Of a stretch of DNA of 64,000 bases, positions 1-64,000 are shown one piece after another; position 1 is the stretch's first letter, and the number at the start of each line of letters is the position of its first letter. Under the pieces are notes generated by a model. That model had not been told where the DNA came from. It searched no databases and saw only the letters and a list, made by a program, of their open reading frames with translations. Position numbers and translations under genes: made by a program. Source of the stretch: Planctomycetaceae bacterium (lineage in GTDB: Bacteria > Planctomycetota > PLA2); the NCBI GenBank assembly GCA_011525755.1, contig WYBS01000069.1, positions 5,196 through 69,195 of the forward strand. The letters are read 5' to 3'.

Positions 1-38
1 TTCCTGCCCCCGGGGCCCCCCATTTTCGTCCCGCGATT

Positions 39-76
39 GGTTCCATTTGGTCCCAGTCGGTCCCATTGGTCATAAT
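39..76 (+). promoter_or_regulatory. Phased ~10-bp direct-repeat array (putative operator) overlapping a -10-like CATAAT hexamer
   Basis: Read directly: GGTTCCAttt (39-48), GGTCCCAgtc (49-58), GGTCCCAtt (59-67), GGTCATAat (68-76). CATAAT at 71-76 lies 12 nt upstream of the ATG at 88. A related array follows the same gene's stop codon (5287-5320). Confidence 0.5.
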
Positions 77-87
77 GCGCTGGCCCG

Positions 88-3000
88 ATGGACCACGGGA
101 CCCTTCTCCTCGGCCGCTACGAGCACGTACGCGGCCTAGGGGCGGGCGGCTCTGGTGAGCTCCTCCTCGTCAAGGACCACAAGCGGGGGGACGAGGCCTG
201 CGCGCTGAAGATCCTCAGGCCCCGGTCTCGCGACCCGGGGCTGGAACCGCTCTTCCGGCAGGAGTTTCTCGAGCTCTCGCAGATCCGGCACGCGGGGATC
301 GTGAGCGTGCGGGACTTCGGGCTGCTCGAGAGCGGCGAGCCCTACTTCACGATGGACTTCGTGCCCGGCGAGAGCTGCCGGGCCTTCGTGCGCGAGGACC
401 GGCTCACGGCGACCGAGTACGTCGACCTCGCGGCGGGCGTGCTCTCCGCGCTCGCGCACATCCACGCGCGCGGCATCGTCCACCGCGACGTGAAGCCCGA
501 GAACCTGATCGTCCGCCGCGGCGACGGGCATCTCGAGACGGTCCTCATCGACTTCGGCCTCGCGCTCTCGGCGGGCGCGAACCGCGCGGGCGAGGCCTCG
601 GGCACGCTCCCCTACATCGCGCCGGAGGTGCTCGCGGGGGCCGCAGCCGACCCGCGCGCGGACCTCTTCGCGCTCGGCATGGTGCTCTTCGAGGTGGCGA
701 CCGGGAAGCACGTCGCGGACCGCGCGGCGCTCCTGCGGTCGCCCGCGGCGACGCTCGCGCCCGACCGCGTCCGGCGCGTGCTGCGGCGCGGCGCGCGGGG
801 GACGGTGCCGCGCCGGTTCGAGGAGCTCGTGGCGCGCCTCGTCGCGGCGTCGCCCGCGGACCGGTATCCGTCGGCGGCGCACGCGCTGAAGAACCTCGGC
901 GAGCTCTTCGGCCGCTCGTCGGCCGAGGTGCCGTCGGCGGCGGTCGCGCGGCTGCGGCTCCCGGAGGCGCCGCTCGTAGGCCGCGAAGCCGCGCTCGACG
1001 CGCTGCTCCAGCGGCTCGAGGCGCTGCGCGAGGGGACGCTCCTCGACCCGCTGGTGATCGTCGCGGGGCCCGCGGGGATGGGGGTCACGCGGCTCCTCGC
1101 GACGCTCCGGAACCACGCGGCCGTGTCGGGCTGCCTCGTCGCGACGGGAGCTTCGCTCCGAGACCTCGCGGCGGATCTCCTGGGGCATCCGGCGGTGCGG
1201 GACGGCGGCGAGGTCGGCGCGTCGCCGCGCGAGCACGTCTTCCGGATCGACGCCGCGCTCCACGCGCTGCCGCCGGGCGAGCTGCCGGTCCTGCTCCTCG
1301 ACGACCTGCACCGCATGGGGGCGGTGGAGTGCGCGGCGCTGCGCGACTGGATCGCGGCGCTCGAGCGGCGCTCGGGGCGCGCGCAGGCGATGCTCGTGCT
1401 CGGCGGGAGGGGCGACGGGGAGGGGCCCGGGGCCGAGATCCTCCGCACCGCCGGGCGCGCCGTGCGGCACGACCTGCGCGACCTCGCGCCGCTCGGTCGC
1501 AACGACGTGCGCGCGGTGCTCGGCGCGGTGCTCGGGCAACCGCGCATCTCGGGCGACCTCGTGCAGGCGCTCCATCGCACGACGGGCGGGAATCCGCGGC
1601 TCCTCTCGGAGCTCATGCAGCTGCTCGTGGACGAGGGAGTGCTCGATCTCTCGGGGGACGAGCCGCGGCTCGCGGAGGAACGGCTCAAGGGGCTGCGGCT
1701 GCCGGAGGGCGTCGCGGAGGCCGTGGCGCGTCGTGTCGGGCGCCTGCCCGCGGCGGCGGCGAAGAGCCTCGCGCGGTTCGCGCTCGTCGCGGAGCCGCTG
1801 CCCGCCGGCGCGGCGCTCGCGCTGTGCGGCACGGACCTGTCGATGCTCCTCGCGGAGCGGCTGCTCGTGGTCGATCGCGGCCGCGTGCGGTTCCCGTCGG
1901 AGCTGACGCGGCGCGGGGCGGACACGCTGAAGGGCGCCGCGCGCAGGAAGGCGATGGCCGAGACCGCTGCCGCGCTGGCCGCCGAGGCGCCGGCGGCGGC
2001 CGCGCTGCTCTACGCGGAGGCCAATGACCGCGAGCGCGCGCGCGAGGTGGGGCTGCCGGCGGCGCGGAAGCTCCGCGACGCGCGCCGTCACGAGGAGGCG
2101 CGGCGGCTGCTCGATGCGCTCGTGGGCGAGGACGCGGACCTCGAGACGGGGCGGCTGCTGCATGAAGTGCTCCATGCGGCGGGCCGCTGGGTGGAGGCGG
2201 CGGATGTGGGGAAGCGGCTCCTCGAGCGTCACGCGGACGTCGAGGTGAGCTTCATGACGGCGGCGGCGCTGCGGAGCGCGGGGCGCGCGGACCAGGCGCT
2301 CGCGTTGCTCGAGGGCCTCGATCGCGGCGCATCCGGCGAGATCGCGACGCGCGTCGCCAACGCGAAGGCCGCGGTGTACGAGTCGCTCGGCCGGTTCCAG
2401 GAGGCGCTGGCGGAGTCGCATCGCGCGGAGTCGTTTGCCGGCTCGCTGCTGGGCCTCGGCGGCCGCATCGCGCGGGTGCGGGCGAATGTGCTTCGGCGGA
2501 TGGGAAGACGAAGGGCCGCGCTCGATGTCGAGCGCGCCATGGCCTACGCGAAAGACATCGGGCTCCGTGAGCTGCAGGCTGCATTTCATAACAGTGCGCT
2601 GTTGAAGTTCCAGGGCGGGGACGCGGCCGCAGCGGTCCGTGGTTATCGCGTGGCGTGCCGGTTGGCGTCCGCCGTGGGGTGGCAGAGCGGGCTTGCGGCC
2701 GCGTTGCTTAATCTGGCCAACGTTCTGGTCGCGAATGGCCGCGCATCTGTGGCAGCGCGATGCGCCGCGCGAGCTAGATCCGTGTTCGAGCAGCTAGGCG
2801 ACGAGAGCGACGTGGCGTGGGCGTTGGCGGACGAGGCCGACTCGCTCCTGTGGTCTGGCCGGCCCCGAGACGCGGAGCGCCAGTTGAGCCGCTGCGAGGG
2901 CCTTCCGGGATTCGGGCACAGCGTCGCCCCGCAGCGGCTGTGCGCGCTCGTTCGTAGCGCGGCGCTCCACTTGGCAGGCGACACCCCGGGCGGGGTGAAG

Positions 3001-5286
3001 AAATGCGACGAATTGCTCGAGGCGCCGTCCGGCTGGGGGGCGTCGCATGCACAGGCAGCGATCCGCAGGGCAGCCTTGATCAGCGCGCTGGGAGATCCGG
3101 ATGAGGCAGAGGCAGTGTGGAGGGGAGCTCTGCGACATGTGTTCCGGTCGCGGGACCGTCGGCTCCTATGCGAGGCGCGCGTGGGGCTCGCTGAGTGTGC
3201 TGCGGCGAAGGGCGGATGGCGTCTCGCAGAGCGACGCCTCGGAGTCCGCGACGCAGGGCCACTCCGCCTGCGCAGCTCGCTGCGCGCCCGCGCTTTCCTT
3301 GTGCGCGCAGGCGCCGCGCTGAGCCGCGGCGAGGCCGGGGGCGCCGGCCGCCTGCTCGAAGAGGCGGTCGCCATCGCCAACCGGTGCACCGACGCGCCGC
3401 TTCGGGCGCAGGTTTACGAGGCCGCTGCGTCGCTCCTCGAGGAGGGAGAGATGCAGCGCTATCTCCGCCGGCCCACCGGGCCCGCGGCGGCTGCGCTGCT
3501 CGAGGCCGCGCGTGACATCTGGGCCATCTACGGGAACGAAACCATGCTGCGGAAGATCGATCTCCATCTCGCCGAATTGCCGCGCCCCGCCAGCGACCCG
3601 CTATCGGCGCCCGAGGCCGACCGCCTCGTCAAGGTGCTCCACATCACGCGCGAGATGAACCGCGAGTTCAGCCGCGACCGCCTGCTGGGGCTGATCCTCG
3701 ACCGCGCGATCGAGCTGACCGGCGCGGAGCGCGGCTTCGTGATCCTCCTCGACGAGGGGCGGGAGACGGTCCACCTCGCACGGAACCTGGACCGCGAATC
3801 GATCTCGGAGCCCGAGCGGAAGATCTCGTCGCAGATCATGAAGGAGGTCGTGCGCTCGGGCCGGATCGTCCGCAGCGAGAACGCCGAGACCGACGGCCGG
3901 TTCGAGGAGTACATGTCGGTGCGCCAGCTCCACCTGAAGTCGGTCGTCGCGGTGCCCTTCCGGTCGGGGGGCAAGACCGTGGGCGCGCTCTACCTCGACA
4001 ACCGGTTCCGGACGGGCAACTTCAGCGAGCAGGACGAGCGCCTCCTCGAGCTCTTCGCGGACCAGGCCGTGGCGGCGATCGACAAGGCGGAGCTCGTGCG
4101 CGAGCTCGAGGGGCAGAGGAAGGAGATCGAGGATCTCTACAAGCAGCAGAAGTCGGAGCTGCAGAAGCGGGGCAAGGAGCTCAAGTACGCGAAACGGGAG
4201 CTTCGCCAGCACCGGCAGGCCCGCGGGTGGAGCTTCGACAAGATCATCGCGAGGAGCGTGGTGATGCAGGGCGTCGTGCGCGAGGCGAAGCGCGTGGCGC
4301 CGACGGAACTCTCGCTGATCATCACGGGCGAGAACGGGACCGGCAAGGAGCTCATCGCGCGCGCGATCCACTACGCGAGCGCGCGCCAGTCGATGCCCTT
4401 CGTGGCCCTCGATTGCGCCTCGGTCCCGGAGGGGCTCCACGAGTCGGAGCTCTTCGGGCATGTGCGCGGGTCCTTCACCGGCGCGGACCGCGATCGGGCG
4501 GGTCTCTTCGAGGAGGCGGACGGCGGCACTCTCTTCCTCGACGAGATCGGGAACATGCCCGTCGCGATGCAGGTGAAGCTCCTGCGCGCCCTCGAGCTCG
4601 GGGAGGTGAAGCGGATCGGGGAGTCCGCGGTCCGGACGGTCGACGTCCGCGTGATCGCGGCGACGAACGCGGATCTTGAGCAGATGATCGCGACCGGGAG
4701 GTTCCGCGAGGATCTCTACTACCGCCTCGCCGGGCTGAGCCTCCACGTGCCGTCGCTGCGGGAACGGCTCGAGGACATCGAGCCCCTCGCCTATGCGTTC
4801 GTCGAGGAGGCCGCTCGCCGGGAGGGGATGGCCGAGGCGAAGCTCACGAACGACGCGATCGCGAAGCTGGAGTCGTTCCCCTGGCCCGGGAACGTGCGCG
4901 AGCTGAGGAACGTGATCCTCCGCGCGGTCGTGAGCTCGGAGGGGAAGAAGATCGGGCCCGAGGACATCAAGCTCGACTCCCGGGGCCCGAACCTCCTTCC
5001 GGGCTACGACCCCGGCCAGGTGGACCGGATCCTCGCGGAGCTGGCGAAGAAGGGATTTGGCCTCAACCACCGCCAGCAAACGGCGGTGAGCCGGGTGCTT
5101 GCCCGGGGGAAGCTCTTGTTCGGCGAGTACCGGGAGCTATTCCGCGTCTCCAAGTCGACGACGGCGCGCGACCTCGATCTCTTGGTCGAGCCGGGCGTCC
5201 TTGAGCGGCGTGGCAAAACGCGCTCGGCGGTCTACCTGCCTGGGCCCGCACTCCAAGAGATCGCACGCAGCATGGCCGGCGAGTAG
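88..5286 (+). CDS. Multidomain Ser/Thr protein kinase - STAND/AAA_16-like - TPR - GAF - sigma54-interacting AAA+ - winged-helix regulator (1732 aa)
   Basis: Single uninterrupted ORF. Hanks kinase motifs: GAGGSGELLLV..ALKIL, HRDVKPENL, DFGLA, APE. AAA_16-like block: VIVAGPAGMGVTRLL and LLLDDLH, with the Walker A Lys replaced by Val. A long helical/TPR region follows. GAF-like block: LLGLILDRAIELTGAERGFVILLD...VAVPF. sigma54 AAA+ core: GENGTGKE, ESELFGH, GSFTGA, TLFLDEIG, RVIAATN, FREDLYYRL. The C-terminus is wHTH-like (VSKSTTARDLDLLVEPGVLERRG). Confidence 0.9.
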   Translation: MDHGTLLLGRYEHVRGLGAGGSGELLLVKDHKRGDEACALKILRPRSRDPGLEPLFRQEFLELSQIRHAGIVSVRDFGLLESGEPYFTMDFVPGESCRAFVREDRLTATEYVDLAAGVLSALAHIHARGIVHRDVKPENLIVRRGDGHLETVLIDFGLALSAGANRAGEASGTLPYIAPEVLAGAAADPRADLFALGMVLFEVATGKHVADRAALLRSPAATLAPDRVRRVLRRGARGTVPRRFEELVARLVAASPADRYPSAAHALKNLGELFGRSSAEVPSAAVARLRLPEAPLVGREAALDALLQRLEALREGTLLDPLVIVAGPAGMGVTRLLATLRNHAAVSGCLVATGASLRDLAADLLGHPAVRDGGEVGASPREHVFRIDAALHALPPGELPVLLLDDLHRMGAVECAALRDWIAALERRSGRAQAMLVLGGRGDGEGPGAEILRTAGRAVRHDLRDLAPLGRNDVRAVLGAVLGQPRISGDLVQALHRTTGGNPRLLSELMQLLVDEGVLDLSGDEPRLAEERLKGLRLPEGVAEAVARRVGRLPAAAAKSLARFALVAEPLPAGAALALCGTDLSMLLAERLLVVDRGRVRFPSELTRRGADTLKGAARRKAMAETAAALAAEAPAAAALLYAEANDRERAREVGLPAARKLRDARRHEEARRLLDALVGEDADLETGRLLHEVLHAAGRWVEAADVGKRLLERHADVEVSFMTAAALRSAGRADQALALLEGLDRGASGEIATRVANAKAAVYESLGRFQEALAESHRAESFAGSLLGLGGRIARVRANVLRRMGRRRAALDVERAMAYAKDIGLRELQAAFHNSALLKFQGGDAAAAVRGYRVACRLASAVGWQSGLAAALLNLANVLVANGRASVAARCAARARSVFEQLGDESDVAWALADEADSLLWSGRPRDAERQLSRCEGLPGFGHSVAPQRLCALVRSAALHLAGDTPGGVKKCDELLEAPSGWGASHAQAAIRRAALISALGDPDEAEAVWRGALRHVFRSRDRRLLCEARVGLAECAAAKGGWRLAERRLGVRDAGPLRLRSSLRARAFLVRAGAALSRGEAGGAGRLLEEAVAIANRCTDAPLRAQVYEAAASLLEEGEMQRYLRRPTGPAAAALLEAARDIWAIYGNETMLRKIDLHLAELPRPASDPLSAPEADRLVKVLHITREMNREFSRDRLLGLILDRAIELTGAERGFVILLDEGRETVHLARNLDRESISEPERKISSQIMKEVVRSGRIVRSENAETDGRFEEYMSVRQLHLKSVVAVPFRSGGKTVGALYLDNRFRTGNFSEQDERLLELFADQAVAAIDKAELVRELEGQRKEIEDLYKQQKSELQKRGKELKYAKRELRQHRQARGWSFDKIIARSVVMQGVVREAKRVAPTELSLIITGENGTGKELIARAIHYASARQSMPFVALDCASVPEGLHESELFGHVRGSFTGADRDRAGLFEEADGGTLFLDEIGNMPVAMQVKLLRALELGEVKRIGESAVRTVDVRVIAATNADLEQMIATGRFREDLYYRLAGLSLHVPSLRERLEDIEPLAYAFVEEAARREGMAEAKLTNDAIAKLESFPWPGNVRELRNVILRAVVSSEGKKIGPEDIKLDSRGPNLLPGYDPGQVDRILAELAKKGFGLNHRQQTAVSRVLARGKLLFGEYRELFRVSKSTTARDLDLLVEPGVLERRGKTRSAVYLPGPALQEIARSMAGE

Positions 5287-5320
5287 ACCAATGGCACCAA
5301 TTGGTGTCAGTTGGGACAAG
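5287..5320 (+). promoter_or_regulatory. Second phased ~10-bp repeat array (putative upstream activator/operator site)
   Basis: gACCAATGGc ACCAATTGGt GTCAGTTGGg ACaag. Three CCA-N2-4-GG units at a 10-bp period start right after the TAG at 5284-5286. They share the CCAnTnGG(T) core with the 39-76 array. Confidence 0.45.
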
Positions 5321-5477
5321 ACGCGTCTGATCCGGTAGCCTCCTAACTCACTGCCGCGCCATGGCTTAGACGCTATGGCCCAAGTCGGGACTCCCGCTGG
5401 CGCTCCCGCATTGCCTCCGCTTGGCGCAGTGATTCTCTCCGGTCGGTAACGGCGAAGCCGGAAAGGAATCGGGAATC

Positions 5478-5930
5478 ATGCGAATCTGCGGGAGCTCCAA
5501 GGGAGGCATCGGAAGACGAGCAGCCGTGGCGATCGCCCTACTGGCGAGCGTCGGTTTGGCCACGGAGCTGTGGATGGAGGAGATTCCCAGCGCCAACGTC
5601 TACGTTGTCACGGCGAGCCTTGTTCCGGGTGACGGCGGCGCGGAGGTGTGCGGGGGCGGGAAGGAGCAGGGCCATGTCGACTTCCGCATCGGCTTCGATA
5701 TCGGCGGAGTCACCGTCAATGGAGTTGCAGCCGGGTGCTTTGACCCCGGCGCTGCGTACGGCGTGACGGTGTCTTGCTGGAGGTGCGGCCCCCACTGGTT
5801 GGCCACAACGCGCGTCGTAAACCTGACGACGGGCCAGCTGGTGTTTGAGCAGGCGAACTACAAGATGCCGGCCGCCGCCGAAGTCGCGTGGGCCACCGGG
5901 GCCGACGTGTTCGATCTCCGCGTGGAGTAA
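5478..5930 (+). CDS. Small secreted Cys-containing protein, unknown family (paralog A)
   Basis: 150-aa ORF with purine-rich GGAAAGGAA upstream. Signal-like N-terminus (GRRAAVAIALLASVGLA). 4 Cys in the mature part. Shares the motifs AEV.CGG.K..HVDF and HV(D/N)FRI...G.V.VNG...A.C.DP with the ORF at 6154-6669. Visibly lower GC and more T-ending codons than its neighbours. Confidence 0.55.
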   Translation: MRICGSSKGGIGRRAAVAIALLASVGLATELWMEEIPSANVYVVTASLVPGDGGAEVCGGGKEQGHVDFRIGFDIGGVTVNGVAAGCFDPGAAYGVTVSCWRCGPHWLATTRVVNLTTGQLVFEQANYKMPAAAEVAWATGADVFDLRVE

Positions 5931-6109
5931 AGACCCAAGGGGCCGCGCCACGAAGGCGGGGCGGCACCGCGGCCCTCCCGAGCAACCGGTGGATAACTTG
6001 TGGGCGGCCGGCGCATACGCGCCAGCGCCGGCCATAGAGCTGGCGGGCTGGAGCGCCAGCTCCGCAGTTGGCGGCCTGTCGTAGGCAACCAGCGCCCTTG
6101 GGTACCGCT

Positions 6110-6125
6110 CGGCCCTGCGTTTGCC
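6110..6125 (+). promoter_or_regulatory. Candidate sigma54 (-24/-12) promoter for paralog B
   Basis: cGGCcC-tgcgt-TTGCc. GG (6111-6112) and TTGC (6121-6124) have the canonical spacing of TGGCAC-N5-TTGC. The predicted start is ~20 nt upstream of the ATG at 6154, ahead of the AAGGAG SD (6142-6147). A sigma54 activator gene lies 0.8 kb upstream. Confidence 0.35.
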
Positions 6126-6153
6126 GGTCAACTAGCACAGAAAGGAGATCGGC

Positions 6154-6669
6154 ATGGCTGGTGTAGGAGCCCGGGCGTTCTCGGCAATCGGCGCGTGCGT
6201 GCTGGTCGCAGTAGCGGCGCTCGCCCATGGCGAGGACAGCGGTGAGAACAACGAGTGCGGCGGGTCGGTTGCGTGCTGCGCGGTTGGGTCGGCGCAAACA
6301 TGGAAGGCTCACGCGCTGATCATGGCGGGCCCGAGCGTGGCCGAGCTTCAATGCGGCGGCGACAAGGGGTTCGACCATGTGGACTTCTCGACGGACGGAA
6401 CGGACCGGGGCAACGACCACGTCAACTTCCGCATCACCATCCAGCCCGAAGGCCGTGTCGATGTGAACGGGCAGGAGTTCGCCGCGTGCGACCCGGCTGA
6501 CGGCTGCCGGCTCTCTCTCGCGTGGTCGTCCGGCGCCAGCACGCTCGTCGTCCAGGTCGAGCAGGCCGACGGGTCGCTCGCCGCGGGGCAGTTCTACCTC
6601 GCCGAGGCGCCCACCGAGATCAGCGTAAAGGCGGCGGAGATCCGCCTGCTCTCCATCACGCCGCAGTAG
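6154..6669 (+). CDS. Small secreted Cys-containing protein, unknown family (paralog B)
   Basis: 171-aa ORF with a strong SD (AAGGAG) 6 nt before the ATG. Signal peptide (ACVLVAVAALAHG/ED). 6 Cys in the mature part. Motif-level similarity to 5478-5930. Confidence 0.65.
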   Translation: MAGVGARAFSAIGACVLVAVAALAHGEDSGENNECGGSVACCAVGSAQTWKAHALIMAGPSVAELQCGGDKGFDHVDFSTDGTDRGNDHVNFRITIQPEGRVDVNGQEFAACDPADGCRLSLAWSSGASTLVVQVEQADGSLAAGQFYLAEAPTEISVKAAEIRLLSITPQ

Positions 6670-6692
6670 CGGCCGGCCCCGGGCGCCGTGCC

Positions 6693-7574
6693 CTACGCGA
6701 GGGCCACGAACACGGCGGCCGCTCCCAGGTGGGAGAACGTGTACTGCAGGTACATGAGCCCCCACGCGGGGTGCGGCCGCCCGCTCGACGGCGGCGCGGG
6801 GTCGCGCACCAGCAGGGCCCCCGCGACCCCCCCGATGCCCGCCAGCGGCAGGCCGACGAGCGCCCACGGCATGGCGCCTCCCGGCAGGAGCCCCGCCGCC
6901 CCGAGCGCCGGGTAGAGGAGATACGGGGCGACGAGGAACGGCGCGACGAACCGCGCCGCGCGCCGCGGGCCCCAGAGGATCGGCAGCGTCACGCACCCCG
7001 TCGCGCGGTCGCCCGCCGCGTCCGCGAAGTCCTTCGTCGTCGACGCCCCGAACACGTACACCCACGCGAGCGCCCCGAGCACCCACGCCTCGCTTCGGAA
7101 GAGCCCGCCGCCGACCGCCCACCCCGCGAGCACGAGGAAGAGCCCCCGCGGCGTCGCGATCGTCGCGTTCGCGGCGAACGGCAGCCGCTTCGTCCGGAAC
7201 GGCGGGAACGAATACAAGGACGTCACCGGCACCGTGAGCAGCACGCACGCGAGATACCCGAGGCCGCACGGAACCGCGAGCGCGACCGCGCCCGCGAGCA
7301 GCGCGAGCGTCAGCGCCCACGCCTCGCGCATGCTCATCCGCCCCGCCGGCAGCGGCCGCTCCGAGCGGTTGATGCGATCGGTCTCGATGTCCGCGATCTG
7401 GTTGAGCCCGTTGCTCGCGCCCGTCAGCAGGATCGCGGAGAGCACCGCGAGCACGATCACGAGGAGGTCCGGGGGCCATCCGCCCCGCGCCGCCACCGCC
7501 CCGCCGATCACGCCCGCGACCGGCGCGGCCAGCGTGGCCGGGCGCGTGAACCGGATGGCGTCCGCAACCGACAC
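6693..7574 (-). CDS. UbiA-family prenyltransferase (polytopic membrane protein)
   Basis: 293 aa, multiple hydrophobic helices. First Asp-rich motif NGLNQIADIETDRIN (NxxxDxxxD) followed by RPLPAG. A second Asp-containing region (KDFADAAGD). Confidence 0.85.
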   Translation of the reverse strand: MSVADAIRFTRPATLAAPVAGVIGGAVAARGGWPPDLLVIVLAVLSAILLTGASNGLNQIADIETDRINRSERPLPAGRMSMREAWALTLALLAGAVALAVPCGLGYLACVLLTVPVTSLYSFPPFRTKRLPFAANATIATPRGLFLVLAGWAVGGGLFRSEAWVLGALAWVYVFGASTTKDFADAAGDRATGCVTLPILWGPRRAARFVAPFLVAPYLLYPALGAAGLLPGGAMPWALVGLPLAGIGGVAGALLVRDPAPPSSGRPHPAWGLMYLQYTFSHLGAAAVFVALA

Positions 7575-7589
7575 GATCGTTGCCCGCGC

Positions 7590-9113
7590 TCAGCGCACGT
7601 GGTCCGCGCGGACCCGCTCGACGATCACGTTGTTGATGAGGCGGTGCATCGCCACGAGGCCGTGGAGGTTGCCGTCCTTCTGGTAGAAGTGGCCGACCAG
7701 GTGGATGACGACTCCCTTCCCGTAGGCGAACTTGAACGCCACCACGCGCGAGCCGTAGCGCGATCGCATGTCGTCGCTCGCGACGAGCGTCGTCGCCTTG
7801 TCCGACACGGAGACCATCGTGCTCGAGTCCTCGAGCCACCAGTGGCTCTCGCTGCCTCGCGGGAAGACCCCCGCGAGCAGGTGATCCTCGCCGATCGCCT
7901 CCACCTCGACCGTCGTGTCCCGCTGCGACCGCGGCGCGCCGAGCGTCTTCACGATGCCGGGGAAGGCCTCGGTCAGGTAGGGGTCGACCGACCAGTCGCT
8001 GGTGACGACCCAGCAGCCGCCGTGGAGCAGCCGCTTCACCAACTCGCCGAGCTTCGCCGCGAGCGCCCTCGGCGGCGGGTTGCTGCAGTTGACGAAGAGG
8101 ATCCGCGCCTTCGGGGCGCCGCGCAGCAGCAGGTCCTCGCGCGTGACCAGCGTGTAGGGCCACTCGTAGCTGTCGAGCACGGCCTCGATCTTGTCGTGCG
8201 CCCCGCGCACGACGACGATGTGCTCCTTCGAGAGGCGCTGCCTCGCCCCGTGCAGCCCTTCGCCGAGCCCGCGCTTCACCTCGTCCGCCGCCCGCCCCTG
8301 CTCCCCCTCGATGTCGGCCCGGTTGAGGGCCTTGTCGCCCCCCTTCGTCTTCGAGAAGGCGAGCGGCTTCGGGAGACGCGTCACGGGCCTTCTGCCGTCG
8401 CCCGTCCCGAGCGGGGCGGTGTGCGTCAAGTCCTCGTAGTCCGCCGCCTCCGCGCTGCTCGGCAGCACGCGAGCCTCCTCCGCCGGCGGCTCCTCGAAGG
8501 CGACCTCGTCGAGCGTGCCCGGGTCGTACTCCTCGAAGGTGAGCGGCGAGTCGGGCGGAAGCTCGGGCCCGGGCTCCTCCTTCGGGGACGCGACGGCGAT
8601 GTGCGCCACGGGCTCGGGCTCCGGCTGCCGCGTCTCGACGAGGCTCATCAGGAGAAGGATCCCGACGTGCACCATCAGCGAGGCGAGATACCACGGCGCC
8701 TTCGCGATCGTCTCCCGGACCTCGCGCGCGAAGTCGCCATCGTGCGCGGAGGGCGGCTTCCGCGGCGGAGGCTCCGGGGGAAGGGGAGGGGGCGGGGGGG
8801 AGGGGGGCTCGTCGACTGCGAGCCGGCTTGCCCCGGACGTCTCGAGGACCCGCACGACGGCCGAGCCTACGGCGAACGCCTGCCCCGGCCCAAGCATCGC
8901 CTCCCCGACCGTCCGCCCGGCGACGGCGGAGGTGCCCGAAAGGCCGAGGAGCCTCACGCGGCCGCCCTCCGCGCGCAGGATGCAGTGGTTCGGGGCGGCG
9001 GCGGGGTCCATGACGCGCACGTCCGCGCCCTCGCGGCTGCCGACGAGGACCTCGTCGCGTTCCGTCGCGAAGACGCGCTCACCCGACGAGTCCTTGATCG
9101 CGATCCGGAGCAT
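7590..9113 (-). CDS. FHA domain-containing membrane protein with Pro-rich linker and a C-terminal domain of unknown function
   Basis: 507 aa. N-terminal FHA pattern (ERDEVLVGSREGADVRVMDPAAAPNHCILRAEGGRVRLLGLSGTSAVAGR). Linker PPSPPPPPLPPEPPPRKPP. One TM segment (WYLASLMVHVGILLLMSLV). The C-terminal alpha/beta-like domain (ILFVNCSNPPP...GGCWVVTSDW...VIHLVGHF) may have a GATase1-like fold, which is inference only. Confidence 0.8.
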   Translation of the reverse strand: MLRIAIKDSSGERVFATERDEVLVGSREGADVRVMDPAAAPNHCILRAEGGRVRLLGLSGTSAVAGRTVGEAMLGPGQAFAVGSAVVRVLETSGASRLAVDEPPSPPPPPLPPEPPPRKPPSAHDGDFAREVRETIAKAPWYLASLMVHVGILLLMSLVETRQPEPEPVAHIAVASPKEEPGPELPPDSPLTFEEYDPGTLDEVAFEEPPAEEARVLPSSAEAADYEDLTHTAPLGTGDGRRPVTRLPKPLAFSKTKGGDKALNRADIEGEQGRAADEVKRGLGEGLHGARQRLSKEHIVVVRGAHDKIEAVLDSYEWPYTLVTREDLLLRGAPKARILFVNCSNPPPRALAAKLGELVKRLLHGGCWVVTSDWSVDPYLTEAFPGIVKTLGAPRSQRDTTVEVEAIGEDHLLAGVFPRGSESHWWLEDSSTMVSVSDKATTLVASDDMRSRYGSRVVAFKFAYGKGVVIHLVGHFYQKDGNLHGLVAMHRLINNVIVERVRADHVR

Positions 9114-9146
9114 GGCCCCCTGCCCTTAGAATACGGCCACGAAACG

Positions 9147-9178
9147 GGCCTTGCACCGGGATCTCGGGGTGCAAGGCC
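9147..9178. promoter_or_regulatory. Perfect 11-bp inverted repeat (hairpin/operator) in a divergent intergenic region
   Basis: GGCCTTGCACC (9147-9157), a 10-nt spacer, then GGTGCAAGGCC (9168-9178). It lies between the FHA gene start (9113, minus strand) and the small membrane-protein gene (9322, plus strand). Confidence 0.35.
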
Positions 9179-9321
9179 AGAGGCCGGGCCGGCGTGTCGC
9201 CGGGACCGGTGCGTTGCCGGCCGCGGGCCGGTCGAGAAAGGACGGGTCCGGCATCGCCCGGATCCGAAGGCTGCCGGCCGGCGCAAGCCGGGCGGCGAGG
9301 GACGCGACCCGAAGACGGACC

Positions 9322-9597
9322 ATGCTGCTCGACGTCCGCCGGCTGCTCTACGTGCTCCGCAAGGGGCCGAGTCCCCAGCGTCTCCAGGCTTGGGGGGGAG
9401 TCGTGCTCTTCAGCGGCGCGGCGCTCTGGGTCGTCTACAAGGTCGTCCTCTTCCTCTTCCCGATCCTCGCCGCCGGGGTCGTCGCGCTGATCGGCGTCAT
9501 CCTCGTCCGCCGCGCGATCCGCTCCGCGCGCCCCATCGCAGGGGATCCGGCGGGGGCCCGGGGGCCCGCCTCGGAGCCCGTCGGCCGCGAGTCATGA
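9322..9597 (+). CDS. Small membrane protein (2 predicted TM helices), unknown function
   Basis: Internal ATG of the 9151-9597 ORF. The part upstream of it is Arg/Gly-rich junk. From MLLDVRRLLYVL the sequence has two hydrophobic helices (GGVVLFSGAALWVVYKVVLFLFPILAAGVVALIGVILV). Confidence 0.5.
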   Translation: MLLDVRRLLYVLRKGPSPQRLQAWGGVVLFSGAALWVVYKVVLFLFPILAAGVVALIGVILVRRAIRSARPIAGDPAGARGPASEPVGRES

Positions 9598-9650
9598 GGC
9601 GTCGCGGCAGCGCCTCCGATGCCGGGGGCTTCTCGCGGGCCTGAGCGGCC

Positions 9651-10559
9651 GTGGGGCTCCACGACGCCGCCCTTCGATGCCGCGCCTCGGGGGCCGCCGC
9701 CGCGGCGCTCGTGCTGCTCGTGTCCATCGCGCGCGGCGACACGCTCGACGGGCCGGCCTCTGTCGTCCACTTCCCGTCCTCCGCGAAGCCGCAGGCGGAG
9801 CGGATCCAGGAGACCTTCCGGTGGCGTCGGGAGCACGCGGCTCTCTGGCTCGGCCTCGAGCCGGAGGGCAAGGCGCTCGTCCACCTCGTCCCCGACCTCG
9901 CGTCCATGCGCGCCCTCTCCCCCGGAGCCCCCTCATGGGCGGTCGCCGTGACGACCGGAAGCATGATGGTCTTCCGCCTGGACATCGTTGACCGCGACAA
10001 GGCGAACGCACTCGACCTCGTCCTCAAGCACGAGACCATCCACTTCGTCCTCAACCGGTCGCGCGCGAGGTTCCCCCGGTGGTTCGAGGAGGGCCTCGCG
10101 GTCCACCACGCGGGCGTCCCGTATCTCGAGCTCGACACGACGCTCGAGCGGTTCGCGGCGGCGAGGAACCTGCCGCACTTCGACGACGCGGGGCGCCTCT
10201 TCGAGGGAGACTCGCGCGAGGCCGCGCTCGGCTACAAGCTCGGGCAGCGCGCGGCCGGGGCGTTCCTCGGCCGGTTCGGCGACGACGGCCTCCGCCGGCT
10301 CGTGCGGGAGTCGTCCAAGGGGCTCCCGTTCCCGGAGGCGTTCGAGGAGGCGACCGGCGTGACGCTCGCGGCGTTCGAGGAGAGCTGGCGCGCCGAGGTG
10401 ACGCCCGCGCTCCCGTTCTGGCTCTTCGTCGTCGTCGAGAACTTCGAGCTCTCGCTGCTCTTCCTCTGCGCGATCCTCGCAGGGCTCGGCTACGCGCGGT
10501 GGCGCCTGCGGCGCGAGCGTGCGATGTCCGGGCTGGGCGGCGGCCCCGCCGGAGGGTGA
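9651..10559 (+). CDS. Peptidase-MA-like zinc metallopeptidase with C-terminal membrane anchor
   Basis: 302 aa, GTG start, signal-like N-terminus. HExxH motif (HETIH) followed by WFEEGLAVH, which is the typical third-ligand Glu context. C-terminal TM segment (FWLFVVVENFELSLLFLCAILAGLGY). Confidence 0.75.
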   Translation: MGLHDAALRCRASGAAAAALVLLVSIARGDTLDGPASVVHFPSSAKPQAERIQETFRWRREHAALWLGLEPEGKALVHLVPDLASMRALSPGAPSWAVAVTTGSMMVFRLDIVDRDKANALDLVLKHETIHFVLNRSRARFPRWFEEGLAVHHAGVPYLELDTTLERFAAARNLPHFDDAGRLFEGDSREAALGYKLGQRAAGAFLGRFGDDGLRRLVRESSKGLPFPEAFEEATGVTLAAFEESWRAEVTPALPFWLFVVVENFELSLLFLCAILAGLGYARWRLRRERAMSGLGGGPAGG

Positions 10560-10567
10560 GCCTCGGG

Positions 10568-11761
10568 CTACTTGTTCTCGCCGGCCATGATCTCCTCGTA
10601 CCGCGCCTTGTTCTCGCGGTAGCGCTTCGCGGCGTCACCCTGCTTGTAGGTGCCCGCCGCCGTCGCGAGGAGCCGCATGCCGTTGACGAGGAGCTGGTCG
10701 CTCCTGGCCTGCTCCTTCCCCTGGAGCCGCACGCTCATGTCGAGGAGGCACTGGCCGGCGTTGAGGTAGGCGAGGCCGTCGTACCCCGAGTCCGGATACA
10801 TGAGCGCCGCCCGCAGGTAGGGGAATCGCGCCTCCTCGGGCTTTCCCTGCGCGTAGAGGACGTTCCCCTGCGTCACGAACACGAACGCGCGCGTGCCCGG
10901 CTCGGCTCCTTCGATCGCCTGCGCCTTCTCGAGGATCGCCGCCGCCTCGGGGAGACGCTCCGTCTTGCCGGCGCGCCAGATCGCCTCCGCCTGGAGCGCG
11001 AGGGCGTTCACGTGGGCGTCCGCGACCTCGGCCTTGTTCAGGGTCTCGCGGGCGATCGTCGCCGCGGCCCGCTCCGCCTCGTCGTGCTTGCGCTCGGCGG
11101 TATCGACCTTGACCGCGCCGAGGCGCGCGTTGAACTTCCAGACGTCGGTGATGCCGGGGAGACTCGCGATCTGCGCGTACTGCGCCCGCGCGTCCTCGTA
11201 CTTGCGCTGGTCCGTGAGGATGTCCGCGAGGAAGCGGTAGACGAGCGGCGTGTAGATCGAGTTGACGGGCTTCCACTCCTTGAAGTGCTTGATGCACTCG
11301 GGGAGGCGACCTGCCAGGTAGTAGCAGCGGCCGATCTCGTAGAGGGCCCGATACCTGTAAGCCTCGCGCACCTCGCCGTCCGCGGCCACGTCCTTGAAGT
11401 CGTTGACCGCGGCGATCCACTTGCCGTCCGCCATCTCGGCGAGGCCGTTGAGGAACATGTCGGGCTCGGTCGTGTAGATCACGCGGACGACCTCGGAGCG
11501 CTGGAAGGTCTCCGCCTTCGCGTTCGCGGTCTTCTTCCCCGTGATCACGTCGTATCCCTCGGTCTCGATGAGGCCCGTGCTCCGGTCGGAGTAGAGCTCC
11601 ACGTTGTCGGGCGTGATCTCGATCGGGTCGTTGGCCCTGCCGACCTGCGCCGGCATGCCCCAGACCTGGAGCTTGCCGCCCTTCTTGAGGATCAGGCAGT
11701 CGGCGGCAGCGGGCGCGCCGAGAAGGGCGAGCGTCACGAGGGCGATGGAAGCGCGGGTCAT
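10568..11761 (-). CDS. Secreted TPR-repeat protein
   Basis: Start re-picked at MTRASIALVTLALLGAPAAADC (signal peptide). The ATG overlaps the TGA of the upstream VanZ gene (ATGA at 11758-11761). The body is TPR-like (AYRYRALYEIGRCYYLAGR..., GLAYLNAGQCLLD). Confidence 0.75.
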   Translation of the reverse strand: MTRASIALVTLALLGAPAAADCLILKKGGKLQVWGMPAQVGRANDPIEITPDNVELYSDRSTGLIETEGYDVITGKKTANAKAETFQRSEVVRVIYTTEPDMFLNGLAEMADGKWIAAVNDFKDVAADGEVREAYRYRALYEIGRCYYLAGRLPECIKHFKEWKPVNSIYTPLVYRFLADILTDQRKYEDARAQYAQIASLPGITDVWKFNARLGAVKVDTAERKHDEAERAAATIARETLNKAEVADAHVNALALQAEAIWRAGKTERLPEAAAILEKAQAIEGAEPGTRAFVFVTQGNVLYAQGKPEEARFPYLRAALMYPDSGYDGLAYLNAGQCLLDMSVRLQGKEQARSDQLLVNGMRLLATAAGTYKQGDAAKRYRENKARYEEIMAGENK

Positions 11762-12153
11762 GATCCTTCTCCTTGCGAGCCGTGCATTGTAGCGGAGCGA
11801 CCCGGGGGGCGAAAACGCCCGACAAGCGCACCGAACGCCGCGCCGGCCGTATCGGCCAGGAGGTCGGCCCACGAGCGGGTCCGGCCGGGGACGTGGCCCT
11901 GGACCCACTCGTCCAGCATACCGCAAACGAGGCCGGCAAGGGCGCCGAGGAAGACGGCGCGTCGCCGCCCGGACGCGGCCGCGGAGCGCGCGACGAGGGC
12001 GCCGAGGGTGCCGTAGACGGCCGCGTGGAGGATCTTGTCCGCGCCGGGCAGGTCGAGGAGCGGGCTCTCGGGGAGCGCGTCGCCGGGACGGGAGCCCAGG
12101 AAGAGCAGCAGGCCCGCCCATGCGAGGGCGAGGATCGCGTAGGCCTTGCGCAC
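11758..12153 (-). CDS. VanZ-like family membrane protein
   Basis: 131 aa. MRKAYAILALAWAGLLLFLGS...DKILHAAVYGTLGALV...DEWVQGHVPGRTRSWADLLADTAGAAFGALV matches the VanZ pattern (DK..H...Y..L...DE..Q...PGR......D...N..G). Confidence 0.75.
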   Translation of the reverse strand: MRKAYAILALAWAGLLLFLGSRPGDALPESPLLDLPGADKILHAAVYGTLGALVARSAAASGRRRAVFLGALAGLVCGMLDEWVQGHVPGRTRSWADLLADTAGAAFGALVGRFRPPGRSATMHGSQGEGS

Positions 12154-12293
12154 GGCGCACGATTATTCCCGCGCCGCGTCGATCCCGGAATGGAACAGCG
12201 AAGTTGCGACCGGCCGTGAATCAGGCGGCGGCCGCGAGCCGAAGAGGGAAGCGCTGGCCGGGAAGGCGGGTAAGGAGACCCGGCTGGCGCGAA

Positions 12294-13235
12294 TCAACGG
12301 TCTCCACGCCCCAATCTCCTTACCTTGATAAGTTGGGCCACGATCGAAACGGCGATCTCCCCAGCGGATTTCGCCGCAAGGTCGAGCCCGACCGGGGCGT
12401 GGAGCCTTGACGCGCCCACGCCCTCCTTCGCGAGGGCCCCGCGGATCACCTCGGCCTTCTTCCGCGACGCGAGCAGCCCGACGTAGCGCGCCTTCGTCCC
12501 GAGCGCCGCGCGCACGCAGCGCAGGTCGAGGCCGTGCGCGCGCGTCGTGACCACGACGAAGTCCGAGGCGCCCGGCGCCGCCTTCGCGATGCCCTCCTCG
12601 AGGGGTGCGTGGATCACGGCGTCGGCCGCGACGCGCGCGGCTTCCGACTCCCGGTCCTCGATCGCGGTCACGAGGAGCCCGGACTCCCGCGCGACCGCCG
12701 CGACCGCCCTGCCGACGTGGCCCGCGCCGACGACGATGCAGCGCGGCGCGAGGAGCGGCTCGACGAAGCGGTCGCCCTCGAGCTGCGGCTCCTCGCTGCC
12801 GAGGAAGGGGTCCGCGGCGTCCCCCTCGAGGACCTCGTGCGCGACGCGGTCGCCGATCCGCGCCACGAGGGCGGCGCGTCCCCCGCTCGCGCGCAGCTCC
12901 ATCGCGCGCGCGGCCCACGCGGCGGGAGGGTCCACCCGCTCGACGAGGATCCTTACCGTGCCGCCGCAGAGGAGCCCGCCCTCGTCGGCGAGGTCGTCGT
13001 CGAGCGTGAAGGAGAGCGTCTCGGGCCGCCCGGTCCGGAGCGCCTCCTGCGCCCGCTCGACCACCGTCGCCTCCACGCGTCCGCCGCCGACGGTGCCCGC
13101 GAGGCGGCCGGACGGGCCGACGGCCATCCGCATCGCGGACTCCGCCGGCGACGACCCGATCGTCTCGATGACCGTAGCGAGCGCCACCGCCTCTCCCTTG
13201 GCCGCGCGGCGCGCCACCTCGGCGATCGCCTTCAC
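12294..13235 (-). CDS. XdhC/CoxI-family accessory protein (Rossmann C-terminal domain)
   Basis: 313 aa. N-terminal XdhC_CoxI pattern (VALATVIETIGSSPAESAMRMAV...GTVGGGRVE). C-terminal NAD-like fold (RCIVVGAGHVGRAVAAVA...DFVVVTTRAH..D). The start overlaps the stop of the PII-like gene (13232-13235). Confidence 0.85.
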   Translation of the reverse strand: MKAIAEVARRAAKGEAVALATVIETIGSSPAESAMRMAVGPSGRLAGTVGGGRVEATVVERAQEALRTGRPETLSFTLDDDLADEGGLLCGGTVRILVERVDPPAAWAARAMELRASGGRAALVARIGDRVAHEVLEGDAADPFLGSEEPQLEGDRFVEPLLAPRCIVVGAGHVGRAVAAVARESGLLVTAIEDRESEAARVAADAVIHAPLEEGIAKAAPGASDFVVVTTRAHGLDLRCVRAALGTKARYVGLLASRKKAEVIRGALAKEGVGASRLHAPVGLDLAAKSAGEIAVSIVAQLIKVRRLGRGDR

Positions 13236-13525
13236 CGGAGCTCCTCCACGAAGATCTTGCCGTCGCCGATCCGGCCCGTGCGCGCGGCGTTCACCGCCGC
13301 CGCGATCGCCGCCTCGACGCCGTCATCCTCGACCGCGCACTCGATCCGCACCTTGGGCAGGAACGTCACGCGCGTCCCCTCGTCGCGGTAGAGATCCAGA
13401 TGCCCTTTCTGCCGGCCGTAGCCGCGCGCCTCGGCGAGCGTCAGGTTCGTGGCGCCCGCGCCGAGGAGCGCCCGCACGACCGCATCGACCTTGAAGGGCT
13501 TCACGACCACCGTCAGTTTACGCAC
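13232..13525 (-). CDS. P-II (GlnB/GlnK-like) signal-transduction protein, short variant
   Basis: 97 aa. KPFKVDAVVRAL, GYGRQKGH, FLPKVRIE and TGRIGDGKIFV align residue-for-residue with E. coli GlnB as I recall it. Position 51 is Thr rather than Tyr, and the last ~15 residues are absent. Confidence 0.85.
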   Translation of the reverse strand: MRKLTVVVKPFKVDAVVRALLGAGATNLTLAEARGYGRQKGHLDLYRDEGTRVTFLPKVRIECAVEDDGVEAAIAAAVNAARTGRIGDGKIFVEELR

Positions 13526-13547
13526 GTGCCCCCGGACCCCCCGCTCC

Positions 13548-14018
13548 TCATGCCACGGACACCGTCGCCACGCCCGCGCGGCGGAGGAGCGCCGTCGTGA
13601 CGCCGCAGCCGCGGGCGACGCCCTCCTCGGAGTGCACCTGCGCGCACCCGCAGGAGGGCGAGCGCTCCTTCAGATACGCGACCGCGCAGCCGTTCGAGAG
13701 CGCCTCCTCGACCGCCTTCCGCGCGCCGTCGAGGAAGCGCTCCGTGACGTCCTCGCCCCGGTCGTTCACGACCCGCGCGCGCCCCTCGGCCACGGCCTCG
13801 CCGTCCCCGCCGACGATCCGCGCCGCCGGTCGCGGGGTCCCGAGGCCGCCCGCCTCCTCCGGACAGAAGGGGACCGCCTCGGCCCGCTCCGCGCGCAGCG
13901 CGTCGAGGAGCCCCTTGAGGAGCTTGTCCTTCCCGTCGAACCGGCAGGCCCGCCCGACGAGGCAGGCGGAGACGAGGACCTTGGCCACGCCCCCAAGGTA
14001 CCCGGCGAGGCCCGCCAT
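13548..14018 (-). CDS. DUF523 (YbbK/TudS-like) Cys-rich protein
   Basis: Start re-picked at MAGLAGYLGG. VLVSACLVGRACRFDG...FCPEEAGGLGTPRP...ERSPSCG is the DUF523 pattern. The upstream part of the 367-aa track ORF is low-complexity. Confidence 0.75.
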   Translation of the reverse strand: MAGLAGYLGGVAKVLVSACLVGRACRFDGKDKLLKGLLDALRAERAEAVPFCPEEAGGLGTPRPAARIVGGDGEAVAEGRARVVNDRGEDVTERFLDGARKAVEEALSNGCAVAYLKERSPSCGCAQVHSEEGVARGCGVTTALLRRAGVATVSVA

Positions 14019-14130
14019 GGCCCCGCGGCGCCCTCCGCCGGCCCTTCGGGCGGCCCCCCCTGAAGCCGCGGCCCAAGCGTCCGAAAATGGGATAGTGCCG
14101 AAGGCCAAGAGCCAGGGGGGCACGGGGAGG

Positions 14131-15318
14131 GTGCGGCGCCTTTCGCTGCTGTTGCCCGCACTCCTCGCCGGGTGGCTCCTCCTCTCCCATTTCGTGGTGC
14201 GCGCCCGGGTCGAAGGGTGGCTCCAGCGGACCTTCCGCGGCGACGCGAAGGTCTCGTGGGCGCTGCTCTGGCCCGACTTCGACGCCACGGCCTTCGGCGT
14301 CACGATCGAGACCGGGCACCACAGCCTCGAGGCGGAGCGCGTCGTCGTCGGCGTGAATCCGCTCGCGTTCTTCGGCGGGCCGATGGTCGACCGCGTCGAG
14401 GTCCATGACCTCGCGGCCGAGTTCGACGAGGGCGAGCCGGTCGAGCTGCTCCGCGTGCCCGTCGCCGGAGAGGAGGGGGCTCCGGGGGAGGAGGCGCAGC
14501 CCCCGGCCAGGTCCCCGGCCGCCGGCGATCCCCCCCGCGCCCCCCCGCTCGTCTTCCGCGACCCGCAGGTCTTCCTGCGGCGCCCGGACGGGCCGCGGCG
14601 GAAGGTCTTCTCCGCCGCGCGCCTCGCCGCGACGCAGATCGGCGACCTCACCTACCGCCTCGAGGCCGACGGGGGCGAGCTCGCCGTCGTCCCCTTCGAG
14701 AAGCTCACCGGGAGGCTCATCCCGCGCGCGGGCCACCTCCTGCTCTCGCGGATGAGGATGCGCTCCTTCAACGGGATGGTCGCGGGGATGCTCGACGTCG
14801 ACACGGCGCGCGCGGGCGGGTTCAACGGCGAGGTCGAGTGGCGGTTCGTCGAGGTGGACGAGGTCTGGACGACCTACGGGCTCCCGTACGCCGAGAAGCG
14901 GAAGGGCGATCTCGCGGGAAAGGTCGTCTTCCGCGCCGACCGCGTCTCCCTCGACGCGCTCAAGGGGAAGGCCGAGATCCAGCTCGAGAACGCCGCGTTC
15001 TTCTCGCCGCTCTCCTTCAAGGTCTTCCTCGTGATGAAGGTGCCGGTCGCGGCCGAGGCGCCGCTCACGCGCGGCACGATGACGTGCTCCTTCGAGGATT
15101 CGCGCTTCTACCTCGAGGCGGCCCGCTTCGAGGCGCGCGACTTCGCGCTCGACGGGCAGGGGATCGTCTCCTTCGCCGGCGGCTGCGACCTCGAGGTGTC
15201 GCACGCCGGCACCGTCGTCGCCGTGAGCGGCCGGATTGACGACCCGAAGATCACCGTCCTCCCGTTCTCGGCGATCACCGCCCCGGTCGACCGGATTTTC
15301 CGTGAGAGGGTCCGATGA
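14131..15318 (+). CDS. Membrane-anchored protein, AsmA-like C-terminal region suspected
   Basis: GTG start at 14131 precedes the TM/signal segment RRLSLLLPALLAGWLLLSHF. Everything 5' of it in the 573-aa ORF is antisense to the DUF523 gene. The stop overlaps the start of the BON gene (15315-15318). Confidence 0.6.
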   Translation: MRRLSLLLPALLAGWLLLSHFVVRARVEGWLQRTFRGDAKVSWALLWPDFDATAFGVTIETGHHSLEAERVVVGVNPLAFFGGPMVDRVEVHDLAAEFDEGEPVELLRVPVAGEEGAPGEEAQPPARSPAAGDPPRAPPLVFRDPQVFLRRPDGPRRKVFSAARLAATQIGDLTYRLEADGGELAVVPFEKLTGRLIPRAGHLLLSRMRMRSFNGMVAGMLDVDTARAGGFNGEVEWRFVEVDEVWTTYGLPYAEKRKGDLAGKVVFRADRVSLDALKGKAEIQLENAAFFSPLSFKVFLVMKVPVAAEAPLTRGTMTCSFEDSRFYLEAARFEARDFALDGQGIVSFAGGCDLEVSHAGTVVAVSGRIDDPKITVLPFSAITAPVDRIFRERVR

Positions 15319-15638
15319 GACGCTTTCCCCTCCTCCTCGCGCTCCTCCTCCTTCCCGCCTGCCGGGGCTACCGCGACCCCGAGGACAGCGTGGAGCTCAA
15401 GAAGGGGATCGACGACAGCAACGCCGCCACCCGCGTGCGGATCGCGCTCGGCGAGGACGCGCAGACGGCGCCCTACGCGGCGATCAAGGTGAGCTGCGAG
15501 GACGGCGTGCTGACGCTCGAGGGGACCGTGGACCGCGCCGCCGTGCGCGACCGCGCGGGCGACCTGGCCTCCGTCGACCCCGCCGTCCGGAAGGTGCGGA
15601 ACCGGATCAGCGTTCAGACCGCCAGTTCTCCACGCTGA
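15315..15638 (+). CDS. BON-domain lipoprotein
   Basis: 107 aa with a lipobox (LLLLPAC/R). BON pattern: ATRVRIALGEDAQTAPYAAIKVSCEDGVLTLEGTVDRAAVRDRAGDLASVDPAVRKVRNRI. Confidence 0.75.
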   Translation: MRRFPLLLALLLLPACRGYRDPEDSVELKKGIDDSNAATRVRIALGEDAQTAPYAAIKVSCEDGVLTLEGTVDRAAVRDRAGDLASVDPAVRKVRNRISVQTASSPR

Positions 15639-16041
15639 CGATCTTGAACCGGCCGTCCCGCTTCGCGAACGTGACGCGGAGGAGAGCCGTCCCCTCGAAG
15701 CGTTTCGTGCGGACGTCGACGCGCAGGAGCGGGATCAGGATCTCTCCGCCCTTCGGGATGTAGGCGGGCGAGCCGGTCGTCACCTCCTCGGGGCGGTCGT
15801 CCACGAGGCACATGCGGAGGTAGCGCTCGATCGTCCCGCGCGAGTAGGCCCCCCGGTAGTCGTCCGCCACCGCGTCGAGGATGCCCGCGACCGCGTCCTC
15901 GCCGCCCTGCCGGGCGAGCTCGAGGAGCCGCTCGACTTCCATCTCGACGCGCTCGGCGTCGGTGGTGACCAGCGCGTCGATCGCGAGCCAGAGGCCGACC
16001 GCGAGGAGGAGGCCCATGATCACGATCCGGCCCGCGCCCAC
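15607..16041 (-). CDS. Membrane-anchored hypothetical protein (SnoaL/DUF4440-like fold suspected)
   Basis: 144 aa. N-terminal TM segment (IVIMGLLLAVGLWLAIDALV), then a soluble domain with normal composition. The 3' end overlaps the convergent BON gene by 32 nt. Confidence 0.6.
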   Translation of the reverse strand: MGAGRIVIMGLLLAVGLWLAIDALVTTDAERVEMEVERLLELARQGGEDAVAGILDAVADDYRGAYSRGTIERYLRMCLVDDRPEEVTTGSPAYIPKGGEILIPLLRVDVRTKRFEGTALLRVTFAKRDGRFKIVSVENWRSER

Positions 16042-16061
16042 GTCCGGAGTATACTGCCCGC

Positions 16062-16787
16062 TTGGCGCGCGGGATCACGGATCGGATGGCGCTCGCCGCG
16101 ATCGCGGGCGGCGTCACGGCGCTCTTCGGCCTCACCACGCGCTACCTGCGCCACTCCTGCCGCTGGCACATGGGGGGCCCGCTCCACGAGGCGCTCGCCG
16201 ACGGCCGGCCGCTGATCGTCGCCTCGTGGCATCAGGACGTGGTCCCCTTCTTCCACTATCTCGCGAACTACTCGCGGCTCGAGGGGAACCGGCCGTTCCG
16301 CATGCTTGCGAGCCGCTCCTTCGATGGCGACGTGACCGAGCGGATCATGCGGCCGTGGGGCTTCCGCTTCGTGCGGGGGTCGTTCGGCAAGGCGGGCGGC
16401 AGCTCCGCCGCCAAGGGGCTCCTCCGCGCGCTCGCCGCGGGCGAGCGGGTCGCGCTCGTCGCGGACGGCCCGCTGCCCCCCGCGGGGGTGATGCGGCCCG
16501 GCGCGATCTACCTCGCGCGAGAGAGCGGCGTGCCGCTCTACGTCGCGCGGGCGTGGGCGCGGCCGCAGATCCTCGTGCCGCGCACCTGGTTCCGCATGGC
16601 TCTTCCGGTCGGCAGGGCGCACATCGCCTGCCTCTCGGCGGGTCCCGTCGACGTCTCGGGCACGCTCGAGGAGGCGCGGGCGCGCGCCGAGGGGGAGCTG
16701 CGGAGGTTGTGCGAGGATGCGGACGCGCTCCTCTACCTGAGGCGCAAGGTCAGGGGCGGCATCAGGCTCGCGGCACGGCCCTTATAA
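16062..16787 (+). CDS. DUF374-family (lysophospholipid acyltransferase-like) protein
   Basis: 241 aa. The TTG start is uncertain, and an alternative ATG lies 8 codons downstream. IVASWHQDVV...SRSFDGDV..RIMRPWGFRFVRGS...ALVADGPLPP is the DUF374 pattern. Confidence 0.75.
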   Translation: MARGITDRMALAAIAGGVTALFGLTTRYLRHSCRWHMGGPLHEALADGRPLIVASWHQDVVPFFHYLANYSRLEGNRPFRMLASRSFDGDVTERIMRPWGFRFVRGSFGKAGGSSAAKGLLRALAAGERVALVADGPLPPAGVMRPGAIYLARESGVPLYVARAWARPQILVPRTWFRMALPVGRAHIACLSAGPVDVSGTLEEARARAEGELRRLCEDADALLYLRRKVRGGIRLAARPL

Positions 16788-16797
16788 TCCGGCGCGG

Positions 16798-17655
16798 ATG
16801 GATCTCGCGTTCTTCGATCGCACGACGCGCGGGCGGCTGATCGTCACCGGTCGCGACCGGAAGGACCTCCTGCACCGCCTCGCAACGAACGCGATCGCGC
16901 CGCTCACGGCCGGGCACGGCACGGCGACCTGCTTCTGCACGAGCAAGGGGCGGCTCATCGATTGGACCGTCGTGCTCGACCGCGGCGAGGATCTGCTCCT
17001 GCTCTCGGGGAACCCCGAGCGGCTCGCGGGGCACATCCTCGAGTTCACGATCACGGAGGACGTCACCGTCCGCAACTACATGGCGATCGAGATCGCCGTG
17101 TGCGGGCCCGCCGCCGCGGGGTTCCTCGGAGTGAAGCTCGACCCGTGGCAGTTCGCGGATCTGAACCTCGCGGGCGTCAAGGTCCAGGTCGTCCGCATCG
17201 AGCCGCTCCTCGGCGAGGCGTACGCCGTCCTCGCGCCCGACGCCGTCGCCCTGCGCCGGCTGCTCCTCGAGCGCGGGAAGCAGCTCGATCCCGCGGAGAT
17301 CGAGCGCCTGCGCGTGCGCTCCGGCATCCCCGCCGTCCCGAACGAGATCAACGAGGAGACGAACCCGTGGGAGGTCGGCCTCGACGAGGCGATCTCGCTC
17401 ACGAAGGGGTGCTATATCGGCCAGGAGGTCATCGCCCGGATCCACACCTACAAGAGGCTGCGGAGGCGGCTCGCGGGCCTCTTGCTCGCCGCGCCCGTCG
17501 CGCCTGGCGCGCGCCTCACGCGGGGCGGGAGCGAGGCGGCGGTCGTGACGACGGTCTCGGGCGACCGCGCGCTCGCGCTCGTGGACGTGGAGTGCCTCGC
17601 GCCGGGGACCGAGCTCGACGGCGCAACGGTCGTCTCCCTCCCCATGGCGGATTGA
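16798..17655 (+). CDS. ygfZ: YgfZ/CAF17-family folate-binding protein (aminomethyltransferase fold)
   Basis: 285 aa. Family signature KGCYIGQE plus R.R.G.P and NPWE.GL motifs. N-terminal GcvT-like region (GRLIVTGRDRKDLLHRLATN). Confidence 0.8.
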   Translation: MDLAFFDRTTRGRLIVTGRDRKDLLHRLATNAIAPLTAGHGTATCFCTSKGRLIDWTVVLDRGEDLLLLSGNPERLAGHILEFTITEDVTVRNYMAIEIAVCGPAAAGFLGVKLDPWQFADLNLAGVKVQVVRIEPLLGEAYAVLAPDAVALRRLLLERGKQLDPAEIERLRVRSGIPAVPNEINEETNPWEVGLDEAISLTKGCYIGQEVIARIHTYKRLRRRLAGLLLAAPVAPGARLTRGGSEAAVVTTVSGDRALALVDVECLAPGTELDGATVVSLPMAD

Positions 17656-17677
17656 GGGGGGCGCGGGGGGCGGCCCT

Positions 17678-18616
17678 TCACAGGTGCTTCGTGAGCCACG
17701 ACGAGTACGACGGGTACGCCCCGGGCATCTCGCTCGGCCGCCACTTCCAGCGCTTGTAGCCCCACATCCACGCCTCGGGGTGCGCGCGGACCGCGCGCTC
17801 GAGCGCCGCGGTCAGCTCGCGGGTGAGGCGCGGGACCTCGATCTCCGCGTCCGCCCCCTCGGAGAGCGGGATCTCCTCGCCCTCGAGGCGGTAGCGCCTT
17901 CCCCCGTCGATCGGGCGGCAGACGAGGAAGTAGAGGAGCCGGCTCCGCCGCACGGCGAGGAGCGGGAGCACCGCGGACGTGCATGCGGGCGTGCCCAGGA
18001 AGTCGACGAAGATCCCGCCCTCGTCGGGCAGCACGGAGATGTCGATCACCGAGCTCGCGACCTCGCCCCGCCGGAGCGCCGCCATGCACCCCCCGAGCGC
18101 CTCCGCCCGGTAGACGAGGTGGTTGCCGCCCCGCTCGCGCTGGCGCCGCAGGTGGCGGTCGATGAGCGCGTTCCGGACCGGCCTTGCGATGAACGTCGTC
18201 GGCGGGAAGCCGAAGGCGCGCGAGCTCAGGTTGAGCATCTCCCACGAGCCGAAGTGCGCGGTGGCGACGACGGCACCCCGTCCGCCCGCCGCGATCCGCC
18301 CGCGCACGTCCGCCACCTGCCGCATGTCCGCATCGACGAGCCGAGCCGCGCGGTCCGCGGAGATGCGCGAGGCCCAGAGCGCGTCGAGCAGCGCGACCGC
18401 CTGCAGCTTGAGCGACCGCCGCAGGATCCGGCGGTGGTCGTCCCGCCCGGGGAACACGCGGCGCAGGTTCTCCATCCCCACGCGACGGTCGCGCGCGCTC
18501 AGGAGGTAGTAGAGCGCGCCGAGCCGGTGGCCGAACCACACGAGCGCCCGCCGCGGAAGCAGCGGCACGAGCAGCGCGAGGGCCCGGTAGGCGCCGTACT
18601 CGACCAGCCGCCGCAT
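17678..18616 (-). CDS. Lipid A biosynthesis (Kdo2-lipid IVA) late acyltransferase, LpxL/HtrB family
   Basis: Start re-picked at MRRLVEYGAYRALALLV, overlapping the stop of the upstream lipoprotein gene at 18616. Shows the HFGSWE acyltransferase motif. The remaining ~800 N-terminal residues of the 1127-aa track ORF are antisense junk. Confidence 0.85.
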   Translation of the reverse strand: MRRLVEYGAYRALALLVPLLPRRALVWFGHRLGALYYLLSARDRRVGMENLRRVFPGRDDHRRILRRSLKLQAVALLDALWASRISADRAARLVDADMRQVADVRGRIAAGGRGAVVATAHFGSWEMLNLSSRAFGFPPTTFIARPVRNALIDRHLRRQRERGGNHLVYRAEALGGCMAALRRGEVASSVIDISVLPDEGGIFVDFLGTPACTSAVLPLLAVRRSRLLYFLVCRPIDGGRRYRLEGEEIPLSEGADAEIEVPRLTRELTAALERAVRAHPEAWMWGYKRWKWRPSEMPGAYPSYSSWLTKHL

Positions 18617-19137
18617 CACGGCTCGAGCGCGATCTTCGCCAGAAGGCGTTCCGGCTCCGGCGCCTCGCGGAGCGCGCGCTCGAGATCCGGCAGCGCGGTG
18701 TCCGGTTCGTGGAGCGCCTTCAGCGCGTAGAGCCCGAAGTAGCACGCCTCCTCGGGGCCCTTCGGCTCGAGGCCGCCGCCGGTCGCGTGGTGGCGGAGGA
18801 GCCGGATCGCCGTCCGGTCCCGCGGGTTGCCGGGCTTCGGCGTCTTCTCCAGGTACTCGCGGAGCGCGGCCACTGCGTCGGGCAGCCGGTCCTCGAGGAG
18901 CAGGCAGCCGTAGAGGAGGAGCGCCGCGCGGGCCCGGTCGTCGGCGAACCAGCGCCCCCGGTCGAGTCCCTCGCGTGCGCCCGCGACGTCGCGCTTCGCG
19001 AGCGAGGCCTCGGCGCTCGCGACGACGGGGTCCGCCCGCGTCGTCTCGCTCGGCGGTCGCGGCTCCTCCGGTGCGGACGGCTCCGGCGTCGCGCAGGCCG
19101 CGAGAAGGAGGAGCCAAAGACCCCGGCGCATCCGCAA
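18616..19137 (-). CDS. Lipoprotein, helical/TPR-like, unknown function
   Basis: 173 aa. Lipobox LLLLAAC/A, a Pro/Glu-rich linker, then a helical domain. Confidence 0.6.
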   Translation of the reverse strand: MRMRRGLWLLLLAACATPEPSAPEEPRPPSETTRADPVVASAEASLAKRDVAGAREGLDRGRWFADDRARAALLLYGCLLLEDRLPDAVAALREYLEKTPKPGNPRDRTAIRLLRHHATGGGLEPKGPEEACYFGLYALKALHEPDTALPDLERALREAPEPERLLAKIALEP

Positions 19138-19243
19138 AGAGCCTACACCGAGGCGTGAGGGCGTGCCCGAAGGCCCTCCGGGGCCGCGGCCCCCGGAGCC
19201 CCCTCTCTTCCGACGCCCGGGCGCGTGCTAGACTCCGCCCGGC

Positions 19244-20974
19244 TTGCTTGGGCAGATACTTCCCGAAGCGGCGGTCGCCGCCCTCGAGCGCGAACGCGGG
19301 CTCCTCGAGAAGGTGCTCTCCTTCGCCCAGGGCTTCGACGAGGGCGAGGCGCAGCGCGTTCGCGAGCTGATCGCCCATCTCGAGGACATGTTCCTGCTCG
19401 TCGTCGTCGGCGAGGTGAAGGCGGGGAAGTCCGCGTTCATCAACGCGCTGCTCGGCGTCGACGCGTGCCCCGAGGGCCCGTTGCCGCTGACCGACCGCGT
19501 CCACGTTCTCGCGTACGGCGAGGCGGCGACCGAGCACGCGACGGAGCCGCATGTGGTCCGCCGGACGCTCCCGATCGAGCACCTGCGCCGGATGAACGTC
19601 GTCGACACGCCGGGCACCAACTCCCCGCTCAAGCGCCACCAGCAGATCACCGAGGACTTCCTCCCGCGCGCCGACATCGTCTTCTTCGTCACGTCGATCG
19701 ACTGCCCGTTCACGCAGACCGACGTCCGGCTCCTCGGGAAGGTCCGCGAGCGGTGGAAGAAGGAGATCGCCTGCGTCCTCGCGAAGGTGGACATGCGGTC
19801 GGAGGGGGACCGCGCGGCCGTGGTGGACTACCTGAAGACCACCTTCCGCGAGCTGCTCGGGTTCACCCCGCCGGTCTTCCCCGTCTCGTCGCACCTCGCG
19901 CGGGATGCGCGGCGCGACGGGGACGAGGCGAAGCTCGAGGCGAGCGGCATCCCGGCCGTCGAGCGCTACATCGTCGAGAACCTCTCCGAGGGGCGTCGCG
20001 TGCAGCTGAAGCTGCTGAGCCCGCTCGGCACCGTGCTCGACGTGCTGCGCCGCGCGGAGGCGACCGGCACGGGTCGGCTGCGCGCGCTCGAGCAGGACTT
20101 CGCCGGATGGAAGGCGGTCGAGGAGCAGGCTGGCTACGCCGCGGCCTCCCTGAAGGAGCGCGCGGAACGCCAGATCTCGCCGGTCGCGGCGGCGTTCGAG
20201 AGCCTCGAGTCGCGCGGGTGCGCCTTCCTGCGCGACCGGATCCGGCTGCGCCACATGCGGCTCCTCGGCGACGCAGGGCGGTTCCGCGCGGAGTTCGAGC
20301 GCGACGTCGTGCGCGGCGTCGGGGAGGAGATCGAGGTCAAGGTCGAGGCCGTCGCGAGCTGGCTCGCGGACGAGACGCGCGCGCTGTGGCAGCGGTCGCT
20401 CGAGCACTTCCACCGGACCGTCGCGCTTTCGCGGTACCGCGAGGAGATCCCGGCCGGCGGGAGCCTCGCCTTCCGCGAGACGCAGCAGGCCACGCTCGAC
20501 CGGATCGTCGCGAACGCGCGCCGCGACCTCGCGGGGTGGAGCGCGGAGAGCGAGTGCCGGCGCGTGCGCGACCTCGCCTCGAAGAGCCTCGCGCGCCTCC
20601 TCGGGATCGAGGCCGTCGCGACGGGCCTCGGCGCCGCCGCGGTCACGGCGCTCGGAGCGTCGCTCGCGGGGCTCGTCGGCGTCGCGGTCGCGGCCGGCGT
20701 CGCGCTGCGCGGCTTCTTCGTGCTGCCCGCCCGGCGCGACCAGGCGATCGTGCGGTTCGAGGAGGGCGTGCGTGCCACCCGCGACGCGCTGCTCGCGGCG
20801 GTCCGCGGGGCGGTGGCGGCGGAGGCGGACCGCGCCGCGACCGCCGTCCTCGACGCGTTCGCGCCCTACCACGACTTCTACGAGAGCCGGCGCCGCGCCG
20901 CCGAGGCGCTGCGGGAGAAGGCGCTCGAGATGAAGGTCGAGGTGGAGCTGTTCAAGAAGGGCCTCGAGCCTTGA
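19244..20974 (+). CDS. Bacterial dynamin-like GTPase
   Basis: 576 aa. G1 [17 protein letters not shown]2/G3 DTPGTNS, and [10 protein letters not shown] plus AKVD (G4-like). A long helical stalk and a C-terminal hydrophobic paddle ([31 protein letters not shown]). TTG start at 19244. Confidence 0.85.
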
Positions 20975-21678
20975 GCAGGAAGGGGGGGTCCGGGGGCCGC
21001 CCGGCGCCGACGGCGGTCGTGCTCCTCTCGGGCGGGCTCGACTCCGCCGTCGCGGGTGCATGGGCGCGCGCGGAAGGCTACGCGGTCGTCGCCCTCACCG
21101 TGGACTACGGGCAGCGTCACCGTGCGGAGATCGAGGCGGCGCGCAAGGTGGCCCGATGGCTCGGGGCGAAGGAGCACGTGGAGCTTCGGGTCGACCTGCG
21201 CGCGGTCGGAGGGTCGGCGCTCACGTCGGGCATCCCCGTCCCGCGAGGCGGGCCCGGGGAGGGCATCCCCGTCACCTACGTCCCCGCGCGCAACACTCTC
21301 CTCCTCGCGCTGGCGCTGGGCCTCGCGGAGGCGCGGGAGGCGGGCGCGATCGTGATCGGGGCGAACCGGATCGACTTCTCGGGGTACCCCGATTGCCGGC
21401 CGGAGTTCCTCGAGGCCTTCGCCCGGGTCGCCGAGACCGGCACCAAGGCCGGGGCGGAGGGGCATGCGCCGCGCATCCTCGCGCCCCTCATCGACCTCCC
21501 GAAGGAGGGGATCGTGCGGCTCGGGGCGAGCCTCGAGGTGCCGTTCGGAGACACCCTCTCCTGCTACGACCCCGATCCCCGCGGCCGCCCGTGCGGGGCG
21601 TGCGACGCCTGCCGCCTTCGCCGCAAGGGCTTCGCGGCCGCCGGCATCGCCGACCCCGCCGCCGATCGGGCAGGCTAG
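20971..21678 (+). CDS. queC: 7-cyano-7-deazaguanine synthase
   Basis: [12 protein letters not shown]-loop, DYGQRH, YVPARN, and the C-terminal Zn cluster [20 protein letters not shown]. The TTG at 20971 overlaps the TGA of the dynamin-like gene. An alternative GTG start is at 21019. Confidence 0.9.
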
Positions 21679-21867
21679 CTCTCGCGCCGTTCGCGTCCCG
21701 GGGGGCACCCGCGGGGACGTTCCCTCCGGGAGGCCGCCCGCGGTTCACGTCGCCCGAAGGGCGTCGTCGCGTTGCATCCGACGGAGGCGGCGCGCGCGAC
21801 GGCCCGACCCCGGATCCCCGTACCCGTCAAAACCCGCGAATTCTTCGGTTTTCAGGCGTTTCGCTAT

Positions 21868-21896
21868 TTGATGCTGTCCGTCGGCTCTGCTAAAAC
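21868..21896 (+). promoter_or_regulatory. Candidate sigma70-type promoter of the histone-fold gene
   Basis: TTGATG (21868-21873), a 17-nt spacer, then TAAAAC (21891-21896), in a locally AT-richer intergenic stretch. A GGGTGC-GAA-GCACCC hairpin (21909-21923) and the GGAGGA SD (21949-21954) follow. Confidence 0.4.
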
Positions 21897-21958
21897 GCGA
21901 TGAGATCCGGGTGCGAAGCACCCTTAAACGCGAGTTTTCAGTCGATTTGGAGGATCCC

Positions 21959-22162
21959 ATGAAGAAGAAGAAGGCGGCGGCCAAGGGCCGCGAGACGCTC
22001 GTGGTCGGCAGCAAGGTCAAGGGCTACATCAAGGCCAAGAAGTTCAAGTGCTCCGGCGAGCTCCTCGACGCGCTCAGCGACACCATCCGCAAGAGCCTCG
22101 ACAGCGCGATGAAGCGCTGCGAGGGCAACAAGCGCTCGACGGTGCGTCCCGTCGACCTCTAG
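21959..22162 (+). CDS. Bacterial histone-fold protein (Bd0055 / DUF1931-like), 67 aa
   Basis: MKKKKAAAKGRETLVVGSKVKGYIKAKKFKCSGELLDALSDTIRKSLDSAMKRCEGNKRSTVRPVDL. The Lys-rich tail and the pattern LVV.SKVK..IK...[x]S.E..D.LS..I......A......R.TV...D match my recollection of the Bdellovibrio histone Bd0055 and DUF1931 proteins. GGAGGA SD 5 nt upstream. GC3-rich native codon usage. Confidence 0.7.
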   Translation: MKKKKAAAKGRETLVVGSKVKGYIKAKKFKCSGELLDALSDTIRKSLDSAMKRCEGNKRSTVRPVDL

Positions 22163-22170
22163 TCTCCTCG

Positions 22171-22224
22171 AACGATCGCGGCGGCCCGGCGTCCAGCGCG
22201 CTCGCGCCGCCGCGATCGTTTTTC
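22171..22224 (+). terminator. Rho-independent terminator of the histone-fold gene
   Basis: Perfect 15-bp stem AACGATCGCGGCGGC (22171-22185) / GCCGCCGCGATCGTT (22206-22220), running into a T5 tract (22219-22223), 9 nt after the TAG stop. Confidence 0.8.
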
Positions 22225-22250
22225 GTGCCGGGTGCGCGCGGTGCGTGATA

Positions 22251-23117
22251 ATGGCCGCGATGCGCCGGATCCTCCCCCTCCTCGCCGTCGCGGCCGTCGC
22301 CGTCGCGGACGACGCGTTCCCCCTGCGCCTGCAGGCGTTCGAAGAGGCCCGCGCGTTCACGCTCGAGCCCGGCGGCCAGGCGAAGGTCTATCCCGCGGTC
22401 GAGGCGCTCGTCGCGACGGGCGACGCTCGCGCCGTGTCGCCGGTCTCCTCCTACGTGCTCGAGACGATCACGAGCGAGCGTCGTCTCCTCGAGGACGCGC
22501 GCCGGATCCAGAAGGAGATGGGCGAGACGATGGAACGGCTCGAGGCCGTCTCGCGCGAGCTCGCGCAGCTCGATCTCAAGGAGAAGGCGGGTGACCGGAC
22601 GGTAGGTCCCGCGATCGAGCAGCGCAAGAGCGAGCGCATGCTCCTCGAGCGGCAGAACGAGCGGCGCATGAAGGAGGTCGAGCAGATCGACCGCACGATC
22701 GGATTCCTCCGCGAGCTCCGCGGAAGGCTCGTGGACGACTGCGTCGCGCTGCTCAAGGGGCGGAAGGGCGATGAGGCCGCGACGGCCGTCGCCGGCGTGC
22801 GGCGCGCCCTCGACGTCGCGGACAAGGAGCAGGCGCTCGTCCTCGTGCGCATCTTCGCCGCGAGCGATCTCGCGGAGGCCGAGGACCAGCTCCTCGACAT
22901 CCTCGCCGCGCCGAAGGCCGACCGCGCGGTCCGGCTGCGCGCGCAGTACGCGCTGGCGCGCCACCTCTCGCGTCGCGGAGCGGAGGCGCTGGTGCGTCTC
23001 TGGGAGCGCGAACCGACGCGCGCGGGCGTGCATGCGCAGCACGTGCTCTCCCTCGCCGCGAAGAAGCGGCTCGCGACGATCGAGGAAGCGCGCGCCTGGA
23101 TCGCAACGCTTCCGTAG
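22251..23117 (+). CDS. Secreted helical protein, unknown function
   Basis: Signal peptide MAAMRRILPLLAVAAVAVADD. A coiled-coil middle section and a HEAT-like C-terminus. Start ambiguous among GTG 22245, ATG 22251 and ATG 22260. Confidence 0.65.
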   Translation: MAAMRRILPLLAVAAVAVADDAFPLRLQAFEEARAFTLEPGGQAKVYPAVEALVATGDARAVSPVSSYVLETITSERRLLEDARRIQKEMGETMERLEAVSRELAQLDLKEKAGDRTVGPAIEQRKSERMLLERQNERRMKEVEQIDRTIGFLRELRGRLVDDCVALLKGRKGDEAATAVAGVRRALDVADKEQALVLVRIFAASDLAEAEDQLLDILAAPKADRAVRLRAQYALARHLSRRGAEALVRLWEREPTRAGVHAQHVLSLAAKKRLATIEEARAWIATLP

Positions 23118-23436
23118 CGCACGCGGTGGCCGCGGGGCCGCGGAAGGGCCGGGAGCGGCACGCTCCCGTCGTCAAGGGCCCGCGCCCTGGCGGGACATCC
23201 CCCATGCGCGGATTGCCGGAGGGCGAGCGGGCGGGAGCGTCGTCGGGATCAGGGGAGGAAGAAGCCCGGGGACTCCCCGTGGAATGGAATTGGAAAAGGG
23301 GAAAAGGGAATGATTAGAGGTGGGACGAAGAGCCCCGGGCAGGTTTTCAAGTTCTCGCCGATTCCCTCGAGGGCTTCCGCCCTCGCGACGGCCTGAGGTT
23401 CCCAGAGTTTCCCGCGGACGTCAAGAGGCGGACGCG

Positions 23437-26097
23437 CTAGGGGACCCGCCGGACGGTGATCGCGATCACCAGCTCCACGAGCCGGTCGGGCCGGGTCTCG
23501 GTCGGGTGGGGGATTCGGCACAGCACCGCGCTCCGGGGCGAGTCGGGATTCCCGAGATCGAGCGTGCCTCGGACGCGGCTGCCCGAGAAGCGGGTCCGGT
23601 GCGACGGGATCGCGATCGCGAGGGCGCGCTCCTCCTCGTCCGACTCGAGCGCGCAGGTCTCCACGTCCACGTCGACGCGGAGCGTGTTCCCGCGCGACGT
23701 GTAGGGGCGCAGCGTCACGCGCAGGCCTTCCGTGACGGTGCGGGTCTCGCCGGTCGCCAGATCCTCCTCGGAGTCGTAGACCGGCGACGTGCGGGTGCGC
23801 GAGGAGAGGACATGCCGCGCCTGGAAGCCCAGCGCGGTCGGCTTCGGCCAGTCGTCCGCAGGCGCGAACGCGTCCGCGGGCTCCGCGGGCTCGAGGCGGC
23901 GCAGGAGATCCCGGAGCCCGGCCGGGTCCGCGACCGCGTACTCCGCCCCGTCGAGCGGATGCAGCGCGAGCTCCTCGCGCGCGAGCCAACGCGCGAGGAC
24001 CGGCGAGCGCACCGCGCGCGTCTGCACCTCGATCACGTACGAGCGGGCGCTCTCCCGCTTCATGGCCTCGACCACCTGCTCGGCGTCCTCGAGCCGGGGG
24101 GGCGGGACCCGGAGCACCGCCTCCGCGACGTCGACCGTGGCCTCCTCGGTGCGAAGCGCCTCGCGCAGGAACTGTTCGAGGAATCGGGCGCGGTCCTTCA
24201 TCACGCCGAGCGTCTCCGGCGCGACGAATCCCGCGGCGGGATCGGTGAGCGGCCCGGGGAAGTCGCGCTGCCGCAGCAGGAGGTCGCGCAGCGAGACCTC
24301 TCCCGCGGGGAAGGCGTCCGCCGGCCGGGACTCGGGGTCGTCCGAGGCCGCGTTGTGCCAGAGGAGGACGAGCTCCCCGGGGCCCCCTTCCGCCGACGCG
24401 AACGGGTCGAGGAGGCCCGCGGCGACGAGCGTGGCGCCCGGCGGGAGATCGGCGAAGACCTCCGCCTCCTGCGTCAGGAAGCGCGGGATGTCGGGGAAGA
24501 GCGGGGGCACGGGGGTCTTCGAGACGAGCCGGAGGCCGGTCGCCGTCCGCCCGGTCCGGTCCCGGAGCGGGTAGACGTCGAGGAGGAGCCCGAAATACGC
24601 GGTGGCCGCGCGCGTCTCGCGGTAGGCGGCCGCGCGGGAGAGCGGCGCCGCCGCGAAGAGCGTCTGCGGCGCCCCGTTCCGCAGCTCGGCCCCGAAGGTG
24701 TCGTGCGCGGGCCGCACCTCGGCGCCGAGGTCGCGCAGGAAGCTGCAGAGGTACTCCACGCCGTGGCGGGCGGGGACGATCCGGTAGAAGACGGGGTCGG
24801 GCCCGCGCCGCGAGACCTCGAACTTCCCGAACTGCGCCTCGAGCTTCGGCAGCACCTCGGGCCTCACCGGCACGAGGAGGAAGCGGCCAGGGAGCGTCGC
24901 GGGGGCGGGCTGCTCCATCCGCTTCACCTCGTCGAGGAGCGCGTCGAGCACCTCGGGCCTGTGGCGGGCCACGAGCATGTCGCCCACGGGCTCGAGGAAG
25001 TTGTCTCGCTCCGCCCAGGAGTCCGAGGCGACGCGGAGCGGCAGGTAGAGCCGCGCGAAGAGTGCGGGCGACCACGACGACGGCAGGTCGCGGAAGAGGC
25101 TCATCGTCTCGGGCGTGCGCTGCCAGCCCGCTCCCGGCGCGGGGCGCGGCGGTTGCACCGGCAGCAGCCGGTACTCGTGCTCGCCGGAGGAGACGAGGTC
25201 GAGGAGCTTCTGGAGCTGGTTCAGGTAGTCGCCGAGCGGCGTGGCCGGCCGCTCGGGGGGCGCGACCGTCGCGGCGTCGAGCGGCCGGCCGTAGGCGGCG
25301 CGGTGAACCGCGTCCCAGCGGGCGACGGCGTAGACGCGGAGATCGCGGAGGCGGTCGGAGTCGCTGCCGAACTCGCACGCGTCGATCTCCGCCAGCGCTT
25401 CGCGGAACGAGGCCTCGGCGAGGTTCCACCGCTTCGCCTCCCCGTGGGCGACCCCCTTCGCGAGCGACGCCTGCGCGCGCGTCGCGACCTGCGTGATCCT
25501 CGTCTCCGTCCACTTCCGCACGAACCGCAGCGGGTCGCGGATGAAGTCCGCGGCCCCGGACATCCGGCGCTCCGCCTCCGCGTCGATCTCCTTCGCGGCC
25601 GCGTTCGAGGGGTCGAGATCGAGGACGTTCTGCGCGTGGAGCAGCGCCCTCCATGCATCCCCGCTCTCGAGGAAGCCCCGTGCCGCGCGGAGCTCCGCCT
25701 CGATCCGCTCGGCCGGATCGCGCCGCGGCGTCGCCGGCTCGGCCGCGGGCTTCGGGGTCTGCGCCTGCACGTTCAGCCGCGCCTCGTCCGCGAGCCTCCG
25801 GACCTCCGCCGGGACGCCCTCCCCCGCGAAGTTCGCCGGCGCGAGGTGGAGGTCGGCGCGCGCCCAGTCCTTGAGCTCCTCGTAGCAGAGCGCGAGCCGG
25901 AGGTGCGCCTCCGCCTTCGTCCCGGGCCCGAGGGTCGCGTCCTCGAGCGCCTGCCGGTAGAGGCGTACCGCGAGATCGAGGTCGCCGAGGACGAGCTGCG
26001 CCTGCCGCGCGCGGAAGAGGATCTCCTCGGTCGTCTCCGCTCGCGCGATCGCGGCGGCGATCGCGAGGAACGCGATCCCGGCGCGCACGTCCCTCAC
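23437..26097 (-). CDS. Large secreted TPR-containing protein, unknown function (886 aa)
   Basis: GTG start at 26097 overlaps the TGA of the dGTPase-like gene (GTGA). Signal-like AGIAFLAIAAAIARAE, then N-terminal TPRs (LAVRLYRQALED...AHLRLALCYEEL). The rest has normal composition and no motif I recognise. Confidence 0.75.
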   Translation of the reverse strand: MRDVRAGIAFLAIAAAIARAETTEEILFRARQAQLVLGDLDLAVRLYRQALEDATLGPGTKAEAHLRLALCYEELKDWARADLHLAPANFAGEGVPAEVRRLADEARLNVQAQTPKPAAEPATPRRDPAERIEAELRAARGFLESGDAWRALLHAQNVLDLDPSNAAAKEIDAEAERRMSGAADFIRDPLRFVRKWTETRITQVATRAQASLAKGVAHGEAKRWNLAEASFREALAEIDACEFGSDSDRLRDLRVYAVARWDAVHRAAYGRPLDAATVAPPERPATPLGDYLNQLQKLLDLVSSGEHEYRLLPVQPPRPAPGAGWQRTPETMSLFRDLPSSWSPALFARLYLPLRVASDSWAERDNFLEPVGDMLVARHRPEVLDALLDEVKRMEQPAPATLPGRFLLVPVRPEVLPKLEAQFGKFEVSRRGPDPVFYRIVPARHGVEYLCSFLRDLGAEVRPAHDTFGAELRNGAPQTLFAAAPLSRAAAYRETRAATAYFGLLLDVYPLRDRTGRTATGLRLVSKTPVPPLFPDIPRFLTQEAEVFADLPPGATLVAAGLLDPFASAEGGPGELVLLWHNAASDDPESRPADAFPAGEVSLRDLLLRQRDFPGPLTDPAAGFVAPETLGVMKDRARFLEQFLREALRTEEATVDVAEAVLRVPPPRLEDAEQVVEAMKRESARSYVIEVQTRAVRSPVLARWLAREELALHPLDGAEYAVADPAGLRDLLRRLEPAEPADAFAPADDWPKPTALGFQARHVLSSRTRTSPVYDSEEDLATGETRTVTEGLRVTLRPYTSRGNTLRVDVDVETCALESDEEERALAIAIPSHRTRFSGSRVRGTLDLGNPDSPRSAVLCRIPHPTETRPDRLVELVIAITVRRVP

Positions 26098-27236
26098 TCC
26101 GGTCCCGTGCCCGCGTCGGCGTGGAAGAGCCGGCGGTACTCCTGGATCGCCTCGCGGTCGGTCATGCCCGCGATGTAGTCGCACACGCCGCGCTGCGCCC
26201 CGTGCTCCTTCGCCCACTCCTGCGCCGCCGGCGGCAGGAGCCCCGTGTCCCCGGAGAGCGCGAGGAACATCTCCCGGATGAACTCGGACGCCTTCCGCCG
26301 CATGCGGCGCACGCGGTAGTCGTTGTAGAAGTGGCGGGAGAGGAAGCGGGAGAGTTCCAGCTGCCTCCTTTCCATCGCGTGCGACGGCGCAACCAGGCGC
26401 TCCCCGCGCTGGGCATCGAGAGGGTCCTTGGGGGCCGTCTCGAGCAGCCGCTCCCGCGACCGGTCGAGGAGGTCCGTGACCGCGCGGTCGATGAGCGAGC
26501 GCACGACGTGGTAGCGCCGCCGCGCCGGGTCGAGGCCCGGGTAGCGCCGCGTCACGTCGTCGAGCGCGTCGCTCCAGAGCGCGACCTCCGACAGCGCCGC
26601 CTCGTCGAGGATGCCCGACGTGAGCCCGTCGTCCACGTCGTGCGTGTTGTAGGCGATCCGGTCCGCGGCATCGACGACCTGCGCCTCGAGGCAGAGCTGC
26701 TGCCCGCCGTGCTTCAGGAGCGACTCGCGCACCTCCGCGGTGAGGTTGAGCCCCGGGAAACCCGGGTACTTCCGCTCGATCACGTCCACGAGCCGCAGCG
26801 CCTGCCGGTTGTGCTCGAAACCGCCGTGCTCGCGCATGAGCTCCGCGAGCGCATCCTCTCCGGTGTGACCGAAGGGGCCGTGGCCGACGTCGTGCGCGAG
26901 CGCGATCGCCTCGGTCAGGTCCTCGTTGAGGCCGAGCGCGCGCGCCACCGTCCGCGCGATCTGCGCCACCTCCATCGTGTGGGTGAGGCGCGTCCGGTAG
27001 TAGTCGCCGAACGAGTTGACGAAGACCTGCGTCTTGTACTCGAGCCGGCGGAAGGCGCCCGAGTGGATGATCCGGTCGCGGTCGCGCTGGTACGCGGTGC
27101 GGTAGGCGTGCTCCGCCTCCTCGTGCTGCCGGCCGCGGGAGAGCCGCGCCTTCATCGCGTAGGGGGCGAGCTCGCGCAGCTCGCGCTCCTCGAGCGCCTC
27201 GCGGTTCACCATCGTTCCGGCGTCGTGCGCGGGCAT
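26094..27236 (-). CDS. dgt: dGTP triphosphohydrolase-like HD-domain protein
   Basis: 380 aa. YQRDRDRIIHSGAFRRLEYKTQVF, RLTHTMEVAQIAR and LAHDVGHGPFGH motifs. Confidence 0.9.
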   Translation of the reverse strand: MPAHDAGTMVNREALEERELRELAPYAMKARLSRGRQHEEAEHAYRTAYQRDRDRIIHSGAFRRLEYKTQVFVNSFGDYYRTRLTHTMEVAQIARTVARALGLNEDLTEAIALAHDVGHGPFGHTGEDALAELMREHGGFEHNRQALRLVDVIERKYPGFPGLNLTAEVRESLLKHGGQQLCLEAQVVDAADRIAYNTHDVDDGLTSGILDEAALSEVALWSDALDDVTRRYPGLDPARRRYHVVRSLIDRAVTDLLDRSRERLLETAPKDPLDAQRGERLVAPSHAMERRQLELSRFLSRHFYNDYRVRRMRRKASEFIREMFLALSGDTGLLPPAAQEWAKEHGAQRGVCDYIAGMTDREAIQEYRRLFHADAGTGPE

Positions 27237-28210
27237 CAGATCTCCCGCTTCAGGATACGCGCGAGGACGTCGAAGTCGGCGTTGCCCCCCGTGAGGATCA
27301 CGCCCACGGTGCCCGGCGGATCCTCGTACTTCCGGTGGAGCATCGCCGAGAGCGCGGCGGCGCCGGACGGCTCCACGAGGACCTTCGCGCGGGCGAGCAG
27401 GAAGCGGACGCCCTCGGCGATCTCCGCGTCGCTGACCGTGAAGACGCCGTCGAGGAGCGCCGCGCAGATCTGGAAGGGGATGCGCCCGGGGGAGAGGGGG
27501 CGGAGGCCGTCCGCGATCGAGTCGGAGGGCGGGATCGTGACCGGCCGCCCGGCCTTGAGCGAGTCGCGCATGCTCGCCGCGGTCTCCGGCTCAACGCCGA
27601 AGACCTTGATCCGCGGGTTTCTCGCCTTCGCCCAGACCGCGACGCCCGCCGCGAGGCCGCCGCCGCCGACGGGGACGAGGATCGCGTCCAGGTGCGGCGC
27701 GTCCTCGAGCATCTCCTTCGCGGTCGTGCCCTGGCCCGCCACGATCCACGGGTGGTCGAAGGCGTGGACGAACGTGGCCCCCGTCTCCTTCGCGATACGG
27801 TCCGCTTCCGCGAGCCGCTCCGTGCTCGTCCGCCCGCAGACGATCACCTTGGCCTCGTCGCGCTCGATCGCCTCGCGCTTCGCCGGCACGACGTCCTCGG
27901 GGACGATGATCGTCGCGGGGCAGCCGAGCAGCCGCGCCGCGCGCGCCACCCCCTGCCCGTGGTTGCCGCTCGAGGCGGCGACGACGCCCTTGGCGCGCTC
28001 CGCGGGCTTCATCTGGGCGAGGAAGTTGTAGGCGCCCCTGAGCTTGAAGGCCCCGACGCGCTGGAAGTTCTCCCCCTTGAGCAGCACGCGGCAGCCCGCC
28101 TCCCGGTCCAGCGCCGAGCACGTGAACATGAGCGTCCGGTGGCAGACGCCGTAGAGGCGCTGGTGGGCGGCGGCGACCTCCTCGGGCAGAACCGGAAGAG
28201 CGCCCCGCAT
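27236..28210 (-). CDS. PLP-dependent threonine/serine dehydratase (no ACT domain)
   Basis: 324 aa. PLP-Lys motif FKLRGA, the SSGNHGQGVA loop and GGGGL. The stop overlaps the dgt start at 27236. Confidence 0.9.
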   Translation of the reverse strand: MRGALPVLPEEVAAAHQRLYGVCHRTLMFTCSALDREAGCRVLLKGENFQRVGAFKLRGAYNFLAQMKPAERAKGVVAASSGNHGQGVARAARLLGCPATIIVPEDVVPAKREAIERDEAKVIVCGRTSTERLAEADRIAKETGATFVHAFDHPWIVAGQGTTAKEMLEDAPHLDAILVPVGGGGLAAGVAVWAKARNPRIKVFGVEPETAASMRDSLKAGRPVTIPPSDSIADGLRPLSPGRIPFQICAALLDGVFTVSDAEIAEGVRFLLARAKVLVEPSGAAALSAMLHRKYEDPPGTVGVILTGGNADFDVLARILKREI

Positions 28211-28350
28211 GAGCGCACTCTACCAAGCCGGCTTCGCGCCAAGGGCGCCGCGGCGAGCCGGGCCGCGCATCTCGAGGCGCCGGTTCCCGCGGCAGCGCCC
28301 CACGAGGCCCCCGGAGCCCCCCCGGTTCGTCTCCTTGCGCGAGGACCGCG

Positions 28351-28371
28351 GGGACGGTAACTTACCGTCCC
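28351..28371. promoter_or_regulatory. Perfect 21-bp palindrome (putative operator) upstream of the dipeptidase gene
   Basis: GGGACGGTAA-c-TTACCGTCCC, 26 nt upstream of the ATG at 28397, in the 186-bp divergent region shared with the dehydratase gene. Confidence 0.4.
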
Positions 28372-28396
28372 GCCTCAACTTACGCCCCTCCGACCG

Positions 28397-29338
28397 ATGC
28401 TCGCCTTCGTCGACGCGCACTTGGATATCGCCTGGTCGAGCCTCAAGCACGGTCGCGACTTCGTGGCCGGGCATCCGGACTCGGCGCTCGGCCTGCCGGA
28501 TCTCTTGAAGGGGGGTGTCACGCTCGCCTGCGCGACGATCTTCACGGGCGAGCACGAGGAGGACGAGACGCACGCGGAGGTCGCGGAGCGGCAGCTCGCC
28601 TACTACGAGGCGCTGCCGGGCAGGAGCGGCGGCCGCGTCGTGTGGCCCGCGGACGTGATGGACCTCGGCAGCGCGACGCCCGGGGAGCGCGTCTGCCTCG
28701 TCGGCCTTCTCGAGGGGTGCGACGCGGTCGGCGACGTGGCGGCGCTCTCGGAGTTCCACCGGCGCGGCGTCCGCGTCCTGGGCCTCACGTGGAACCCGCG
28801 CAACCGGTGGGCGGCGGGCTGCGAGGCGGAGGGCGGCCTCACGGCCGACGGGCTCGCGCTCGTGCGCGAAGCGGACCGGCTCAACATGGCGCACGACGTG
28901 TCGCACCTCTCGCGCCGGAGCGTGGACGACCTGCTCGGCGCGGCGAAGGGCCCGGTGATCGCGAGCCACGTCGGCGCGGACGCGGTCCATGCGCACCCGC
29001 GGAACCTCACCGACGCGCACCTGCGCGCGGTCGCGCAGCGCGGCGGCGTCGCGGCGCTCGTCCTCTACGAGAAGTTCCTGACGGGCGGCAAGGCGACGTT
29101 CGACGATGCGCTGCGCCACCTGCGGCACATGATCGAGGTGTGCGGCGTCTCGGGCGTCGGCATCGGCTCCGATTTCGACGGCGGCTTCGGCCGCGACCAG
29201 CTGCCGGCGGGGATCCGAACCGCGGCGGACCTGCCGAAGTTCGCGGCAGCGCTCCGGAAGGACGGCCTCCCCGAGGCCGACGTCGCGAAGGTGTGCGGCG
29301 GCAACCTGCGCCGCGTGCTCACCAGCGTGATGATGTAG
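28397..29338 (+). CDS. Membrane dipeptidase family (peptidase M19) protein
   Basis: 313 aa. DAHLD, GLTWN, DVSHLS and IGSDFDGG motifs typical of renal-dipeptidase-like enzymes. Confidence 0.85.
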   Translation: MLAFVDAHLDIAWSSLKHGRDFVAGHPDSALGLPDLLKGGVTLACATIFTGEHEEDETHAEVAERQLAYYEALPGRSGGRVVWPADVMDLGSATPGERVCLVGLLEGCDAVGDVAALSEFHRRGVRVLGLTWNPRNRWAAGCEAEGGLTADGLALVREADRLNMAHDVSHLSRRSVDDLLGAAKGPVIASHVGADAVHAHPRNLTDAHLRAVAQRGGVAALVLYEKFLTGGKATFDDALRHLRHMIEVCGVSGVGIGSDFDGGFGRDQLPAGIRTAADLPKFAAALRKDGLPEADVAKVCGGNLRRVLTSVMM

Positions 29339-29398
29339 GCCTTTCTTCGCCGCCGCGCCTTCCCGGGGCGAGAGTGGGGGGGCTCCGGGGGCCTCTCG

Positions 29399-30907
29399 CT
29401 ACGCCTTCAGGACCACGAGCGTCACATCGTCCTCCTGCGTGCGGCCGCCGCGGAACCGCGTGAGCGCGGCGAGCGTCGCGTCCTCAATCTCGCGCGGGGG
29501 CCGGTCGGCGTTCGCGCGGACGATCTCGCGGAGCGCGTCCTTGCCGAAGCGGTTGCCGTCGCGGTCGCGCGTCTCCCAGATGCCGTCCGTTCCGATGAGG
29601 ATCACCTGCCCGTGTCGCCACCCCTCCCGCGCGTGCTCGTGGTACTCCCAGTCGGGACGCACGCCGAGGGGGATGTCGCGGCCCCCGAGCTCCTCGAAGG
29701 AGTCCGTCGCCGGGTCGTAGAGGATCGCGGGCTCATGGCCCGCGGAGACCCAGCGGAGCCTAAGGTCGCCCGTATCGATCACCACGGCGATCAGCGTCAC
29801 GAACCGGTCGCTGAAGCGGTCCGCGACGATGCTTCGGTTGGCCTCCCCGATCGCCGCCGCGAGCGAGTCGCCCGGGCGGATGCGCGAGCGCAGGATCGCC
29901 CGCGTCGTCGCCATCAGGAGCGCCGCGGCGACGCCGTGGCCCGCGACGTCCGCGACCACGATCCCGAGCCGCGGTTCGCCGTTCGACGAGAGGTCGAGGA
30001 GGTCGTAGTAGTCGCCGCCGATCTCGTCGCAGTAGGCGCTCGTTGCGGCGATGTCGAAGCTGGCCACGCTCGGCCACGTGGTCGGCAGCAGGTTCCGCTG
30101 GACCTCCTTCGCGAGGTGGACGGAGTCGCGGAGCCGCAGGTGGTCGCGCAGTTTCGGCAGCATGGAGTCGAGCGCGTCGGCCAGCCGGCCGAACTCGTCG
30201 GCCCTCGACGCGTCGACCCGCGTCTCGAGGTCGCCCGCGGCGATGCGGTTCACCGCGGCAACCGTGGTCTCGAGCGGTCGCGTCACCCGGCGCGAGAGCG
30301 GGAGCGACAGCCCGAGCGCGAGGAGGAGTGCCGCGCCGATGGCGCCGAGGCCGCTGCCGAGGAGGAGCCGCATGCGGCCCAGGAGGTCGGTCGCGGCGAT
30401 GTCCACGACGAGCGTGCCCACGACATGGCCGTTTGCATCGCGGATCGGCGCGTATCCGCTGATCCACGTGCCGAACTCGTCGGACTTCAGGTCCTCGACG
30501 CCGGTGGTGCCGACGGGGATGCGGTCGTTCTCCGCGAGGTCGCCGCGCGAGCCGAGGGCCCGTCCCGACTCGTCGTCCACCACGGTCCGCAGGCCCCCTC
30601 CGGGCCGGTGGACGGCGGTGTAGACGAAAAAGGCGTGGACGTCGCGCCGCCGGTTCGCGTCGCGGACCGCCGCGAGCGCACGCTTCAGCGGCACCTCGGC
30701 GTCCGGCGCAGCGTCGCCCCGCGCGAGCTTCGCCTGGAGGTCGGCGTCGACCAGCGCGGAGGCCGTGGCGGCGATCGACATCGCCTTGCTCTCGATCTCT
30801 CCGACGAGGTAGTGTCGGGCGAGGGCGTAGAGGATGCCGGTCGCCGTCCCGCTCACGCCGATGGCCAGCGCCATGAAGGCGAGGGCGAGCTTCCGGCGAT
30901 AGAGCAT
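29399..30907 (-). CDS. Cache-like sensor - HAMP - PP2C (SpoIIE-family) protein phosphatase
   Basis: 502 aa. Two TM segments flank a periplasmic sensor. HAMP region: RVTRPLETTVAAVNRIAAGDLETRV..DEFGRLADALDSM. PP2C motifs: GGDYYDL, VADVAGHGVAAALLM, LIGTDGIWE. Confidence 0.9.
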   Translation of the reverse strand: MLYRRKLALAFMALAIGVSGTATGILYALARHYLVGEIESKAMSIAATASALVDADLQAKLARGDAAPDAEVPLKRALAAVRDANRRRDVHAFFVYTAVHRPGGGLRTVVDDESGRALGSRGDLAENDRIPVGTTGVEDLKSDEFGTWISGYAPIRDANGHVVGTLVVDIAATDLLGRMRLLLGSGLGAIGAALLLALGLSLPLSRRVTRPLETTVAAVNRIAAGDLETRVDASRADEFGRLADALDSMLPKLRDHLRLRDSVHLAKEVQRNLLPTTWPSVASFDIAATSAYCDEIGGDYYDLLDLSSNGEPRLGIVVADVAGHGVAAALLMATTRAILRSRIRPGDSLAAAIGEANRSIVADRFSDRFVTLIAVVIDTGDLRLRWVSAGHEPAILYDPATDSFEELGGRDIPLGVRPDWEYHEHAREGWRHGQVILIGTDGIWETRDRDGNRFGKDALREIVRANADRPPREIEDATLAALTRFRGGRTQEDDVTLVVLKA

Positions 30908-30923
30908 GACCCCGCTCCCCGGG

Positions 30924-31394
30924 CTACGTCCCCGGCGGGTCCCGCGTGAGGCCGAACGCCGCCGCGGCGACCGTCACCGCGACGCCGAGCATCAGGAGTG
31001 CCGTCGATCCGCCCTTGGGGACGGCGACGATGCGCGCGACGCGCCCCGCCGCGACGAGCCCGAGGACGCCCGCGATCGCGGCGTTGCGGGCCTTATGGGA
31101 CCTGGATGCCGGGGGGGCTTCCGCGGGGGTCGCCTCGGGCGGCAGGACCTCCTCGCGCGCCGCAAGTGCCGCGGAGAGATCCGCGGGCGCCACCTGGACG
31201 GCCTGCCGGTCGCCCTCCTTGCCGCGCTCGCAGAAGCGGAGCCGCGTGACGATGCCGCGCTTCTCGAGCTCGAACTCGAGCATGCCCGCCTCGGCGGGCG
31301 AGAGCGGCGGCCCCACGTCGACGAACTCGGCGGAGGGAGGTGTCGGATCGGCGTCCAATGGGATCTCCTGCCGTGCGCGCGGGACCGCGCACAT
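30924..31394 (-). CDS. Hypothetical protein: DUF2007-like N-terminus plus C-terminal membrane segments
   Basis: 156 aa. FVDVGPPLSPAEAGMLEFELEKRGIVTRL resembles the beta-alpha-beta DUF2007 pattern. C-terminal hydrophobic helices (AAIAGVLGLVAAG, ALLMLGVAVTVAAAAFG). Start uncertain. Confidence 0.5.
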   Translation of the reverse strand: MCAVPRARQEIPLDADPTPPSAEFVDVGPPLSPAEAGMLEFELEKRGIVTRLRFCERGKEGDRQAVQVAPADLSAALAAREEVLPPEATPAEAPPASRSHKARNAAIAGVLGLVAAGRVARIVAVPKGGSTALLMLGVAVTVAAAAFGLTRDPPGT

Positions 31395-31466
31395 TCCTGA
31401 TTACGTCCCCGGGGCCGGCGGCGGCAGCACCAAGGCGCGCGGCACCCTGCCCGGGGCAGCCGCGCG

Positions 31467-32927
31467 CTACGGCGCCTGCTGCCGCGCGGCCAGGCGGCGC
31501 TTCTTCTCGCGCAGCTCGAGGATCTTCCCGTGGCGCTCCTTCTCCTTCTTGCCGTCCTCGGACTTGCGCCACTGCGCGAGCGCCGCCTGGAGCTCCGCGG
31601 CGCTCTGGTACCTGTCCTCCGGCTGCTTCTCCATGAGCTTGAGGCAGATCTCCACGAGCCCGTCCGGCACCATCTCGTCGAGGTCGTGCGGGTGGGGCGG
31701 CGGCTCCGTCATGTTCTTCTTGAGGATCTCGATCGCGCTCTTCCCGGTGAAGGGGCGGTGCCCGGTCAGCAGGTAGTACATGACGGCGCCGAGGCTGTAG
31801 AGGTCCGCACGGCCGTCGATCGCGCCCATCTTCCCGCGCGCGGCCTGCTCCGGCGAGAGGAACGCCGGCGTCCCCATGATGAGCCCCTCGGCCGTCTCCG
31901 CCGCGTCGTCCTGCTCCCGCTCGACCGTCGCGATCCCGAAATCGATGAGCTTGATCTCGCCGCTCCGGTCCATGAGCACGTTCTGCGGCTTGATGTCCCG
32001 GTGCCAGATGTTCTTGCCGTGCACGAGACGCAGGACGTCGGCGAGCTTGTCGATCACCTCCGCCACCTGCCAGAAGGTGAGCGTGTGCTTGAACCCGACC
32101 GCGAGGAGGTCCTCGCCGTCGACGAACTCCATCGCGATGTAGTGCATCCCGCCGTGCTTCGCGAGGTCGCACACCTTCACGATGTTCCTGTGGTTGAAGG
32201 CCGAGATCGCCCACGCCTCCTGCTTGAAGCGCGCGACGTTCTCCTCGTCCACCTTGTCGGTGTGGAGCACCTTGAGCGCGACGAGCTGCCCCTCGACCTT
32301 CCGGCTCCGCGCCTTGAAGACGACGCCCATGCCGCCCGCGGAGAGCCGCTTCAGGAGAACGTAGTCGCCGAAGACGACCTCCCGCTCGCCCCCCCCGAGC
32401 AGGCGGTCGAGCTTCTCCTGGTCGGCGAGGAGCCCGTCGAGCTGCGCCTCGCTCGCGATCTCGAGCGCGCCCTTCGCCGGCGCGATCGACGCGGCCGTCG
32501 TGGTCCCCGTCGTTCCGGAGGCCGCGCGCTCCGCCTCGAACGCGCGCCGCGCCTCGAGGCGCTTCTTCCGCGCCGCCTCCTCCTTCTCCTCCTTCTCCTT
32601 CTCCGCGCGGCTCTTGAGAACGACGGGCTTCGGGTCGAGGAACACGATCGTGCAGTCGCGGCCGACCGTGATCGTGTCCTTGTGCCGGAGCCGCGACACC
32701 ATCACGGGATGGCCGTTGAGCGCCGTCCCGTTCGTGGAGTCGAGATCCTTCACGCGCCAGTCGCCGTCCTCGTGGCGCCAGATCCGGAAATGGCGGCGCG
32801 ACGCCTCCTTGGCCGGGAGGATGACGTCGCACCCCTCGCGGCCGGCCTCGAGGGCGTCCTTCGCGATCTCGTGCTCGACGGTCTTGCCACCGGCGGTGAT
32901 CCGGAGCTTCGGCATGGCTCCGATCAT
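31467..32927 (-). CDS. FHA-domain Ser/Thr protein kinase
   Basis: 486 aa. N-terminal FHA (GREGCDVILPAKEASRRHFRIWRHEDGDWRVKDLDSTNGTALNG). Kinase motifs: GGMGVVFKA, ALKVL, HRDIKPQNVL, DFGIA, SPEQ. Alternative ATG start at 32915. Confidence 0.9.
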   Translation of the reverse strand: MIGAMPKLRITAGGKTVEHEIAKDALEAGREGCDVILPAKEASRRHFRIWRHEDGDWRVKDLDSTNGTALNGHPVMVSRLRHKDTITVGRDCTIVFLDPKPVVLKSRAEKEKEEKEEAARKKRLEARRAFEAERAASGTTGTTTAASIAPAKGALEIASEAQLDGLLADQEKLDRLLGGGEREVVFGDYVLLKRLSAGGMGVVFKARSRKVEGQLVALKVLHTDKVDEENVARFKQEAWAISAFNHRNIVKVCDLAKHGGMHYIAMEFVDGEDLLAVGFKHTLTFWQVAEVIDKLADVLRLVHGKNIWHRDIKPQNVLMDRSGEIKLIDFGIATVEREQDDAAETAEGLIMGTPAFLSPEQAARGKMGAIDGRADLYSLGAVMYYLLTGHRPFTGKSAIEILKKNMTEPPPHPHDLDEMVPDGLVEICLKLMEKQPEDRYQSAAELQAALAQWRKSEDGKKEKERHGKILELREKKRRLAARQQAP

Positions 32928-32970
32928 ACGGAATACGCGCCTCCGGGACGGCGTCGATTAACCTAGACCT

Positions 32971-34947
32971 GTGTCGCGCCGTGAGCCGCTGCTCGTGGCC
33001 CTCCTGCTCCTCGGGTGCATCGCCGGGGTCGTCTTCGTCTTCACGTCGCTCAAGGCCCCCGGACGCGCCTGGGAAAAGAAGGAGCTGCCCCGCGAGGCCC
33101 CTCTCCCCCGCGCCCCCTCACCCCGCCCCGCGGAAGCGCCCGCGGCGGAGGCGCCCGTCGCGACGGAAGGGGAGGAGCGCCCGCTCGCTCCCGCGCCCGT
33201 CACGAGGGAGGAGGAGGGGGGATCCGCGGGGGAGGAGGAGGCGCCGCCCGCCGAGGAAGGGGGCGAGCCGAAGGAGATCGAGGGCGCCGCCGACCTCGTC
33301 CTCGAGCTGATGCCGCCAGGGGACCCGGTGGACCGCACGGTGCACGTGCGGGTGATGGACACGGCGGGCAACGCGGTCGCGCGCGCGCTCGTCGTCGTGC
33401 GCGAGGGGACGGAGATCCTCTTCCGCGCGCGGACCGACGGGGCGGGGCTCGCCGAGTTCCCGCCGTATGCGGAGGAGGAGGGGCCGTTCCGCATCGACGC
33501 GATCGCGCACGGCTTCGTCGCGGGGCAGGCGCCCGCGGTCGCGGCGGGCGCGGACGTGGACCTCGTCCTCGAGTACCGGCCGATCGTCGAGGGCAAGGTG
33601 CGCGGCGCGGAGGGGCGCAGGGGCGTCGTGCGGCTCTTCCAGGGCGCCGAGGAGCGGAGCATGCCGCTCGCGCCCGACGGCACGTTCGTCTTCGAGGATC
33701 TCGACCCGGGCGAGACGGCCGTCCAGGCGGAGGTGGACGTCTACGGGGTCGACACCGAGGCCTTCTTCCTCGAGGGCGGGACGCGGCGCTACGTGTCGCT
33801 GCGGATCAAGGGCAACAACGCCGCGACGATCCAGGGCAGCGTCGAGGGCTGGCCGGGCTCGGGCAGCATGACGATCAACGGGCTTCCCGTGGCCGTGCGG
33901 CCTTCTGGGAACTACACGTTCGGCCACGCGGTCATCGGGCTCAACGAGGCGCTGATCGACGCGCCGGGGAAGGCGCTCCTGCGCGAGCGCTTCACGGTCA
34001 AGACGCTCCAGATGTCCTACTACCCGTTCAGCCTGAAGCGCGAGGGGAAGATCCGCGGCCGCGCGCGGAGGATGTTCTCGAACGAGCCGGTGCCGGGCGC
34101 CGAGGTGCGCGTCGGCTTCGACCGCGGCGACCCGGTGAACGACCGCGTGCCGCTCTTCCCGATCGACCGCGTGCCGGTCGTGACGACCGACCGCGACGGG
34201 CGCTTCGAGATCGAGCGCCTCGACAAGCGGCTCACCTACCTCGTGTCGATCGTCGCGCCGGGGTACGGCCAGTTCTTCGGCTCCGCGCTTCCGGACGGCG
34301 GCCACCTGACGGTGAAGATGCCCGAGGGCCCGTTCGTCTTCGGCCGCCTCCGCGGCATCGGCGGGACCCCCGCGGAGGCGATCGTGACCGCGACGCCGCT
34401 CGAGGGGCTGCCGATCGGGCGGCTGTTCAACAAGCCGGGGTGGAACTACGCGCGGGCCGAGCGCGACCGGGAGGGCTTCTACGGGCTCTCAGGGCTCCTG
34501 CCCGGGCCCTATCTGGTCCGCGTGGACGCGCCGGGCTTCGGCTCGGTCGAGACCGTGATGGACCTGCACGAGGGCGAGCGGATCCGGCTCGACCTGAGGG
34601 TGCGCCGCGGGATCGAGGTCGACCGGGACGAGGAGGCGCTCCTGCGGAGGCTGCCGCCGGTCGAGTACGAGGGCGAGGGGGCTCCGGGGGACAGCGCGAC
34701 GCTCCTGAAGATCGACGCGCGGCGTCCGGGGCACGAGCAGCAGTTCCCGGGCCTCCGCGTGCGCTTCTTCGACGGCGAGAAGGAGTTCGCGCCGCCGATG
34801 GAGTTCAGCGACCCGCAGATCGACCTCCTGGGCCTGCCGGAGGCGACCTACCGCGCGATCCTCACGCATCCGGCGCTCGCGCGCCCGATCGTGCGCGACA
34901 ACATCGTCGTCCGCCGCGGCTCCCCGATCGAAGTGGAGATGCGGTAG
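32971..34947 (+). CDS. Membrane-anchored protein with repeated carboxypeptidase-regulatory-like (CarboxypepD_reg) beta-sandwich domains
   Basis: 658 aa, GTG start. N-terminal TM segment (LLVALLLLGCIAGVVFVF), an acidic/Pro linker, then repeated motifs of the type G.V.D..G.P...A.V......TD..G.F....L..G.Y. Confidence 0.8.
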   Translation: MSRREPLLVALLLLGCIAGVVFVFTSLKAPGRAWEKKELPREAPLPRAPSPRPAEAPAAEAPVATEGEERPLAPAPVTREEEGGSAGEEEAPPAEEGGEPKEIEGAADLVLELMPPGDPVDRTVHVRVMDTAGNAVARALVVVREGTEILFRARTDGAGLAEFPPYAEEEGPFRIDAIAHGFVAGQAPAVAAGADVDLVLEYRPIVEGKVRGAEGRRGVVRLFQGAEERSMPLAPDGTFVFEDLDPGETAVQAEVDVYGVDTEAFFLEGGTRRYVSLRIKGNNAATIQGSVEGWPGSGSMTINGLPVAVRPSGNYTFGHAVIGLNEALIDAPGKALLRERFTVKTLQMSYYPFSLKREGKIRGRARRMFSNEPVPGAEVRVGFDRGDPVNDRVPLFPIDRVPVVTTDRDGRFEIERLDKRLTYLVSIVAPGYGQFFGSALPDGGHLTVKMPEGPFVFGRLRGIGGTPAEAIVTATPLEGLPIGRLFNKPGWNYARAERDREGFYGLSGLLPGPYLVRVDAPGFGSVETVMDLHEGERIRLDLRVRRGIEVDRDEEALLRRLPPVEYEGEGAPGDSATLLKIDARRPGHEQQFPGLRVRFFDGEKEFAPPMEFSDPQIDLLGLPEATYRAILTHPALARPIVRDNIVVRRGSPIEVEMR

Positions 34948-34953
34948 GGGGGC

Positions 34954-35088
34954 ATGTCGCGATCCCCGAAGCACGTCCTGGTGTCCCGGAGGGAGATGTC
35001 GGAGATCCTCTCCGACCCTTCGCTCGTGAAGAGGCTTCGGCGCGGCGCCCGGGAGGCCAAGGCGCGCGCAGGGCGCCTCGCGCGTTGA
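34954..35088 (+). CDS. Possible 44-aa small ORF with a Phd/YefM-antitoxin-like C-terminal motif (orphan/remnant)
   Basis: Not in the track because it is under 60 aa. Translated by hand: MSRSPKHVLVSRREMSEILSDPSLVKRLRRGAREAKARAGRLAR. The E(I)LSDP..(V/M)..L......(I/A)KAGR pattern is typical of Phd/YefM antitoxin C-terminal halves. No toxin gene is adjacent. Confidence 0.25.
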   Translation: MSRSPKHVLVSRREMSEILSDPSLVKRLRRGAREAKARAGRLAR

Positions 35089-35130
35089 GACGGCGGCCGC
35101 CGCTCACCACGCGCGGCGCGTCAAGGAGTC

Positions 35131-36087
35131 CTAGTCCCCCGAGCGGTTGAGGACGAGCGAGAACTCGCCCTCGTGCGGCTGGTCGGGGGCCTGGATGTTG
35201 AGGATCAGCTGGAGCGTCCCCGACGCGGGCATCACGCCGTTGAAGTTGGTGCCGATCCGGAAGATCGTGCCCTTCGGGCCCACGCGCGCGGCGAGCGTCC
35301 CGACCATCATCCCGTTCATCATGCCCATGTTCTGGTTGCCGTCGGGCGTGAATGCCTGGCCCCAGTTCGGGAAGAAGATCGTGCCCGTCGCCTGGATCTT
35401 CAGCCGCTCCCCCTTCTCCACCTTGATCTTCGTGTCGAGCCATCCGTTCGGCCAGCAGTTCGTGCCGGCGACCGTGATCTTCCGCGCGTCGTCCGGCGCG
35501 GCGGAGCGGATGCCCTCCACGTCGCCGCGCTTCACGACGAGCGGCCCGAGCTCCTTCACGTTCACCTTGAACGCGTCGAGCTGGATCTGCCCGAGCACGC
35601 TGAAGCGGACCGTATCGACCTGGTCGTCGTCCGTCATGACGACATCGTCGTCCGGATCGAGCTCCTTGAGGATCTCCGCGGCGATGCGCTTCACCTCCGG
35701 ATCGCCGTGCGTCTTCGCGGCCGCGCGCAGCGACGGCACCGCGAACACGCCCTCCTGCACGATCGACGCGCGCGCGTGGTTGCGCCGCTCCGGCTCGGCC
35801 GCGCCGAGGTTCCTCAGCGCCGCCTCCACCTTCGCGAGCCGCTCCGGCTGCGCGCGGCGGCCGAACCGCACGCGCCTTATCTCGACCACCGGCACCGTGA
35901 GATCGCCGAACGCGGTCGCGACCTTCCAGCTCGTGGGCTCGAGCTTCCCGACGAGCACGCTCCCGCTGCGAAGCTCGACGGCGTGGGGCGGGGGCTCGTC
36001 GGGGGCGGGGGCGGGCGCCTCCTCGTCCTGCGCGCGGACCGCGCCGAGGAGGATCAGGGGGGCGAGGGGGGCAAGGAACCGTCTCAT
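35131..36087 (-). CDS. Secreted HEAT-like / PA-IL (LecA)-like lectin-domain protein
   Basis: Start MRRFLAPLAPLILLGAVRAQDE (signal peptide); the ATG overlaps the upstream stop (ATGA). The C-terminal ~120 aa (WLDTKIKVEKGERLKIQATGTIFF...PDGN...GTLAARVG...FRIGTNF..V.PASGTLQLILN) resembles the PA-IL/LecA-like fold pattern. Confidence 0.7.
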   Translation of the reverse strand: MRRFLAPLAPLILLGAVRAQDEEAPAPAPDEPPPHAVELRSGSVLVGKLEPTSWKVATAFGDLTVPVVEIRRVRFGRRAQPERLAKVEAALRNLGAAEPERRNHARASIVQEGVFAVPSLRAAAKTHGDPEVKRIAAEILKELDPDDDVVMTDDDQVDTVRFSVLGQIQLDAFKVNVKELGPLVVKRGDVEGIRSAAPDDARKITVAGTNCWPNGWLDTKIKVEKGERLKIQATGTIFFPNWGQAFTPDGNQNMGMMNGMMVGTLAARVGPKGTIFRIGTNFNGVMPASGTLQLILNIQAPDQPHEGEFSLVLNRSGD

Positions 36088-37277
36088 CGATTCTCCTTCG
36101 GCTCCTCGGGCCTCCCGTCTGGACCGGGCAGCGGCACGGGGATCTTCTCCGTGGCCTCCTGCGCCCGGGGCCGCTTGTCCAGCGCGACCTCGATCTCGAT
36201 CTCCTTGCCCTCGCGGGACACCTTGAGCTTCACCGTGTCGTCCGCCCGCCTGCGGCCGATCTCGAACCGGAGCCCGAACGCGTGCGGGACCGGGGCGCCG
36301 TCCACCGCGAGGACCAGGTCGCCCTTCCGGAGCCCCGCCTTTGCGGCGGCCGTCTCCGGGACGATGTCGGTGATCAGCGCGCCCGGCCCGGGCCGGTCCT
36401 GGTCCGTCGTGACGCCGAGGAACGCGGCCTCGAGCTCGACACCTTCCTTCCCGAGCCGGCGGATGAGCGCCTGCGGGTCGGGGATCGGGGCCACGAAGCC
36501 GATGCCCGAGTCGTACCAGTTCGGGTTCGCGGCCTCGCCCCCCGCGCCGAGGGGCACGATGATGCCGTAGACGCGCCCCTCGAGGTCCACGAGCGGGCCG
36601 CCGTAGTTCGAGGGCGACGTCGCGGCGTCCGTCTGGAGCGCGTTGCCCTCGATCCGGTTCTTCGCGGAGATGATCCCGTACTTCACGTCGGCGAGCCGGT
36701 CGAGCGCGCGGCCGACCGCGAAGGCCCAGGCGCCCACGGCCACGTCCTGCGGGTCGAGGAAGGTCGCGGGCGGGAGTCCCCCGCGCTCGATCTTCAGCAG
36801 CGCGAGCCCGGCCGCGCGGTCGATGCCGAGAAGCTTCGCGGCCGTCGTTTTCCCGTCCGCCGTCGTCACGGTGACGACGGTCGGGTTGCTCTCGAAGTTC
36901 CACGCGGAGGTCACGACGTAGCCGTCCGCGGAGAGGATCACGCCGGTCGTCGGCCCCTCCGCCTTCTGGAACCCGGGCAGCGCGAGCATCTTCTTGAACT
37001 CGTCGCCGAAGCGAGGCGTGCGACCCTCGGGCGCCGGTTCCTCCTCCTCCTTCGGCTCGCCCTCCTTGGGCGCGTCCTTCTCGTCGCGCGGCCGCGCGGG
37101 CACGGTCATCTTCTCGCCGGGGCTCCCGGGGAGGTCCGCGGGGCGCACGCCGCCGACGGTCTCGATCGTCACGACCGAGGCGTCGACGGCGCGGAGCGCG
37201 TTCTCGATCGCGACCTCGAGGGCGAGGATCTCGTCCGGGTTCTCGGGGGCGAGGAGGAGCAGGAGCGCGAGGATCAC
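36084..37277 (-). CDS. HtrA-like trypsin-fold + PDZ protein, catalytic triad lost (pseudo-protease 2)
   Basis: GTG start overlaps the upstream stop (GTGA). Aligned by eye to the intact paralog: His site TSAWNF (W for H), Asp site AAGLALLKI (G for D), Ser site SNYGGPL (Y for S). PDZ-like C-terminus (GALITDIVPETAAAKAGLRKGDLVLAVDG). Confidence 0.8.
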   Translation of the reverse strand: MILALLLLLAPENPDEILALEVAIENALRAVDASVVTIETVGGVRPADLPGSPGEKMTVPARPRDEKDAPKEGEPKEEEEPAPEGRTPRFGDEFKKMLALPGFQKAEGPTTGVILSADGYVVTSAWNFESNPTVVTVTTADGKTTAAKLLGIDRAAGLALLKIERGGLPPATFLDPQDVAVGAWAFAVGRALDRLADVKYGIISAKNRIEGNALQTDAATSPSNYGGPLVDLEGRVYGIIVPLGAGGEAANPNWYDSGIGFVAPIPDPQALIRRLGKEGVELEAAFLGVTTDQDRPGPGALITDIVPETAAAKAGLRKGDLVLAVDGAPVPHAFGLRFEIGRRRADDTVKLKVSREGKEIEIEVALDKRPRAQEATEKIPVPLPGPDGRPEEPKENR

Positions 37278-38311
37278 GGCTTTGCCTCCAGTTTCACGGC
37301 GATCACCTTCACCTCGGCCTTGCGCTTGATCGTCAGCTGCGCGGTCTCGCCCGCGCGGTACTTGGCCATCATCTTGTCGAACGTCTTCCAGTTCTTCACC
37401 GCGGTCCGGTCGATCTTCAGCACGAGGTCGTCGGGAAGGACCCCGGCCCGGGCCGCCGGCGAACCCGGCGCGACGCGGTCGACGTAGGCGGGGGTCGCGA
37501 GGTTGATCCCGGCCCGGAGGACCGTGATCCCGTGATAGCCGGGTTCCCCGGGCCCCTCCGCATCCTCTTCCGTGTCGCCCGACCCGGTGTAGATCCTGCC
37601 CGCGTCCGGCCGCGCGACCGTGTCCTCGAGGAAGGGCTTCAGGTCGTCGATCGGGATCGCGTAGTGGAGCTGGACGTTCGTCTCCCTGCTCTCGACGAGC
37701 GTGCCGCTGATGCCGATCACCTCGCCTTCGAGGTTCACGAGCGGCCCGCCGTACACGCCGGGGTTGTTCATCGCGTCGTGGAGGATCACGTCGCCCGGGT
37801 AGTCGAAGTCGTCGGAGAGCCCGGCGCGCATCGAGGGCCTCGTGATCGCGCTCACGACGCCGAGGTTCACCGCGCACGGCTCGCGCCCCTCGGCGACGCG
37901 GTAGGCGTTGCCGACGAGGAGCACGAACTGGCCCCTTCGCACCTTGTCCGACTCGCCGAGCTTCGCCGCGGGGAACTTCTCGCCCGGGTCGCCCATGAGC
38001 CGCAGCAGCACCATCTTCGACTTCCGGTCGTAGCGGACGATCTCCGCCATGCAGCGTCGGCCGTCGTCGAGGTGGCACTTGATCTGCGGCGCCTCGTCGA
38101 GCGTGACGGAGCCGCGCGTGAGGACGAGGCCGCTCTCGTGGACGATCACGCCGGTCATGTAGCCGAAGACGCCGCGGAAGCCCTTGACGCCGAACACCTT
38201 GACGACGGAGGGCTGGACGGCCTTGACCGCGGCGTCGATGCGCGGGTTGCGCGCCTCGGGGGCCGCGACCGCCAGCGTGGCGAGGAGGAGGAGGGGCGCC
38301 GTGGACCTCAT
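37274..38311 (-). CDS. HtrA-like trypsin-fold + PDZ protein, catalytic triad lost (pseudo-protease 1)
   Basis: Signal peptide MRSTAPLLLLATLAVAAPEA. His site LTRGSVT (S for H), Asp site SKMVLLRL (K for D), Ser site PGVYGGPL (Y for S). PDZ-like C-terminus (VDRVAPGSPAARAGVLPDDLVLKIDR). Confidence 0.8.
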   Translation of the reverse strand: MRSTAPLLLLATLAVAAPEARNPRIDAAVKAVQPSVVKVFGVKGFRGVFGYMTGVIVHESGLVLTRGSVTLDEAPQIKCHLDDGRRCMAEIVRYDRKSKMVLLRLMGDPGEKFPAAKLGESDKVRRGQFVLLVGNAYRVAEGREPCAVNLGVVSAITRPSMRAGLSDDFDYPGDVILHDAMNNPGVYGGPLVNLEGEVIGISGTLVESRETNVQLHYAIPIDDLKPFLEDTVARPDAGRIYTGSGDTEEDAEGPGEPGYHGITVLRAGINLATPAYVDRVAPGSPAARAGVLPDDLVLKIDRTAVKNWKTFDKMMAKYRAGETAQLTIKRKAEVKVIAVKLEAKP

Positions 38312-39927
38312 CCCTTCTGCACCCCCGTGTAGGCGATCGTCTGGAGGAGCTTCTCCTTCTCGCGGTCCCAGATCGTCACCTTGTACGGCCGCAGGAGGCC
38401 GTTCGCCTCGCGCCAGTCGTCGCAGACGAGCGAGATCCAGCGCGCCCAGTTCCGGGAGTAGACGTCGAGGCGCCGCAGGAGCCCCGTGTCGAGGTGGACG
38501 AAGTAGACGCGCTCGACGCCTTCCTTCGTCTTCGCCTCGATGCGGTCGACCGTGTCGTGGCCGACGAGCGCGCCGCCCGTGAAGTCGACCGTCGCGAAAC
38601 GCATCCGGCCGTCCTCGCCGAGGAGATCGTTCCACGCGGCCACGCGCTCGAGCATGTCCTTCGCGAGGTCGGGGTCGATCTCCCCTTCCCCGTCCCGGCC
38701 GCCCCCGGCGGTCGCCTCGCGGACGCGGCCGCCCGCCGCCACGGTCACGCGCCCCTCGGCGTAGGCCTCCTTCAGCGCGACAGGCTCGCGCCCCTCGACC
38801 GTGAGCGTCCCCTCGCGCGTCTCCGCGCCGATCGGCTGCATCGTCGCGCGGGCAGCGGCGAAGGTCCGGTCGATCTCCATGTCGAGGTAGGTGCGGGGCG
38901 GCTTCTTCATCGCCTTCCCCCGCTCGTCGACGAGCGGGATCCCGTCGAGCGTGAGCCGGTACTCGCTCTCGGTCCACTTGCCGTCCTCGAACCGCGCCGC
39001 CTTGAGCGAGATGCGACGCCCCTTGGGCTCTACCGCGATCAGGCGGGAGAACTGGTTCACCTCGGTGATCCGCTCGCCCATGAACTCCACGAGCGCGTCC
39101 CCGATCTGGATCCCCGCGTCGTGCGCGCAGCCGGGAGCGAGGAGCTTGTCGAAGGTGACGCGCACGCCGCCCGGCCACTCGGGGTCGTCGATCGAGCGCA
39201 CCGTCGCGTTGAGCGTGCCGTGCTCGACGATCTGGCCCGCGCGCATGTCCGGCAGGCAGCGCTTGATCTGGTTCGCGCTGATCGCGTAGCCGACGCCGAT
39301 GTTCACGCGGCCGCGCTCGCGGAGCGACACGCGCCCGTTGATCCCCACGACCTCGCCCCGGAAGTTGAAGAGCGGGCCGCCGCTGTTGCCGGGGTTGATC
39401 GATGCGTCGGTCTGGATGCAGTCGGGGTAGAGGAGCGTGCCGCGCATCGAGCCCGGCTGGTAGCGGTTGATGCCGCTCACGACGCCGAGCGTGATCGTCG
39501 GGCTGAAGTCGGTCGCGAGGAGGAAGGGGTTCCCCATCGCGTAGACCCAGTCCCCCTGGCGCAGCGCGTCGGAGTCGCCGAGCGGGGCGAAGGCCCACTC
39601 CCGCGTCTCCTTGAGGCGCAGCAGGGAGAGGTCGCCCGACGGGTCCACGCCGAGGACGACCGCCTCGTGGATGCGGGCGTCGTTGAGCCCGATCCGCATC
39701 TCGTTCTCGAGCTCGGTCACGTGGAAGTTCGAGAGGACGAGGCCGTCCTTCGTGATGATGACCCCCGAGCCACCGCCCGGCCCGCGGAAGACGGCGCACA
39801 CCGCCGGCGCGAGCCTCGCCGCGAGCTCGATGCGCCCCCTCTCGAGCGCCCGCGCCGTGGCGAGCGCGTCGTCGGCGGCGTCGAGGCCTGCCGCGAGGAA
39901 CGGTAGGAGGAGAAGCACCCTTCGCAT
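38308..39927 (-). CDS. HtrA/DegP-family serine protease with PDZ and an extra C-terminal domain (triad intact)
   Basis: 539 aa with a signal peptide. SNFHV (His), GDLSLLRL (Asp) and NPGNSGGPL (Ser) are all present. A PDZ-like region follows, then ~200 aa of unknown C-terminal domain. Confidence 0.9.
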   Translation of the reverse strand: MRRVLLLLPFLAAGLDAADDALATARALERGRIELAARLAPAVCAVFRGPGGGSGVIITKDGLVLSNFHVTELENEMRIGLNDARIHEAVVLGVDPSGDLSLLRLKETREWAFAPLGDSDALRQGDWVYAMGNPFLLATDFSPTITLGVVSGINRYQPGSMRGTLLYPDCIQTDASINPGNSGGPLFNFRGEVVGINGRVSLRERGRVNIGVGYAISANQIKRCLPDMRAGQIVEHGTLNATVRSIDDPEWPGGVRVTFDKLLAPGCAHDAGIQIGDALVEFMGERITEVNQFSRLIAVEPKGRRISLKAARFEDGKWTESEYRLTLDGIPLVDERGKAMKKPPRTYLDMEIDRTFAAARATMQPIGAETREGTLTVEGREPVALKEAYAEGRVTVAAGGRVREATAGGGRDGEGEIDPDLAKDMLERVAAWNDLLGEDGRMRFATVDFTGGALVGHDTVDRIEAKTKEGVERVYFVHLDTGLLRRLDVYSRNWARWISLVCDDWREANGLLRPYKVTIWDREKEKLLQTIAYTGVQKG

Positions 39928-39977
39928 GTCGCGCCCTCATGGGGCCGGCCCGCCGTCGGGGCTCGGCCGGAACCCCG

Positions 39978-41177
39978 CTATTTTCCACCCGGCGGGCTTG
40001 CCATGGCGCTGAAAACGCGCGCCTCGGCCCAGTCGCAGAAGTCGGACACGTAGGAATCGCCCGGGGCGGTCTCGAGGACCAGCCGGTCGACCCCCTTCAC
40101 GTCCAGACGCACCGCCTCGGGGGGCTCCCCCTTGCGGCGCCGGATCTCGGCGAGCACCTTGCCGTCGCCCGTGACCCGGAAGACCGCGTCCCCCTCGGCC
40201 CCCGCGGCGTCGTCGATCCCGCAGCGGGCGTAGAAGGTCTCCCAACGCCCCCCGAGCACGTACTCGAGCCTCGTGTAGGCGAGCGTGCCGAGGCCGCGCT
40301 CGTAGGCCCGCGCCCCGAGCCGGATGGGGCCGCCGAGCGCCATGCCGTCCCGCCTGTAGGACGTCGGCTGGCCGAGGAGCGTCGTCTGCCTGACGTCGAT
40401 CGGCTCGAAGTCCGAGAGGTGGGCCATGTGGTCGCCCAGGAATTCGAGCCGGTCCACGTGGTCCCGCACGACCTTGATCCCGCCACCCTCGACCGTCGTC
40501 TCGGTGATCCGCTCGAGCGGCAGCGTGACGCGCTCGCCCCCGGCGATGTGGACGCGGACGCGCACGCCCGGGGGCACCGTGCGCTCGCGGTCGGGCGTCC
40601 GGACGAAGCCGTACACGCGCGCGAACTCGATCTCCCGCCGCTGGTCCTCGACGCGCGCCACGAGCGCCGCCTCGCCGAGCTCGAGGACGCGCGCCGGCAC
40701 GGGGAACGGCTTCGTGTCGCGCTGGATGACGATCGAGTCGCGCCCCTTCTCGAGCTCCCGGTCGAAGACCTCGCCGTAGGAGGCCTGGAGCGCGCCGAGG
40801 AGGCGGCCGAAGCGGACGGCACGCACGGCGTCGAGGGGCACGGCGAGGCCGAGGACGACCGGGCTGTCGAGCCGGACCTCCTCGCCGGCGCCGGTCACCG
40901 CGCCGCGGAGGCGGTCGCCGCCGTGCAGGTGGAGGTTCATGGGGCCGTCGGCGCCGGGCGCCCGCTTCGCGGCGACCGCGGTCGCGAGGACGAGTTTCGT
41001 GACCGGGATCCGCTGCGGCTCGCCGTCCTTCACGCGGACGACGGCGGTATCGGACTCGACGGAGACGAGCGCCCCGTCGATCGCGCTGCCGTCGACGAGG
41101 ACGACCTTCCCGTCCGCGGAGGCGATCGCCGCGGCGAGGAGGACCGCCGCAGCCGCCCGGAAGGCCCCGGAGCCCAT
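39978..41177 (-). CDS. Secreted protein with C-terminal NPCBM (NEW2) carbohydrate-binding-like module
   Basis: Signal peptide MGSGAFRAAAAVLLAAAIASADG. C-terminus GARAYERGLGTLAYTRLEYVLGGRWETFYARCGIDDAAGAEGDAVFRVTGDGKVL...LVLETAPGDSYVSDFCDWAEARV follows the NPCBM pattern (G..Y.KGLG.H..S...Y.L.....F...VGIDD.....G.V.F.V..DG..L....DH.DWA.A). Confidence 0.8.
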   Translation of the reverse strand: MGSGAFRAAAAVLLAAAIASADGKVVLVDGSAIDGALVSVESDTAVVRVKDGEPQRIPVTKLVLATAVAAKRAPGADGPMNLHLHGGDRLRGAVTGAGEEVRLDSPVVLGLAVPLDAVRAVRFGRLLGALQASYGEVFDRELEKGRDSIVIQRDTKPFPVPARVLELGEAALVARVEDQRREIEFARVYGFVRTPDRERTVPPGVRVRVHIAGGERVTLPLERITETTVEGGGIKVVRDHVDRLEFLGDHMAHLSDFEPIDVRQTTLLGQPTSYRRDGMALGGPIRLGARAYERGLGTLAYTRLEYVLGGRWETFYARCGIDDAAGAEGDAVFRVTGDGKVLAEIRRRKGEPPEAVRLDVKGVDRLVLETAPGDSYVSDFCDWAEARVFSAMASPPGGK

Positions 41178-42235
41178 CACCGGTCGCCGGCGGGCTCCGT
41201 GACGCGCTTCCCCTCGGCGAGCGCCTTGTTGTACTGCTCGAGGAGCTCGCGGTACCGATCGGGGAACTGCTCCTTCAGGGCCTGGAGGACCGCCTCGCGC
41301 TCCTTGTCCCGCATCTCGCCCCACGCCTCGCCCGCCTTCTTCTTGGGGTTCGGGCGAAGGTCGCCGACGCGGCTCGCGCCGGGCGCGACGCTCGAGTTGT
41401 TCGCGGGGCCCGAGGGCTGCTGGTTGCCGCGCGGCTGGCCTCCGCCCCCGCCGCCCCCCTTGCCCTGGCCCTCCTGCTGCTCGGCCTTCTTGATGAGCTC
41501 CTCGATGATGTCGACGATCTCCTTCTGCTTCTGCTGCGTCGGCTCCCCGGTGTCGCCGCCCTCGATCTTCTTCGCGACGTGGTTCATGCGGCCGGCGAGG
41601 TCGTAGAGCGGGCTCTCCCACTCCTGCACGAGCTCGTTCTTGAGCTGCTCCATCGCCTGCTTGTAGCGCTCGGGGGCGTCGGGGTAGTCCTTCAGGAACG
41701 CGTTCGCGGCGGAGATCGCCTTCTCCTTCTCGCGCTCCTGGCCGAGGCAGACGACGAGGTAGAAGGCCGCGTCGACGTCGCAGCCCGCGAAGCGGAACTC
41801 GTTGAGCACCTGCGTGAACGCCTGCCCCGCCTCCTCGTACCGCTCGCGGTTCATCTGCGCGAGTGCGTAGCGGAAGGTCGAGTAGCCGCGCACGTACTCG
41901 TCGGCGCTCTTCATGAGCGCCTCGAAGCGCTCGACCGCGGCGCCGTACCGTTCGCTCGTGAGGAGCGCGTCGGCGCGCTGGTAGCCGGGGTTCATGAGGA
42001 GGAGCGCCTGGTGGATGCAGTCGAACTCGCCGCCGAGGAGGCCGCTCTCGCGCAGCTTCAGGACGTCCTTCTTCATCGCCTCGGCGAGCGTCGCGTCGGC
42101 CTCGATCCTCGAGAAGAAGCGGTCGATCTTTCTCTGCCGGAGCTTCTCGACGAGCTCCGAGCCCGCGGGGGCGTCGGCGCGCGCCGTGGCGAGGAGGAGG
42201 AGGGGCGCGGGGAGGAGGAGGAGGATTCTTCTCAC
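41177..42235 (-). CDS. Secreted TPR/helical protein with Gly7 low-complexity tract (BatC/BatE-like position)
   Basis: 352 aa. Signal peptide MRRILLLLPAPLLLLATARADA, TPR-like helices, then QEGQGKGGGGGGGQPRGNQQP. The C-terminal motif WGEMRDKEREAVLQALKEQFPDRYRELLEQYNKALAE recurs, as I recall, in MoxR/vWA-cluster proteins of Planctomycetes-like genomes. Confidence 0.75.
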   Translation of the reverse strand: MRRILLLLPAPLLLLATARADAPAGSELVEKLRQRKIDRFFSRIEADATLAEAMKKDVLKLRESGLLGGEFDCIHQALLLMNPGYQRADALLTSERYGAAVERFEALMKSADEYVRGYSTFRYALAQMNRERYEEAGQAFTQVLNEFRFAGCDVDAAFYLVVCLGQEREKEKAISAANAFLKDYPDAPERYKQAMEQLKNELVQEWESPLYDLAGRMNHVAKKIEGGDTGEPTQQKQKEIVDIIEELIKKAEQQEGQGKGGGGGGGQPRGNQQPSGPANNSSVAPGASRVGDLRPNPKKKAGEAWGEMRDKEREAVLQALKEQFPDRYRELLEQYNKALAEGKRVTEPAGDR

Positions 42236-42237
42236 GG

Positions 42238-44403
42238 CTACTCGCCCTCCTGGCGGTTGAGCTTGTCGGCCATCGTGCGGGTGAGCGTGCCCACGCCATC
42301 CTGCTTCTCCGCGATCCTAAAGCGCTCGTCCTCCTCCTTCTTGACCATGCGGTCGAAGGTCGAGGTGCGCTTGTTCACGCGCAGCTGGAGCGACTTGAGC
42401 ATCTTCAGCTCGGCCGAGGTGGGCAGGAGGTTCTCCTCCTGGTCCCCTTCGCTGCCGTCGCCGTTCCCCTCGCCGCCGCCCTGCTTGCGATTGAGCTCCT
42501 CCTTGATGACCTCGATGAGCTCGTCGAGCGTCTGGATGATGTCCTGCTGTACGGCCTGCGTGTAGTCGCCCGCGTCGAGCTTGCGGAGCCTCGCGGCGAG
42601 GCCGTCGAGGTCGCGCTTCATGTCGCGGATCACGTCGGGGATGACGACCGTCGTCCCCTCCTCGGAGAGGATCTCGAGGACCTTCTCGGCCTCCGCGGAG
42701 AGCTCCGCCTCGCCGTCGCCGAGCTGCTGCGCCTTGTCCACGACCGCGCGGGGCGGCTTCTCCGCGTCCTTCATGCGCAGGTTCAGGGAGAGCGTCTCCT
42801 TGAAGATCCTCGACTGCTGGTCGCGCATCCGGGTGAAGCGGCGCTCGAGCGCCTCGAGGAGCATCAGCTGCTCCTCCTCGCGGAGCTGGCGGAGGATCTC
42901 CTCGAGCTCCTCCTTCGCCTTCTCGAGGCGCTCGATCGCCTCCTTCTGGTCCTTGTTGGCACGGTTGGCCGACTTGCCGCGGAGGTTCCGCTCCGCGCGC
43001 TGCATCGCCCCCTTGGCCCCCTCCACCCCCTGCTGTCCCGGCGTCGAGCCTTCCTGGCCCTGCTGGCCGGCGTCCTGCTTCATCTTCTTGAGGAGCTCGC
43101 CGGTATCCTCCTCGGTCTTCTTCTGCTCATCCGCCATCTTGTCGTAGTCAGGCATCTGGATGAGCTTCTTCAGCTCCTCCTCGAACTTCTCGAGCTTCTT
43201 GTAGGCGTTCTCGAGCTCCTTTTTCGCGTCCTCCTCGTGGGGGACCGCGTCGGGGCGGTTGCCCTTGTCGAGCTTGCCCTCCGCCTTGCCCATGTCGCCC
43301 TGGGCCTTCCGGACCTCGCCCGCGCCGGGGTCGGTGCCGGGCGCGCCGCGCTGCAGCTTCTCGAGCTCCTCCGCGAGGCGGCCCGCGTCCTCGCGGATCC
43401 GCTGCTGGTCCTTTTCGAGCTTTCTCTCGCCGAAGTCCTCGAGCCGCTTGGCGAGGCGCTTCAGCGCGTCCTGCGCCTCCTTCAGGTCCTCCTCGGCCTG
43501 CTCCTGCGGCTGCTCGTATCCCTCGCCGCCGCGCATCCCCTGGCCCGCCTGCCCCATGCCCTCGGCGGCGCGGCCGACGGCGCCCGCCGCCTGCTCCGCG
43601 GGGTTCCGGCGCCCTTCCGCGTCCTGCTTCATGGCGTCGGGGAGGCCCTGGGCGAGCTTGCCGATCGCCTCGGCCAGCTCCTTCGCCTTCGCGGCGAGCG
43701 CGTCCTGCTTGTCGGGATCCTTCCTGCCGCGGAGGTCGGCCTGCTCCTTCTGGAGCTCCGCGAGCCGCTTCTGGAGCTCGGCGACGGCGGGGTCGCCGGG
43801 AGGGGCCTTCGTGCCGTCGATGAGCGCCTGCTCGCGCGCGATCAGGTCGCCGAGCTTCGCCTTCGCGGCCGCGGCGCGCTGGAGCGCTTTCTCGGGGTCC
43901 GCGAACTTCTCGGACTTCAGGTGCTGGTCGCGCTCCTGCTCGAGGATCCGGTTGAGCGTCGCGAGCTGGTCCTCCTTCCGCTTGATCTCGTCCTGGAGGT
44001 CCTTCCGCTCGGCGTCGCGGTCGAGCAGGATGTCGAGGAGGCGGGCGAGGGCGGACTCGAGCTGCTTCTGCTTCTCGAAGGCCTCGTTGAAGTACTCCGA
44101 GCGGAGCAGCGTCTCGATCTCGGAGACCTTCTCGAGGTTCCGGTCGTCCTTGCTGCGCTGCCAGGCCATCTTGAGGCGCGCCGCCTGCTCCGGGCTGTTC
44201 TTCGCGAGCTGCTTCATGATCCGCTGCATCGTCTCCTCGATGCGCTTCAGGCGGTCGCCGACCTCCTTCTGCTTGTCGGCGATCTCCCCCGCCTTGGGCG
44301 CGGGGGCCGGCGCGGGCTCCTGCGAGAGGGCGAGGGAGGAGAGGAGCGCGCAGGCAACGAGGGCTCGCTTCACGGCATGTCTCCGGTTCGACGGGCTCCG
44401 CAC
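42238..44403 (-). CDS. Secreted, highly charged coiled-coil protein (721 aa)
   Basis: Signal peptide ALVACALLSSLALSQE. Near-continuous K/E/Q/R/L heptad-like sequence. Its stop is 2 nt from the next gene's start. Confidence 0.8.
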   Translation of the reverse strand: MRSPSNRRHAVKRALVACALLSSLALSQEPAPAPAPKAGEIADKQKEVGDRLKRIEETMQRIMKQLAKNSPEQAARLKMAWQRSKDDRNLEKVSEIETLLRSEYFNEAFEKQKQLESALARLLDILLDRDAERKDLQDEIKRKEDQLATLNRILEQERDQHLKSEKFADPEKALQRAAAAKAKLGDLIAREQALIDGTKAPPGDPAVAELQKRLAELQKEQADLRGRKDPDKQDALAAKAKELAEAIGKLAQGLPDAMKQDAEGRRNPAEQAAGAVGRAAEGMGQAGQGMRGGEGYEQPQEQAEEDLKEAQDALKRLAKRLEDFGERKLEKDQQRIREDAGRLAEELEKLQRGAPGTDPGAGEVRKAQGDMGKAEGKLDKGNRPDAVPHEEDAKKELENAYKKLEKFEEELKKLIQMPDYDKMADEQKKTEEDTGELLKKMKQDAGQQGQEGSTPGQQGVEGAKGAMQRAERNLRGKSANRANKDQKEAIERLEKAKEELEEILRQLREEEQLMLLEALERRFTRMRDQQSRIFKETLSLNLRMKDAEKPPRAVVDKAQQLGDGEAELSAEAEKVLEILSEEGTTVVIPDVIRDMKRDLDGLAARLRKLDAGDYTQAVQQDIIQTLDELIEVIKEELNRKQGGGEGNGDGSEGDQEENLLPTSAELKMLKSLQLRVNKRTSTFDRMVKKEEDERFRIAEKQDGVGTLTRTMADKLNRQEGE

Positions 44404-44573
44404 GCCCGCCTGGTCATTCTACCCCCCCGCGGGGAGGCGGCCTCTTCAGGTTCCAACCGGTCGAGGCGGGGGGAGTTCGGCCTTTTTACGTCCCGCGGAC
44501 GCGCGGCGCTCCCGCCCCCTCCCCCGGGCCCCGGCACTGGGTCCATCGAACGGCCCAGGTGCCTCCCCCTCCG

Positions 44574-46724
44574 TCACTTCGGCTTGTCCGGCGGCGGCGG
44601 GTTCTCCCCGAAGATGTCCCGGAGGACCTCCTCGTACTTCTTCCGGGTGAGCTCCTTCACCTTGCCATGGTCGGCGAGGATCGCGCGGACGGTCTCGACG
44701 ATCTCGGTGAACCCTTCCGCCTTCTCCATCCGGGCGAGCATCGCCTCCATGGCCTTCAGGACATCCTCGTAGCCCGCCTCGACCGCGTCGCCGTCCGCGC
44801 CGCCGACCGCGAACGCCGCCGCACGCTGCGCCGCGTCGTCGAGCCGGCGGGCGTGGGGGTCCATCGTGTCCGTGCGGAGCTGCTCGAGCCCCTTCACGAT
44901 GGAGGTACGGAGCCGACCGATCGTCGCGGGTTCGGCGATCCGGTTGTAGTACATCTCGTCGAAGATCTGCTCGAAGGCGCGCTCGATCGCGTGCACGCGG
45001 CGCGCGATCTCGCGCTGGTCCTGCGCCTGGCTCTCGAACTGCGCGGTCATCTCCGCCGCGGCCGGCGGCTTGTCGCGCAGGTCGAGGAAGCGGTCGCGCA
45101 CGCGCCGCTCGCGCTGGATCAGCTCCTCGAAGAAGGCGCGCTGCTCCTGCTGCCGGCCGAGCAGCTCGTTCGTGAGCTCCTCGAGCGTCACGACCTTGAG
45201 CGCGACCGGGTCCGACTTGCCCTCGTGGGCGTCGGGCTGCGCGTTGTCCTTGCCGTACGCGGTGAAGGCGAGGAAGGCGCCCGGCGCGAGGCCGAGCGGC
45301 CCGAGCTCGATCTCGGCCTCGATCTCGACGTTCTCCGTCCCGAGCCGCTCCGCGGGGAGGGCGACGAGGTGGGGCTCCGGGGCCTCGCGGTCGCCGGCGC
45401 TCTTCACGATCTCGAGCCGGCCCTCGACGACCTTCACGTCGTCGGTCGCGCGGACCGTGTAGGGCACGAGCGCGACGGGGACGACCATCGCGCCGACGCC
45501 GCGCTTCTGCAGGCGCACGCGCGGCGCCGCGTCATCGACGACGCGGACGACGAAGCGCGGAGCGAGAGTCGGGTTCGAGAGCCCGTCGGTGTCGCGCAGC
45601 CGCACCCCGAGGAGCACCGTCTCCTCCGGCGCGATCGTCACCTCGAAGGAGTCGGGGCCCGTGAGCTTGCCGGGCACGGCCTGGTCGGCACCCTCGCCGA
45701 GCACGATCTCCATCGACCGGAGGGGCTTCGTCGCCTTGCCGCGGAGGACGAGGAACCCGCCCTTGAGCATCTCCGGGTCGCCCTGCGCCGGGTCGACCTT
45801 CACCGGGTCGCGCCCCGCATAGGAGGGGAACCCGACCTCGACCGCCACCTCGACCACCTCGGGGGCGTCCATGAGCTCGATCCTGTAGTCCTCCGTCACC
45901 TCGTCGCCGCCCTCGAGGTGGAACGTGACCGGGAAGGCGATCGCCTTGAACTCGTGGCGATAGACGTGGCCCTGGAGGTCGGCCTTCATCGTCGCCTTCC
46001 CCCGCTCCCCCTCGCTGTCCCGGTAGTGGATCGTGACGCGCTCGGGGTGCTCGACGCCGACACTCCGCGCCGTCACGACGAGGTCCGCGCCGCGCACGAT
46101 GCGCGCGACCCGATTCGGGAAGAGGTCCTCGTCCACGACCAGATAGGTCTTCTGCGGCCAGCGGACGTCGCGCAAAAGGACGTTGCGCTTGAACCAGATG
46201 CTCGCCGCGGCGGGGTCCGCGGCGGCGCCCGCTGCGAGGACCCCGATCGCGAGGAGGCCGAGCGCGGCCCGGCGCGCGACGCGGCCGGTCGCGAGGATCC
46301 TGCCGAAGTCGACGTGCTTCACCGGCTCCGCGACCGCATGCACGGCGTCCTCGATCAGCTGAGGCGACATGCCGTAGCGCTCGGGGTCGGCGACGCGCGC
46401 GAGCTGGAGCGCCGAGATCAGGCGGTCGGACAGGTCGGGGTAGCGCGCCTCCACCGCGATCGCGAGCGGGTCCTCGCCGGGGAGTCGCCGCAGCCGCCGG
46501 AAGAGGAAGCGCCAGGAGACCCAGCCGAGCCCGCCGAGGCCGGCGAGGAGGATCACCGCGCGGGCCGCGACCTCGAGGCGGAAGACGCGGTCCAGGAGGA
46601 AGCTCAGCGCGACGGCGGCGAGGAGCACGCCCGCCACGCGCGCGCCCCCGTCGAGCGCGAGCGCCGCGGCGATGCGGCGGCGGAGCGCGTCGAGCCGGGC
46701 GCGGATCTGCGGGAGGTCGTTCAT
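44574..46724 (-). CDS. DUF4175-like membrane protein
   Basis: 716 aa. N-terminal TM pair (GVLLAAVALSFLLDRVF..., AVILLAGLGGLGWVSW), then the RYPDLSDRLISALQL motif typical of DUF4175. A large beta-rich extracytoplasmic part and a helical C-terminus. Confidence 0.8.
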   Translation of the reverse strand: MNDLPQIRARLDALRRRIAAALALDGGARVAGVLLAAVALSFLLDRVFRLEVAARAVILLAGLGGLGWVSWRFLFRRLRRLPGEDPLAIAVEARYPDLSDRLISALQLARVADPERYGMSPQLIEDAVHAVAEPVKHVDFGRILATGRVARRAALGLLAIGVLAAGAAADPAAASIWFKRNVLLRDVRWPQKTYLVVDEDLFPNRVARIVRGADLVVTARSVGVEHPERVTIHYRDSEGERGKATMKADLQGHVYRHEFKAIAFPVTFHLEGGDEVTEDYRIELMDAPEVVEVAVEVGFPSYAGRDPVKVDPAQGDPEMLKGGFLVLRGKATKPLRSMEIVLGEGADQAVPGKLTGPDSFEVTIAPEETVLLGVRLRDTDGLSNPTLAPRFVVRVVDDAAPRVRLQKRGVGAMVVPVALVPYTVRATDDVKVVEGRLEIVKSAGDREAPEPHLVALPAERLGTENVEIEAEIELGPLGLAPGAFLAFTAYGKDNAQPDAHEGKSDPVALKVVTLEELTNELLGRQQEQRAFFEELIQRERRVRDRFLDLRDKPPAAAEMTAQFESQAQDQREIARRVHAIERAFEQIFDEMYYNRIAEPATIGRLRTSIVKGLEQLRTDTMDPHARRLDDAAQRAAAFAVGGADGDAVEAGYEDVLKAMEAMLARMEKAEGFTEIVETVRAILADHGKVKELTRKKYEEVLRDIFGENPPPPDKPK

Positions 46725-46725
46725 C

Positions 46726-49194
46726 TCACACCATCCGGTAGCGCTTGCGCAGGATCCACTCCGCGCAGAGCAGGAGGAGGACGAGGGTGACGGTCGTCCA
46801 CGTGTCCCAGAGCGGCACCGGCCGGCCCTGGGTCACCACGCGCTCGCTCGCCGGCGGGATGACCTGCGGGTCGCCGAGCTTCGCCAGGTCGAAGATCTCC
46901 GCGGAGAGGCCGCGCGTGCGGGCGGCGAGGTCCTTGAGCAGCGGCCGGTCGGCGCGCACGTCGCCCATCTCGCGGTGCGGCTCCTCGGCCCGGAAGGAGG
47001 CGGCGGGCGCCTCGGGCCCCTCGCCCTTGAACTCGGCGGCCGTCGCGAAGATCTCGTAGTCGCCGACGGCGGGGGGCGCGAACGAGCCCGCGAAGTGGCC
47101 TCTCTTGCCCTCCACCGGCGCGAGCTTCAGCTCCTGCTCGAGCTCCGGGCCGTGCACGGTCACCGAGACCGAGGGCGCGTCGAGCGGCTCGAACGACGGG
47201 TCGAAGGCCTCCGCCGACACGCGCACGGCGTCGCCGAGGTCGACGAGCTCCCGGTCGAGGTAGACCCGGAAACGCCTCCGCGCGCCGCCGAGCCTGCCCT
47301 CGAGGAGGAAGCGGGTCGTCTGCACCCAGAACCGGTCGAAGACCGCCTCGGCGGTGCCGCGCCAGCGGTGCGTCTCGTCGGCCGCGAGGAAGAGGACGCG
47401 GCCGGCGCCGTAGCGGTGGACCGCGAGCACGGGACGGCGGCCGTAGGGCTCGACCGTCTCCCGCGGGTCGTCGTGGCGTGCGAGGACGGTCGCGCCCGGC
47501 TTCGCCTTGAGCACCGGGAAGCACCAGTAGAACGGCGGCAGCCGGTCCCACACGAGCTCCTTCGCCTGCTTCGGGTCGGAGTGGAATCGCGTCGCGGGGT
47601 GCGAGAGGCCGGCGGGCTCCGGCGCCATCCGCCAGGGCGAGCTGAAGTAGCCGCCGTAGCCGATGCCGATCCCCGGCTGGTCGGCGCGGTCGGTGTCGAG
47701 GACGACCGGCAGGATGCCGGAGAGGTCGTTCTCGCCCGAGGGCGTGTCGCGCAGGAGCGAGAGCGTGTACTTGTTGCCGGCGATGAAGGCGAGCCCGCCG
47801 CCGTGCTCCGCCACGAACTTCTTGAGCAGCGCCGGCCAGTCCGGCGGGAAGGCGGCCGGGTCCGGGTCATGGAGGATGACGACGTCGTACCCGAAGAGGT
47901 CCTTCTCCTCCTTCGGGAGCTCCTCGATCGCGATGTTGCCGTCCTGGCGGAAGCCCGGGTCCGCGCTCTCGAGGAAGCACGCGAGCGTGATCGTCGAGTC
48001 GCGCATCAGCGTGTTCTTGATCGCGTAGTAGTCGTACGCGGGCGCGCCCGCGACGAGCAGGACCTTCGCCTTCTCCTCGACGACGCGCGTGACGAAGATC
48101 TTCTCGTTGTCCTTCGTGTCGGATTCGTCCGTCGCCGGCTCGATGCGCGCGCGGTACTCGACGAGGCCCGTGTTCGGCGGCCGGTCCGTGAACCGGAGGA
48201 TCGCGGGCTGGTCGCCGGGGGGGAAATCCACGTGCTCGGTCGCGATGTGGTCCCACGCGTCGCCCGCCTCGGGGTAGCGCCGCATGAGCTCGACGGTCGC
48301 GCTGCCGTAGCCGCGACCGGTCGCGCGGGCCTCGAAGACCGCCGGGTCGTTCCGGAAGATCCGGTCGGGCCCGGCGAGCGAAGTGACGCGGAGGTTCCTC
48401 GGGAGCTCCGCCTCGCCGACGACGACCGTGAAGAGGCGGAGGTCCTTGTTGCGGAGGTAGAGCGCGAGGTCCTCGGGCGGCGGCCCGAGGTTGTTCCGCC
48501 CGTCGGTGACGACGATGATCGCGGAGACCCGGTCGGAGCCCGCCGTCTCGACCGCCTGCCGGACCGAGCCGGCGAGGTTCGTGCCCTTCACGGCGCGCTC
48601 GCGCCCCTTGTCGGAGCCGAGCTCGATCCCGGGGACCGGCGGCGGGACGGCGTCGCGCGAGAGCCTCGGCACGATGACCGGCGCCGAGACGGTGTCCGAG
48701 AAGTTGTGCACGATCACGCGGTTGCTCCTCGCGAGCATCGTGACGAGCCCGGACGCGTCGAGCGCCTCGTTGACGATCCGGTAGCGCGGAAGCTCGCGCG
48801 GGTCCTTGGCGATCGCGTTCCGGAGCGCCGCCCACGTCGCCTCGTTCGCGTAGCGGTCACGCGAGGTCATCGAGAGCGACCCGTCGAGGAGGACCAGCGT
48901 GCTCTTGTCGATCTCCTCCACATGGTCGATCGAGAGGATCGGCTCGAGGATGAGGAGGAAGGCGCAGGCGATCACGAGCGCGCGCAGCGTGGCGAGCGCG
49001 ATCTTCAGGGGGCCGGGGGCGCTGCCCTCGCGGCGGTAGACCCAGAAGACGCCGCCCACGAGCGCAAGGGCGAGCAGGAGGAGCGCGAGCCCGGCCGAGC
49101 CGCGCGGAAGGTTCGCGAACTCGAACGAGGTGACCGCCCCCTCGGGGATGTCCCCCTCCTCGACGCCGAGCAGCGCGCGCAGCCAGTCGCTCAT
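46726..49194 (-). CDS. Membrane-anchored vWA-domain protein with GATase1-like C-terminal domains (BatB-like)
   Basis: Start MSDWLRALLG overlaps the upstream stop (ATGA). TM segments are present. MIDAS-like LVLLDGSLSM and IIVVTDGRNN. Later KVLLVAGAPAYDY...DVVILHDPD...GGGLAFIAGN. Confidence 0.85.
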   Translation of the reverse strand: MSDWLRALLGVEEGDIPEGAVTSFEFANLPRGSAGLALLLLALALVGGVFWVYRREGSAPGPLKIALATLRALVIACAFLLILEPILSIDHVEEIDKSTLVLLDGSLSMTSRDRYANEATWAALRNAIAKDPRELPRYRIVNEALDASGLVTMLARSNRVIVHNFSDTVSAPVIVPRLSRDAVPPPVPGIELGSDKGRERAVKGTNLAGSVRQAVETAGSDRVSAIIVVTDGRNNLGPPPEDLALYLRNKDLRLFTVVVGEAELPRNLRVTSLAGPDRIFRNDPAVFEARATGRGYGSATVELMRRYPEAGDAWDHIATEHVDFPPGDQPAILRFTDRPPNTGLVEYRARIEPATDESDTKDNEKIFVTRVVEEKAKVLLVAGAPAYDYYAIKNTLMRDSTITLACFLESADPGFRQDGNIAIEELPKEEKDLFGYDVVILHDPDPAAFPPDWPALLKKFVAEHGGGLAFIAGNKYTLSLLRDTPSGENDLSGILPVVLDTDRADQPGIGIGYGGYFSSPWRMAPEPAGLSHPATRFHSDPKQAKELVWDRLPPFYWCFPVLKAKPGATVLARHDDPRETVEPYGRRPVLAVHRYGAGRVLFLAADETHRWRGTAEAVFDRFWVQTTRFLLEGRLGGARRRFRVYLDRELVDLGDAVRVSAEAFDPSFEPLDAPSVSVTVHGPELEQELKLAPVEGKRGHFAGSFAPPAVGDYEIFATAAEFKGEGPEAPAASFRAEEPHREMGDVRADRPLLKDLAARTRGLSAEIFDLAKLGDPQVIPPASERVVTQGRPVPLWDTWTTVTLVLLLLCAEWILRKRYRMV

Positions 49195-51449
49195 CGGACG
49201 AACACCTGCTTCCCCTCGGCCTCGACGCCCTTCGCCTTGTGGTGGCCGAACCGCCACGCGAGGAGCGTCTCGAGGGCCGCGACCGCGACGAGCGCGGCCA
49301 CCAGCGTGCGCCAGAACTCCGACCGGTCCGCGTCCTCGCCGCCGAGCGCCGCGCCCTCGGCTCCGCGCTCGATCCGGGCGCCGGGGGCGGCGGCGCGGAG
49401 CTTCTCGATGTCGACGCGCTCGAGGTCGCCCTCGCTCGGGTCGAGGTTCGTCGCGTAGAGGCGCTCGAACGCCTCGCCCTGCGGCGTCTTCAGGCGCACC
49501 GCGTACTCGCCGGCGACGGTCGTCCGGTCGTAGCGGTAGAAGAGCTGCTTCGTCGCCTCGTCCCGCGCGGAGGCGAGCTGGATCGGGGTGCCCCCGAGCT
49601 CCGGGGGCGGGACCACCGCGACCTGCGGCGCCATCTCCTTCGGGTCGTAGCGCAGGACGATCGGCTCGCCGACGGTCTTCGTGTAGATGTCGGGATCGCG
49701 GCGGACCACGTAGCGCGCCGCCTCCTGGAGGAGCGGCAGCCAGAGGACCGAGTGCGGGAAGTTGGACCACTCGAGGTCCGCGGCGGTCGTGAAGAGGAGT
49801 ACCCGCCCCTCGCCCAGCGGCTTCTCGACGAGCGCGGGCGACCCGTCCTCGTCCGTGTAGGAGAGGAGCACGCGGGCGTCGCCACGGGAAGGCGCGTCGC
49901 ACCCCACGAAGCGGTTCACCGCGACCGTGCGGAACACGGCCGGATGGAGCCCGCGGAGGAACCGCACCGCGGGGTGGTCGGGTGCGGCGGGCGCGAGGTT
50001 GCTGTAGTCGTCCGACGAGCCCTCGACGTCGCGCAGGGGGACCGGGAGCAGGTGGCGGCCCGCCTCCTCTCCGCGTCCGTAGAAGACGGAGTTGTAGACC
50101 TGCGGGTCGACCTGGTCGCCGAGGAAGAAGACGACGCCCCCGCCGGCGCGCACGTACTCCTCGAGCGCCTTCACCCGGTCGTCGGGGAGGCGGTAGACGT
50201 TGCAGAGGAAGATGCCGTCGTAGGCCGCGGGATCGCGGCCGCCGAACGAGCTGTCCGCGACGACGTCGACCTCGATGCCGCTCGCCACGTCGCCGGGCGG
50301 CATGAGCGCGGCGGCGAGGAAGTCGGTCTCGCCGCGGTAGGCCTCCGGCTCCGGCTCGCCGTCCACGAGGAGGAAGCGGATCCGGGGGCGGACGCTCACG
50401 ATGCGGCGGCGCACGTCGTCGCCGGGGACCACGCCGGCGGGCGTGCGCGCGCGGACGACGGCGGGGCCGGCCGTGCGGAACGTGTACTCGGTCTTCACCT
50501 CGACGGGCTCGCCGCCCGGCGGGATCTCGCCCTCGACGCGCACCGGAACCTGCTGGTGCGCCCCGAACTCGAACTGCACGGTGACGTTCGAGGCGGGGGA
50601 GGGGCCGTAGTTCCTGATCCGCGCGACGAAGGTCGCGGGCACCCCCGCGATCACGGCGCGGTCGACCGGCTCGAGCCCGACGACGCCGATGTTGTCCACG
50701 GGCGGGGCGCCCACGTCGATCAGCCGAATCTCGGCCCGCTCCGCGAGCGCGGCGAGCGCCCTCAGCACGTCGGGGCGCAGGTCGCCGGTCCCCTCGGCCC
50801 AGTCGCGCCGCCGGAAGTCGGAGATGACGTGGACGACGAGGCGCGCCTCGCTCTCCTCGCGGTCGGCGAGCAGCGCGTCCACCGCGGCGACGACGTCGAG
50901 CGTCCCGTCGGAGGGCTGGAGCGAATCGATCGCCTTCGCGAGGCGCGGGCCGTGCGCGCTCGCCACGGAGACGCGCCGGAACCCCTCCTCGGCGTCGCGC
51001 GGGCGCGTGCCGAGAAGCAGCGTGAGCCGGTCGCTGCTCCGCTCCTCGTGGAGCCGCTCGACGAGCCGCCGCGCGAGCCCCTTCGCCGTGTCGAACGCCG
51101 ACCGGTTGCCCTGCCCCGCGCGCATCGAGTGCGAGTCGTCGAGCAGGAGGATGCGATCGGTCGGCCCGGCGGCGCCGAAGAGCGCCGCGAGCGCGTCCTG
51201 CCGCTCGCTGAAGGGGCGGGCGACGGCGAGGATCAGGAGGACCACGAGCGCCGTCCGCAGGAGCAGGAGGAGGAGGTTCTCGAGCCGCACCCGGCGCCGG
51301 TTGCGCACCGCCGCCTTGAGCAGGAACTCCATCGCCGCCCACTCCATCGTCTTGAACCGCCGCCGGTTCAGGAGGTGGATGATGATCGGCAGGCTCGCGA
51401 GCGCGAGGCCGCCGAGCATCGCCGGATGGACGAAGGAGATCGCGATCAT
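49191..51449 (-). CDS. BatA-N-terminal-domain / vWA-domain membrane protein
   Basis: Start MIAISFVHPAMLGGLALASLPIIIHLLNRRR (BatA aerotolerance N-terminal motif) overlaps the DUF58 stop. MIDAS RILLLDDSHSM. C-terminal GATase1-like part (GIFLCNV...GGGVVFFLGD). Confidence 0.85.
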   Translation of the reverse strand: MIAISFVHPAMLGGLALASLPIIIHLLNRRRFKTMEWAAMEFLLKAAVRNRRRVRLENLLLLLLRTALVVLLILAVARPFSERQDALAALFGAAGPTDRILLLDDSHSMRAGQGNRSAFDTAKGLARRLVERLHEERSSDRLTLLLGTRPRDAEEGFRRVSVASAHGPRLAKAIDSLQPSDGTLDVVAAVDALLADREESEARLVVHVISDFRRRDWAEGTGDLRPDVLRALAALAERAEIRLIDVGAPPVDNIGVVGLEPVDRAVIAGVPATFVARIRNYGPSPASNVTVQFEFGAHQQVPVRVEGEIPPGGEPVEVKTEYTFRTAGPAVVRARTPAGVVPGDDVRRRIVSVRPRIRFLLVDGEPEPEAYRGETDFLAAALMPPGDVASGIEVDVVADSSFGGRDPAAYDGIFLCNVYRLPDDRVKALEEYVRAGGGVVFFLGDQVDPQVYNSVFYGRGEEAGRHLLPVPLRDVEGSSDDYSNLAPAAPDHPAVRFLRGLHPAVFRTVAVNRFVGCDAPSRGDARVLLSYTDEDGSPALVEKPLGEGRVLLFTTAADLEWSNFPHSVLWLPLLQEAARYVVRRDPDIYTKTVGEPIVLRYDPKEMAPQVAVVPPPELGGTPIQLASARDEATKQLFYRYDRTTVAGEYAVRLKTPQGEAFERLYATNLDPSEGDLERVDIEKLRAAAPGARIERGAEGAALGGEDADRSEFWRTLVAALVAVAALETLLAWRFGHHKAKGVEAEGKQVFVR

Positions 51450-52368
51450 CGCCGGCGCGTGCTCCCGCGCACGACCCGGGCGCGCGCCGCGAGGAATCCC
51501 GCGAGCGACTTGTCGAGCCGGTCGCCGGTCGAGAGCAGCATGTAGTCGATACGCATCGAGGCGCACATGCGCCGCACCTGCTCGAGGAACTCGCGCAGGA
51601 TCTCGAGGTAGCCGTCGCGCAGCGAGCGCGGCTCCGCGATCAGGTCGGGCAGCTGCTCGAGCCCGACGAACCGCGTGTTGTCCTCGAAGGGGAAGGTGAG
51701 CTCGGTCTCGTCGAGGACGTGGAAGAGCACCACCTCGTGCCGCTTGTGGCGGAGGTGCTTCAGCCCGTTTTCGATCGTCTCGAGCGGCGCGAAGAGGTCG
51801 GAGAAGATCGCGATGAGCGAGCGGCGCCCGGCGGCGTCGGCGAAGTCGCGAAGCGGCGCCGCGAAGTCGGTCTTCCGCTGCGGCTTCATCGGCTCGACCA
51901 TCGAGAGGATGTTCTGCAGGCTGTGCCAGTTGCTCGACACCGGCACGGCGCCCTGGAGGCGGTCGTCGAAGAGGCGCAGGCCGACCGCGTCGCGCTGCTT
52001 CAGCAGCAGGAACGCGATCGCCGCCGCCGCCGTCGCGCCGTACTCGAACTTGGAGAGCGGCTGCGTGCCGAACCGCATCGACTCGCTGATGTCGAGCAGC
52101 AGGTGGCAGCGGAGGTTCGTCTCCTCCTCGTACTGCTTGATGTAGTAGCGGTCGGCCCGGCCCCAGAGCTTCCAGTCGATGTGGCGGATGTCGTCGCCGG
52201 GCGCATACTCCCGGTGCTCCGCGAACTCGACGCTGTACCCCTTCCGCGGCGACTTGTGGAGGCCGGAGACGTACCCCTCCACGACCTGCCGCGCGCGCAG
52301 GTCGAGGCGCGAGATCTCCGCCAGCACCGCCGGATCGAGGAACCGGCTCTGCCCCCCCGGGTGCGCCA

Positions 52369-52369
<1 letters not shown>
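51446..52369 (-). CDS. DUF58 domain protein (MoxR partner)
   Basis: Start MAHPGGQSRFLDPAVLAEI overlaps the MoxR stop. G.H.S...G.S.EF.EHREY.PGDD.R.IDW...AR......K.Y.EE is the DUF58 signature. Confidence 0.9.
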
Positions 52370-53403
<1,034 letters not shown>

Positions 53404-53468
53404 CGATTCCTCCCGTCGGGGCCCCCGGGCCCCCCTGGTTTACGCCGCTCTCGCCCCGCGCCTCCCGG

Positions 53469-54500
53469 TCACCGAGACAGGATGGGCAGGTGGTTGAAGG
53501 GGATCTGCAGGATCAGGAGCGCGAGCGAGGTCCCGTAGGCGAGACCGACGCTGTCCCCGCTCCACGACCCGTTGCCCTGCTGGGTGCGCAGGAGCACGCG
53601 CTGGATCGCGGGGTAGTACTCCCCCCAGAACTTGTCCCCCTTCTGCCACGAGGCCTGGGACATGTAGAGCTGCGTGTAGAAGTAATGCCCGTCGTTGCTG
53701 ACGGTTGGCTTGCAGTGTTTCCAGGCGTATTCGAACGCCTTCGTCGCCATCGGGCTGTCGTACTGGCCCGCGTTGTAGAGCACGGCGCAGGCCGCGGCGG
53801 TGATCGCGGGGCGGCTGCCGCGCGAGCGGACGCTGTACGAGATGCCCCCGTCGGGGTTCTGCGACCGCTCGATGTACTTGATGGCCCGGTCGATCGTCTC
53901 CTTGGGAACGAGGATCCCGGCGTTCCGGCAGCCCCGCAGCGCCTGCACCTGCGTGACCGTGACCGACCCCTCGTCGCCGTTCGAGTCCGGGGTGTAGAGC
54001 CACCCGCCGTCGTTCGACTGCGACTTCGACGTGAGCACGATGCCGCGCTCGAGCGCGACGCGGATGCGCCGCTGCCGGTCGAGGTCCTCCTCCATCCCGT
54101 ACGCCTGGGAGAGGAAGAGCATCGCGAAGCCGTGGCCGTACATCGACCGCTGCTCCTCGGCGGGCGCCGCGAAGAGGCCGTTCGGCTGCTGCTGCGAGAG
54201 GCAGAAGTTCACGGCGCGGCGCACGTGCTTCGCGTAGGGCCCGCGCTCGGGCGTCGAGCCGCCCGCGACGAGCGCGAGGCCGCCGAGCGAACTCATCACG
54301 ACCGGATAGGTGCCGAAGCCGCCCGCGGACCGCCACGAGCCGTCCTTGTTCTGCTCGCGCGCGAGGAACTCGAGCCCGCGCTCGATCGCGCGCATGGTGT
54401 CGCTCGTGACGCCCGGCGGGAGCGTGGGCACCGCCGCGTCCTGCCCCCGCGACAAGGGCGCGAGAAGCCCGGCGAGGAGGAGGAGCGCGCACACCCGCAT
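53469..54500 (-). CDS. Secreted prenyltransferase/squalene-oxidase-repeat (alpha/alpha-toroid, terpenoid-cyclase-fold) protein
   Basis: Start MRVCALLLLAGLLAPLSRGQD. Repeated Q..DGSW / Q..NG / DGGW / NPDGG / GNGSW motifs (EQNKDGSWRS, QQQPNGLF, SNDGGWLY, QNPDGGISY, QQGNGSWSG). Confidence 0.85.
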   Translation of the reverse strand: MRVCALLLLAGLLAPLSRGQDAAVPTLPPGVTSDTMRAIERGLEFLAREQNKDGSWRSAGGFGTYPVVMSSLGGLALVAGGSTPERGPYAKHVRRAVNFCLSQQQPNGLFAAPAEEQRSMYGHGFAMLFLSQAYGMEEDLDRQRRIRVALERGIVLTSKSQSNDGGWLYTPDSNGDEGSVTVTQVQALRGCRNAGILVPKETIDRAIKYIERSQNPDGGISYSVRSRGSRPAITAAACAVLYNAGQYDSPMATKAFEYAWKHCKPTVSNDGHYFYTQLYMSQASWQKGDKFWGEYYPAIQRVLLRTQQGNGSWSGDSVGLAYGTSLALLILQIPFNHLPILSR

Positions 54501-54579
54501 CGTGCCTTGGAGTCTATCCGGAAACGGCGTCCGGGCGGCGGATGCGGAGGGGGTCCGGGGGAGGGTGCGGCCCATTCGC

Positions 54580-57500
54580 CTAGCCTCCCCCCTTCGCGGG
54601 CGCCGCGAGGCGCGCGGCGCCCCACGGGTGGCCCACGACGAGGCCGCCCCCCGCCGCCGCGATCCCGACGCCCGCGTCGAGGCGCGTCGCCCCCTCGGCG
54701 CGGAAGTCCATGGCGGCGGTCTCCTTCCCCGACGGGTCGACGAACAGGGACTGGGCCCCGCGCGACGACTCCGACGCGTCGCGGTCGAAGAGGCGCACGT
54801 GCACCCCGCGCGGAAGCGCCGCGGCGACCGCCACGTGGTGCTCGGTGAGGAGCGGCGGCGCGAAGGCCGTGCCGCGCACCGCGTAGTCGTACGCGAGCAC
54901 GTCCATGGCCTTCCCGTCGATCCGGTAGAGCCGGCCCCCCTCGTCCTCGAGCCCCGGGCTGTGGGTGAGGACGAAGATCCGCGACGCGTCCCGGGCCACG
55001 TGGAACGCGCGCAGCAGCTCGGGGCCGCGGCGGGCCTCCACGCGGCCGCCCTCGAGGTCCACGAAGCGGAGGTTCTCCGTCCCGCTCGAGCCGTCGTGGT
55101 AGACGAGCACGGAGCCGTCGGCGAGGAGCGGTGCCGCGTAGCCGGTCGAGAGCGGGAACCGCTTGCGGGTCTCCGGGCTGCGGATGTCGAGGACCTCGAG
55201 CTGGCCGTTCCCGCCCTCCGCCTCGGCCGAGCTCGCGACGAACATGCGGCCGAGCCGGTCGACGAGCGGGGGCGCGAGCAGCGCGGTCCGGTCGTCGCGG
55301 CGCCACGTGCAGACGGCGTCGCCGTTCGCGGCCTCGTAGACGCGGACCCAGCCTGGCCTCGAGAATCCGACGACGACGAAGTCGCCGAAGGCCGTCGGCG
55401 GGCCGACCGCCACCTGCCCCTGCGTGTCCGCGCCGACCCACACGACGTCGCCGGTCCCCATGTGGACCGCCTCGACGCCCGCGCGCGGGTGGACGCGCAC
55501 GACCACGTTCTCCGCGAGGAGGTAGGCGGGGAGCGGGTGCGCACGGAGCGCGAACCCCTTCGCGGCGGCGTCGCGCAGGTCCTTCCGCAGGAGGTCGATC
55601 GAGGCCTGCCCCTCCTCCCGCGCGACAGCGTCGTTGCCGGGGTAGCGCCAGAGCACCTCCCCGCTCGTCGCGTGGACGCGCATGAGCCCCGAGACGTCGC
55701 CGAGCACGACGTCGTCGCCGCGCCGCGCCGCGAAGCGGGCGGCGGCGACGGCCCCGGCCGCGGCGGCGGTCGCCGGCTCGCCGGCGGGCCCCGGCGCGAT
55801 GCCCGTGCGGCTCGGGTTGGCGACGGTCCAGCGGACCTTCCCCGAGGCATCGACGGCCATGTACTCCGCCGCGTTGGCGAAGAGCGCGAGGCCCTCGGGG
55901 AGCCCGCCCTCGACGGCCACGGGGGCGGCGCCCTCGATCGCCATCGGCGCCGCGGAGAGGGGGAAGCGCAGGCGTGGCGCGGCCGGCGCGACGGTCGCGC
56001 CGGCGAGGAGCGCATCCACCTCGGCGAGGAGCGCCGCGTGCTCGCGCCGCCCCTGCTCGTCGAGCCGGGAAAGGGCCTCGACCCACTCCCGCCGCGCGGC
56101 GTCCGGCTTGCCTTGCCGCGCCTCGATCCGCGCGAGCCGCAGGTGCGCCGCCGCCACGCGCGGATGCGCCGGGTGCTTCCTCGCGAAGTCCTTGAGCTCG
56201 GCCTCGGCGTCCGCGACGCGGCCCGCCTCCTCGTGGAGGTGCGCGAGCGCGAAGCGCGCCTCCTCGGCCGGCGGCTCGTCGCCGTACCGTTCGAGGATCG
56301 CCTTCAGGCCCTCCGCGTCCTTCCGCGCGACCGCGGCCTCGATGCGGCCGCGCACGGTCTCGGCGAAGGCGGCGGCGAAGGGCGGACTCTCCGACCGGAG
56401 CTGGTCGCGGAGCGCGGCGCCCGCCGCGGTGCCGTCGACGACACGGCCGTCGCGGACGACGCGCAGGTGGCCGAACTCGTCCGCGAAGCGCTCGAGGGCC
56501 GCGAGGGCCTGCTGCGCGTTGCCGAGGCGGCCGAGGGCCTCCGCGCGGAGGAGCGCGATCTGCGCGTCGTACGGGTGCGGCCCCCCGGCCCCCCCCTGAT
56601 TCCCGCGCAGCGGCGCGACGATTTTCTCCGCCTCGTCGAGCGCGCCGAGGTCCTTCCGCTCGCGGGCGATGGCGAAGAGGTTCTCGATCGCGTACCTGCG
56701 CGCGAGGTGCGTCGCGTCGTCCCCCGCCGCCTCGACCGCCTTCGCGAGGTCCTCGCGTGCCTGGTCGCGCCGCTTCGTCACGCCCGCGAGCGCGAGCAGG
56801 CCCCGTTCGAGCAGCAGCGCCGCGCGGTCCGCGTCCGGCCGGTTCAGCGCCGCGTCCACGCGGGCCGCCTCCGCCTCGTAGGTGGTGAAGCACATGATCT
56901 CGCTGCCGTTCGCGGCGACGAGCTTCCCGTCGAAGCTCAGCAGGTTCCCGAGCTTCTCCACCTCGAAGACGAGCGGCTCCGCCGGGACCCCGGTCTTCAG
57001 GTCGAAGCGCTCGACCTCCGAGCGGAGGGCGTTCTCGTGGCGGGTCGGCACGTGGACGTACCGCTCGCCGACGAAGCCGCGCCCGTAGCGGAACGCCCGG
57101 AGCGGGCTCGACCAGGCGATCTCCCCCTTCCGGAGGTCGATGGCGAAGACCTTGTCGCCGCCGAGGTAGAGGAGCCCCTCCTTGACGCCCAGGACGTACG
57201 ACGCCGAGAGCAGCGCCCGCTTCGGGATCGACCAGGCGATGCGGCCGGTCTCGGCGTCGAGCGCGAGCATCTCGTTCGCGTCGGCCGGCGCTGCGATCAC
57301 CTTCCCCTCGGCGACCACCGGGTCGCCGAACGCGAAGCCCTGCTTGATCTTGCCCGCGCGGAATCCGCGCCGCCCGCCCTGCGCCCCCTCGAAGCCGCGC
57401 TGGTACCGCGTGAGCCACTTCACGCGGCCGGGCGGGAGGGCGTCGACCGCCGCGACCACCCCGGCCTGCGTGATCGCGTAGACGGTCCCGCCGGCCATCG

Positions 57501-59187
57501 CGACCGCGGCGCCGCGGGGGAGCTGGCGGTTCACCTCGTCCTCGTAGTGCAGGAGCGTCCGGAACCGGACGCGCCCGGTCGCGACGTCGAATGCCCAGAG
57601 GGACACGAACCCGGGCTCGCCCCCCTCGCGCTCCGAGGCGACCGTGTAGAGGGTGCCGCCGGACGCGACGCCGGGGCCGAGGAAGGCCGCGCCGCGGTGG
57701 AGCTGGTAGTCCTTCTGCCAGGCGTCGAGGACCTGCGGGTCGGCCTTGACGGCCTCGCTCGCGTAGTCGCCGTTCCAGGCCCAGATCTGCTTCCCGGACG
57801 CGCGGGCGTGCGCGATGAGGGTGTTCGGCTGGTTCGGGACGGCCGCCGCCTCGCCGCGCAGCTCGTTCGGCGCCCCGAGCCAGTCCGTCGCGAGGATCAT
57901 GTCGCCCGCCGCGAGGAGGCGCGCCGCGCCGTAGTCCAGGTGCTCGTAGATGGCCTCGAGGACGCGCGAGTCCTTGACCGCGTCCTGCGTCCCGGGCCGG
58001 ACGCTCTCGAGCGGGCAGCGGCAGGTGGGGTCGTCCGTCGGAAGGGGATCCTTCGAGACCACCACCTCGAGGAGGTGGACGAAGGAGCCCGAGCCCACGC
58101 GTCGCGCGACGACGTCCCGGCCGTCCCGGTAGAAGAGCAGCCCCTCATGGACGATCGGGAACGTGGTCGGGTACGGGGCGACGTGCTCTCTCGCGGGCAC
58201 CGGCACGCGCAGCTCCGGCGTGGGAGACGGCTGCCGGTCGTGGCGGAGGACCATCCATGCGTCCCCGAAGCTGCAGACAGTGAGGCGCGTGTCCCGCTCG
58301 TGGAGCGGGAACGACCAGAACGGCTTTCTCGGGAGGTCCTCGGGGAGGTCGCCGGCCGTCCGGTTCCGCGCGGCGTTGCCGCCGGCGATCGGCCAGTCCG
58401 TGTCGGCGCGAGCCTCGCCCGCGCCGCGCCGGAAGAGCGGATGGTCCTTCACCTCGGCGGCCGCCACCGGCTTCCCCTCGACGCTGACCGTCGCCCCCAG
58501 ATGCTCCGAGGCGAGCCTTGCGAGCAGCACCGTGACCTGCTCCGCGTCGCCGATGCGCGCCGCGCAGTAGGCGGACTTCGCGAGCACGAGCGCGAGGTCC
58601 CGGTCCGTGTCCTTCGGGTAGACGTCGACGAGGCGGCGGCCGAGCGCGAGCGCCTCGTAGAAGCGACCGAGCGCCAGGTTCAGGTCGAGGGCCTTCTCGA
58701 GCGCGTCGTCGCCGACGGTGCTCGAGAGGTAGCTGTCGTGGACCTTCGCGTACGCGACGAGGCGATCCTCGACGTCCGCCGTGGCGTCCGCGGCCGCGAG
58801 GAGCTGGCGCGCGGTCGCATCGTGGACGTCGCGGTAGGCGCGGAGCCCCTCCGGCGGCAGCCGCGCGAGCTCGAGGAGGCAGAGCTCGCGCGCGGGGTAG
58901 TACGTGCGACCGTCCTCGCTGTAGACGGCCGACTGGAGGACCTCGTCCTTGACGTCGGGGAAGACCTCCGGGTCCCCGATCACGACCCGGTGGAGGACGT
59001 CGACGACCTTGTCCCACTGCTCCGCCTTCGCGAGCTCCTGCCCGCGCGAGAGGTAGCGGGGGATCGCGTCGTCCGTGAGGAGCCGCACCTCGCCGTCGGC
59101 CGCCGCGGGCCCCGCGGGCGCGAGGGCGAGGAGGAGGAGCAGCCGGCGCACCCTCCTTAGGACGTCGTCTCGCCCCCGGCCGTTCAT
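54580..59187 (-). CDS. Giant secreted TPR + PQQ-like (BamB-like) beta-propeller repeat protein (1535 aa)
   Basis: One clean ORF with a signal-like N-terminus (LLLLLALAPAGPAAADG). TPR-like helical blocks alternate with propeller blades bearing the recurring motifs G..(I/V)W and A.D..TG...W (e.g. ALDAETGRIAWS, AIDLRKGEIAWS, VHATSGEVLWRY). The 1616-aa plus-strand ORF opposite it is an Arg-rich shadow. Confidence 0.85.
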   Translation of the reverse strand: MNGRGRDDVLRRVRRLLLLLALAPAGPAAADGEVRLLTDDAIPRYLSRGQELAKAEQWDKVVDVLHRVVIGDPEVFPDVKDEVLQSAVYSEDGRTYYPARELCLLELARLPPEGLRAYRDVHDATARQLLAAADATADVEDRLVAYAKVHDSYLSSTVGDDALEKALDLNLALGRFYEALALGRRLVDVYPKDTDRDLALVLAKSAYCAARIGDAEQVTVLLARLASEHLGATVSVEGKPVAAAEVKDHPLFRRGAGEARADTDWPIAGGNAARNRTAGDLPEDLPRKPFWSFPLHERDTRLTVCSFGDAWMVLRHDRQPSPTPELRVPVPAREHVAPYPTTFPIVHEGLLFYRDGRDVVARRVGSGSFVHLLEVVVSKDPLPTDDPTCRCPLESVRPGTQDAVKDSRVLEAIYEHLDYGAARLLAAGDMILATDWLGAPNELRGEAAAVPNQPNTLIAHARASGKQIWAWNGDYASEAVKADPQVLDAWQKDYQLHRGAAFLGPGVASGGTLYTVASEREGGEPGFVSLWAFDVATGRVRFRTLLHYEDEVNRQLPRGAAVAMAGGTVYAITQAGVVAAVDALPPGRVKWLTRYQRGFEGAQGGRRGFRAGKIKQGFAFGDPVVAEGKVIAAPADANEMLALDAETGRIAWSIPKRALLSASYVLGVKEGLLYLGGDKVFAIDLRKGEIAWSSPLRAFRYGRGFVGERYVHVPTRHENALRSEVERFDLKTGVPAEPLVFEVEKLGNLLSFDGKLVAANGSEIMCFTTYEAEAARVDAALNRPDADRAALLLERGLLALAGVTKRRDQAREDLAKAVEAAGDDATHLARRYAIENLFAIARERKDLGALDEAEKIVAPLRGNQGGAGGPHPYDAQIALLRAEALGRLGNAQQALAALERFADEFGHLRVVRDGRVVDGTAAGAALRDQLRSESPPFAAAFAETVRGRIEAAVARKDAEGLKAILERYGDEPPAEEARFALAHLHEEAGRVADAEAELKDFARKHPAHPRVAAAHLRLARIEARQGKPDAARREWVEALSRLDEQGRREHAALLAEVDALLAGATVAPAAPRLRFPLSAAPMAIEGAAPVAVEGGLPEGLALFANAAEYMAVDASGKVRWTVANPSRTGIAPGPAGEPATAAAAGAVAAARFAARRGDDVVLGDVSGLMRVHATSGEVLWRYPGNDAVAREEGQASIDLLRKDLRDAAAKGFALRAHPLPAYLLAENVVVRVHPRAGVEAVHMGTGDVVWVGADTQGQVAVGPPTAFGDFVVVGFSRPGWVRVYEAANGDAVCTWRRDDRTALLAPPLVDRLGRMFVASSAEAEGGNGQLEVLDIRSPETRKRFPLSTGYAAPLLADGSVLVYHDGSSGTENLRFVDLEGGRVEARRGPELLRAFHVARDASRIFVLTHSPGLEDEGGRLYRIDGKAMDVLAYDYAVRGTAFAPPLLTEHHVAVAAALPRGVHVRLFDRDASESSRGAQSLFVDPSGKETAAMDFRAEGATRLDAGVGIAAAGGGLVVGHPWGAARLAAPAKGGG

Positions 59188-59199
59188 CGGTTCTAAAGA

Positions 59200-60414
59200 T
59201 TAACCGCCCCGCGGTCCCCGCCGTGTCACGATCATCACGATCGGTGCGCACGCGAGGAGCGCCGTCGCCGCCATGGCCGCGGCGAGGCCCATGCTCCCGA
59301 GCGCCCAGCCGGCGAAGACGGCGAGCGGGCTGAACATCAGCCGGCACGCGAGCGAGTCGAGGGAGAGGATCGTCGCCCGCCTTCGGGCCGACGGCACGCG
59401 CCGGTTGAGGAGGAACCGGGTCAGCGGCGGGTAGAGGCCGAAGGCGGCCCCCTGGACGCCGAAGAGCACGGCGGCGAAGGGCGCCCTGAGGATCGCGAGC
59501 AGGAGGAACATGAAGAGGAGGGCCCCGGGAACCAGGTAGACGACCAGCCGCTCTGCCCCGGCGATAAGGCGGTGGGCGAAGAGCGCCGCCAGCGCGCCCG
59601 CGAGGTTCATCCCGGCGAGGATCGTCCCGTAGAGGTCGGGGGGGATCCCCTGCGCATCGAGGACCGGGTGGAAGAAGAGGACGACCGCGGCCCTGAGGAG
59701 CGCGAAGACCCCGATGCTATAGAGGATCACGCGAGCGACGCCGGGGAGCGTGACGACGTCCCGGATCGCCCCGACGGTGATCTCCCGGGCGGACTGGCGC
59801 TCGCCCCGCGGCGGCTCCCGGAACAGCAGGCCGACCCCCGCGCCGACGATGGAGAGGCCCCCCGCGATCCAGTAGGCGAGGACCGGGTTCCCATCGACGA
59901 CGAGGAGCCGGTCCGAGAGGGGGTACCCGATCACGGTCGCCATGAGCCACGACGCCTGCGCCGCGCCTTCTGCCCGGGGGTATTGCGCCTCCTGCCGCTC
60001 GGCCGCGAGCGAGTCGTAGAGGAGCGCGGAGTCCGCCCCGCTGACGAAGGCTGTCCCGAGGCCGAAGAGCACCTCCCCGGCCGCGAAGGAGGGGAAGTCC
60101 GTCGCGACGGCGAAGAGGAAGCAGCCGAGGCCGTTGACCGCCGCGCCGAGGACGAGGATCGCCTTCCTGCCGAAGCGGTCCGCGAGCACGCCGGTCGGCA
60201 CCTCCGCGGCCACGACGACGAGGTAGTAGAGGCCCTGGAGGAGGCCGTACTCGGCCTGCGAGAGGCCCCGCACCTTCGTGATGAAGAGCTGGATGTAGGG
60301 GGCGAAGAGCAGCAGCCGCGTGAGGACGCGGTAGAGGAGGAAGAGGCGGAAGTTGCGCAGGGTCTCTCGGGGGGGCTCCGGGGGCCGTCCCCCGCGCCCC
60401 CTCATATCAAGCAC
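59200..60414 (-). CDS. MFS transporter
   Basis: 404 aa, ~12 hydrophobic helices. MFS loop motif GVLADRFGRK. Start is GTG 60414 or ATG 60405. The stop is 12 nt upstream of the PQQ-repeat gene's start. Confidence 0.85.
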   Translation of the reverse strand: MLDMRGRGGRPPEPPRETLRNFRLFLLYRVLTRLLLFAPYIQLFITKVRGLSQAEYGLLQGLYYLVVVAAEVPTGVLADRFGRKAILVLGAAVNGLGCFLFAVATDFPSFAAGEVLFGLGTAFVSGADSALLYDSLAAERQEAQYPRAEGAAQASWLMATVIGYPLSDRLLVVDGNPVLAYWIAGGLSIVGAGVGLLFREPPRGERQSAREITVGAIRDVVTLPGVARVILYSIGVFALLRAAVVLFFHPVLDAQGIPPDLYGTILAGMNLAGALAALFAHRLIAGAERLVVYLVPGALLFMFLLLAILRAPFAAVLFGVQGAAFGLYPPLTRFLLNRRVPSARRRATILSLDSLACRLMFSPLAVFAGWALGSMGLAAAMAATALLACAPIVMIVTRRGPRGG

Positions 60415-60421
60415 CGAGGTC

Positions 60422-60427
60422 TATAAT
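60422..60427 (+). promoter_or_regulatory. Perfect TATAAT hexamer 11 nt upstream of the LysR TTG start (near-leaderless transcript suspected)
   Basis: ctTATAATcccggcttatcTTG. The entire MFS-LysR divergent spacer is only 24 bp (60415-60438). Confidence 0.35.
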
Positions 60428-60438
60428 CCCGGCTTATC

Positions 60439-61332
60439 TTGGATCTCGAGTCGCTCCGCTCCTTCTACCACGTCGCGAAAGAGCGCTCCTTCTCGCGCGC
60501 CGCGAAGACGCTGCACGTCTCGCAGCCGGCGGTGTCGGTCAGGATCAAGTCGCTCGAGAGCGAGCTGGGGGAGCGTCTTTTCGACCGCGCGCGGAAGGGG
60601 GTCGCGCTGACGGAGGCGGGGACCGTGCTCTTCTCGTCGGCGGAGAAGATCTTCTCGGACGTCGAGGAGGCGCGCGCGCGGCTCAGGGAGCTCAAGGAGA
60701 CGGGCGCCGGCCGCGTGCGGCTCGGCTGCTCGGACACGGTGAGCCTCTACCTGCTGCCGGAGCCGCTGAAGAGGTTCCGGAAGCGGTTCCCGGCGGCGGA
60801 GGTGCTCATCCGGAACGACCACACGGCGGGGATCCTCGATCTGCTGCTCCGCGGCGAGCTGGACTTCGGGATCGTGTCGCGGCCGCCGTCGATCGACCAC
60901 CGGCTCGAGGCGCGGGAGCTGCTCGTCGAGCCCTTCGTCGCGGTGTGCCGGAAGGACGACCCGCTGCTGCGGCGGGGGCAGGCGACGCTCGCGGCGCTTG
61001 ACGGGCGCCCGATGGTGGCGCTCGAGCGCGGGACGGTGACGCGCGACGCGATCGACCGGGCGCTCCGGGCGGCGGGGGCGAAGCCGAAGGTGGTGCTCGA
61101 GACGGGCAATGTGGAGGTGCAGAAGCTCTACGCGTCGATGGGGTTCGGGTGCGCGGTGCTGCCGGAGAGCGCTGTGACGGACGCGGACCGCCGGAAGCTC
61201 GCGGTGCTGCCGATCAGGGACGCGGGACTCGAGCGCGCGATCGTCGCGGTCGTCCCGCGCGACCGCTACGTCCCCCGCGCCGCGCAGGCGCTGCTGGATA
61301 CGGTACGGGGAGAAAATTTGCGAAACTCGTGA
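60439..61332 (+). CDS. LysR-family transcriptional regulator
   Basis: 297 aa, TTG start. N-terminal HTH (LESLRSFYHVAKERSFSRAAKTLHVSQPAVSVRIKSLESELGERLFDR) and a C-terminal LysR substrate-binding fold. Divergent from the MFS gene. Confidence 0.9.
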   Translation: MDLESLRSFYHVAKERSFSRAAKTLHVSQPAVSVRIKSLESELGERLFDRARKGVALTEAGTVLFSSAEKIFSDVEEARARLRELKETGAGRVRLGCSDTVSLYLLPEPLKRFRKRFPAAEVLIRNDHTAGILDLLLRGELDFGIVSRPPSIDHRLEARELLVEPFVAVCRKDDPLLRRGQATLAALDGRPMVALERGTVTRDAIDRALRAAGAKPKVVLETGNVEVQKLYASMGFGCAVLPESAVTDADRRKLAVLPIRDAGLERAIVAVVPRDRYVPRAAQALLDTVRGENLRNS

Positions 61333-61401
61333 CAGAAGGGGGGGGTGTGTCACGCGCTGCTCGACACGGTCGCGCAGCGCGGCCAACTGGCGTAGGCGGG
61401 C

Positions 61402-64000
61402 TCACTTCGCAGGGAGCCGCAGCTCGACGTCGGTCGCGCCCGCCTCGATCGTGCCGCAGGGTCGGAACCCGCCGTGGTAGAGGTGCGCCTCCACCTGGTA
61501 CCGGCCGGGCTCCATCCCCATCACGTGGAAGCGGCCGTCCGCGTCAGTCTTCGCCCCCTTTGCCCCGCTTGCATGCAGGAATCGCAGCGTTGCCGACGCG
61601 AGGGGCGCGCCGTCGCCATCGACCAGCCGGCCGCTCGCCGAGAGGCCCCGCCGGAGGACGATCCGCACGTCGGTCGTGCCCACGGCGACGTCGCGGATCG
61701 TCGTCCGGATGAAGACGCCGTCCCCGGCGAACACGGTGCAGGTCGCGCCATCGGGAAGCCCCGCGACCCTGAAGGCGCCCGACTTGTCCGTCTCCGCGGC
61801 AATGGGGAAGTCGCCGTCCCGGGCGTCGACGTGGACCCACACGTTGCGAAGCGGGCCGGAGCCGTCCGAGACCGTTCCCGCGATCGCCCCGCCGACACGG
61901 GCGACGAGCCGCTCGCCGGTTGCCCCGGCGTCCGCGCTGCCGAGCGCCGCAACGTAGTTCGTCGCGCCGTGCCGGCGCTCGAGGACGAGCGCGTGGCCGC
62001 CCGGCTCCAGCTCACGGATGACGAACCGCCCTTGGGCGTCCGTCTGCGCTCGCTTCCGGCCCTTCCCGGCCGTGCGGATCCAGCGCTCCGCCACCGGAGC
62101 CCCGGTCTCGTCCACGAGGATCCCCTCGATCGAGAGGCGCTCGTCCGCCGCCGGCTCGAACGTGACCTTGAGCGTGGCGGTCCCGGTGCGCACCTGCCGG
62201 CGGACGACCTCGGTCCGGTCCGTCCGGTCCGAGGCGCGGAACGTCAGCTTGTAGGCACCGTCGCGCAGCCCGCGGATGTCGAACGCGCCGTCCTCGCGCG
62301 TCTGGGCGAACCCTCCGGGCGCGTCGCCGGTGTCCGAGACGGCGGTCACGTGCATCAAGTGGATGCCCCGCCCCTCCTTGTCGACGACAACGCCGGAGAT
62401 CGTGGAAGCCCGTTCGACGACGATCCTCAGCTCCGGGGCGCCGGCCGCGACGTCGGGTAGCGCGGTCTCGACGATGTTCGCCGTGCGCGACTCGGCGACG
62501 CGGACCCGGTACTCGCCGGGAGCGAGATCTTCCGCGACGAAGCGCCCCGTCGCGTCGGTGGAGAGGATCCGCGACGGCAGCGGATCGCGGCCCGGCATCC
62601 CGTCCACCTGGACGAACGCGGCGGGCACCGGCGAGCCATCCGGGAGAACCACCTGTCCCGCGATCGAAAGCGTGCGGGCGAGCGCGACGCGAGCGCGTCC
62701 GCGTGGCGGCAACTCGAATCTCGTCGATCCCGCCGCGAACCCGCGGGCGGCCGCCTCGATCTCCCACCAGCCGGAGCCGAGGTCCCTCGCCGCGAATTCG
62801 CCCGCCTCGTCCGTCACCGCCGCGACGGCTTCCTCCGGGCCGATCGCGCCCTGCGGCAGGGGTTCGTCGACCGGGCGGGTGCGACGCACCTTCACTCTAG
62901 CTCCCATGACCGGCTTGCCGGTGCCCGCGTCCACGACCGTGCCCTCGAGCAGGTTCCCGGGAGAGAGGACGAAGCCCGCCTCGTACCGATCGCGCCCCTC
63001 CTCCAGTGTGATCTCCACGGGCTCCGCGTCGGCCATCCCGGGGGCCCCTGCACGAACCCAGAGCCGCTTGTGCTCCTCGACGACGCCCTGCAAAGGGACA
63101 TCGAAGGTGCCGGAGCGCGTGACCGGATGCCGCGTCGCGGAGTACCACCGCCGCGCCCTCTCCGTGGTCACGGACATGTCGTTGGCGGGGCGACCGCTTC
63201 GCTCGTTGTAGCCGGGTAGCGCGACGAGGACGTAGGCCCCCGCCGGCGCCTCGCCCTCGGGGCCGCGCACGGTGCCCGTGAGCCTCGGATCCGGCCGCCG
63301 TTCGAGCTGTAGCGTCACGCGGCTCGCGATCAAGGGCCAAGGGCCGACCTGCCTCATCCCGGGAGCGGAGACCCTGACGACGCCGGCGTCCGCGAAGACA
63401 TGCTCCAGCCGGAAGGTGCCGTCGGCTGCGGACTCGCAGGAGGGTCCGCCGGCGACGATCACGCGAGCCCCGGCGAACGGGAGGCCGTCCGGGCCGAGCA
63501 CGATGCCTTCGATGTCGATATCCCCCCGCACGAGCCTTGCGACGTACTCGACCTCCTCGCCCTCGCGCAGCTCGACGATCCAGGGGGACTCGCCGTCGCC
63601 CGATCGCAGCGCGCCCAGCTGGTCCTGCGGGAACCCTTCCTGCCGGTGGCCCCCGCCCGCCATGTTCAGGACGGCCCTTCCGGGAGGAAGGTCGTCGAGC
63701 ACGAAACGCCCCTCGTCGTCGGTGACCGCGTGACGCTGGACGTAGCCGCCTTCGAGCCCGAGCTGGAACGACATGACCGAAGTCCGTGAGACCGGCCCGG
63801 CCGGGCCGAGCGCCGTCCCCCTGATCCGGGCGGCGCGGACGAGACGGAAGTCGAGCACCCTCTTCTCCCCGTCGCGCAGGTAGAGCACGTCCTCGATGCC
63901 GCGGCTCACGACATGGCCGGGAGCCTCGACAACCGCGCTATGGACGCTGCAGGGCGGGAGCGTGTCGATCATGTAGCGGCCGCTCACGTCCGTGGTCGCG
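61402..64000 (-). CDS. Large protein of tandem carboxypeptidase-regulatory-like domains (5' end outside the window)
   Basis: The reading frame is open to the window edge: codons upstream of the track's GTG at 63987 read ..ATTDV with no stop. Many repeats of the type G.V.D..G.P...A.V......TD..G.F....L..G.Y. Confidence 0.8.
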   Translation of the reverse strand, partial: ATTDVSGRYMIDTLPPCSVHSAVVEAPGHVVSRGIEDVLYLRDGEKRVLDFRLVRAARIRGTALGPAGPVSRTSVMSFQLGLEGGYVQRHAVTDDEGRFVLDDLPPGRAVLNMAGGGHRQEGFPQDQLGALRSGDGESPWIVELREGEEVEYVARLVRGDIDIEGIVLGPDGLPFAGARVIVAGGPSCESAADGTFRLEHVFADAGVVRVSAPGMRQVGPWPLIASRVTLQLERRPDPRLTGTVRGPEGEAPAGAYVLVALPGYNERSGRPANDMSVTTERARRWYSATRHPVTRSGTFDVPLQGVVEEHKRLWVRAGAPGMADAEPVEITLEEGRDRYEAGFVLSPGNLLEGTVVDAGTGKPVMGARVKVRRTRPVDEPLPQGAIGPEEAVAAVTDEAGEFAARDLGSGWWEIEAAARGFAAGSTRFELPPRGRARVALARTLSIAGQVVLPDGSPVPAAFVQVDGMPGRDPLPSRILSTDATGRFVAEDLAPGEYRVRVAESRTANIVETALPDVAAGAPELRIVVERASTISGVVVDKEGRGIHLMHVTAVSDTGDAPGGFAQTREDGAFDIRGLRDGAYKLTFRASDRTDRTEVVRRQVRTGTATLKVTFEPAADERLSIEGILVDETGAPVAERWIRTAGKGRKRAQTDAQGRFVIRELEPGGHALVLERRHGATNYVAALGSADAGATGERLVARVGGAIAGTVSDGSGPLRNVWVHVDARDGDFPIAAETDKSGAFRVAGLPDGATCTVFAGDGVFIRTTIRDVAVGTTDVRIVLRRGLSASGRLVDGDGAPLASATLRFLHASGAKGAKTDADGRFHVMGMEPGRYQVEAHLYHGGFRPCGTIEAGATDVELRLPAK

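Follow-up and report, generated by a model that had tools for sequence, protein, structure and literature searches.

A conserved thirteen-gene supercluster in Planctomycetota

Genes g02 to g14 of an uncultured Planctomycetota bacterium form a 13-gene supercluster that is widespread in Planctomycetota and is made of two linked modules, module A (g02 to g07) and module B (g08 to g14). The conservation of gene order across distant Planctomycetota, as judged from sequence, points to one undescribed cell-envelope system; no published description of the g02-g14 cluster was found in the literature.

The cluster is part of an array at positions 35131 to 60414 of the window, the stretch of 64,000 nucleotides that was analyzed, from a genome with 72% GC. 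The array contains exactly 15 genes (g01 to g15, numbered from the high-coordinate end), all on the minus strand, as seen in the ORF lists and in the codon-position GC plot, where GC3 is 0.93 to 1.00 in the called frame of every gene. It is flanked by a convergent plus-strand gene on the low-coordinate side (32962 to 34947) and by a divergent plus-strand LysR gene on the high-coordinate side (60427 to 61332). Gaps of 12, 79, and 65 nt separate g01 from g02, g02 from g03, and g03 from g04, respectively. Genes g04 and g05 overlap by 1 nt (TGATG), g05/g06 and g06/g07 overlap by 4 nt each (ATGA or GTGA), and 1 nt lies between g07 and g08. At 170 nt, the gap between g08 and g09 exceeds every other intergenic gap in the window. 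Further downstream, 2 nt separate g09 from g10, a 1-nt overlap (TGATG) joins g10 to g11, 50 nt lie between g11 and g12, and three 4-nt overlaps (ATGA or GTGA) connect g12/g13, g13/g14, and g14/g15. A sequence-only reading of this DNA had described the same 15 co-directional genes, and its junction values were reproduced from the coordinates and by direct reading. Its domain labels MFS, PQQ, toroid, MoxR, DUF58, BatA, TPR (weak), NPCBM, and three times HtrA agree with Pfam and NCBIfam.

Gene order was compared at distant loci in which g08 is 26 to 34% identical to the g08 of the window. Genes g03 to g07 are colinear upstream of g08 in 25 of 36 such loci, and a variant with g02 between g06 and g07 accounts for 6 further loci of the 36. 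The downstream genes g09 to g14 are colinear in 20 of 28 loci, which contradicts the earlier refuting case that only MoxR, DUF58, BatA, and vWA are co-conserved. Where both flanks are covered, all twelve genes from g03 to g14 are found in order in 11 of 22 distant loci. Of 38 distant loci retrieved with g03 as seed, 30 have a g02-like gene as the immediate upstream neighbor of g03 (in two of the 30 this neighbor is instead g15-like); on the downstream side, 22 loci are of type I and 13 of type II. All five g14-seeded loci, three of them distant with 38 to 42% identity to g14, keep g07/g08 to g14 in order. These counts describe a seed-biased sample: genomes were scanned with a single peptide pattern, and metagenome-assembled genomes supplied nearly all of the loci.

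The g02-g14 order is kept in Phycisphaerae, Pirellulaceae, Planctomycetales, and unclassified Planctomycetota, and gene sizes are stable across lineages. Because the order is kept across lineages at 25 to 35% protein identity, the array is beyond chance. Rearranged yet adjacent versions also occur (type II, the order g06-g02-g07, and locus L104, which is inverted), which argues for selection on proximity rather than mere inheritance. The neighborhood test seeded with the DUF4175-like and pseudo-HtrA genes thus bears out the earlier view that the genes flanking the Bat-like MoxR/vWA core do not vary freely. Of the 15-gene unit originally proposed, the 13 genes g02 to g14 are conserved, and g01 and g15 are clade specific and a variable accessory, respectively.

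Peripheral genes

The MFS transporter g01 (59200 to 60414; 404 amino acids; MFS_1, E value of 3e-27) precedes g02 in close relatives only (L062, L067, and L068, with 75, 55, and 50% identity); in distant loci its position is taken by a gene of the opposite strand. The LysR gene diverges from g01 with 12 nt between the two starts. This gene is probably a peripheral neighbor outside the conserved system, a separate LysR-controlled transporter.

At the other end, g15 (35131 to 36087; 318 amino acids) encodes a secreted protein with a short helical-repeat segment and a beta-rich C-terminal half. This protein, labeled “HEAT-lectin” before, has no match in Pfam or NCBIfam, and its single-sequence AlphaFold2 model is poor (pLDDT 36). 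An ortholog follows g14 in L051 (78% identity) and L143 (43%), and is absent from L144 and more than 10 distant loci; L102 and L103 carry a homolog with 30 to 32% identity between g02 and g03. Thus, g15 is a wandering accessory gene, an optional add-on.

Module A

Topologies in both modules are based on membrane and signal segments predicted from hydropathy and on positive-inside reading of the sequences. The g02 gene (54580 to 59187) encodes a secreted protein of 1,535 amino acids with a signal-like N-terminal segment, TPR regions (TPR_16/TPR_21), and two BamB-like beta-propeller regions (PQQ_2, E value of 1.3e-18). Its scores on the equivalog models for PQQ dehydrogenase and BamB are far below the cutoffs. 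An HMM of the ORFs upstream in g08-seeded loci matches g02 residues 971 to 1407 (E value of 5.7e-9). The secreted alpha/alpha-toroid protein g03 (53469 to 54500; 343 amino acids; SQHop_cyclase_C, E value of 6e-12; Prenyltrans and TED weak) is the second most conserved member, with a median identity of 53% in distant loci. Motif reading revealed five QW-like repeats and neither the DxDD cyclase motif nor the thioester motif.

The MoxR-type AAA+ ATPase g04 (52369 to 53403; 344 amino acids; AAA_3, E value of 9e-65; AAA_lid_2, E value of 1e-16) reaches a median identity of 63% in distant loci, and a P-loop (GVPGLAKT) and a Walker B motif (ILADE) can be read from its sequence. It is followed by the DUF58 protein g05 (51446 to 52369; 307 amino acids; E value of 1e-43), which has a vWA-like domain with a MIDAS motif (DxSxS) that all 30 orthologs keep unchanged. 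Both proteins lack a membrane or signal segment and are predicted to be cytoplasmic. For g05 this runs against the earlier claim that every non-ATPase member is secreted or membrane anchored.

The BatA-type protein g06 (49191 to 51449; 752 amino acids) is predicted to reside in the inner membrane and matches BatA (E value of 1e-17), TIGR02226 (75.8 bits versus a cutoff of 23), and VWA_2 (27.2 bits). It is composed of a BatA_N double-span anchor, a vWA body with a MIDAS site that is predicted to be periplasmic, and a C-terminal membrane span; direct reading shows an Arg-rich loop between spans 1 and 2. All 38 orthologs keep its DDSxS motif, apart from one S-to-T exchange at the first Ser. The membrane protein g07 (46726 to 49194; 822 amino acids) has two N-terminal spans, a vWA body with a MIDAS site, and, at the C terminus, a hydrophobic tail interpreted as a third span. 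The earlier label “vWA” for g07 found zero Pfam matches and is upheld by its MIDAS motif, DxSxS in all 47 orthologs, and by its full-length paralogy to g06 (hhalign against the g06 family, 99.7%, E value of 5.5e-27, 647 columns). A weak match to the vWA protein PTMP1 was also retrieved.

Module B and the HtrA trio

The membrane protein g08 (44574 to 46724; 716 amino acids) is the gene linking modules A and B. It has zero Pfam matches, even at an E value of ≤1, so the earlier label “DUF4175” holds through a family-profile link and not directly: the g08 profile aligns over 669 columns (99.8%, E value of 8e-28) with P0086, a protein that passes Pfam DUF4175. The family comprises at least 6,004 clusters at 50% identity (E value of ≤1e-30). 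The AlphaFold2 model (pLDDT 87) places N-terminal membrane helices around a helical loop of about 75 amino acids, cytoplasmic by positive-inside reading, followed by three to four Ig-like sandwiches (193 to 511) and a four-helix C-terminal bundle. Foldseek retrieved only generic tandem Ig/MG arrays with this model.

The next gene, g09 (42238 to 44403; 721 amino acids), comes after g08 in 40 of 53 distant loci and encodes a secreted, charged helical protein with a signal-like N terminus. The “coiled-coil” label given to it before fits its composition (47% E/K/R/D/Q, 2% aromatic, with Gly/Pro-rich linkers) and finds no match in Pfam or PDB. The secreted TPR protein g10 (41177 to 42235; 352 amino acids) gives weak matches to TPR_16 and to YfiO/BamD-like and YbgF-like models, all under the cutoff, and its C-terminal half is of low complexity; it is colinear in other loci, at about 336 to 354 amino acids. 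The secreted protein g11 (39978 to 41177; 399 amino acids) carries a C-terminal NPCBM domain, of carbohydrate-binding type (E value of 9e-26), and a counterpart with NPCBM and 386 to 418 amino acids occupies the same position in six loci (L059, L061, and L143 to L146).

The last three genes encode HtrA-type proteins. Protein g12 (38308 to 39927; 539 amino acids; Trypsin_2, E value of 2e-30; PDZ_6) has a protease domain, a PDZ domain, and a C-terminal extension. All 21 correctly extracted orthologs retain its His-Asp-Ser triad (His69/Asp99/Ser182 in g12 itself), and g12 is thus predicted to be a catalytically competent protease. Protein g13 (37274 to 38311; 345 amino acids; Trypsin_2, E value of 5e-21; PDZ_2) combines a protease fold with a PDZ domain and presents S/G, Q/K/L/M, and P/A/Y/Q (Ser in one) at the triad positions; none of 23 aligned sequences, the window and orthologs, has an intact triad. 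Protein g14 (36084 to 37277; 397 amino acids; Trypsin_2, E value of 4e-25; PDZ_2), of the same fold and PDZ arrangement, lacks the catalytic triad (F/W/Y/I, K/R/G, and Y/F), and its degenerate motifs TS(S/T)FNF and PANYGGP are themselves conserved. Public databases name the g14 family “S1C serine protease.” The triad is lost in g13 and g14 and kept in g12 in every lineage examined. The “dead HtrA” calls made earlier were therefore right, the inactivation being ancient, and by their sequences g12 to g14 appear to be an ancient trio, translationally coupled, in which one HtrA protein is live and the other two are dead.

Two modules, together or apart

Modules A and B occur together, rearranged, or apart. 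Module B (g08 to g14) stands alone among unrelated flanking genes in L003, L004, and L059, and L006, L014, and L022 carry g03 to g08 without g09 to g14. In the cultured Anatilimnocola aggregata, the order g06 (BatA)-PQQ-x-g07-g08 is followed by unrelated opposite-strand genes, with no module B beside it. Thus, g08 accompanies either module. In 13 of 36 g03-seeded loci, g03 is directly followed by g06, and MoxR and DUF58 are missing from the locus; such type II loci retain g02. MoxR/DUF58 is a detachable part of the array, and its absence from these 13 loci indicates that the motor is dispensable in cis and that its link to module B is indirect. The earlier single-block view fails insofar as the modules also separate. 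Because they do, and because roughly one g03-seeded locus in three lacks MoxR/DUF58, the term “MoxR-chaperoned” expresses an inference rather than something observed.

Proposed mechanism and alternatives

The best reading, which we hold with about even confidence and whose mechanism is inferred, is a periplasmic complex that is anchored in the inner membrane and serviced from the cytoplasm by MoxR/DUF58 as its motor. Proteins g06, g07, and g08 would be anchored in the inner membrane and extend their large bodies into the periplasm, where their MIDAS sites and Ig-like and helical parts may dock the secreted members into one assembly that the NPCBM domain of g11 would tether to envelope glycan. 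The usual direct MoxR-vWA contact is ruled out for g06 and g07, because MoxR/DUF58 is cytoplasmic and their vWA domains are predicted to be periplasmic. Our guess is that coupling occurs through cytoplasmic loops: a MoxR hexamer, via DUF58, could act on the short loops of g06, g07, and g08 so that the complex is assembled or remodeled. MoxR would then be a maturation factor rather than a structural subunit, and such a role would account for its genes being able to reside outside the locus. The HtrA paralogs g12 to g14 may assemble into a mixed oligomer, with the one active subunit gated or targeted by its two dead partners; proteolysis or chaperoning of envelope proteins would thereby be confined.

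It is possible, if doubtful, that the array instead unites two or three independent envelope systems that tend to be neighbors and share a compartment, and perhaps regulation, without a single complex: a Bat-like MoxR/DUF58/vWA stress or envelope-integrity module, and a periplasmic protease and quality-control module of the DUF4175-like, helical, TPR, and NPCBM proteins and the HtrA trio. The loci that carry either module alone, the arrangement in A. aggregata, and the position of the 170-nt gap just inside the module boundary are all in its favor. However, adjacency recurs at 25 to 35% identity in loci that differ in gene order and orientation (types I, II, and III, and L104 with its inversion), which inertia alone is unlikely to produce; moreover, g08 goes with either module, and all twelve genes are retained in half of the distant loci with full coverage.

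A role in outer-membrane or secreted-protein biogenesis and quality control, with g02 and g10 receiving substrates, a DegP-like trio chaperoning or degrading them, and the vWA proteins serving as membrane docks, is unlikely. It would suit g12, by sequence a bona fide DegP/HtrA-type enzyme, the PQQ_2 match of g02 (annotated as BamB type), and the weak matches of g02 to BamB, BamD, and YbgF models and of g10 to the latter two. These scores are far under the cutoffs (e.g., 35 versus 285 bits and 30 versus 81 bits) and therefore reflect only a common repeat fold, the cluster lacks BamA, SurA, and Skp genes, and the vWA, DUF4175-like, toroid, and NPCBM parts have no tie to Bam. The mxa cluster (mxaFJGIRSACKLD) contains MoxR, DUF58, membrane vWA proteins, and a periplasmic propeller, and MxaRSACKL serve the maturation of methanol dehydrogenase by metal or cofactor insertion. 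The same cast is present here, with g02 adjoining the MoxR block, and MoxR/DUF58/vWA might likewise insert a metal or cofactor into g02 as a periplasmic PQQ-type propeller enzyme. This is very improbable, as g02 fails the quinoprotein models (PF01011, 21 bits versus a cutoff of 26.7; TIGR03075, 15 versus 480 bits), resembles a repeat scaffold with TPR regions, and persists in type II loci without MoxR and DUF58, and module B is left unexplained. We give the least credence, next to none, to a MoxR-vWA conflict system (antiphage or anticompetitor), as in multicellular bacteria, with the protease as effector. Conflict systems show effector displacement, whereas here architectures and sizes are stable across lineages and the genes are core-like, with a wide distribution in the phylum; PADLOC matches none of them, except for a generic protease-domain match. 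Protein g04 does pass Pfam bpMoxR (41 bits versus a cutoff of 27) but scores far better on AAA_3 (217 bits). MoxR-vWA-beta-propeller ternary systems have been reported from planctomycetes, but a propeller fused to the vWA component is the defining feature of that class, whereas the g02 propeller is a separate secreted protein (PMC7159879).

The preferred reading, a membrane-anchored periplasmic complex with a cytoplasmic motor, has parallels in known systems. MoxR/vWA pairs are maturation chaperones (PMC9976466, PMC3893208), and the Rhizobium leguminosarum MoxR operon RL3499-RL3502 is, in passages of PMC3893208 and PMC5700661, described as required for envelope integrity and cell shape. Like g06, BB0173 combines BatA_N with vWA; it is an inner-membrane protein whose vWA domain was placed in the periplasm by experiment (PMC5700661), whereas the topology of g06 is predicted. 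The envelope localization proposed earlier is consistent with this precedent, as it is with hydropathy and positive-inside reading. The pairing of g13 and g14 with g12 can be likened to that of the pseudo-HtrA MamO with the HtrA protease MamE, which MamO activates (PMC4794232).

Organization of the gene array

At the GC content of the window (72%), long open reading frames (ORFs) occur in all six frames, and codon-position GC was therefore used for gene calling. Across positions 35131 to 60414, the GC content of third codon positions (GC3) is 0.93 to 1.00, with minus-strand phase throughout and frame switches that fall exactly at the gene boundaries of the earlier, sequence-only reading. Together with clean translations, this upholds the fifteen minus-strand genes proposed for the interval, numbered here g01 to g15 in the direction of transcription, as well as the frame of the toroid gene g03 (53469 to 54500). 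All of the proposed junction lengths were reproduced from the coordinates and by direct reading. The intergenic gaps measure 12, 79, 65, 1, 170, 2, and 50 nt, and the overlaps comprise two of the TGATG type (1 nt), one of which joins g04 (MoxR) and g05 (DUF58), and five of the ATGA or GTGA type (4 nt).

The array is bounded downstream by a convergent CarboxypepD_reg gene (32962 to 34947, plus strand) and at the g01 side by a divergent LysR regulator gene (60427 to 61332, plus strand). The annotated starts of the latter and of g01, which encodes a major facilitator (MFS) protein, are separated by 12 nt, so the true start of the MFS gene probably lies further in. A promoter consensus scan of 34.5 to 61.5 kb, at 72% GC, gave no promoter-like sites, and a terminator scan of the same interval returned sites only at the level of shuffled controls, which is uninformative on operon structure at this GC content. 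The 170-nt spacer between g08 and g09 folds without special structure (z = 0.28), and an Rfam search across the region retrieved zero matches.

Elsewhere in the window, a 1736-aa protein (76 to 5286, plus strand) combines a Ser/Thr protein kinase, AAA_16 and GAF domains, and a sigma-54 enhancer-binding ATPase (Sigma54_activat plus AAA_lid_14); this fusion of a eukaryote-like kinase to a sigma-54 activator is an unusual signaling architecture. A dynamin-family GTPase gene is located at 19232 to 20974 (plus strand; Dynamin_N, E value of 6e-22).

Domain composition and predicted topology

Pfam and NCBIfam models assign g01 to MFS_1, g02 to PQQ_2 and TPR repeats, and the 343-aa g03 to the squalene-cyclase/prenyltransferase-type toroids. 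The product of g04 is a MoxR ATPase (AAA_3, E value of 9e-65; AAA_lid_2, 1e-16) that is also above the cut-off of the Pfam bpMoxR model, g05 is a DUF58 protein (1e-43), and g06 matches BatA (1e-17; TIGR02226, 75.8 bits) and VWA_2 (27.2 bits, cut-off 27). The toroid g03 contains five QW-like repeats and matches only the repeats of the C-terminal domain of cyclases. It scores 44 bits against the squalene-hopene cyclase model TIGR01507 (cut-off of 431 bits) and has no DxDD motif. Judged from its sequence, g03 looks like a binding module and not a cyclase.

No direct Pfam match, VWA included, was obtained for g07. The g07 and g06 families nevertheless align over 647 columns (hhalign 99.7%, E value of 5.5e-27), and this paralogy, together with the MIDAS motif DxSxS, bears out the earlier vWA label of g07 even though no Pfam model recognizes it. 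The DxSxS motif is invariant in 47 of 47 orthologs of g07 and in 30 of 30 orthologs of g05, and the DDSxS motif of g06 is invariant in 38 of 38, with one S-to-T exchange at the first serine. Sequence searches of the PDB with g07, g09, and g15 retrieved nothing useful.

The gene g08 had been labeled DUF4175. Neither its product nor 10 homologs aligned with it match PF13779 (DUF4175) even at an E value of ≤1, and its orthologs named DUF4175 by NCBI or UniRef are likewise without a match. The Rubricoccaceae protein P0086 passes PF13779 with 40.9 bits (cut-off of 27.3; residues 296 to 477), and the profile of the g08 family gives an end-to-end alignment with residues 10 to 705 of this protein (99.8%, E value of 7.9e-28), which makes g08 a divergent DUF4175 relative. 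The label thus stands by homology to P0086 and not by a direct match. The genomic neighbors of P0086 in Rubricoccaceae are unrelated and so do not help to define the wider core. By the homologs of g08, the window belongs to an uncultured lineage of Planctomycetota; the best of these homologs is 93% identical, and more distant ones (26 to 34%) are found in Phycisphaerae and Pirellulaceae. The family counts 15102 representatives at an E value of ≤1e-10 and at least 6004, clustered at 50% identity, at ≤1e-30, mostly full-length proteins of 700 to 870 aa. No Pfam model matches it directly, and a new Pfam family, or the extension of an existing one, could be warranted. The AlphaFold2 model of g08 (pLDDT of 87) presents a helical loop of ~75 aa, three to four Ig-like sandwiches, and a four-helix bundle. 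Foldseek searches with this model found no match beyond generic tandem arrays of Ig, FN3, and MG domains (TM-scores of ≤0.19), which do not define a function. The idea that the sandwiches of g08 and the toroid of g03 form a split alpha2-macroglobulin was dropped because g03 has no thioester motif and there was no specific structural match.

Among the remaining proteins, g10 shows weak, subthreshold TPR matches (26 bits, cut-off of 32.7) and no visible SH3 domain, g11 carries an NPCBM domain, and g12, g13, and g14 each combine Trypsin_2 and PDZ domains. The g09 protein consists of 47% charged or polar and 2% aromatic residues, with Gly/Pro linkers, a composition that makes its earlier description as a coiled coil plausible. 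The AlphaFold2 model of the putatively lectin-like g15, computed without an alignment, was unusable (pLDDT of 36).

Hydropathy analysis revealed no hydrophobic segments in g04 and g05; the statement that every non-ATPase member of the array is secreted or membrane anchored is therefore false for the DUF58 protein. Signal-like N termini are predicted for g02, g03, g09 to g13, and g15. Hydropathy segments and a positive-inside reading of the sequences of g06 and g07 predict two N-terminal membrane spans flanking a positively charged loop, together with a run of hydrophobic residues at the C terminus that was taken as a third span, an arrangement that would place their bodies of ~640 aa in the periplasm. 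The same topology has been demonstrated experimentally for the BatA_N plus vWA protein BB0173, whose vWA domain is on the periplasmic side (PMC5700661). By the same procedure, g08 has three predicted membrane helices, with the helical loop of ~75 aa read as cytoplasmic and the Ig-like sandwiches and the bundle following.

Catalytic sites of the HtrA trio

Alignment shows that the His-Asp-Ser triad of g12 is kept in 21 of 21 properly extracted orthologs. At the triad positions, g13 presents S/G, Q/K/L/M, and P/A/Y/Q (with Ser in one case), whereas g14 presents F/W/Y/I, K/R/G, and Y/F, and no lineage aligned has an intact triad in either protein, which confirms their earlier designation as dead HtrA. 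The degenerate motifs of g14, TS[ST]FNF and PANYGGP, are themselves conserved. The loss of the triads and the conservation of the degenerate motifs indicate that the proteins were inactivated before these lineages diverged and that the inactive state is under selection. By their residues at these positions, g13 and g14 are pseudoproteases despite the protease names used in databases, where relatives of g14 appear as “S1C family serine protease.” Across loci, the junctions within the trio are almost always overlaps of 1 to 4 nt or gaps of a few nucleotides. In one related locus (L145, 7059 to 10001), a single 980-aa ORF was called across the equivalents of g12 and g13. Either a genuine fusion of live and dead HtrA or an indel artifact could account for it, and since the contig comes from a 5x long-read assembly, it was given no weight.

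Conservation of the gene neighborhood

A g08-seeded scan with one peptide pattern, covering one genome per GTDB species, retrieved 56 loci, which were analyzed with 10-kb flanks. Neighbors were counted by tblastn of the 15 window proteins in loci whose g08 is <50% identical to that of the window; nearly all loci come from metagenome-assembled genomes. Upstream sequence sufficed in 36 loci, of which 25 show the order g03-g04-g05-g06-g07 and six more a variant in which a g02-like gene separates g06 from g07. Downstream sequence sufficed in 28 loci, of which 20 contain g09-g10-g11-g12-g13-g14, and all twelve genes from g03 to g14 are present in 11 of the 22 loci with both flanks. It had been asked of the array whether only MoxR-DUF58-BatA-vWA stay together while their surroundings vary; these counts show that the flanking genes are kept too. 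Median identity is highest for g04 (63%), followed by g03 (53%), g05 (50%), g12 (46%), and g14 (40%), and is 28 to 34% for g06 to g11 and g13, with protein sizes preserved among loci.

Other seeds led to the same neighborhood. In five of five g14-seeded loci, three of them distant (38 to 42% identity to g14), g07/g08 to g14 occur in order. A g03-seeded metagenome scan yielded 38 distant loci, 30 of which have a g02-like gene (or, in two loci, a g15-like gene) directly upstream of g03, and a hidden Markov model built from the truncated upstream ORFs of the g08-seeded set matches the C-terminal half of g02 (E value of 5.7e-9). Three loci (L021, L029, and L039) are titled “uncultured Anaerolineales bacterium” and contain the full cluster at identities typical of Planctomycetota loci; this label is probably wrong or unreliable.

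Limits and modularity of the cluster

The gene g01 is found upstream of g02 only in the clade of the window (50 to 75% identity), and outside this clade the gene upstream of g02 is on the other strand. Given this restricted distribution and the back-to-back LysR gene, g01 is best interpreted as standing apart from the cluster, and the two genes look like a regulator/transporter pair of their own. At the other end, g15 follows g14 only in L051 (78%) and L143 (43%) and is absent from this position in L144 and in more than 10 distant loci with 1.4 to 2.3 kb of sequence beyond g14. In L102 (~4984 to 5900) and L103 (~8984 to 9950), a g15-like gene, 30 to 32% identical along almost all of its length, is situated between g02 and g03. 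It is thus an accessory gene that moves within the cluster while keeping its company.

The conserved set, g02 to g14, is made of two modules, g02 to g07 (module A) and g08 to g14 (module B). In L003, L004, and L059, g08 to g14 stand alone; in L006, L014, and L022, g03 to g08 occur without g09 to g14; and the cultured Anatilimnocola aggregata ETAA8 has the order BatA-PQQ/HEAT-x-g07-g08, followed by unrelated genes. In 13 of 36 g03-seeded loci, here called type II, g06 directly follows g03, and no MoxR or DUF58 gene is present anywhere in the locus. The separate modules and the type II loci indicate that the membrane and periplasmic genes are the persistent core. The MoxR/DUF58 pair is the most detachable part, the opposite of the scenario by which the sequence-only reading was to be refuted.

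Several rearrangements accompany this pattern. In L104 (10001 to 20972), the genes that come after g03 are g10-g09-g08-g07-g06, on the opposite strand, so that the cluster is inverted and still adjacent. A relative with 59% identity carries ~3.4 kb between g08 and g09 (L002, 12119 to 15528; L143, 1 to 2560), comprising an alpha/beta-hydrolase gene and an opposite-strand vWA gene, and the g08-g09 junction, represented in the window by the 170-nt gap, thus tolerates insertion. Two distant loci have a small ORF of 64 to 66 aa between the equivalents of g09 and g10 (L145, 4531 to 4731; L146, 4622 to 4816) that is absent from the window, where the gap is 2 nt. The CarboxypepD_reg gene and a gene for an FHA-Ser/Thr kinase (31467 to 34947) also adjoin the downstream end of the cluster in relatives with ~55 to 60% identity (L143, 12345 to 15940; L144, 12392 to 15835), an adjacency that is plain vertical synteny within the clade.

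Proposed envelope assembly and alternatives

Planctomycetota have an unusual, enlarged periplasm and membrane architecture and an atypical cell plan. The picture best supported for g02 to g14, we infer, is that of an inner-membrane-anchored periplasmic assembly. In such an assembly, g06, g07, and g08 would form the inner-membrane base, and their MIDAS sites and Ig-like or helical parts would hold g02, g03, and g09 to g11. The NPCBM domain of g11 would bind envelope glycan, g12 to g14 may form a mixed oligomer with a single catalytic subunit, and MoxR/DUF58 would act from the cytoplasm as an assembly or remodeling factor. Should these proteins indeed assemble into a single complex, bacteria of atypical cell plan would possess a trans-envelope machine of a new kind.

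The main rival sees in modules A and B two separate systems with a tendency to adjoin each other. Loci with only one of the modules are to be set on its side, and loci that keep all genes from g03 to g14 on the other; on balance we regard this rival as possible but somewhat unlikely. Membership in three known types of system was also considered, and none was borne out. For a BAM-like apparatus, g02 scores 35 bits against the BamB equivalog model TIGR03300 (cut-off of 285 bits) and g10 scores 30 bits against the BamD model TIGR03302 (cut-off of 81 bits). For an Mxa-like system, g02 is below the cut-offs of the quinoprotein dehydrogenase propeller models (PF01011, 21.2 bits against 26.7; TIGR03075, 15 bits against 480). 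For a conflict system, the propeller is not fused to the vWA protein, and PADLOC detected nothing in the region except one generic protease-domain match.

The inner-membrane-anchored assembly can be carried further into a joint reading that we offer as quite improbable in its entirety. Here, g02 to g14 would be a Planctomycetota-specific apparatus that organizes the periplasm. Its scaffold, fixed in the inner membrane, would consist of g06 to g08, g09 as a long charged helical member, adaptors of the TPR, propeller, and toroid types, and the NPCBM glycan anchor, and would establish or preserve the enlarged periplasm and the membrane architecture. A MoxR/DUF58 motor acting across the membrane would assemble the apparatus, and an obligate HtrA hetero-oligomer, with one catalytic subunit and two dead ones of regulatory function, would police it.

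Comparison with known systems

To our knowledge, few bacterial gene sets that still lack a molecular function are as widespread as the MoxR/DUF58/vWA (“Bat”) clusters. In one whole phylum, the Bat core is embedded in a stable and much larger set of envelope proteins, which supplies candidate clients or partners in the propeller, the toroid, the DUF4175-like protein, and the HtrA trio. The array also defines an ancient two-paralog family of pseudo-HtrA proteins whose members are labeled active proteases in public databases, and it flags the very large g08 family, which is out of direct reach of any Pfam model.

The array shares with the Bat clusters of Bacteroides fragilis (batI), spirochaetes (BB0170 to BB0176), Leptospira, and Riemerella the succession of MoxR (AAA_3) and DUF58 and, after these, two vWA membrane proteins, the first of them anchored by BatA_N. 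The TPR protein of those clusters has a putative counterpart in g10, with its weak matches. The phenotypes reported for Bat clusters concern stress, virulence, and the envelope (PMC11834572, PMC3557215), and the aerotolerance or stress phenotype is disputed even for the known systems (PMC3557215). None of the 15 proteins matches the BatD family at an E value of ≤0.01. The vWA proteins of the array have 750 to 820 aa with a large extra body, whereas BB0173 has ~330 aa, and the array adds a propeller giant, a toroid, DUF4175-related, charged helical, and NPCBM proteins, and the HtrA trio, co-conserved across Planctomycetota.

The RL3499 to RL3502 operon of Rhizobium leguminosarum reportedly consists of four genes, for MoxR, DUF58, and two large membrane proteins. 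As in the array, a MoxR-proper subfamily ATPase and DUF58 accompany large membrane proteins, but linked protease, propeller, toroid, and NPCBM genes, present in the array, are not known from that operon. Its mutant, as summarized in later papers that cite the work, loses envelope integrity and has an altered cell shape (PMC3893208, PMC5700661). The magnetotactic MamE/MamO system likewise has an active HtrA and a paralog with a degenerate site in one cluster, and the dead MamO activates the live MamE (PMC4794232). The array differs in having two distinct dead paralogs beside the live one, all three with PDZ domains and tight start/stop coupling, and no magnetosome context.

In the MoxR/vWA pairs NorQ/NorD, CbbQ/CbbO, and RavA/ViaA, an AAA+ ring and its MIDAS-bearing vWA partner remodel or mature a client complex (PMC9976466, PMC3893208), and an operon of MoxR, vWA, and transglutaminase peptidase genes has been proposed to be a membrane-proximal degradation system (PMC3495828). 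In those systems, the partner and the client share the compartment of MoxR, whereas only DUF58 does so here. The remaining vWA domains are predicted to lie in the periplasm, as are the protease and the likely clients, so any coupling to MoxR must cross the membrane, and this is the weak step of the proposed mechanism.

The MoxR-vWA-beta-propeller ternary conflict systems, which occur in planctomycetes, have the propeller fused to the vWA domain and variable, effector-bearing architectures (Kaur et al. 2020, PMC7159879). MoxR, vWA, and beta-propeller are common to both, but in the array the propeller is carried by a protein of its own, the secreted g02, and architectures are stable from locus to locus. 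In the literature retrieved, whose coverage is incomplete, no published description was found of the extended planctomycete cluster, DUF4175, the g08 family, the pseudo-HtrA pair, or Bat genes in planctomycetes. The array is thus an apparently undescribed extension of a known kind of system, and one that is real and strongly conserved.

Follow-up and report, generated by a model that had tools for sequence, protein, structure and literature searches.

An active HtrA protease encoded in a coupled trio with two conserved HtrA pseudoproteases in Planctomycetota: a candidate heteromeric complex

Introduction

HtrA proteases are textbook homo-oligomers. To our knowledge, natural mixed assemblies or dead subunits are limited to a few special cases, namely MamE/MamO, DEG7 and Deg5/Deg8. 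Deg5 and Deg8 both keep their catalytic triads. Bat (aerotolerance) operons, which occur in Bacteroides, Leptospira and Borrelia, have the composition MoxR-DUF58-BatA/B(VWA)-TPR. The Bat operons described so far contain, as far as we know, neither an NPCBM protein nor HtrA paralogues, and we know of no defined function for the Bat proteins.

MamO, a dead HtrA protein required for MamE-dependent proteolysis, has both a TauE transporter domain and a di-His metal site on its surface and is encoded in the magnetosome island; duplication followed by triad loss has occurred repeatedly in MamE/MamO-type proteins (PMC4794232). Plant DEG7 and fungal Nma111 combine an active with a degenerate protease domain, the latter mediating trimerisation. 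Orthologues of DEG7 are known from fungi, plants and algae; they originated by internal duplication within one gene (PMC3194040). [quoted passage not shown] Engineered HtrA2 heterotrimers point to crosstalk in trans between PDZ and protease domains (bioRxiv 10.1101/2021.10.04.462974). No precedent for a natural mixed HtrA trimer was found in the literature on these Deg/HtrA systems, and literature searches returned no description of a planctomycete HtrA trio.

Here we describe three adjacent HtrA-like genes (A, B and C) in a 64,000-nucleotide stretch of DNA from a Planctomycetaceae bacterium, referred to below as the window.

Results

Layout and domain composition of the trio

The three open reading frames reported in the first-pass annotation were present at the positions listed in Table 1, all on the minus strand. 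Consecutive genes share 4-nt start/stop overlaps (ATGA for A/B, GTGA for B/C, ATGA for C/D), and the translational coupling of A, B and C proposed earlier was found in relatives as well. All three proteins have a DegP-homologous protease domain (Pfam Trypsin_2, E = 2e-30, 5e-21 and 4e-25 for A, B and C, respectively), and their best PDB matches are DegP, DegQ and DegS. PDZ_2 was matched by B (E = 2e-12) and C (E = 4.5e-15). The PDZ domain of A matched PDZ_6 only, at a borderline 27.3 bits (cutoff 27), and its fold aligns to PDZ1 of DegP. The NCBIfam model TIGR02037 ('Do family serine endopeptidase', cutoff 416) was not reached by any of them (A 209, B 150, C 170); by these profile scores the three proteins are divergent from the Do-family model. 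A, B and C are anciently diverged HtrA paralogues. In a neighbour-joining tree of the three families B and C grouped together with 81% bootstrap support, whereas raw identity is highest between A and B (38%).

Table 1. Coordinates of the operon genes and of the catalytic-site codons, as positions of the window
Feature	Position	Strand	Description
MoxR-type AAA+ ATPase	52369..53403	-	344 aa; AAA_3 E 9e-65, AAA_lid_2; first recognisable gene of the operon
DUF58 protein	51446..52369	-	307 aa; Pfam DUF58 E 1e-43
BatA/VWA protein	49191..51449	-	752 aa; Pfam BatA (N-terminal domain) E 1e-17, VWA_2
822-aa protein	46726..49194	-	hydrophobic N-terminal stretch; no Pfam match
Membrane protein	44574..46724	-	716 aa; positional equivalent in L015 has a weak DUF4175 match
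Lys/Glu-rich protein	42238..44403	-	721 aa; probably coiled-coil; no Pfam match
TPR-like secreted protein	41177..42235	-	352 aa; weak TPR_16/TPR_19 matches, below curated cutoffs
NPCBM/NEW2 protein	39978..41177	-	399 aa; secreted; directly upstream of A; Pfam NPCBM E 9e-26
Gene A	38308..39927	-	539 aa; active-type HtrA: protease, atypical PDZ and C-terminal domain
Triad of A	His69 39723-39721; Asp99 39633-39631; Ser182 39384-39382	-	intact
Gene B	37274..38311	-	345 aa; HtrA pseudoprotease 1: signal peptide, dead protease domain, canonical PDZ
Triad positions of B	Tyr187 37753-37751	-	Ser68, Lys99, Tyr187; His/Asp/Ser replaced
Gene C	36084..37277	-	397 aa; GTG start; HtrA pseudoprotease 2: dead protease domain, canonical PDZ
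Triad positions of C	Tyr225 36605-36603	-	Trp126, Gly157, Tyr225; His/Asp/Ser replaced
Gene D	35131..36087	-	318 aa; secreted protein; final gene of the operon, coupled to C through an ATGA overlap

Plausible signal peptides were recognized by eye on A, B and D. Of the two dead copies, both credited earlier with signal peptides, C has in this clade a short N-terminus with 9 hydrophobic residues only (MILALLLLLAPE); distant C orthologues have ordinary signal peptides. A scan of 34800-40200, with a tool that does not cover planctomycete promoters, found no promoter or terminator.

Loss of the catalytic triad in B and C

The triad positions were mapped in three ways: by single-sequence HMMER alignments to DegP/DegQ, by family-profile alignments to wild-type H. 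pylori HtrA (7xs0) and L. pneumophila DegQ (4ynn), and by a profile-profile alignment of B versus C. The three mappings agreed except for the C residue at the His position, where MAFFT was shifted by one column relative to the profile alignment; neither placed a His there. The profile alignments bore out an intact triad in A and replacement by Ser/Lys/Tyr in B and Trp/Gly/Tyr in C, so that for C the first-pass reading was right about triad loss but not about the residue at the His position, where the profile alignment has Trp and not Asn. On this sequence evidence B and C are HtrA homologues but not peptidases of the S1C family. In A, no variation was seen at H69, D99 or S182 among 32 relatives, and NPGNSGGP was found in all 117 matches spanning the nucleophile region.

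Both dead copies in the window have Tyr at the nucleophile position, as had been pointed out, but only for the C family is this Tyr a defining feature. In that family it occurred in 116 of 116 informative members, including those at 38-45% identity; the hydroxyl is kept throughout, and Phe was never seen. The former oxyanion-hole Gly of C is mostly Ser, Thr, Ala or Val, with no His nearby in the sequence. The B family is variable. Across 93 orthologue clusters in this clade its His position is Ser, its Asp position Lys or Arg (Arg in 28 of 93) and its Ser position Tyr (78) or Phe (15), while other lineages have Glu, Gln or Gly at the Asp position and Ala, Gly, Gln, Ser or Pro at the Ser position. 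Lys/Arg and Tyr/Phe were found in all four combinations, and this free interchange is consistent with a role in packing and not in chemistry.

Conservation of the dead copies

The first-pass annotation regarded B and C as maintained pseudo-enzymes and not as pseudogenes. This view was substantiated by open frames, dN/dS values near that of A and deep synteny. For the window versus L003/L004, dN/dS was 0.21 for A, 0.29-0.33 for B and 0.21-0.23 for C; the full ranges were 0.29-0.36 for B and 0.17-0.23 for C. The extreme GC3 (~97%) raises these values in every gene, and they indicate purifying selection on both dead copies. Protein identity over 10 loci was 63-92% for A, 61-94% for B and 53-90% for C. 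About 90 orthologue clusters with open frames were found for each of B and C at 50-96% identity, and each family retains its own replacement motif. The frames were intact in the 10 close loci and in L012, L013, L016, L017 and L018. In the L002 assembly the A-type and the C-type gene are each broken into two ORFs; since the active A gene is split too, the breaks are best put down to indels in the assembly, not to selective decay.

The gene order NPCBM-A-B-C was found, in most cases with 4-nt overlaps, in the close loci and in L002, L012, L013, L016, L017 and L018, and is kept in at least four deep planctomycete lineages. (The motif search of genome contigs for close loci returned 9 loci; its patterns are specific to this clade.) Sets of one live and two dead paralogues occur in several lineages of Planctomycetota, including Pirellulales-type genomes, a Phycisphaerales MAG and several uncultured ones, in the form of coupled genes as well as of fusions. 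One of the A-type proteins, P0357, is from the cultured Stratiformator vulcanicus.

Natural A::B fusions

In 17 relatives A and B are fused into one polypeptide of 669-928 aa (P0322-P0359). The N-terminal module matches A best (37-53% identity) and has NPGNSGGPL; the C-terminal module matches B best over its full length (30-37% identity) and in all cases lacks the His. The association of active and dead modules that had been postulated for the trio is backed by these proteins, which we regard as the strongest in-silico support for it; they suggest that A and B are physically associated. No C-type gene adjoins the A::B fusion of the Phycisphaerales locus L015, indicating that C is not universally required in cis.

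PDZ loops, structure models and additional domains

In the alignment the PDZ binding loops of B (GYHGI) and C (FLGV) are canonical, with an invariant Gly. The loop of A, which reads HGTLNAT in 75 of 81 relatives too, is atypical and has lost the conserved Gly. The degenerate loop of A together with the canonical loops of B and C suggests complementation. The AF2 model of A (pLDDT 88) had DegP and DegS as top Foldseek matches, and that of C, whose protease and PDZ domains exceed pLDDT 90, had DegP and DegQ. C contains a disordered, charged insert of ~60 residues (45-104) at the place of the DegP LA loop, which in the resting DegP hexamer blocks the opposing active site. The C-terminal domain of A (residues 345-539, ~195 aa) had no match in Pfam or NCBIfam, and in the Foldseek search with the whole A model the list was filled by HtrA matches, none identifying this domain. 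Its L012 orthologue has a sub-threshold DUF4292 match (E = 0.004).

Operon context

A 12-gene MoxR-DUF58-BatA/VWA operon, all of it on the minus strand, extends without interruption from 53403 to 35131, its genes overlapping or separated by short gaps; the trio is located at its 3' end. A Bat-like gene set is present on one strand: a MoxR AAA_3 protein, DUF58, BatA_N/VWA and a weakly TPR-like protein. The 352-aa TPR-like protein has a counterpart of similar size in relatives. The NPCBM gene always preceded the A-type module (L001, L002, L012, L013, L015, L016, L017, L018). Gene D did not figure in the first-pass annotation. It has no Pfam or NCBIfam match; its family comprises 1060 clusters (50% identity) at E<=1e-3. 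In 9 of the 10 close loci a D orthologue was found downstream of C; in the tenth, L010, the 4.9 kb past C contained no match.

Discussion

We favour, with a probability of about 60%, a heteromeric HtrA complex with cleavage by A, while recognition through PDZ domains and a scaffold would come from the dead subunits. In such a complex A, B and C, probably exported to the periplasm, would act as one unit with A as the sole catalytic subunit. The cleft of B would be filled by Lys/Arg and Tyr/Phe, possibly as a cation-pi pair, and that of C by Trp and the invariant Tyr, which may stack. Assembly might take the form of mixed trimers or of stacked homotrimeric rings. Given the stacked homotrimers of Deg5/Deg8 and the trimerisation of DEG7 through dead domains, stacked A3/B3/C3 rings appear at least as likely as a 1:1:1 mixed trimer. 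The PDZ domains of the dead subunits may recognize a substrate or an activator, and the dead subunits, forming an oligomerisation scaffold, could activate or gate A in trans. The trio might then represent the periplasmic proteolysis or quality-control arm of the planctomycete MoxR-DUF58-BatA/VWA 'Bat-like' envelope operon.

The most serious competing view, which we nevertheless consider unlikely, is that B and C share an operon and substrates with A but do not assemble with it, and act on their own as protease-free chaperones or holdases in homo-oligomeric cages of the DegP S210A kind. Catalytically dead DegP keeps chaperone activity, and several features would suit such a function: the HtrA fold and the PDZ domain are intact and, for C, confidently modelled, C has its long insert at the LA-loop place, and L015, lacking C, indicates that the modules are separable. 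However, 17 fusion proteins join B covalently to A, translational coupling is strict across lineages, and the contrast between the PDZ loop of A and those of B and C suggests that the subunits complement each other. It is still less probable that B, C or both act as inhibitor or latency subunits, capping or occupying the chamber of A and keeping it inactive until a signal such as MoxR/VWA remodelling arrives. The MoxR ATPase and VWA proteins encoded in the same operon and the charged, disordered loop of C would fit this role, which overlaps with the heteromeric complex and differs from it only in the sign of regulation.

Re-invented catalysis, for example by a Ser68-Lys99 dyad plus Tyr187 in B or with Tyr as the nucleophile in C, is very improbable. 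Ser68 is indeed invariant in B, and Tyr225 is so in C (116 clusters, never Phe). The other two members of the B site vary: Lys is replaced by Arg in 28 and Tyr by Phe in 15 of 93 clusters, in all combinations, and other lineages have Glu/Gln/Gly and Ala/Gly/Gln/Pro at the Asp and Ser positions. An alternative Ser/Lys/Tyr triad in B was therefore rejected. In C, the mostly replaced oxyanion-hole Gly and the want of a nearby His in the sequence argue likewise against catalysis. Decay of B and C as pseudogenes, to which the lost triads and the split A-type and C-type genes of L002 might be taken to point, has next to no probability in view of the intact frames, dN/dS well below 1 and families ~90 clusters deep; the conservation data refute it.

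If the heteromeric complex exists, the trio would be a natural system for studying trans-activation and the division of labour between catalysis and PDZ sensing, and it might give biochemical access to the MoxR-DUF58-BatA operons, which are poorly understood. B and C represent two new pseudoenzyme families, now annotated as 'S1C family serine protease', and annotation pipelines should drop the peptidase label for both. A more far-reaching version, to which we give some credence while doubting it, is an obligately asymmetric A-B-C particle with one type of live site. The PDZ domains of its two dead subunit types would sense different signals and turn A on in trans, the invariant Tyr of C would bind a ligand or act in gating, and a phylum-wide MoxR/VWA Bat-like machine would have this particle as its effector. 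If true, no natural HtrA hetero-complex of three paralogues would precede it, as far as the literature was searched, and the unexplained Bat systems would gain a concrete output.

The trio resembles MamE/MamO in that an active HtrA is encoded beside a maintained HtrA-derived pseudoprotease. In contrast to MamO, its dead members fall into two separate families, both PDZ-bearing, and the trio lies in a MoxR/BatA operon of Planctomycetota; Pfam detected no TauE domain in A, B or C, and the NCBIfam MamO scores of the trio were 30-40 bits against a cutoff of 800. With DEG7 the planctomycete A::B fusions share the tandem order of an active followed by a dead module, whereas in the window the modules are separate coupled genes and a third family, C, is added. 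Deg5 and Deg8 form a hetero-oligomer of HtrA paralogues, as is proposed for the trio; these two partners are encoded by nuclear genes and not, as in the trio, by an operon. With the Bat operons the window shares the upstream set of MoxR, DUF58 and BatA_N plus VWA, together with a protein of weak TPR similarity.

Gene organization and family assignment

The genes of the live HtrA-type protease (A), of its two dead paralogues (B and C) and of a fourth protein (D) are chained by 4-nt start/stop overlaps on the minus strand of the window, whose G+C content is 72%. Pfam Trypsin_2 matched A, B and C with E values of 2e-30, 5e-21 and 4e-25, respectively, and PDZ models of Pfam matched each of them. 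With the NCBIfam Do-family peptidase model they scored 209, 150 and 170 bits against a cutoff of 416, indicating that all three are divergent HtrA relatives. The public annotation labels them alike as 'S1C family serine protease'. D had no match in Pfam or NCBIfam; its family is large and unannotated (1060 clusters at 50% identity with E<=1e-3, 523 with E<=1e-10).

The genes upstream of the trio lie on the same strand, spaced by overlaps or short gaps. Since they include MoxR, DUF58 and BatA genes, they were taken, together with the trio and D, as a Bat-like operon of 12 genes, at whose 3' end the trio lies. Downstream, the CarboxypepD_reg protein and FHA kinase genes are syntenic in the related locus L001, whose B is 61% identical to that of the window.

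Features of the window in and around the HtrA-type genes
Feature	Position	Strand	Remarks
MoxR AAA_3 ATPase	52369-53403	-	upstream of trio
DUF58 protein	51446-52369	-	upstream of trio
BatA_N/VWA protein	49191-51449	-	upstream of trio
Large membrane protein	46726-49194	-	upstream of trio
Large membrane protein	44574-46724	-	upstream of trio
Lys/Glu-rich protein	42238-44403	-	upstream of trio; 721 aa
Weakly TPR-like protein	41177-42235	-	upstream of trio
NPCBM protein	39978-41177	-	upstream of trio
A	38308-39927	-	539 aa
A, extra C-terminal domain	38311-38895	-	residues 345-539
B	37274-38311	-	345 aa
C	36084-37277	-	397 aa, GTG start
C, insert	36966-37145	-	residues 45-104
D	35131-36087	-	318 aa, signal peptide
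CarboxypepD_reg-repeat protein	32971-34947	+	downstream neighbour, convergent; 658 aa
FHA-domain Ser/Thr kinase	31467-32927	-	downstream neighbour
Membrane protein	29399-30907	-	downstream neighbour; PP2C/SpoIIE phosphatase-like by eye

Catalytic positions and PDZ loops

The triad positions were mapped by single-sequence HMMER alignments to solved DegP and DegQ structures, by aligning family profiles with wild-type H. pylori HtrA (7xs0) and L. pneumophila DegQ (4ynn), and by profile-profile alignment of B with C. A retains His69, Asp99 and Ser182. The corresponding residues are Ser68, Lys99 and Tyr187 in B, and Trp126, Gly157 and Tyr225 in C. The first-pass annotation, which had aligned the three proteins by eye and proposed a profile alignment as a check, was thus right about one intact and two lost triads; only in C is the column of the His position ambiguous by one, so that the exact residue is uncertain, and neither alternative is a His.

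In a 32-sequence alignment H69, D99 and S182 of A are invariant, and NPGNSGGP is present in all 117 relatives that include the region, among 120 listed. B has about 93 orthologue clusters (57-96% identity, uncultured Planctomycetota throughout). All clusters that cover the region have Ser in place of the catalytic His; the Asp is replaced by Lys (61), Arg (28) or His (1), and the nucleophile Ser by Tyr in 78 clusters and Phe in 15. N-Y-G-G of C was found in 116 of 116 relatives with an intact motif, among 120 listed, at identities down to 38%.

In B, Lys or Arg at the former Asp site is combined with Tyr or Phe at the former Ser site in each of the four possible ways. This would rule out acid-base chemistry by these residues; a packing contact, for example a cation-pi pair that occupies the cleft, would be consistent with it. 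In C the Trp/Phe and the invariant Tyr could be stacked in the same cleft space; the Tyr hydroxyl is strictly retained, and the oxyanion-hole Gly is mostly replaced by Ser, Thr, Ala or Val.

B (GYHGI) and C (FLGV, its Gly invariant) have a canonical carboxylate-binding loop in the PDZ domain, whereas in 75 of 81 relatives of A this loop reads HGTLNAT, with Asn in place of Gly. The weakest PDZ domain is therefore that of the live subunit, and the best are those of the two dead subunits.

Five histidines (H58, H80, H178, H216 and H260) are invariant or nearly so in the B family and absent from canonical HtrAs at the aligned positions; H178 lies within LHDAMNNPG (canonical QTDA) and H216 within HYAIP (canonical GFAIP). 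MamO binds metal via surface histidines (PMC4794232).

Structure models

AlphaFold models of A and C were made from family alignments. C adopted the HtrA protease and PDZ fold with pLDDT >90 in both domains, and the model of A had a pLDDT of 88 and a pTM of 0.87. The best Foldseek matches of both were DegP, DegQ and DegS. The Pro/Glu/Lys-rich insert of C (about 60 residues, pLDDT 35-41) is predicted to be disordered; it separates the first strand from the protease core, where DegP has its LA loop. The extra domain of A (pLDDT >94), in which a many-stranded beta sheet follows a helix, had no Pfam match. It is kept in deep lineages (C-terminus of A in L012; L002, 9445-9993), and a DUF4292 match of the L012 copy, below threshold (E 0.004), may point to a fold like that of LolA/LolB.

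Deep lineages and natural fusions

The gene order NPCBM protein, A-type, B-type, C-type recurs in the distant loci L002, L012 (5.96-Mb genome), L013/L014 and L016 (5.9-Mb genome), where identity to the window proteins is only about 33% for B and about 40% for C. In these lineages A is always intact, C always has the Tyr, and the former nucleophile of B is Ala, Gly or Gln. Another protein occupies the position of D in L012 and L013. In three Pirellulales-type lineages the C orthologues are 644-694 aa long (L012:10001-11935, L017:10799-12775, L016:11219-13303); they carry a second PDZ domain and are extended at the C-terminus by about 200 aa without Pfam match. By eye the extension resembles an alpha/beta-hydrolase lacking Ser in the G-x-S-x-G-like motif (GHQDG, GEAGG); if this likeness holds, it would be a second dead enzyme domain.

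Seventeen relatives of A (669-928 aa) are natural A::B fusions. Their N-terminal module matched A best (37-53% identity, NPGNSGGPL) and their C-terminal module matched B best across its whole length (30-37%). The B module lacks the His, and its residue at the nucleophile site is Ala, Gln, Phe, Tyr, Ser or Pro. The fusions occupy the operon place of the separate genes: in L017 an NPCBM gene and the fusion precede a C with NYGG, and in L018 the order is the same and C overlaps the fusion gene by 4 nt. The locus L015, from a Phycisphaerales MAG, has the fusion and no adjacent C. The related protein P0317 (825 aa) joins an NPCBM domain to an A-type protease and is either a real fusion or a read-through from an indel at the 4-nt overlap.

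In an NJ tree of 185 protease-domain columns A, B and C formed separate clades (100, 94 and 100%), each with deep-lineage members, indicating that the triplication is older than those lineage splits. B and C, both on long branches, were joined at 81%; raw identity was highest for the A-B pair (38%).

Maintenance and function of the dead paralogues

A, B and C have uninterrupted frames and the same order in 10 of 10 related loci; D follows C in nine, and in L010 no D match was found in 4.9 kb beyond C. In a Nei-Gojobori comparison of the window with its two nearest relatives dN/dS was 0.21 for A, 0.29-0.33 for B, 0.21-0.23 for C and 0.28-0.33 for D, values inflated for every gene by a GC3 of about 97%. 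B and C are under about as much constraint as the live A. With the open frames and the conservation of each motif, this bears out the first-pass view, for which the same comparison had been proposed, that the dead copies are maintained; that they are decaying is hardly conceivable. In L002 (912-kb ENA contig) the A-type and C-type genes are each split into two ORFs (8211-9993 and 11456-13263) by apparent frameshifts, for which assembly indels seem likelier than decay because the active A-type gene is split as well.

Re-invented catalysis in B or C is very doubtful, and a role of B and/or C as latency subunits is improbable. That the two act as stand-alone chaperones is less remote, yet still unlikely. 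Of the readings considered, a heteromeric HtrA assembly of A, B and C has the best support, of an indirect kind: the genes are strictly coupled and conserved together, their PDZ domains complement each other in quality, and, most of all, A and B occur fused. In such an assembly A would be the cutting subunit, and B and C would supply PDZ-based recognition and an oligomerization scaffold, probably also acting on A in trans as activators or gates. The 1:1:1 mixed trimer suggested in the first-pass annotation is no likelier than stacked homotrimeric rings.

A literature search found no description of a planctomycete HtrA trio. Known cases make a heteromeric assembly plausible: MamO is a dead HtrA needed for MamE-dependent proteolysis (PMC4794232), trimerization of DEG7 is driven by a degenerate domain (PMC3194040), homotrimers of Deg5 and Deg8 join in a 1:1 hetero-complex (PMC4877387), and engineered HtrA2 heterotrimers point to PDZ-protease crosstalk in trans (bioRxiv 10.1101/2021.10.04.462974). 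That a pseudo-HtrA can be the partner of an active HtrA is thus already known in principle. What is new is that there are two separate dead families, one of which has an invariant Tyr in place of the nucleophile, that they are spread, both as coupled genes and as fusions, over several deep lineages of the phylum, and that they lie in a MoxR/BatA operon.
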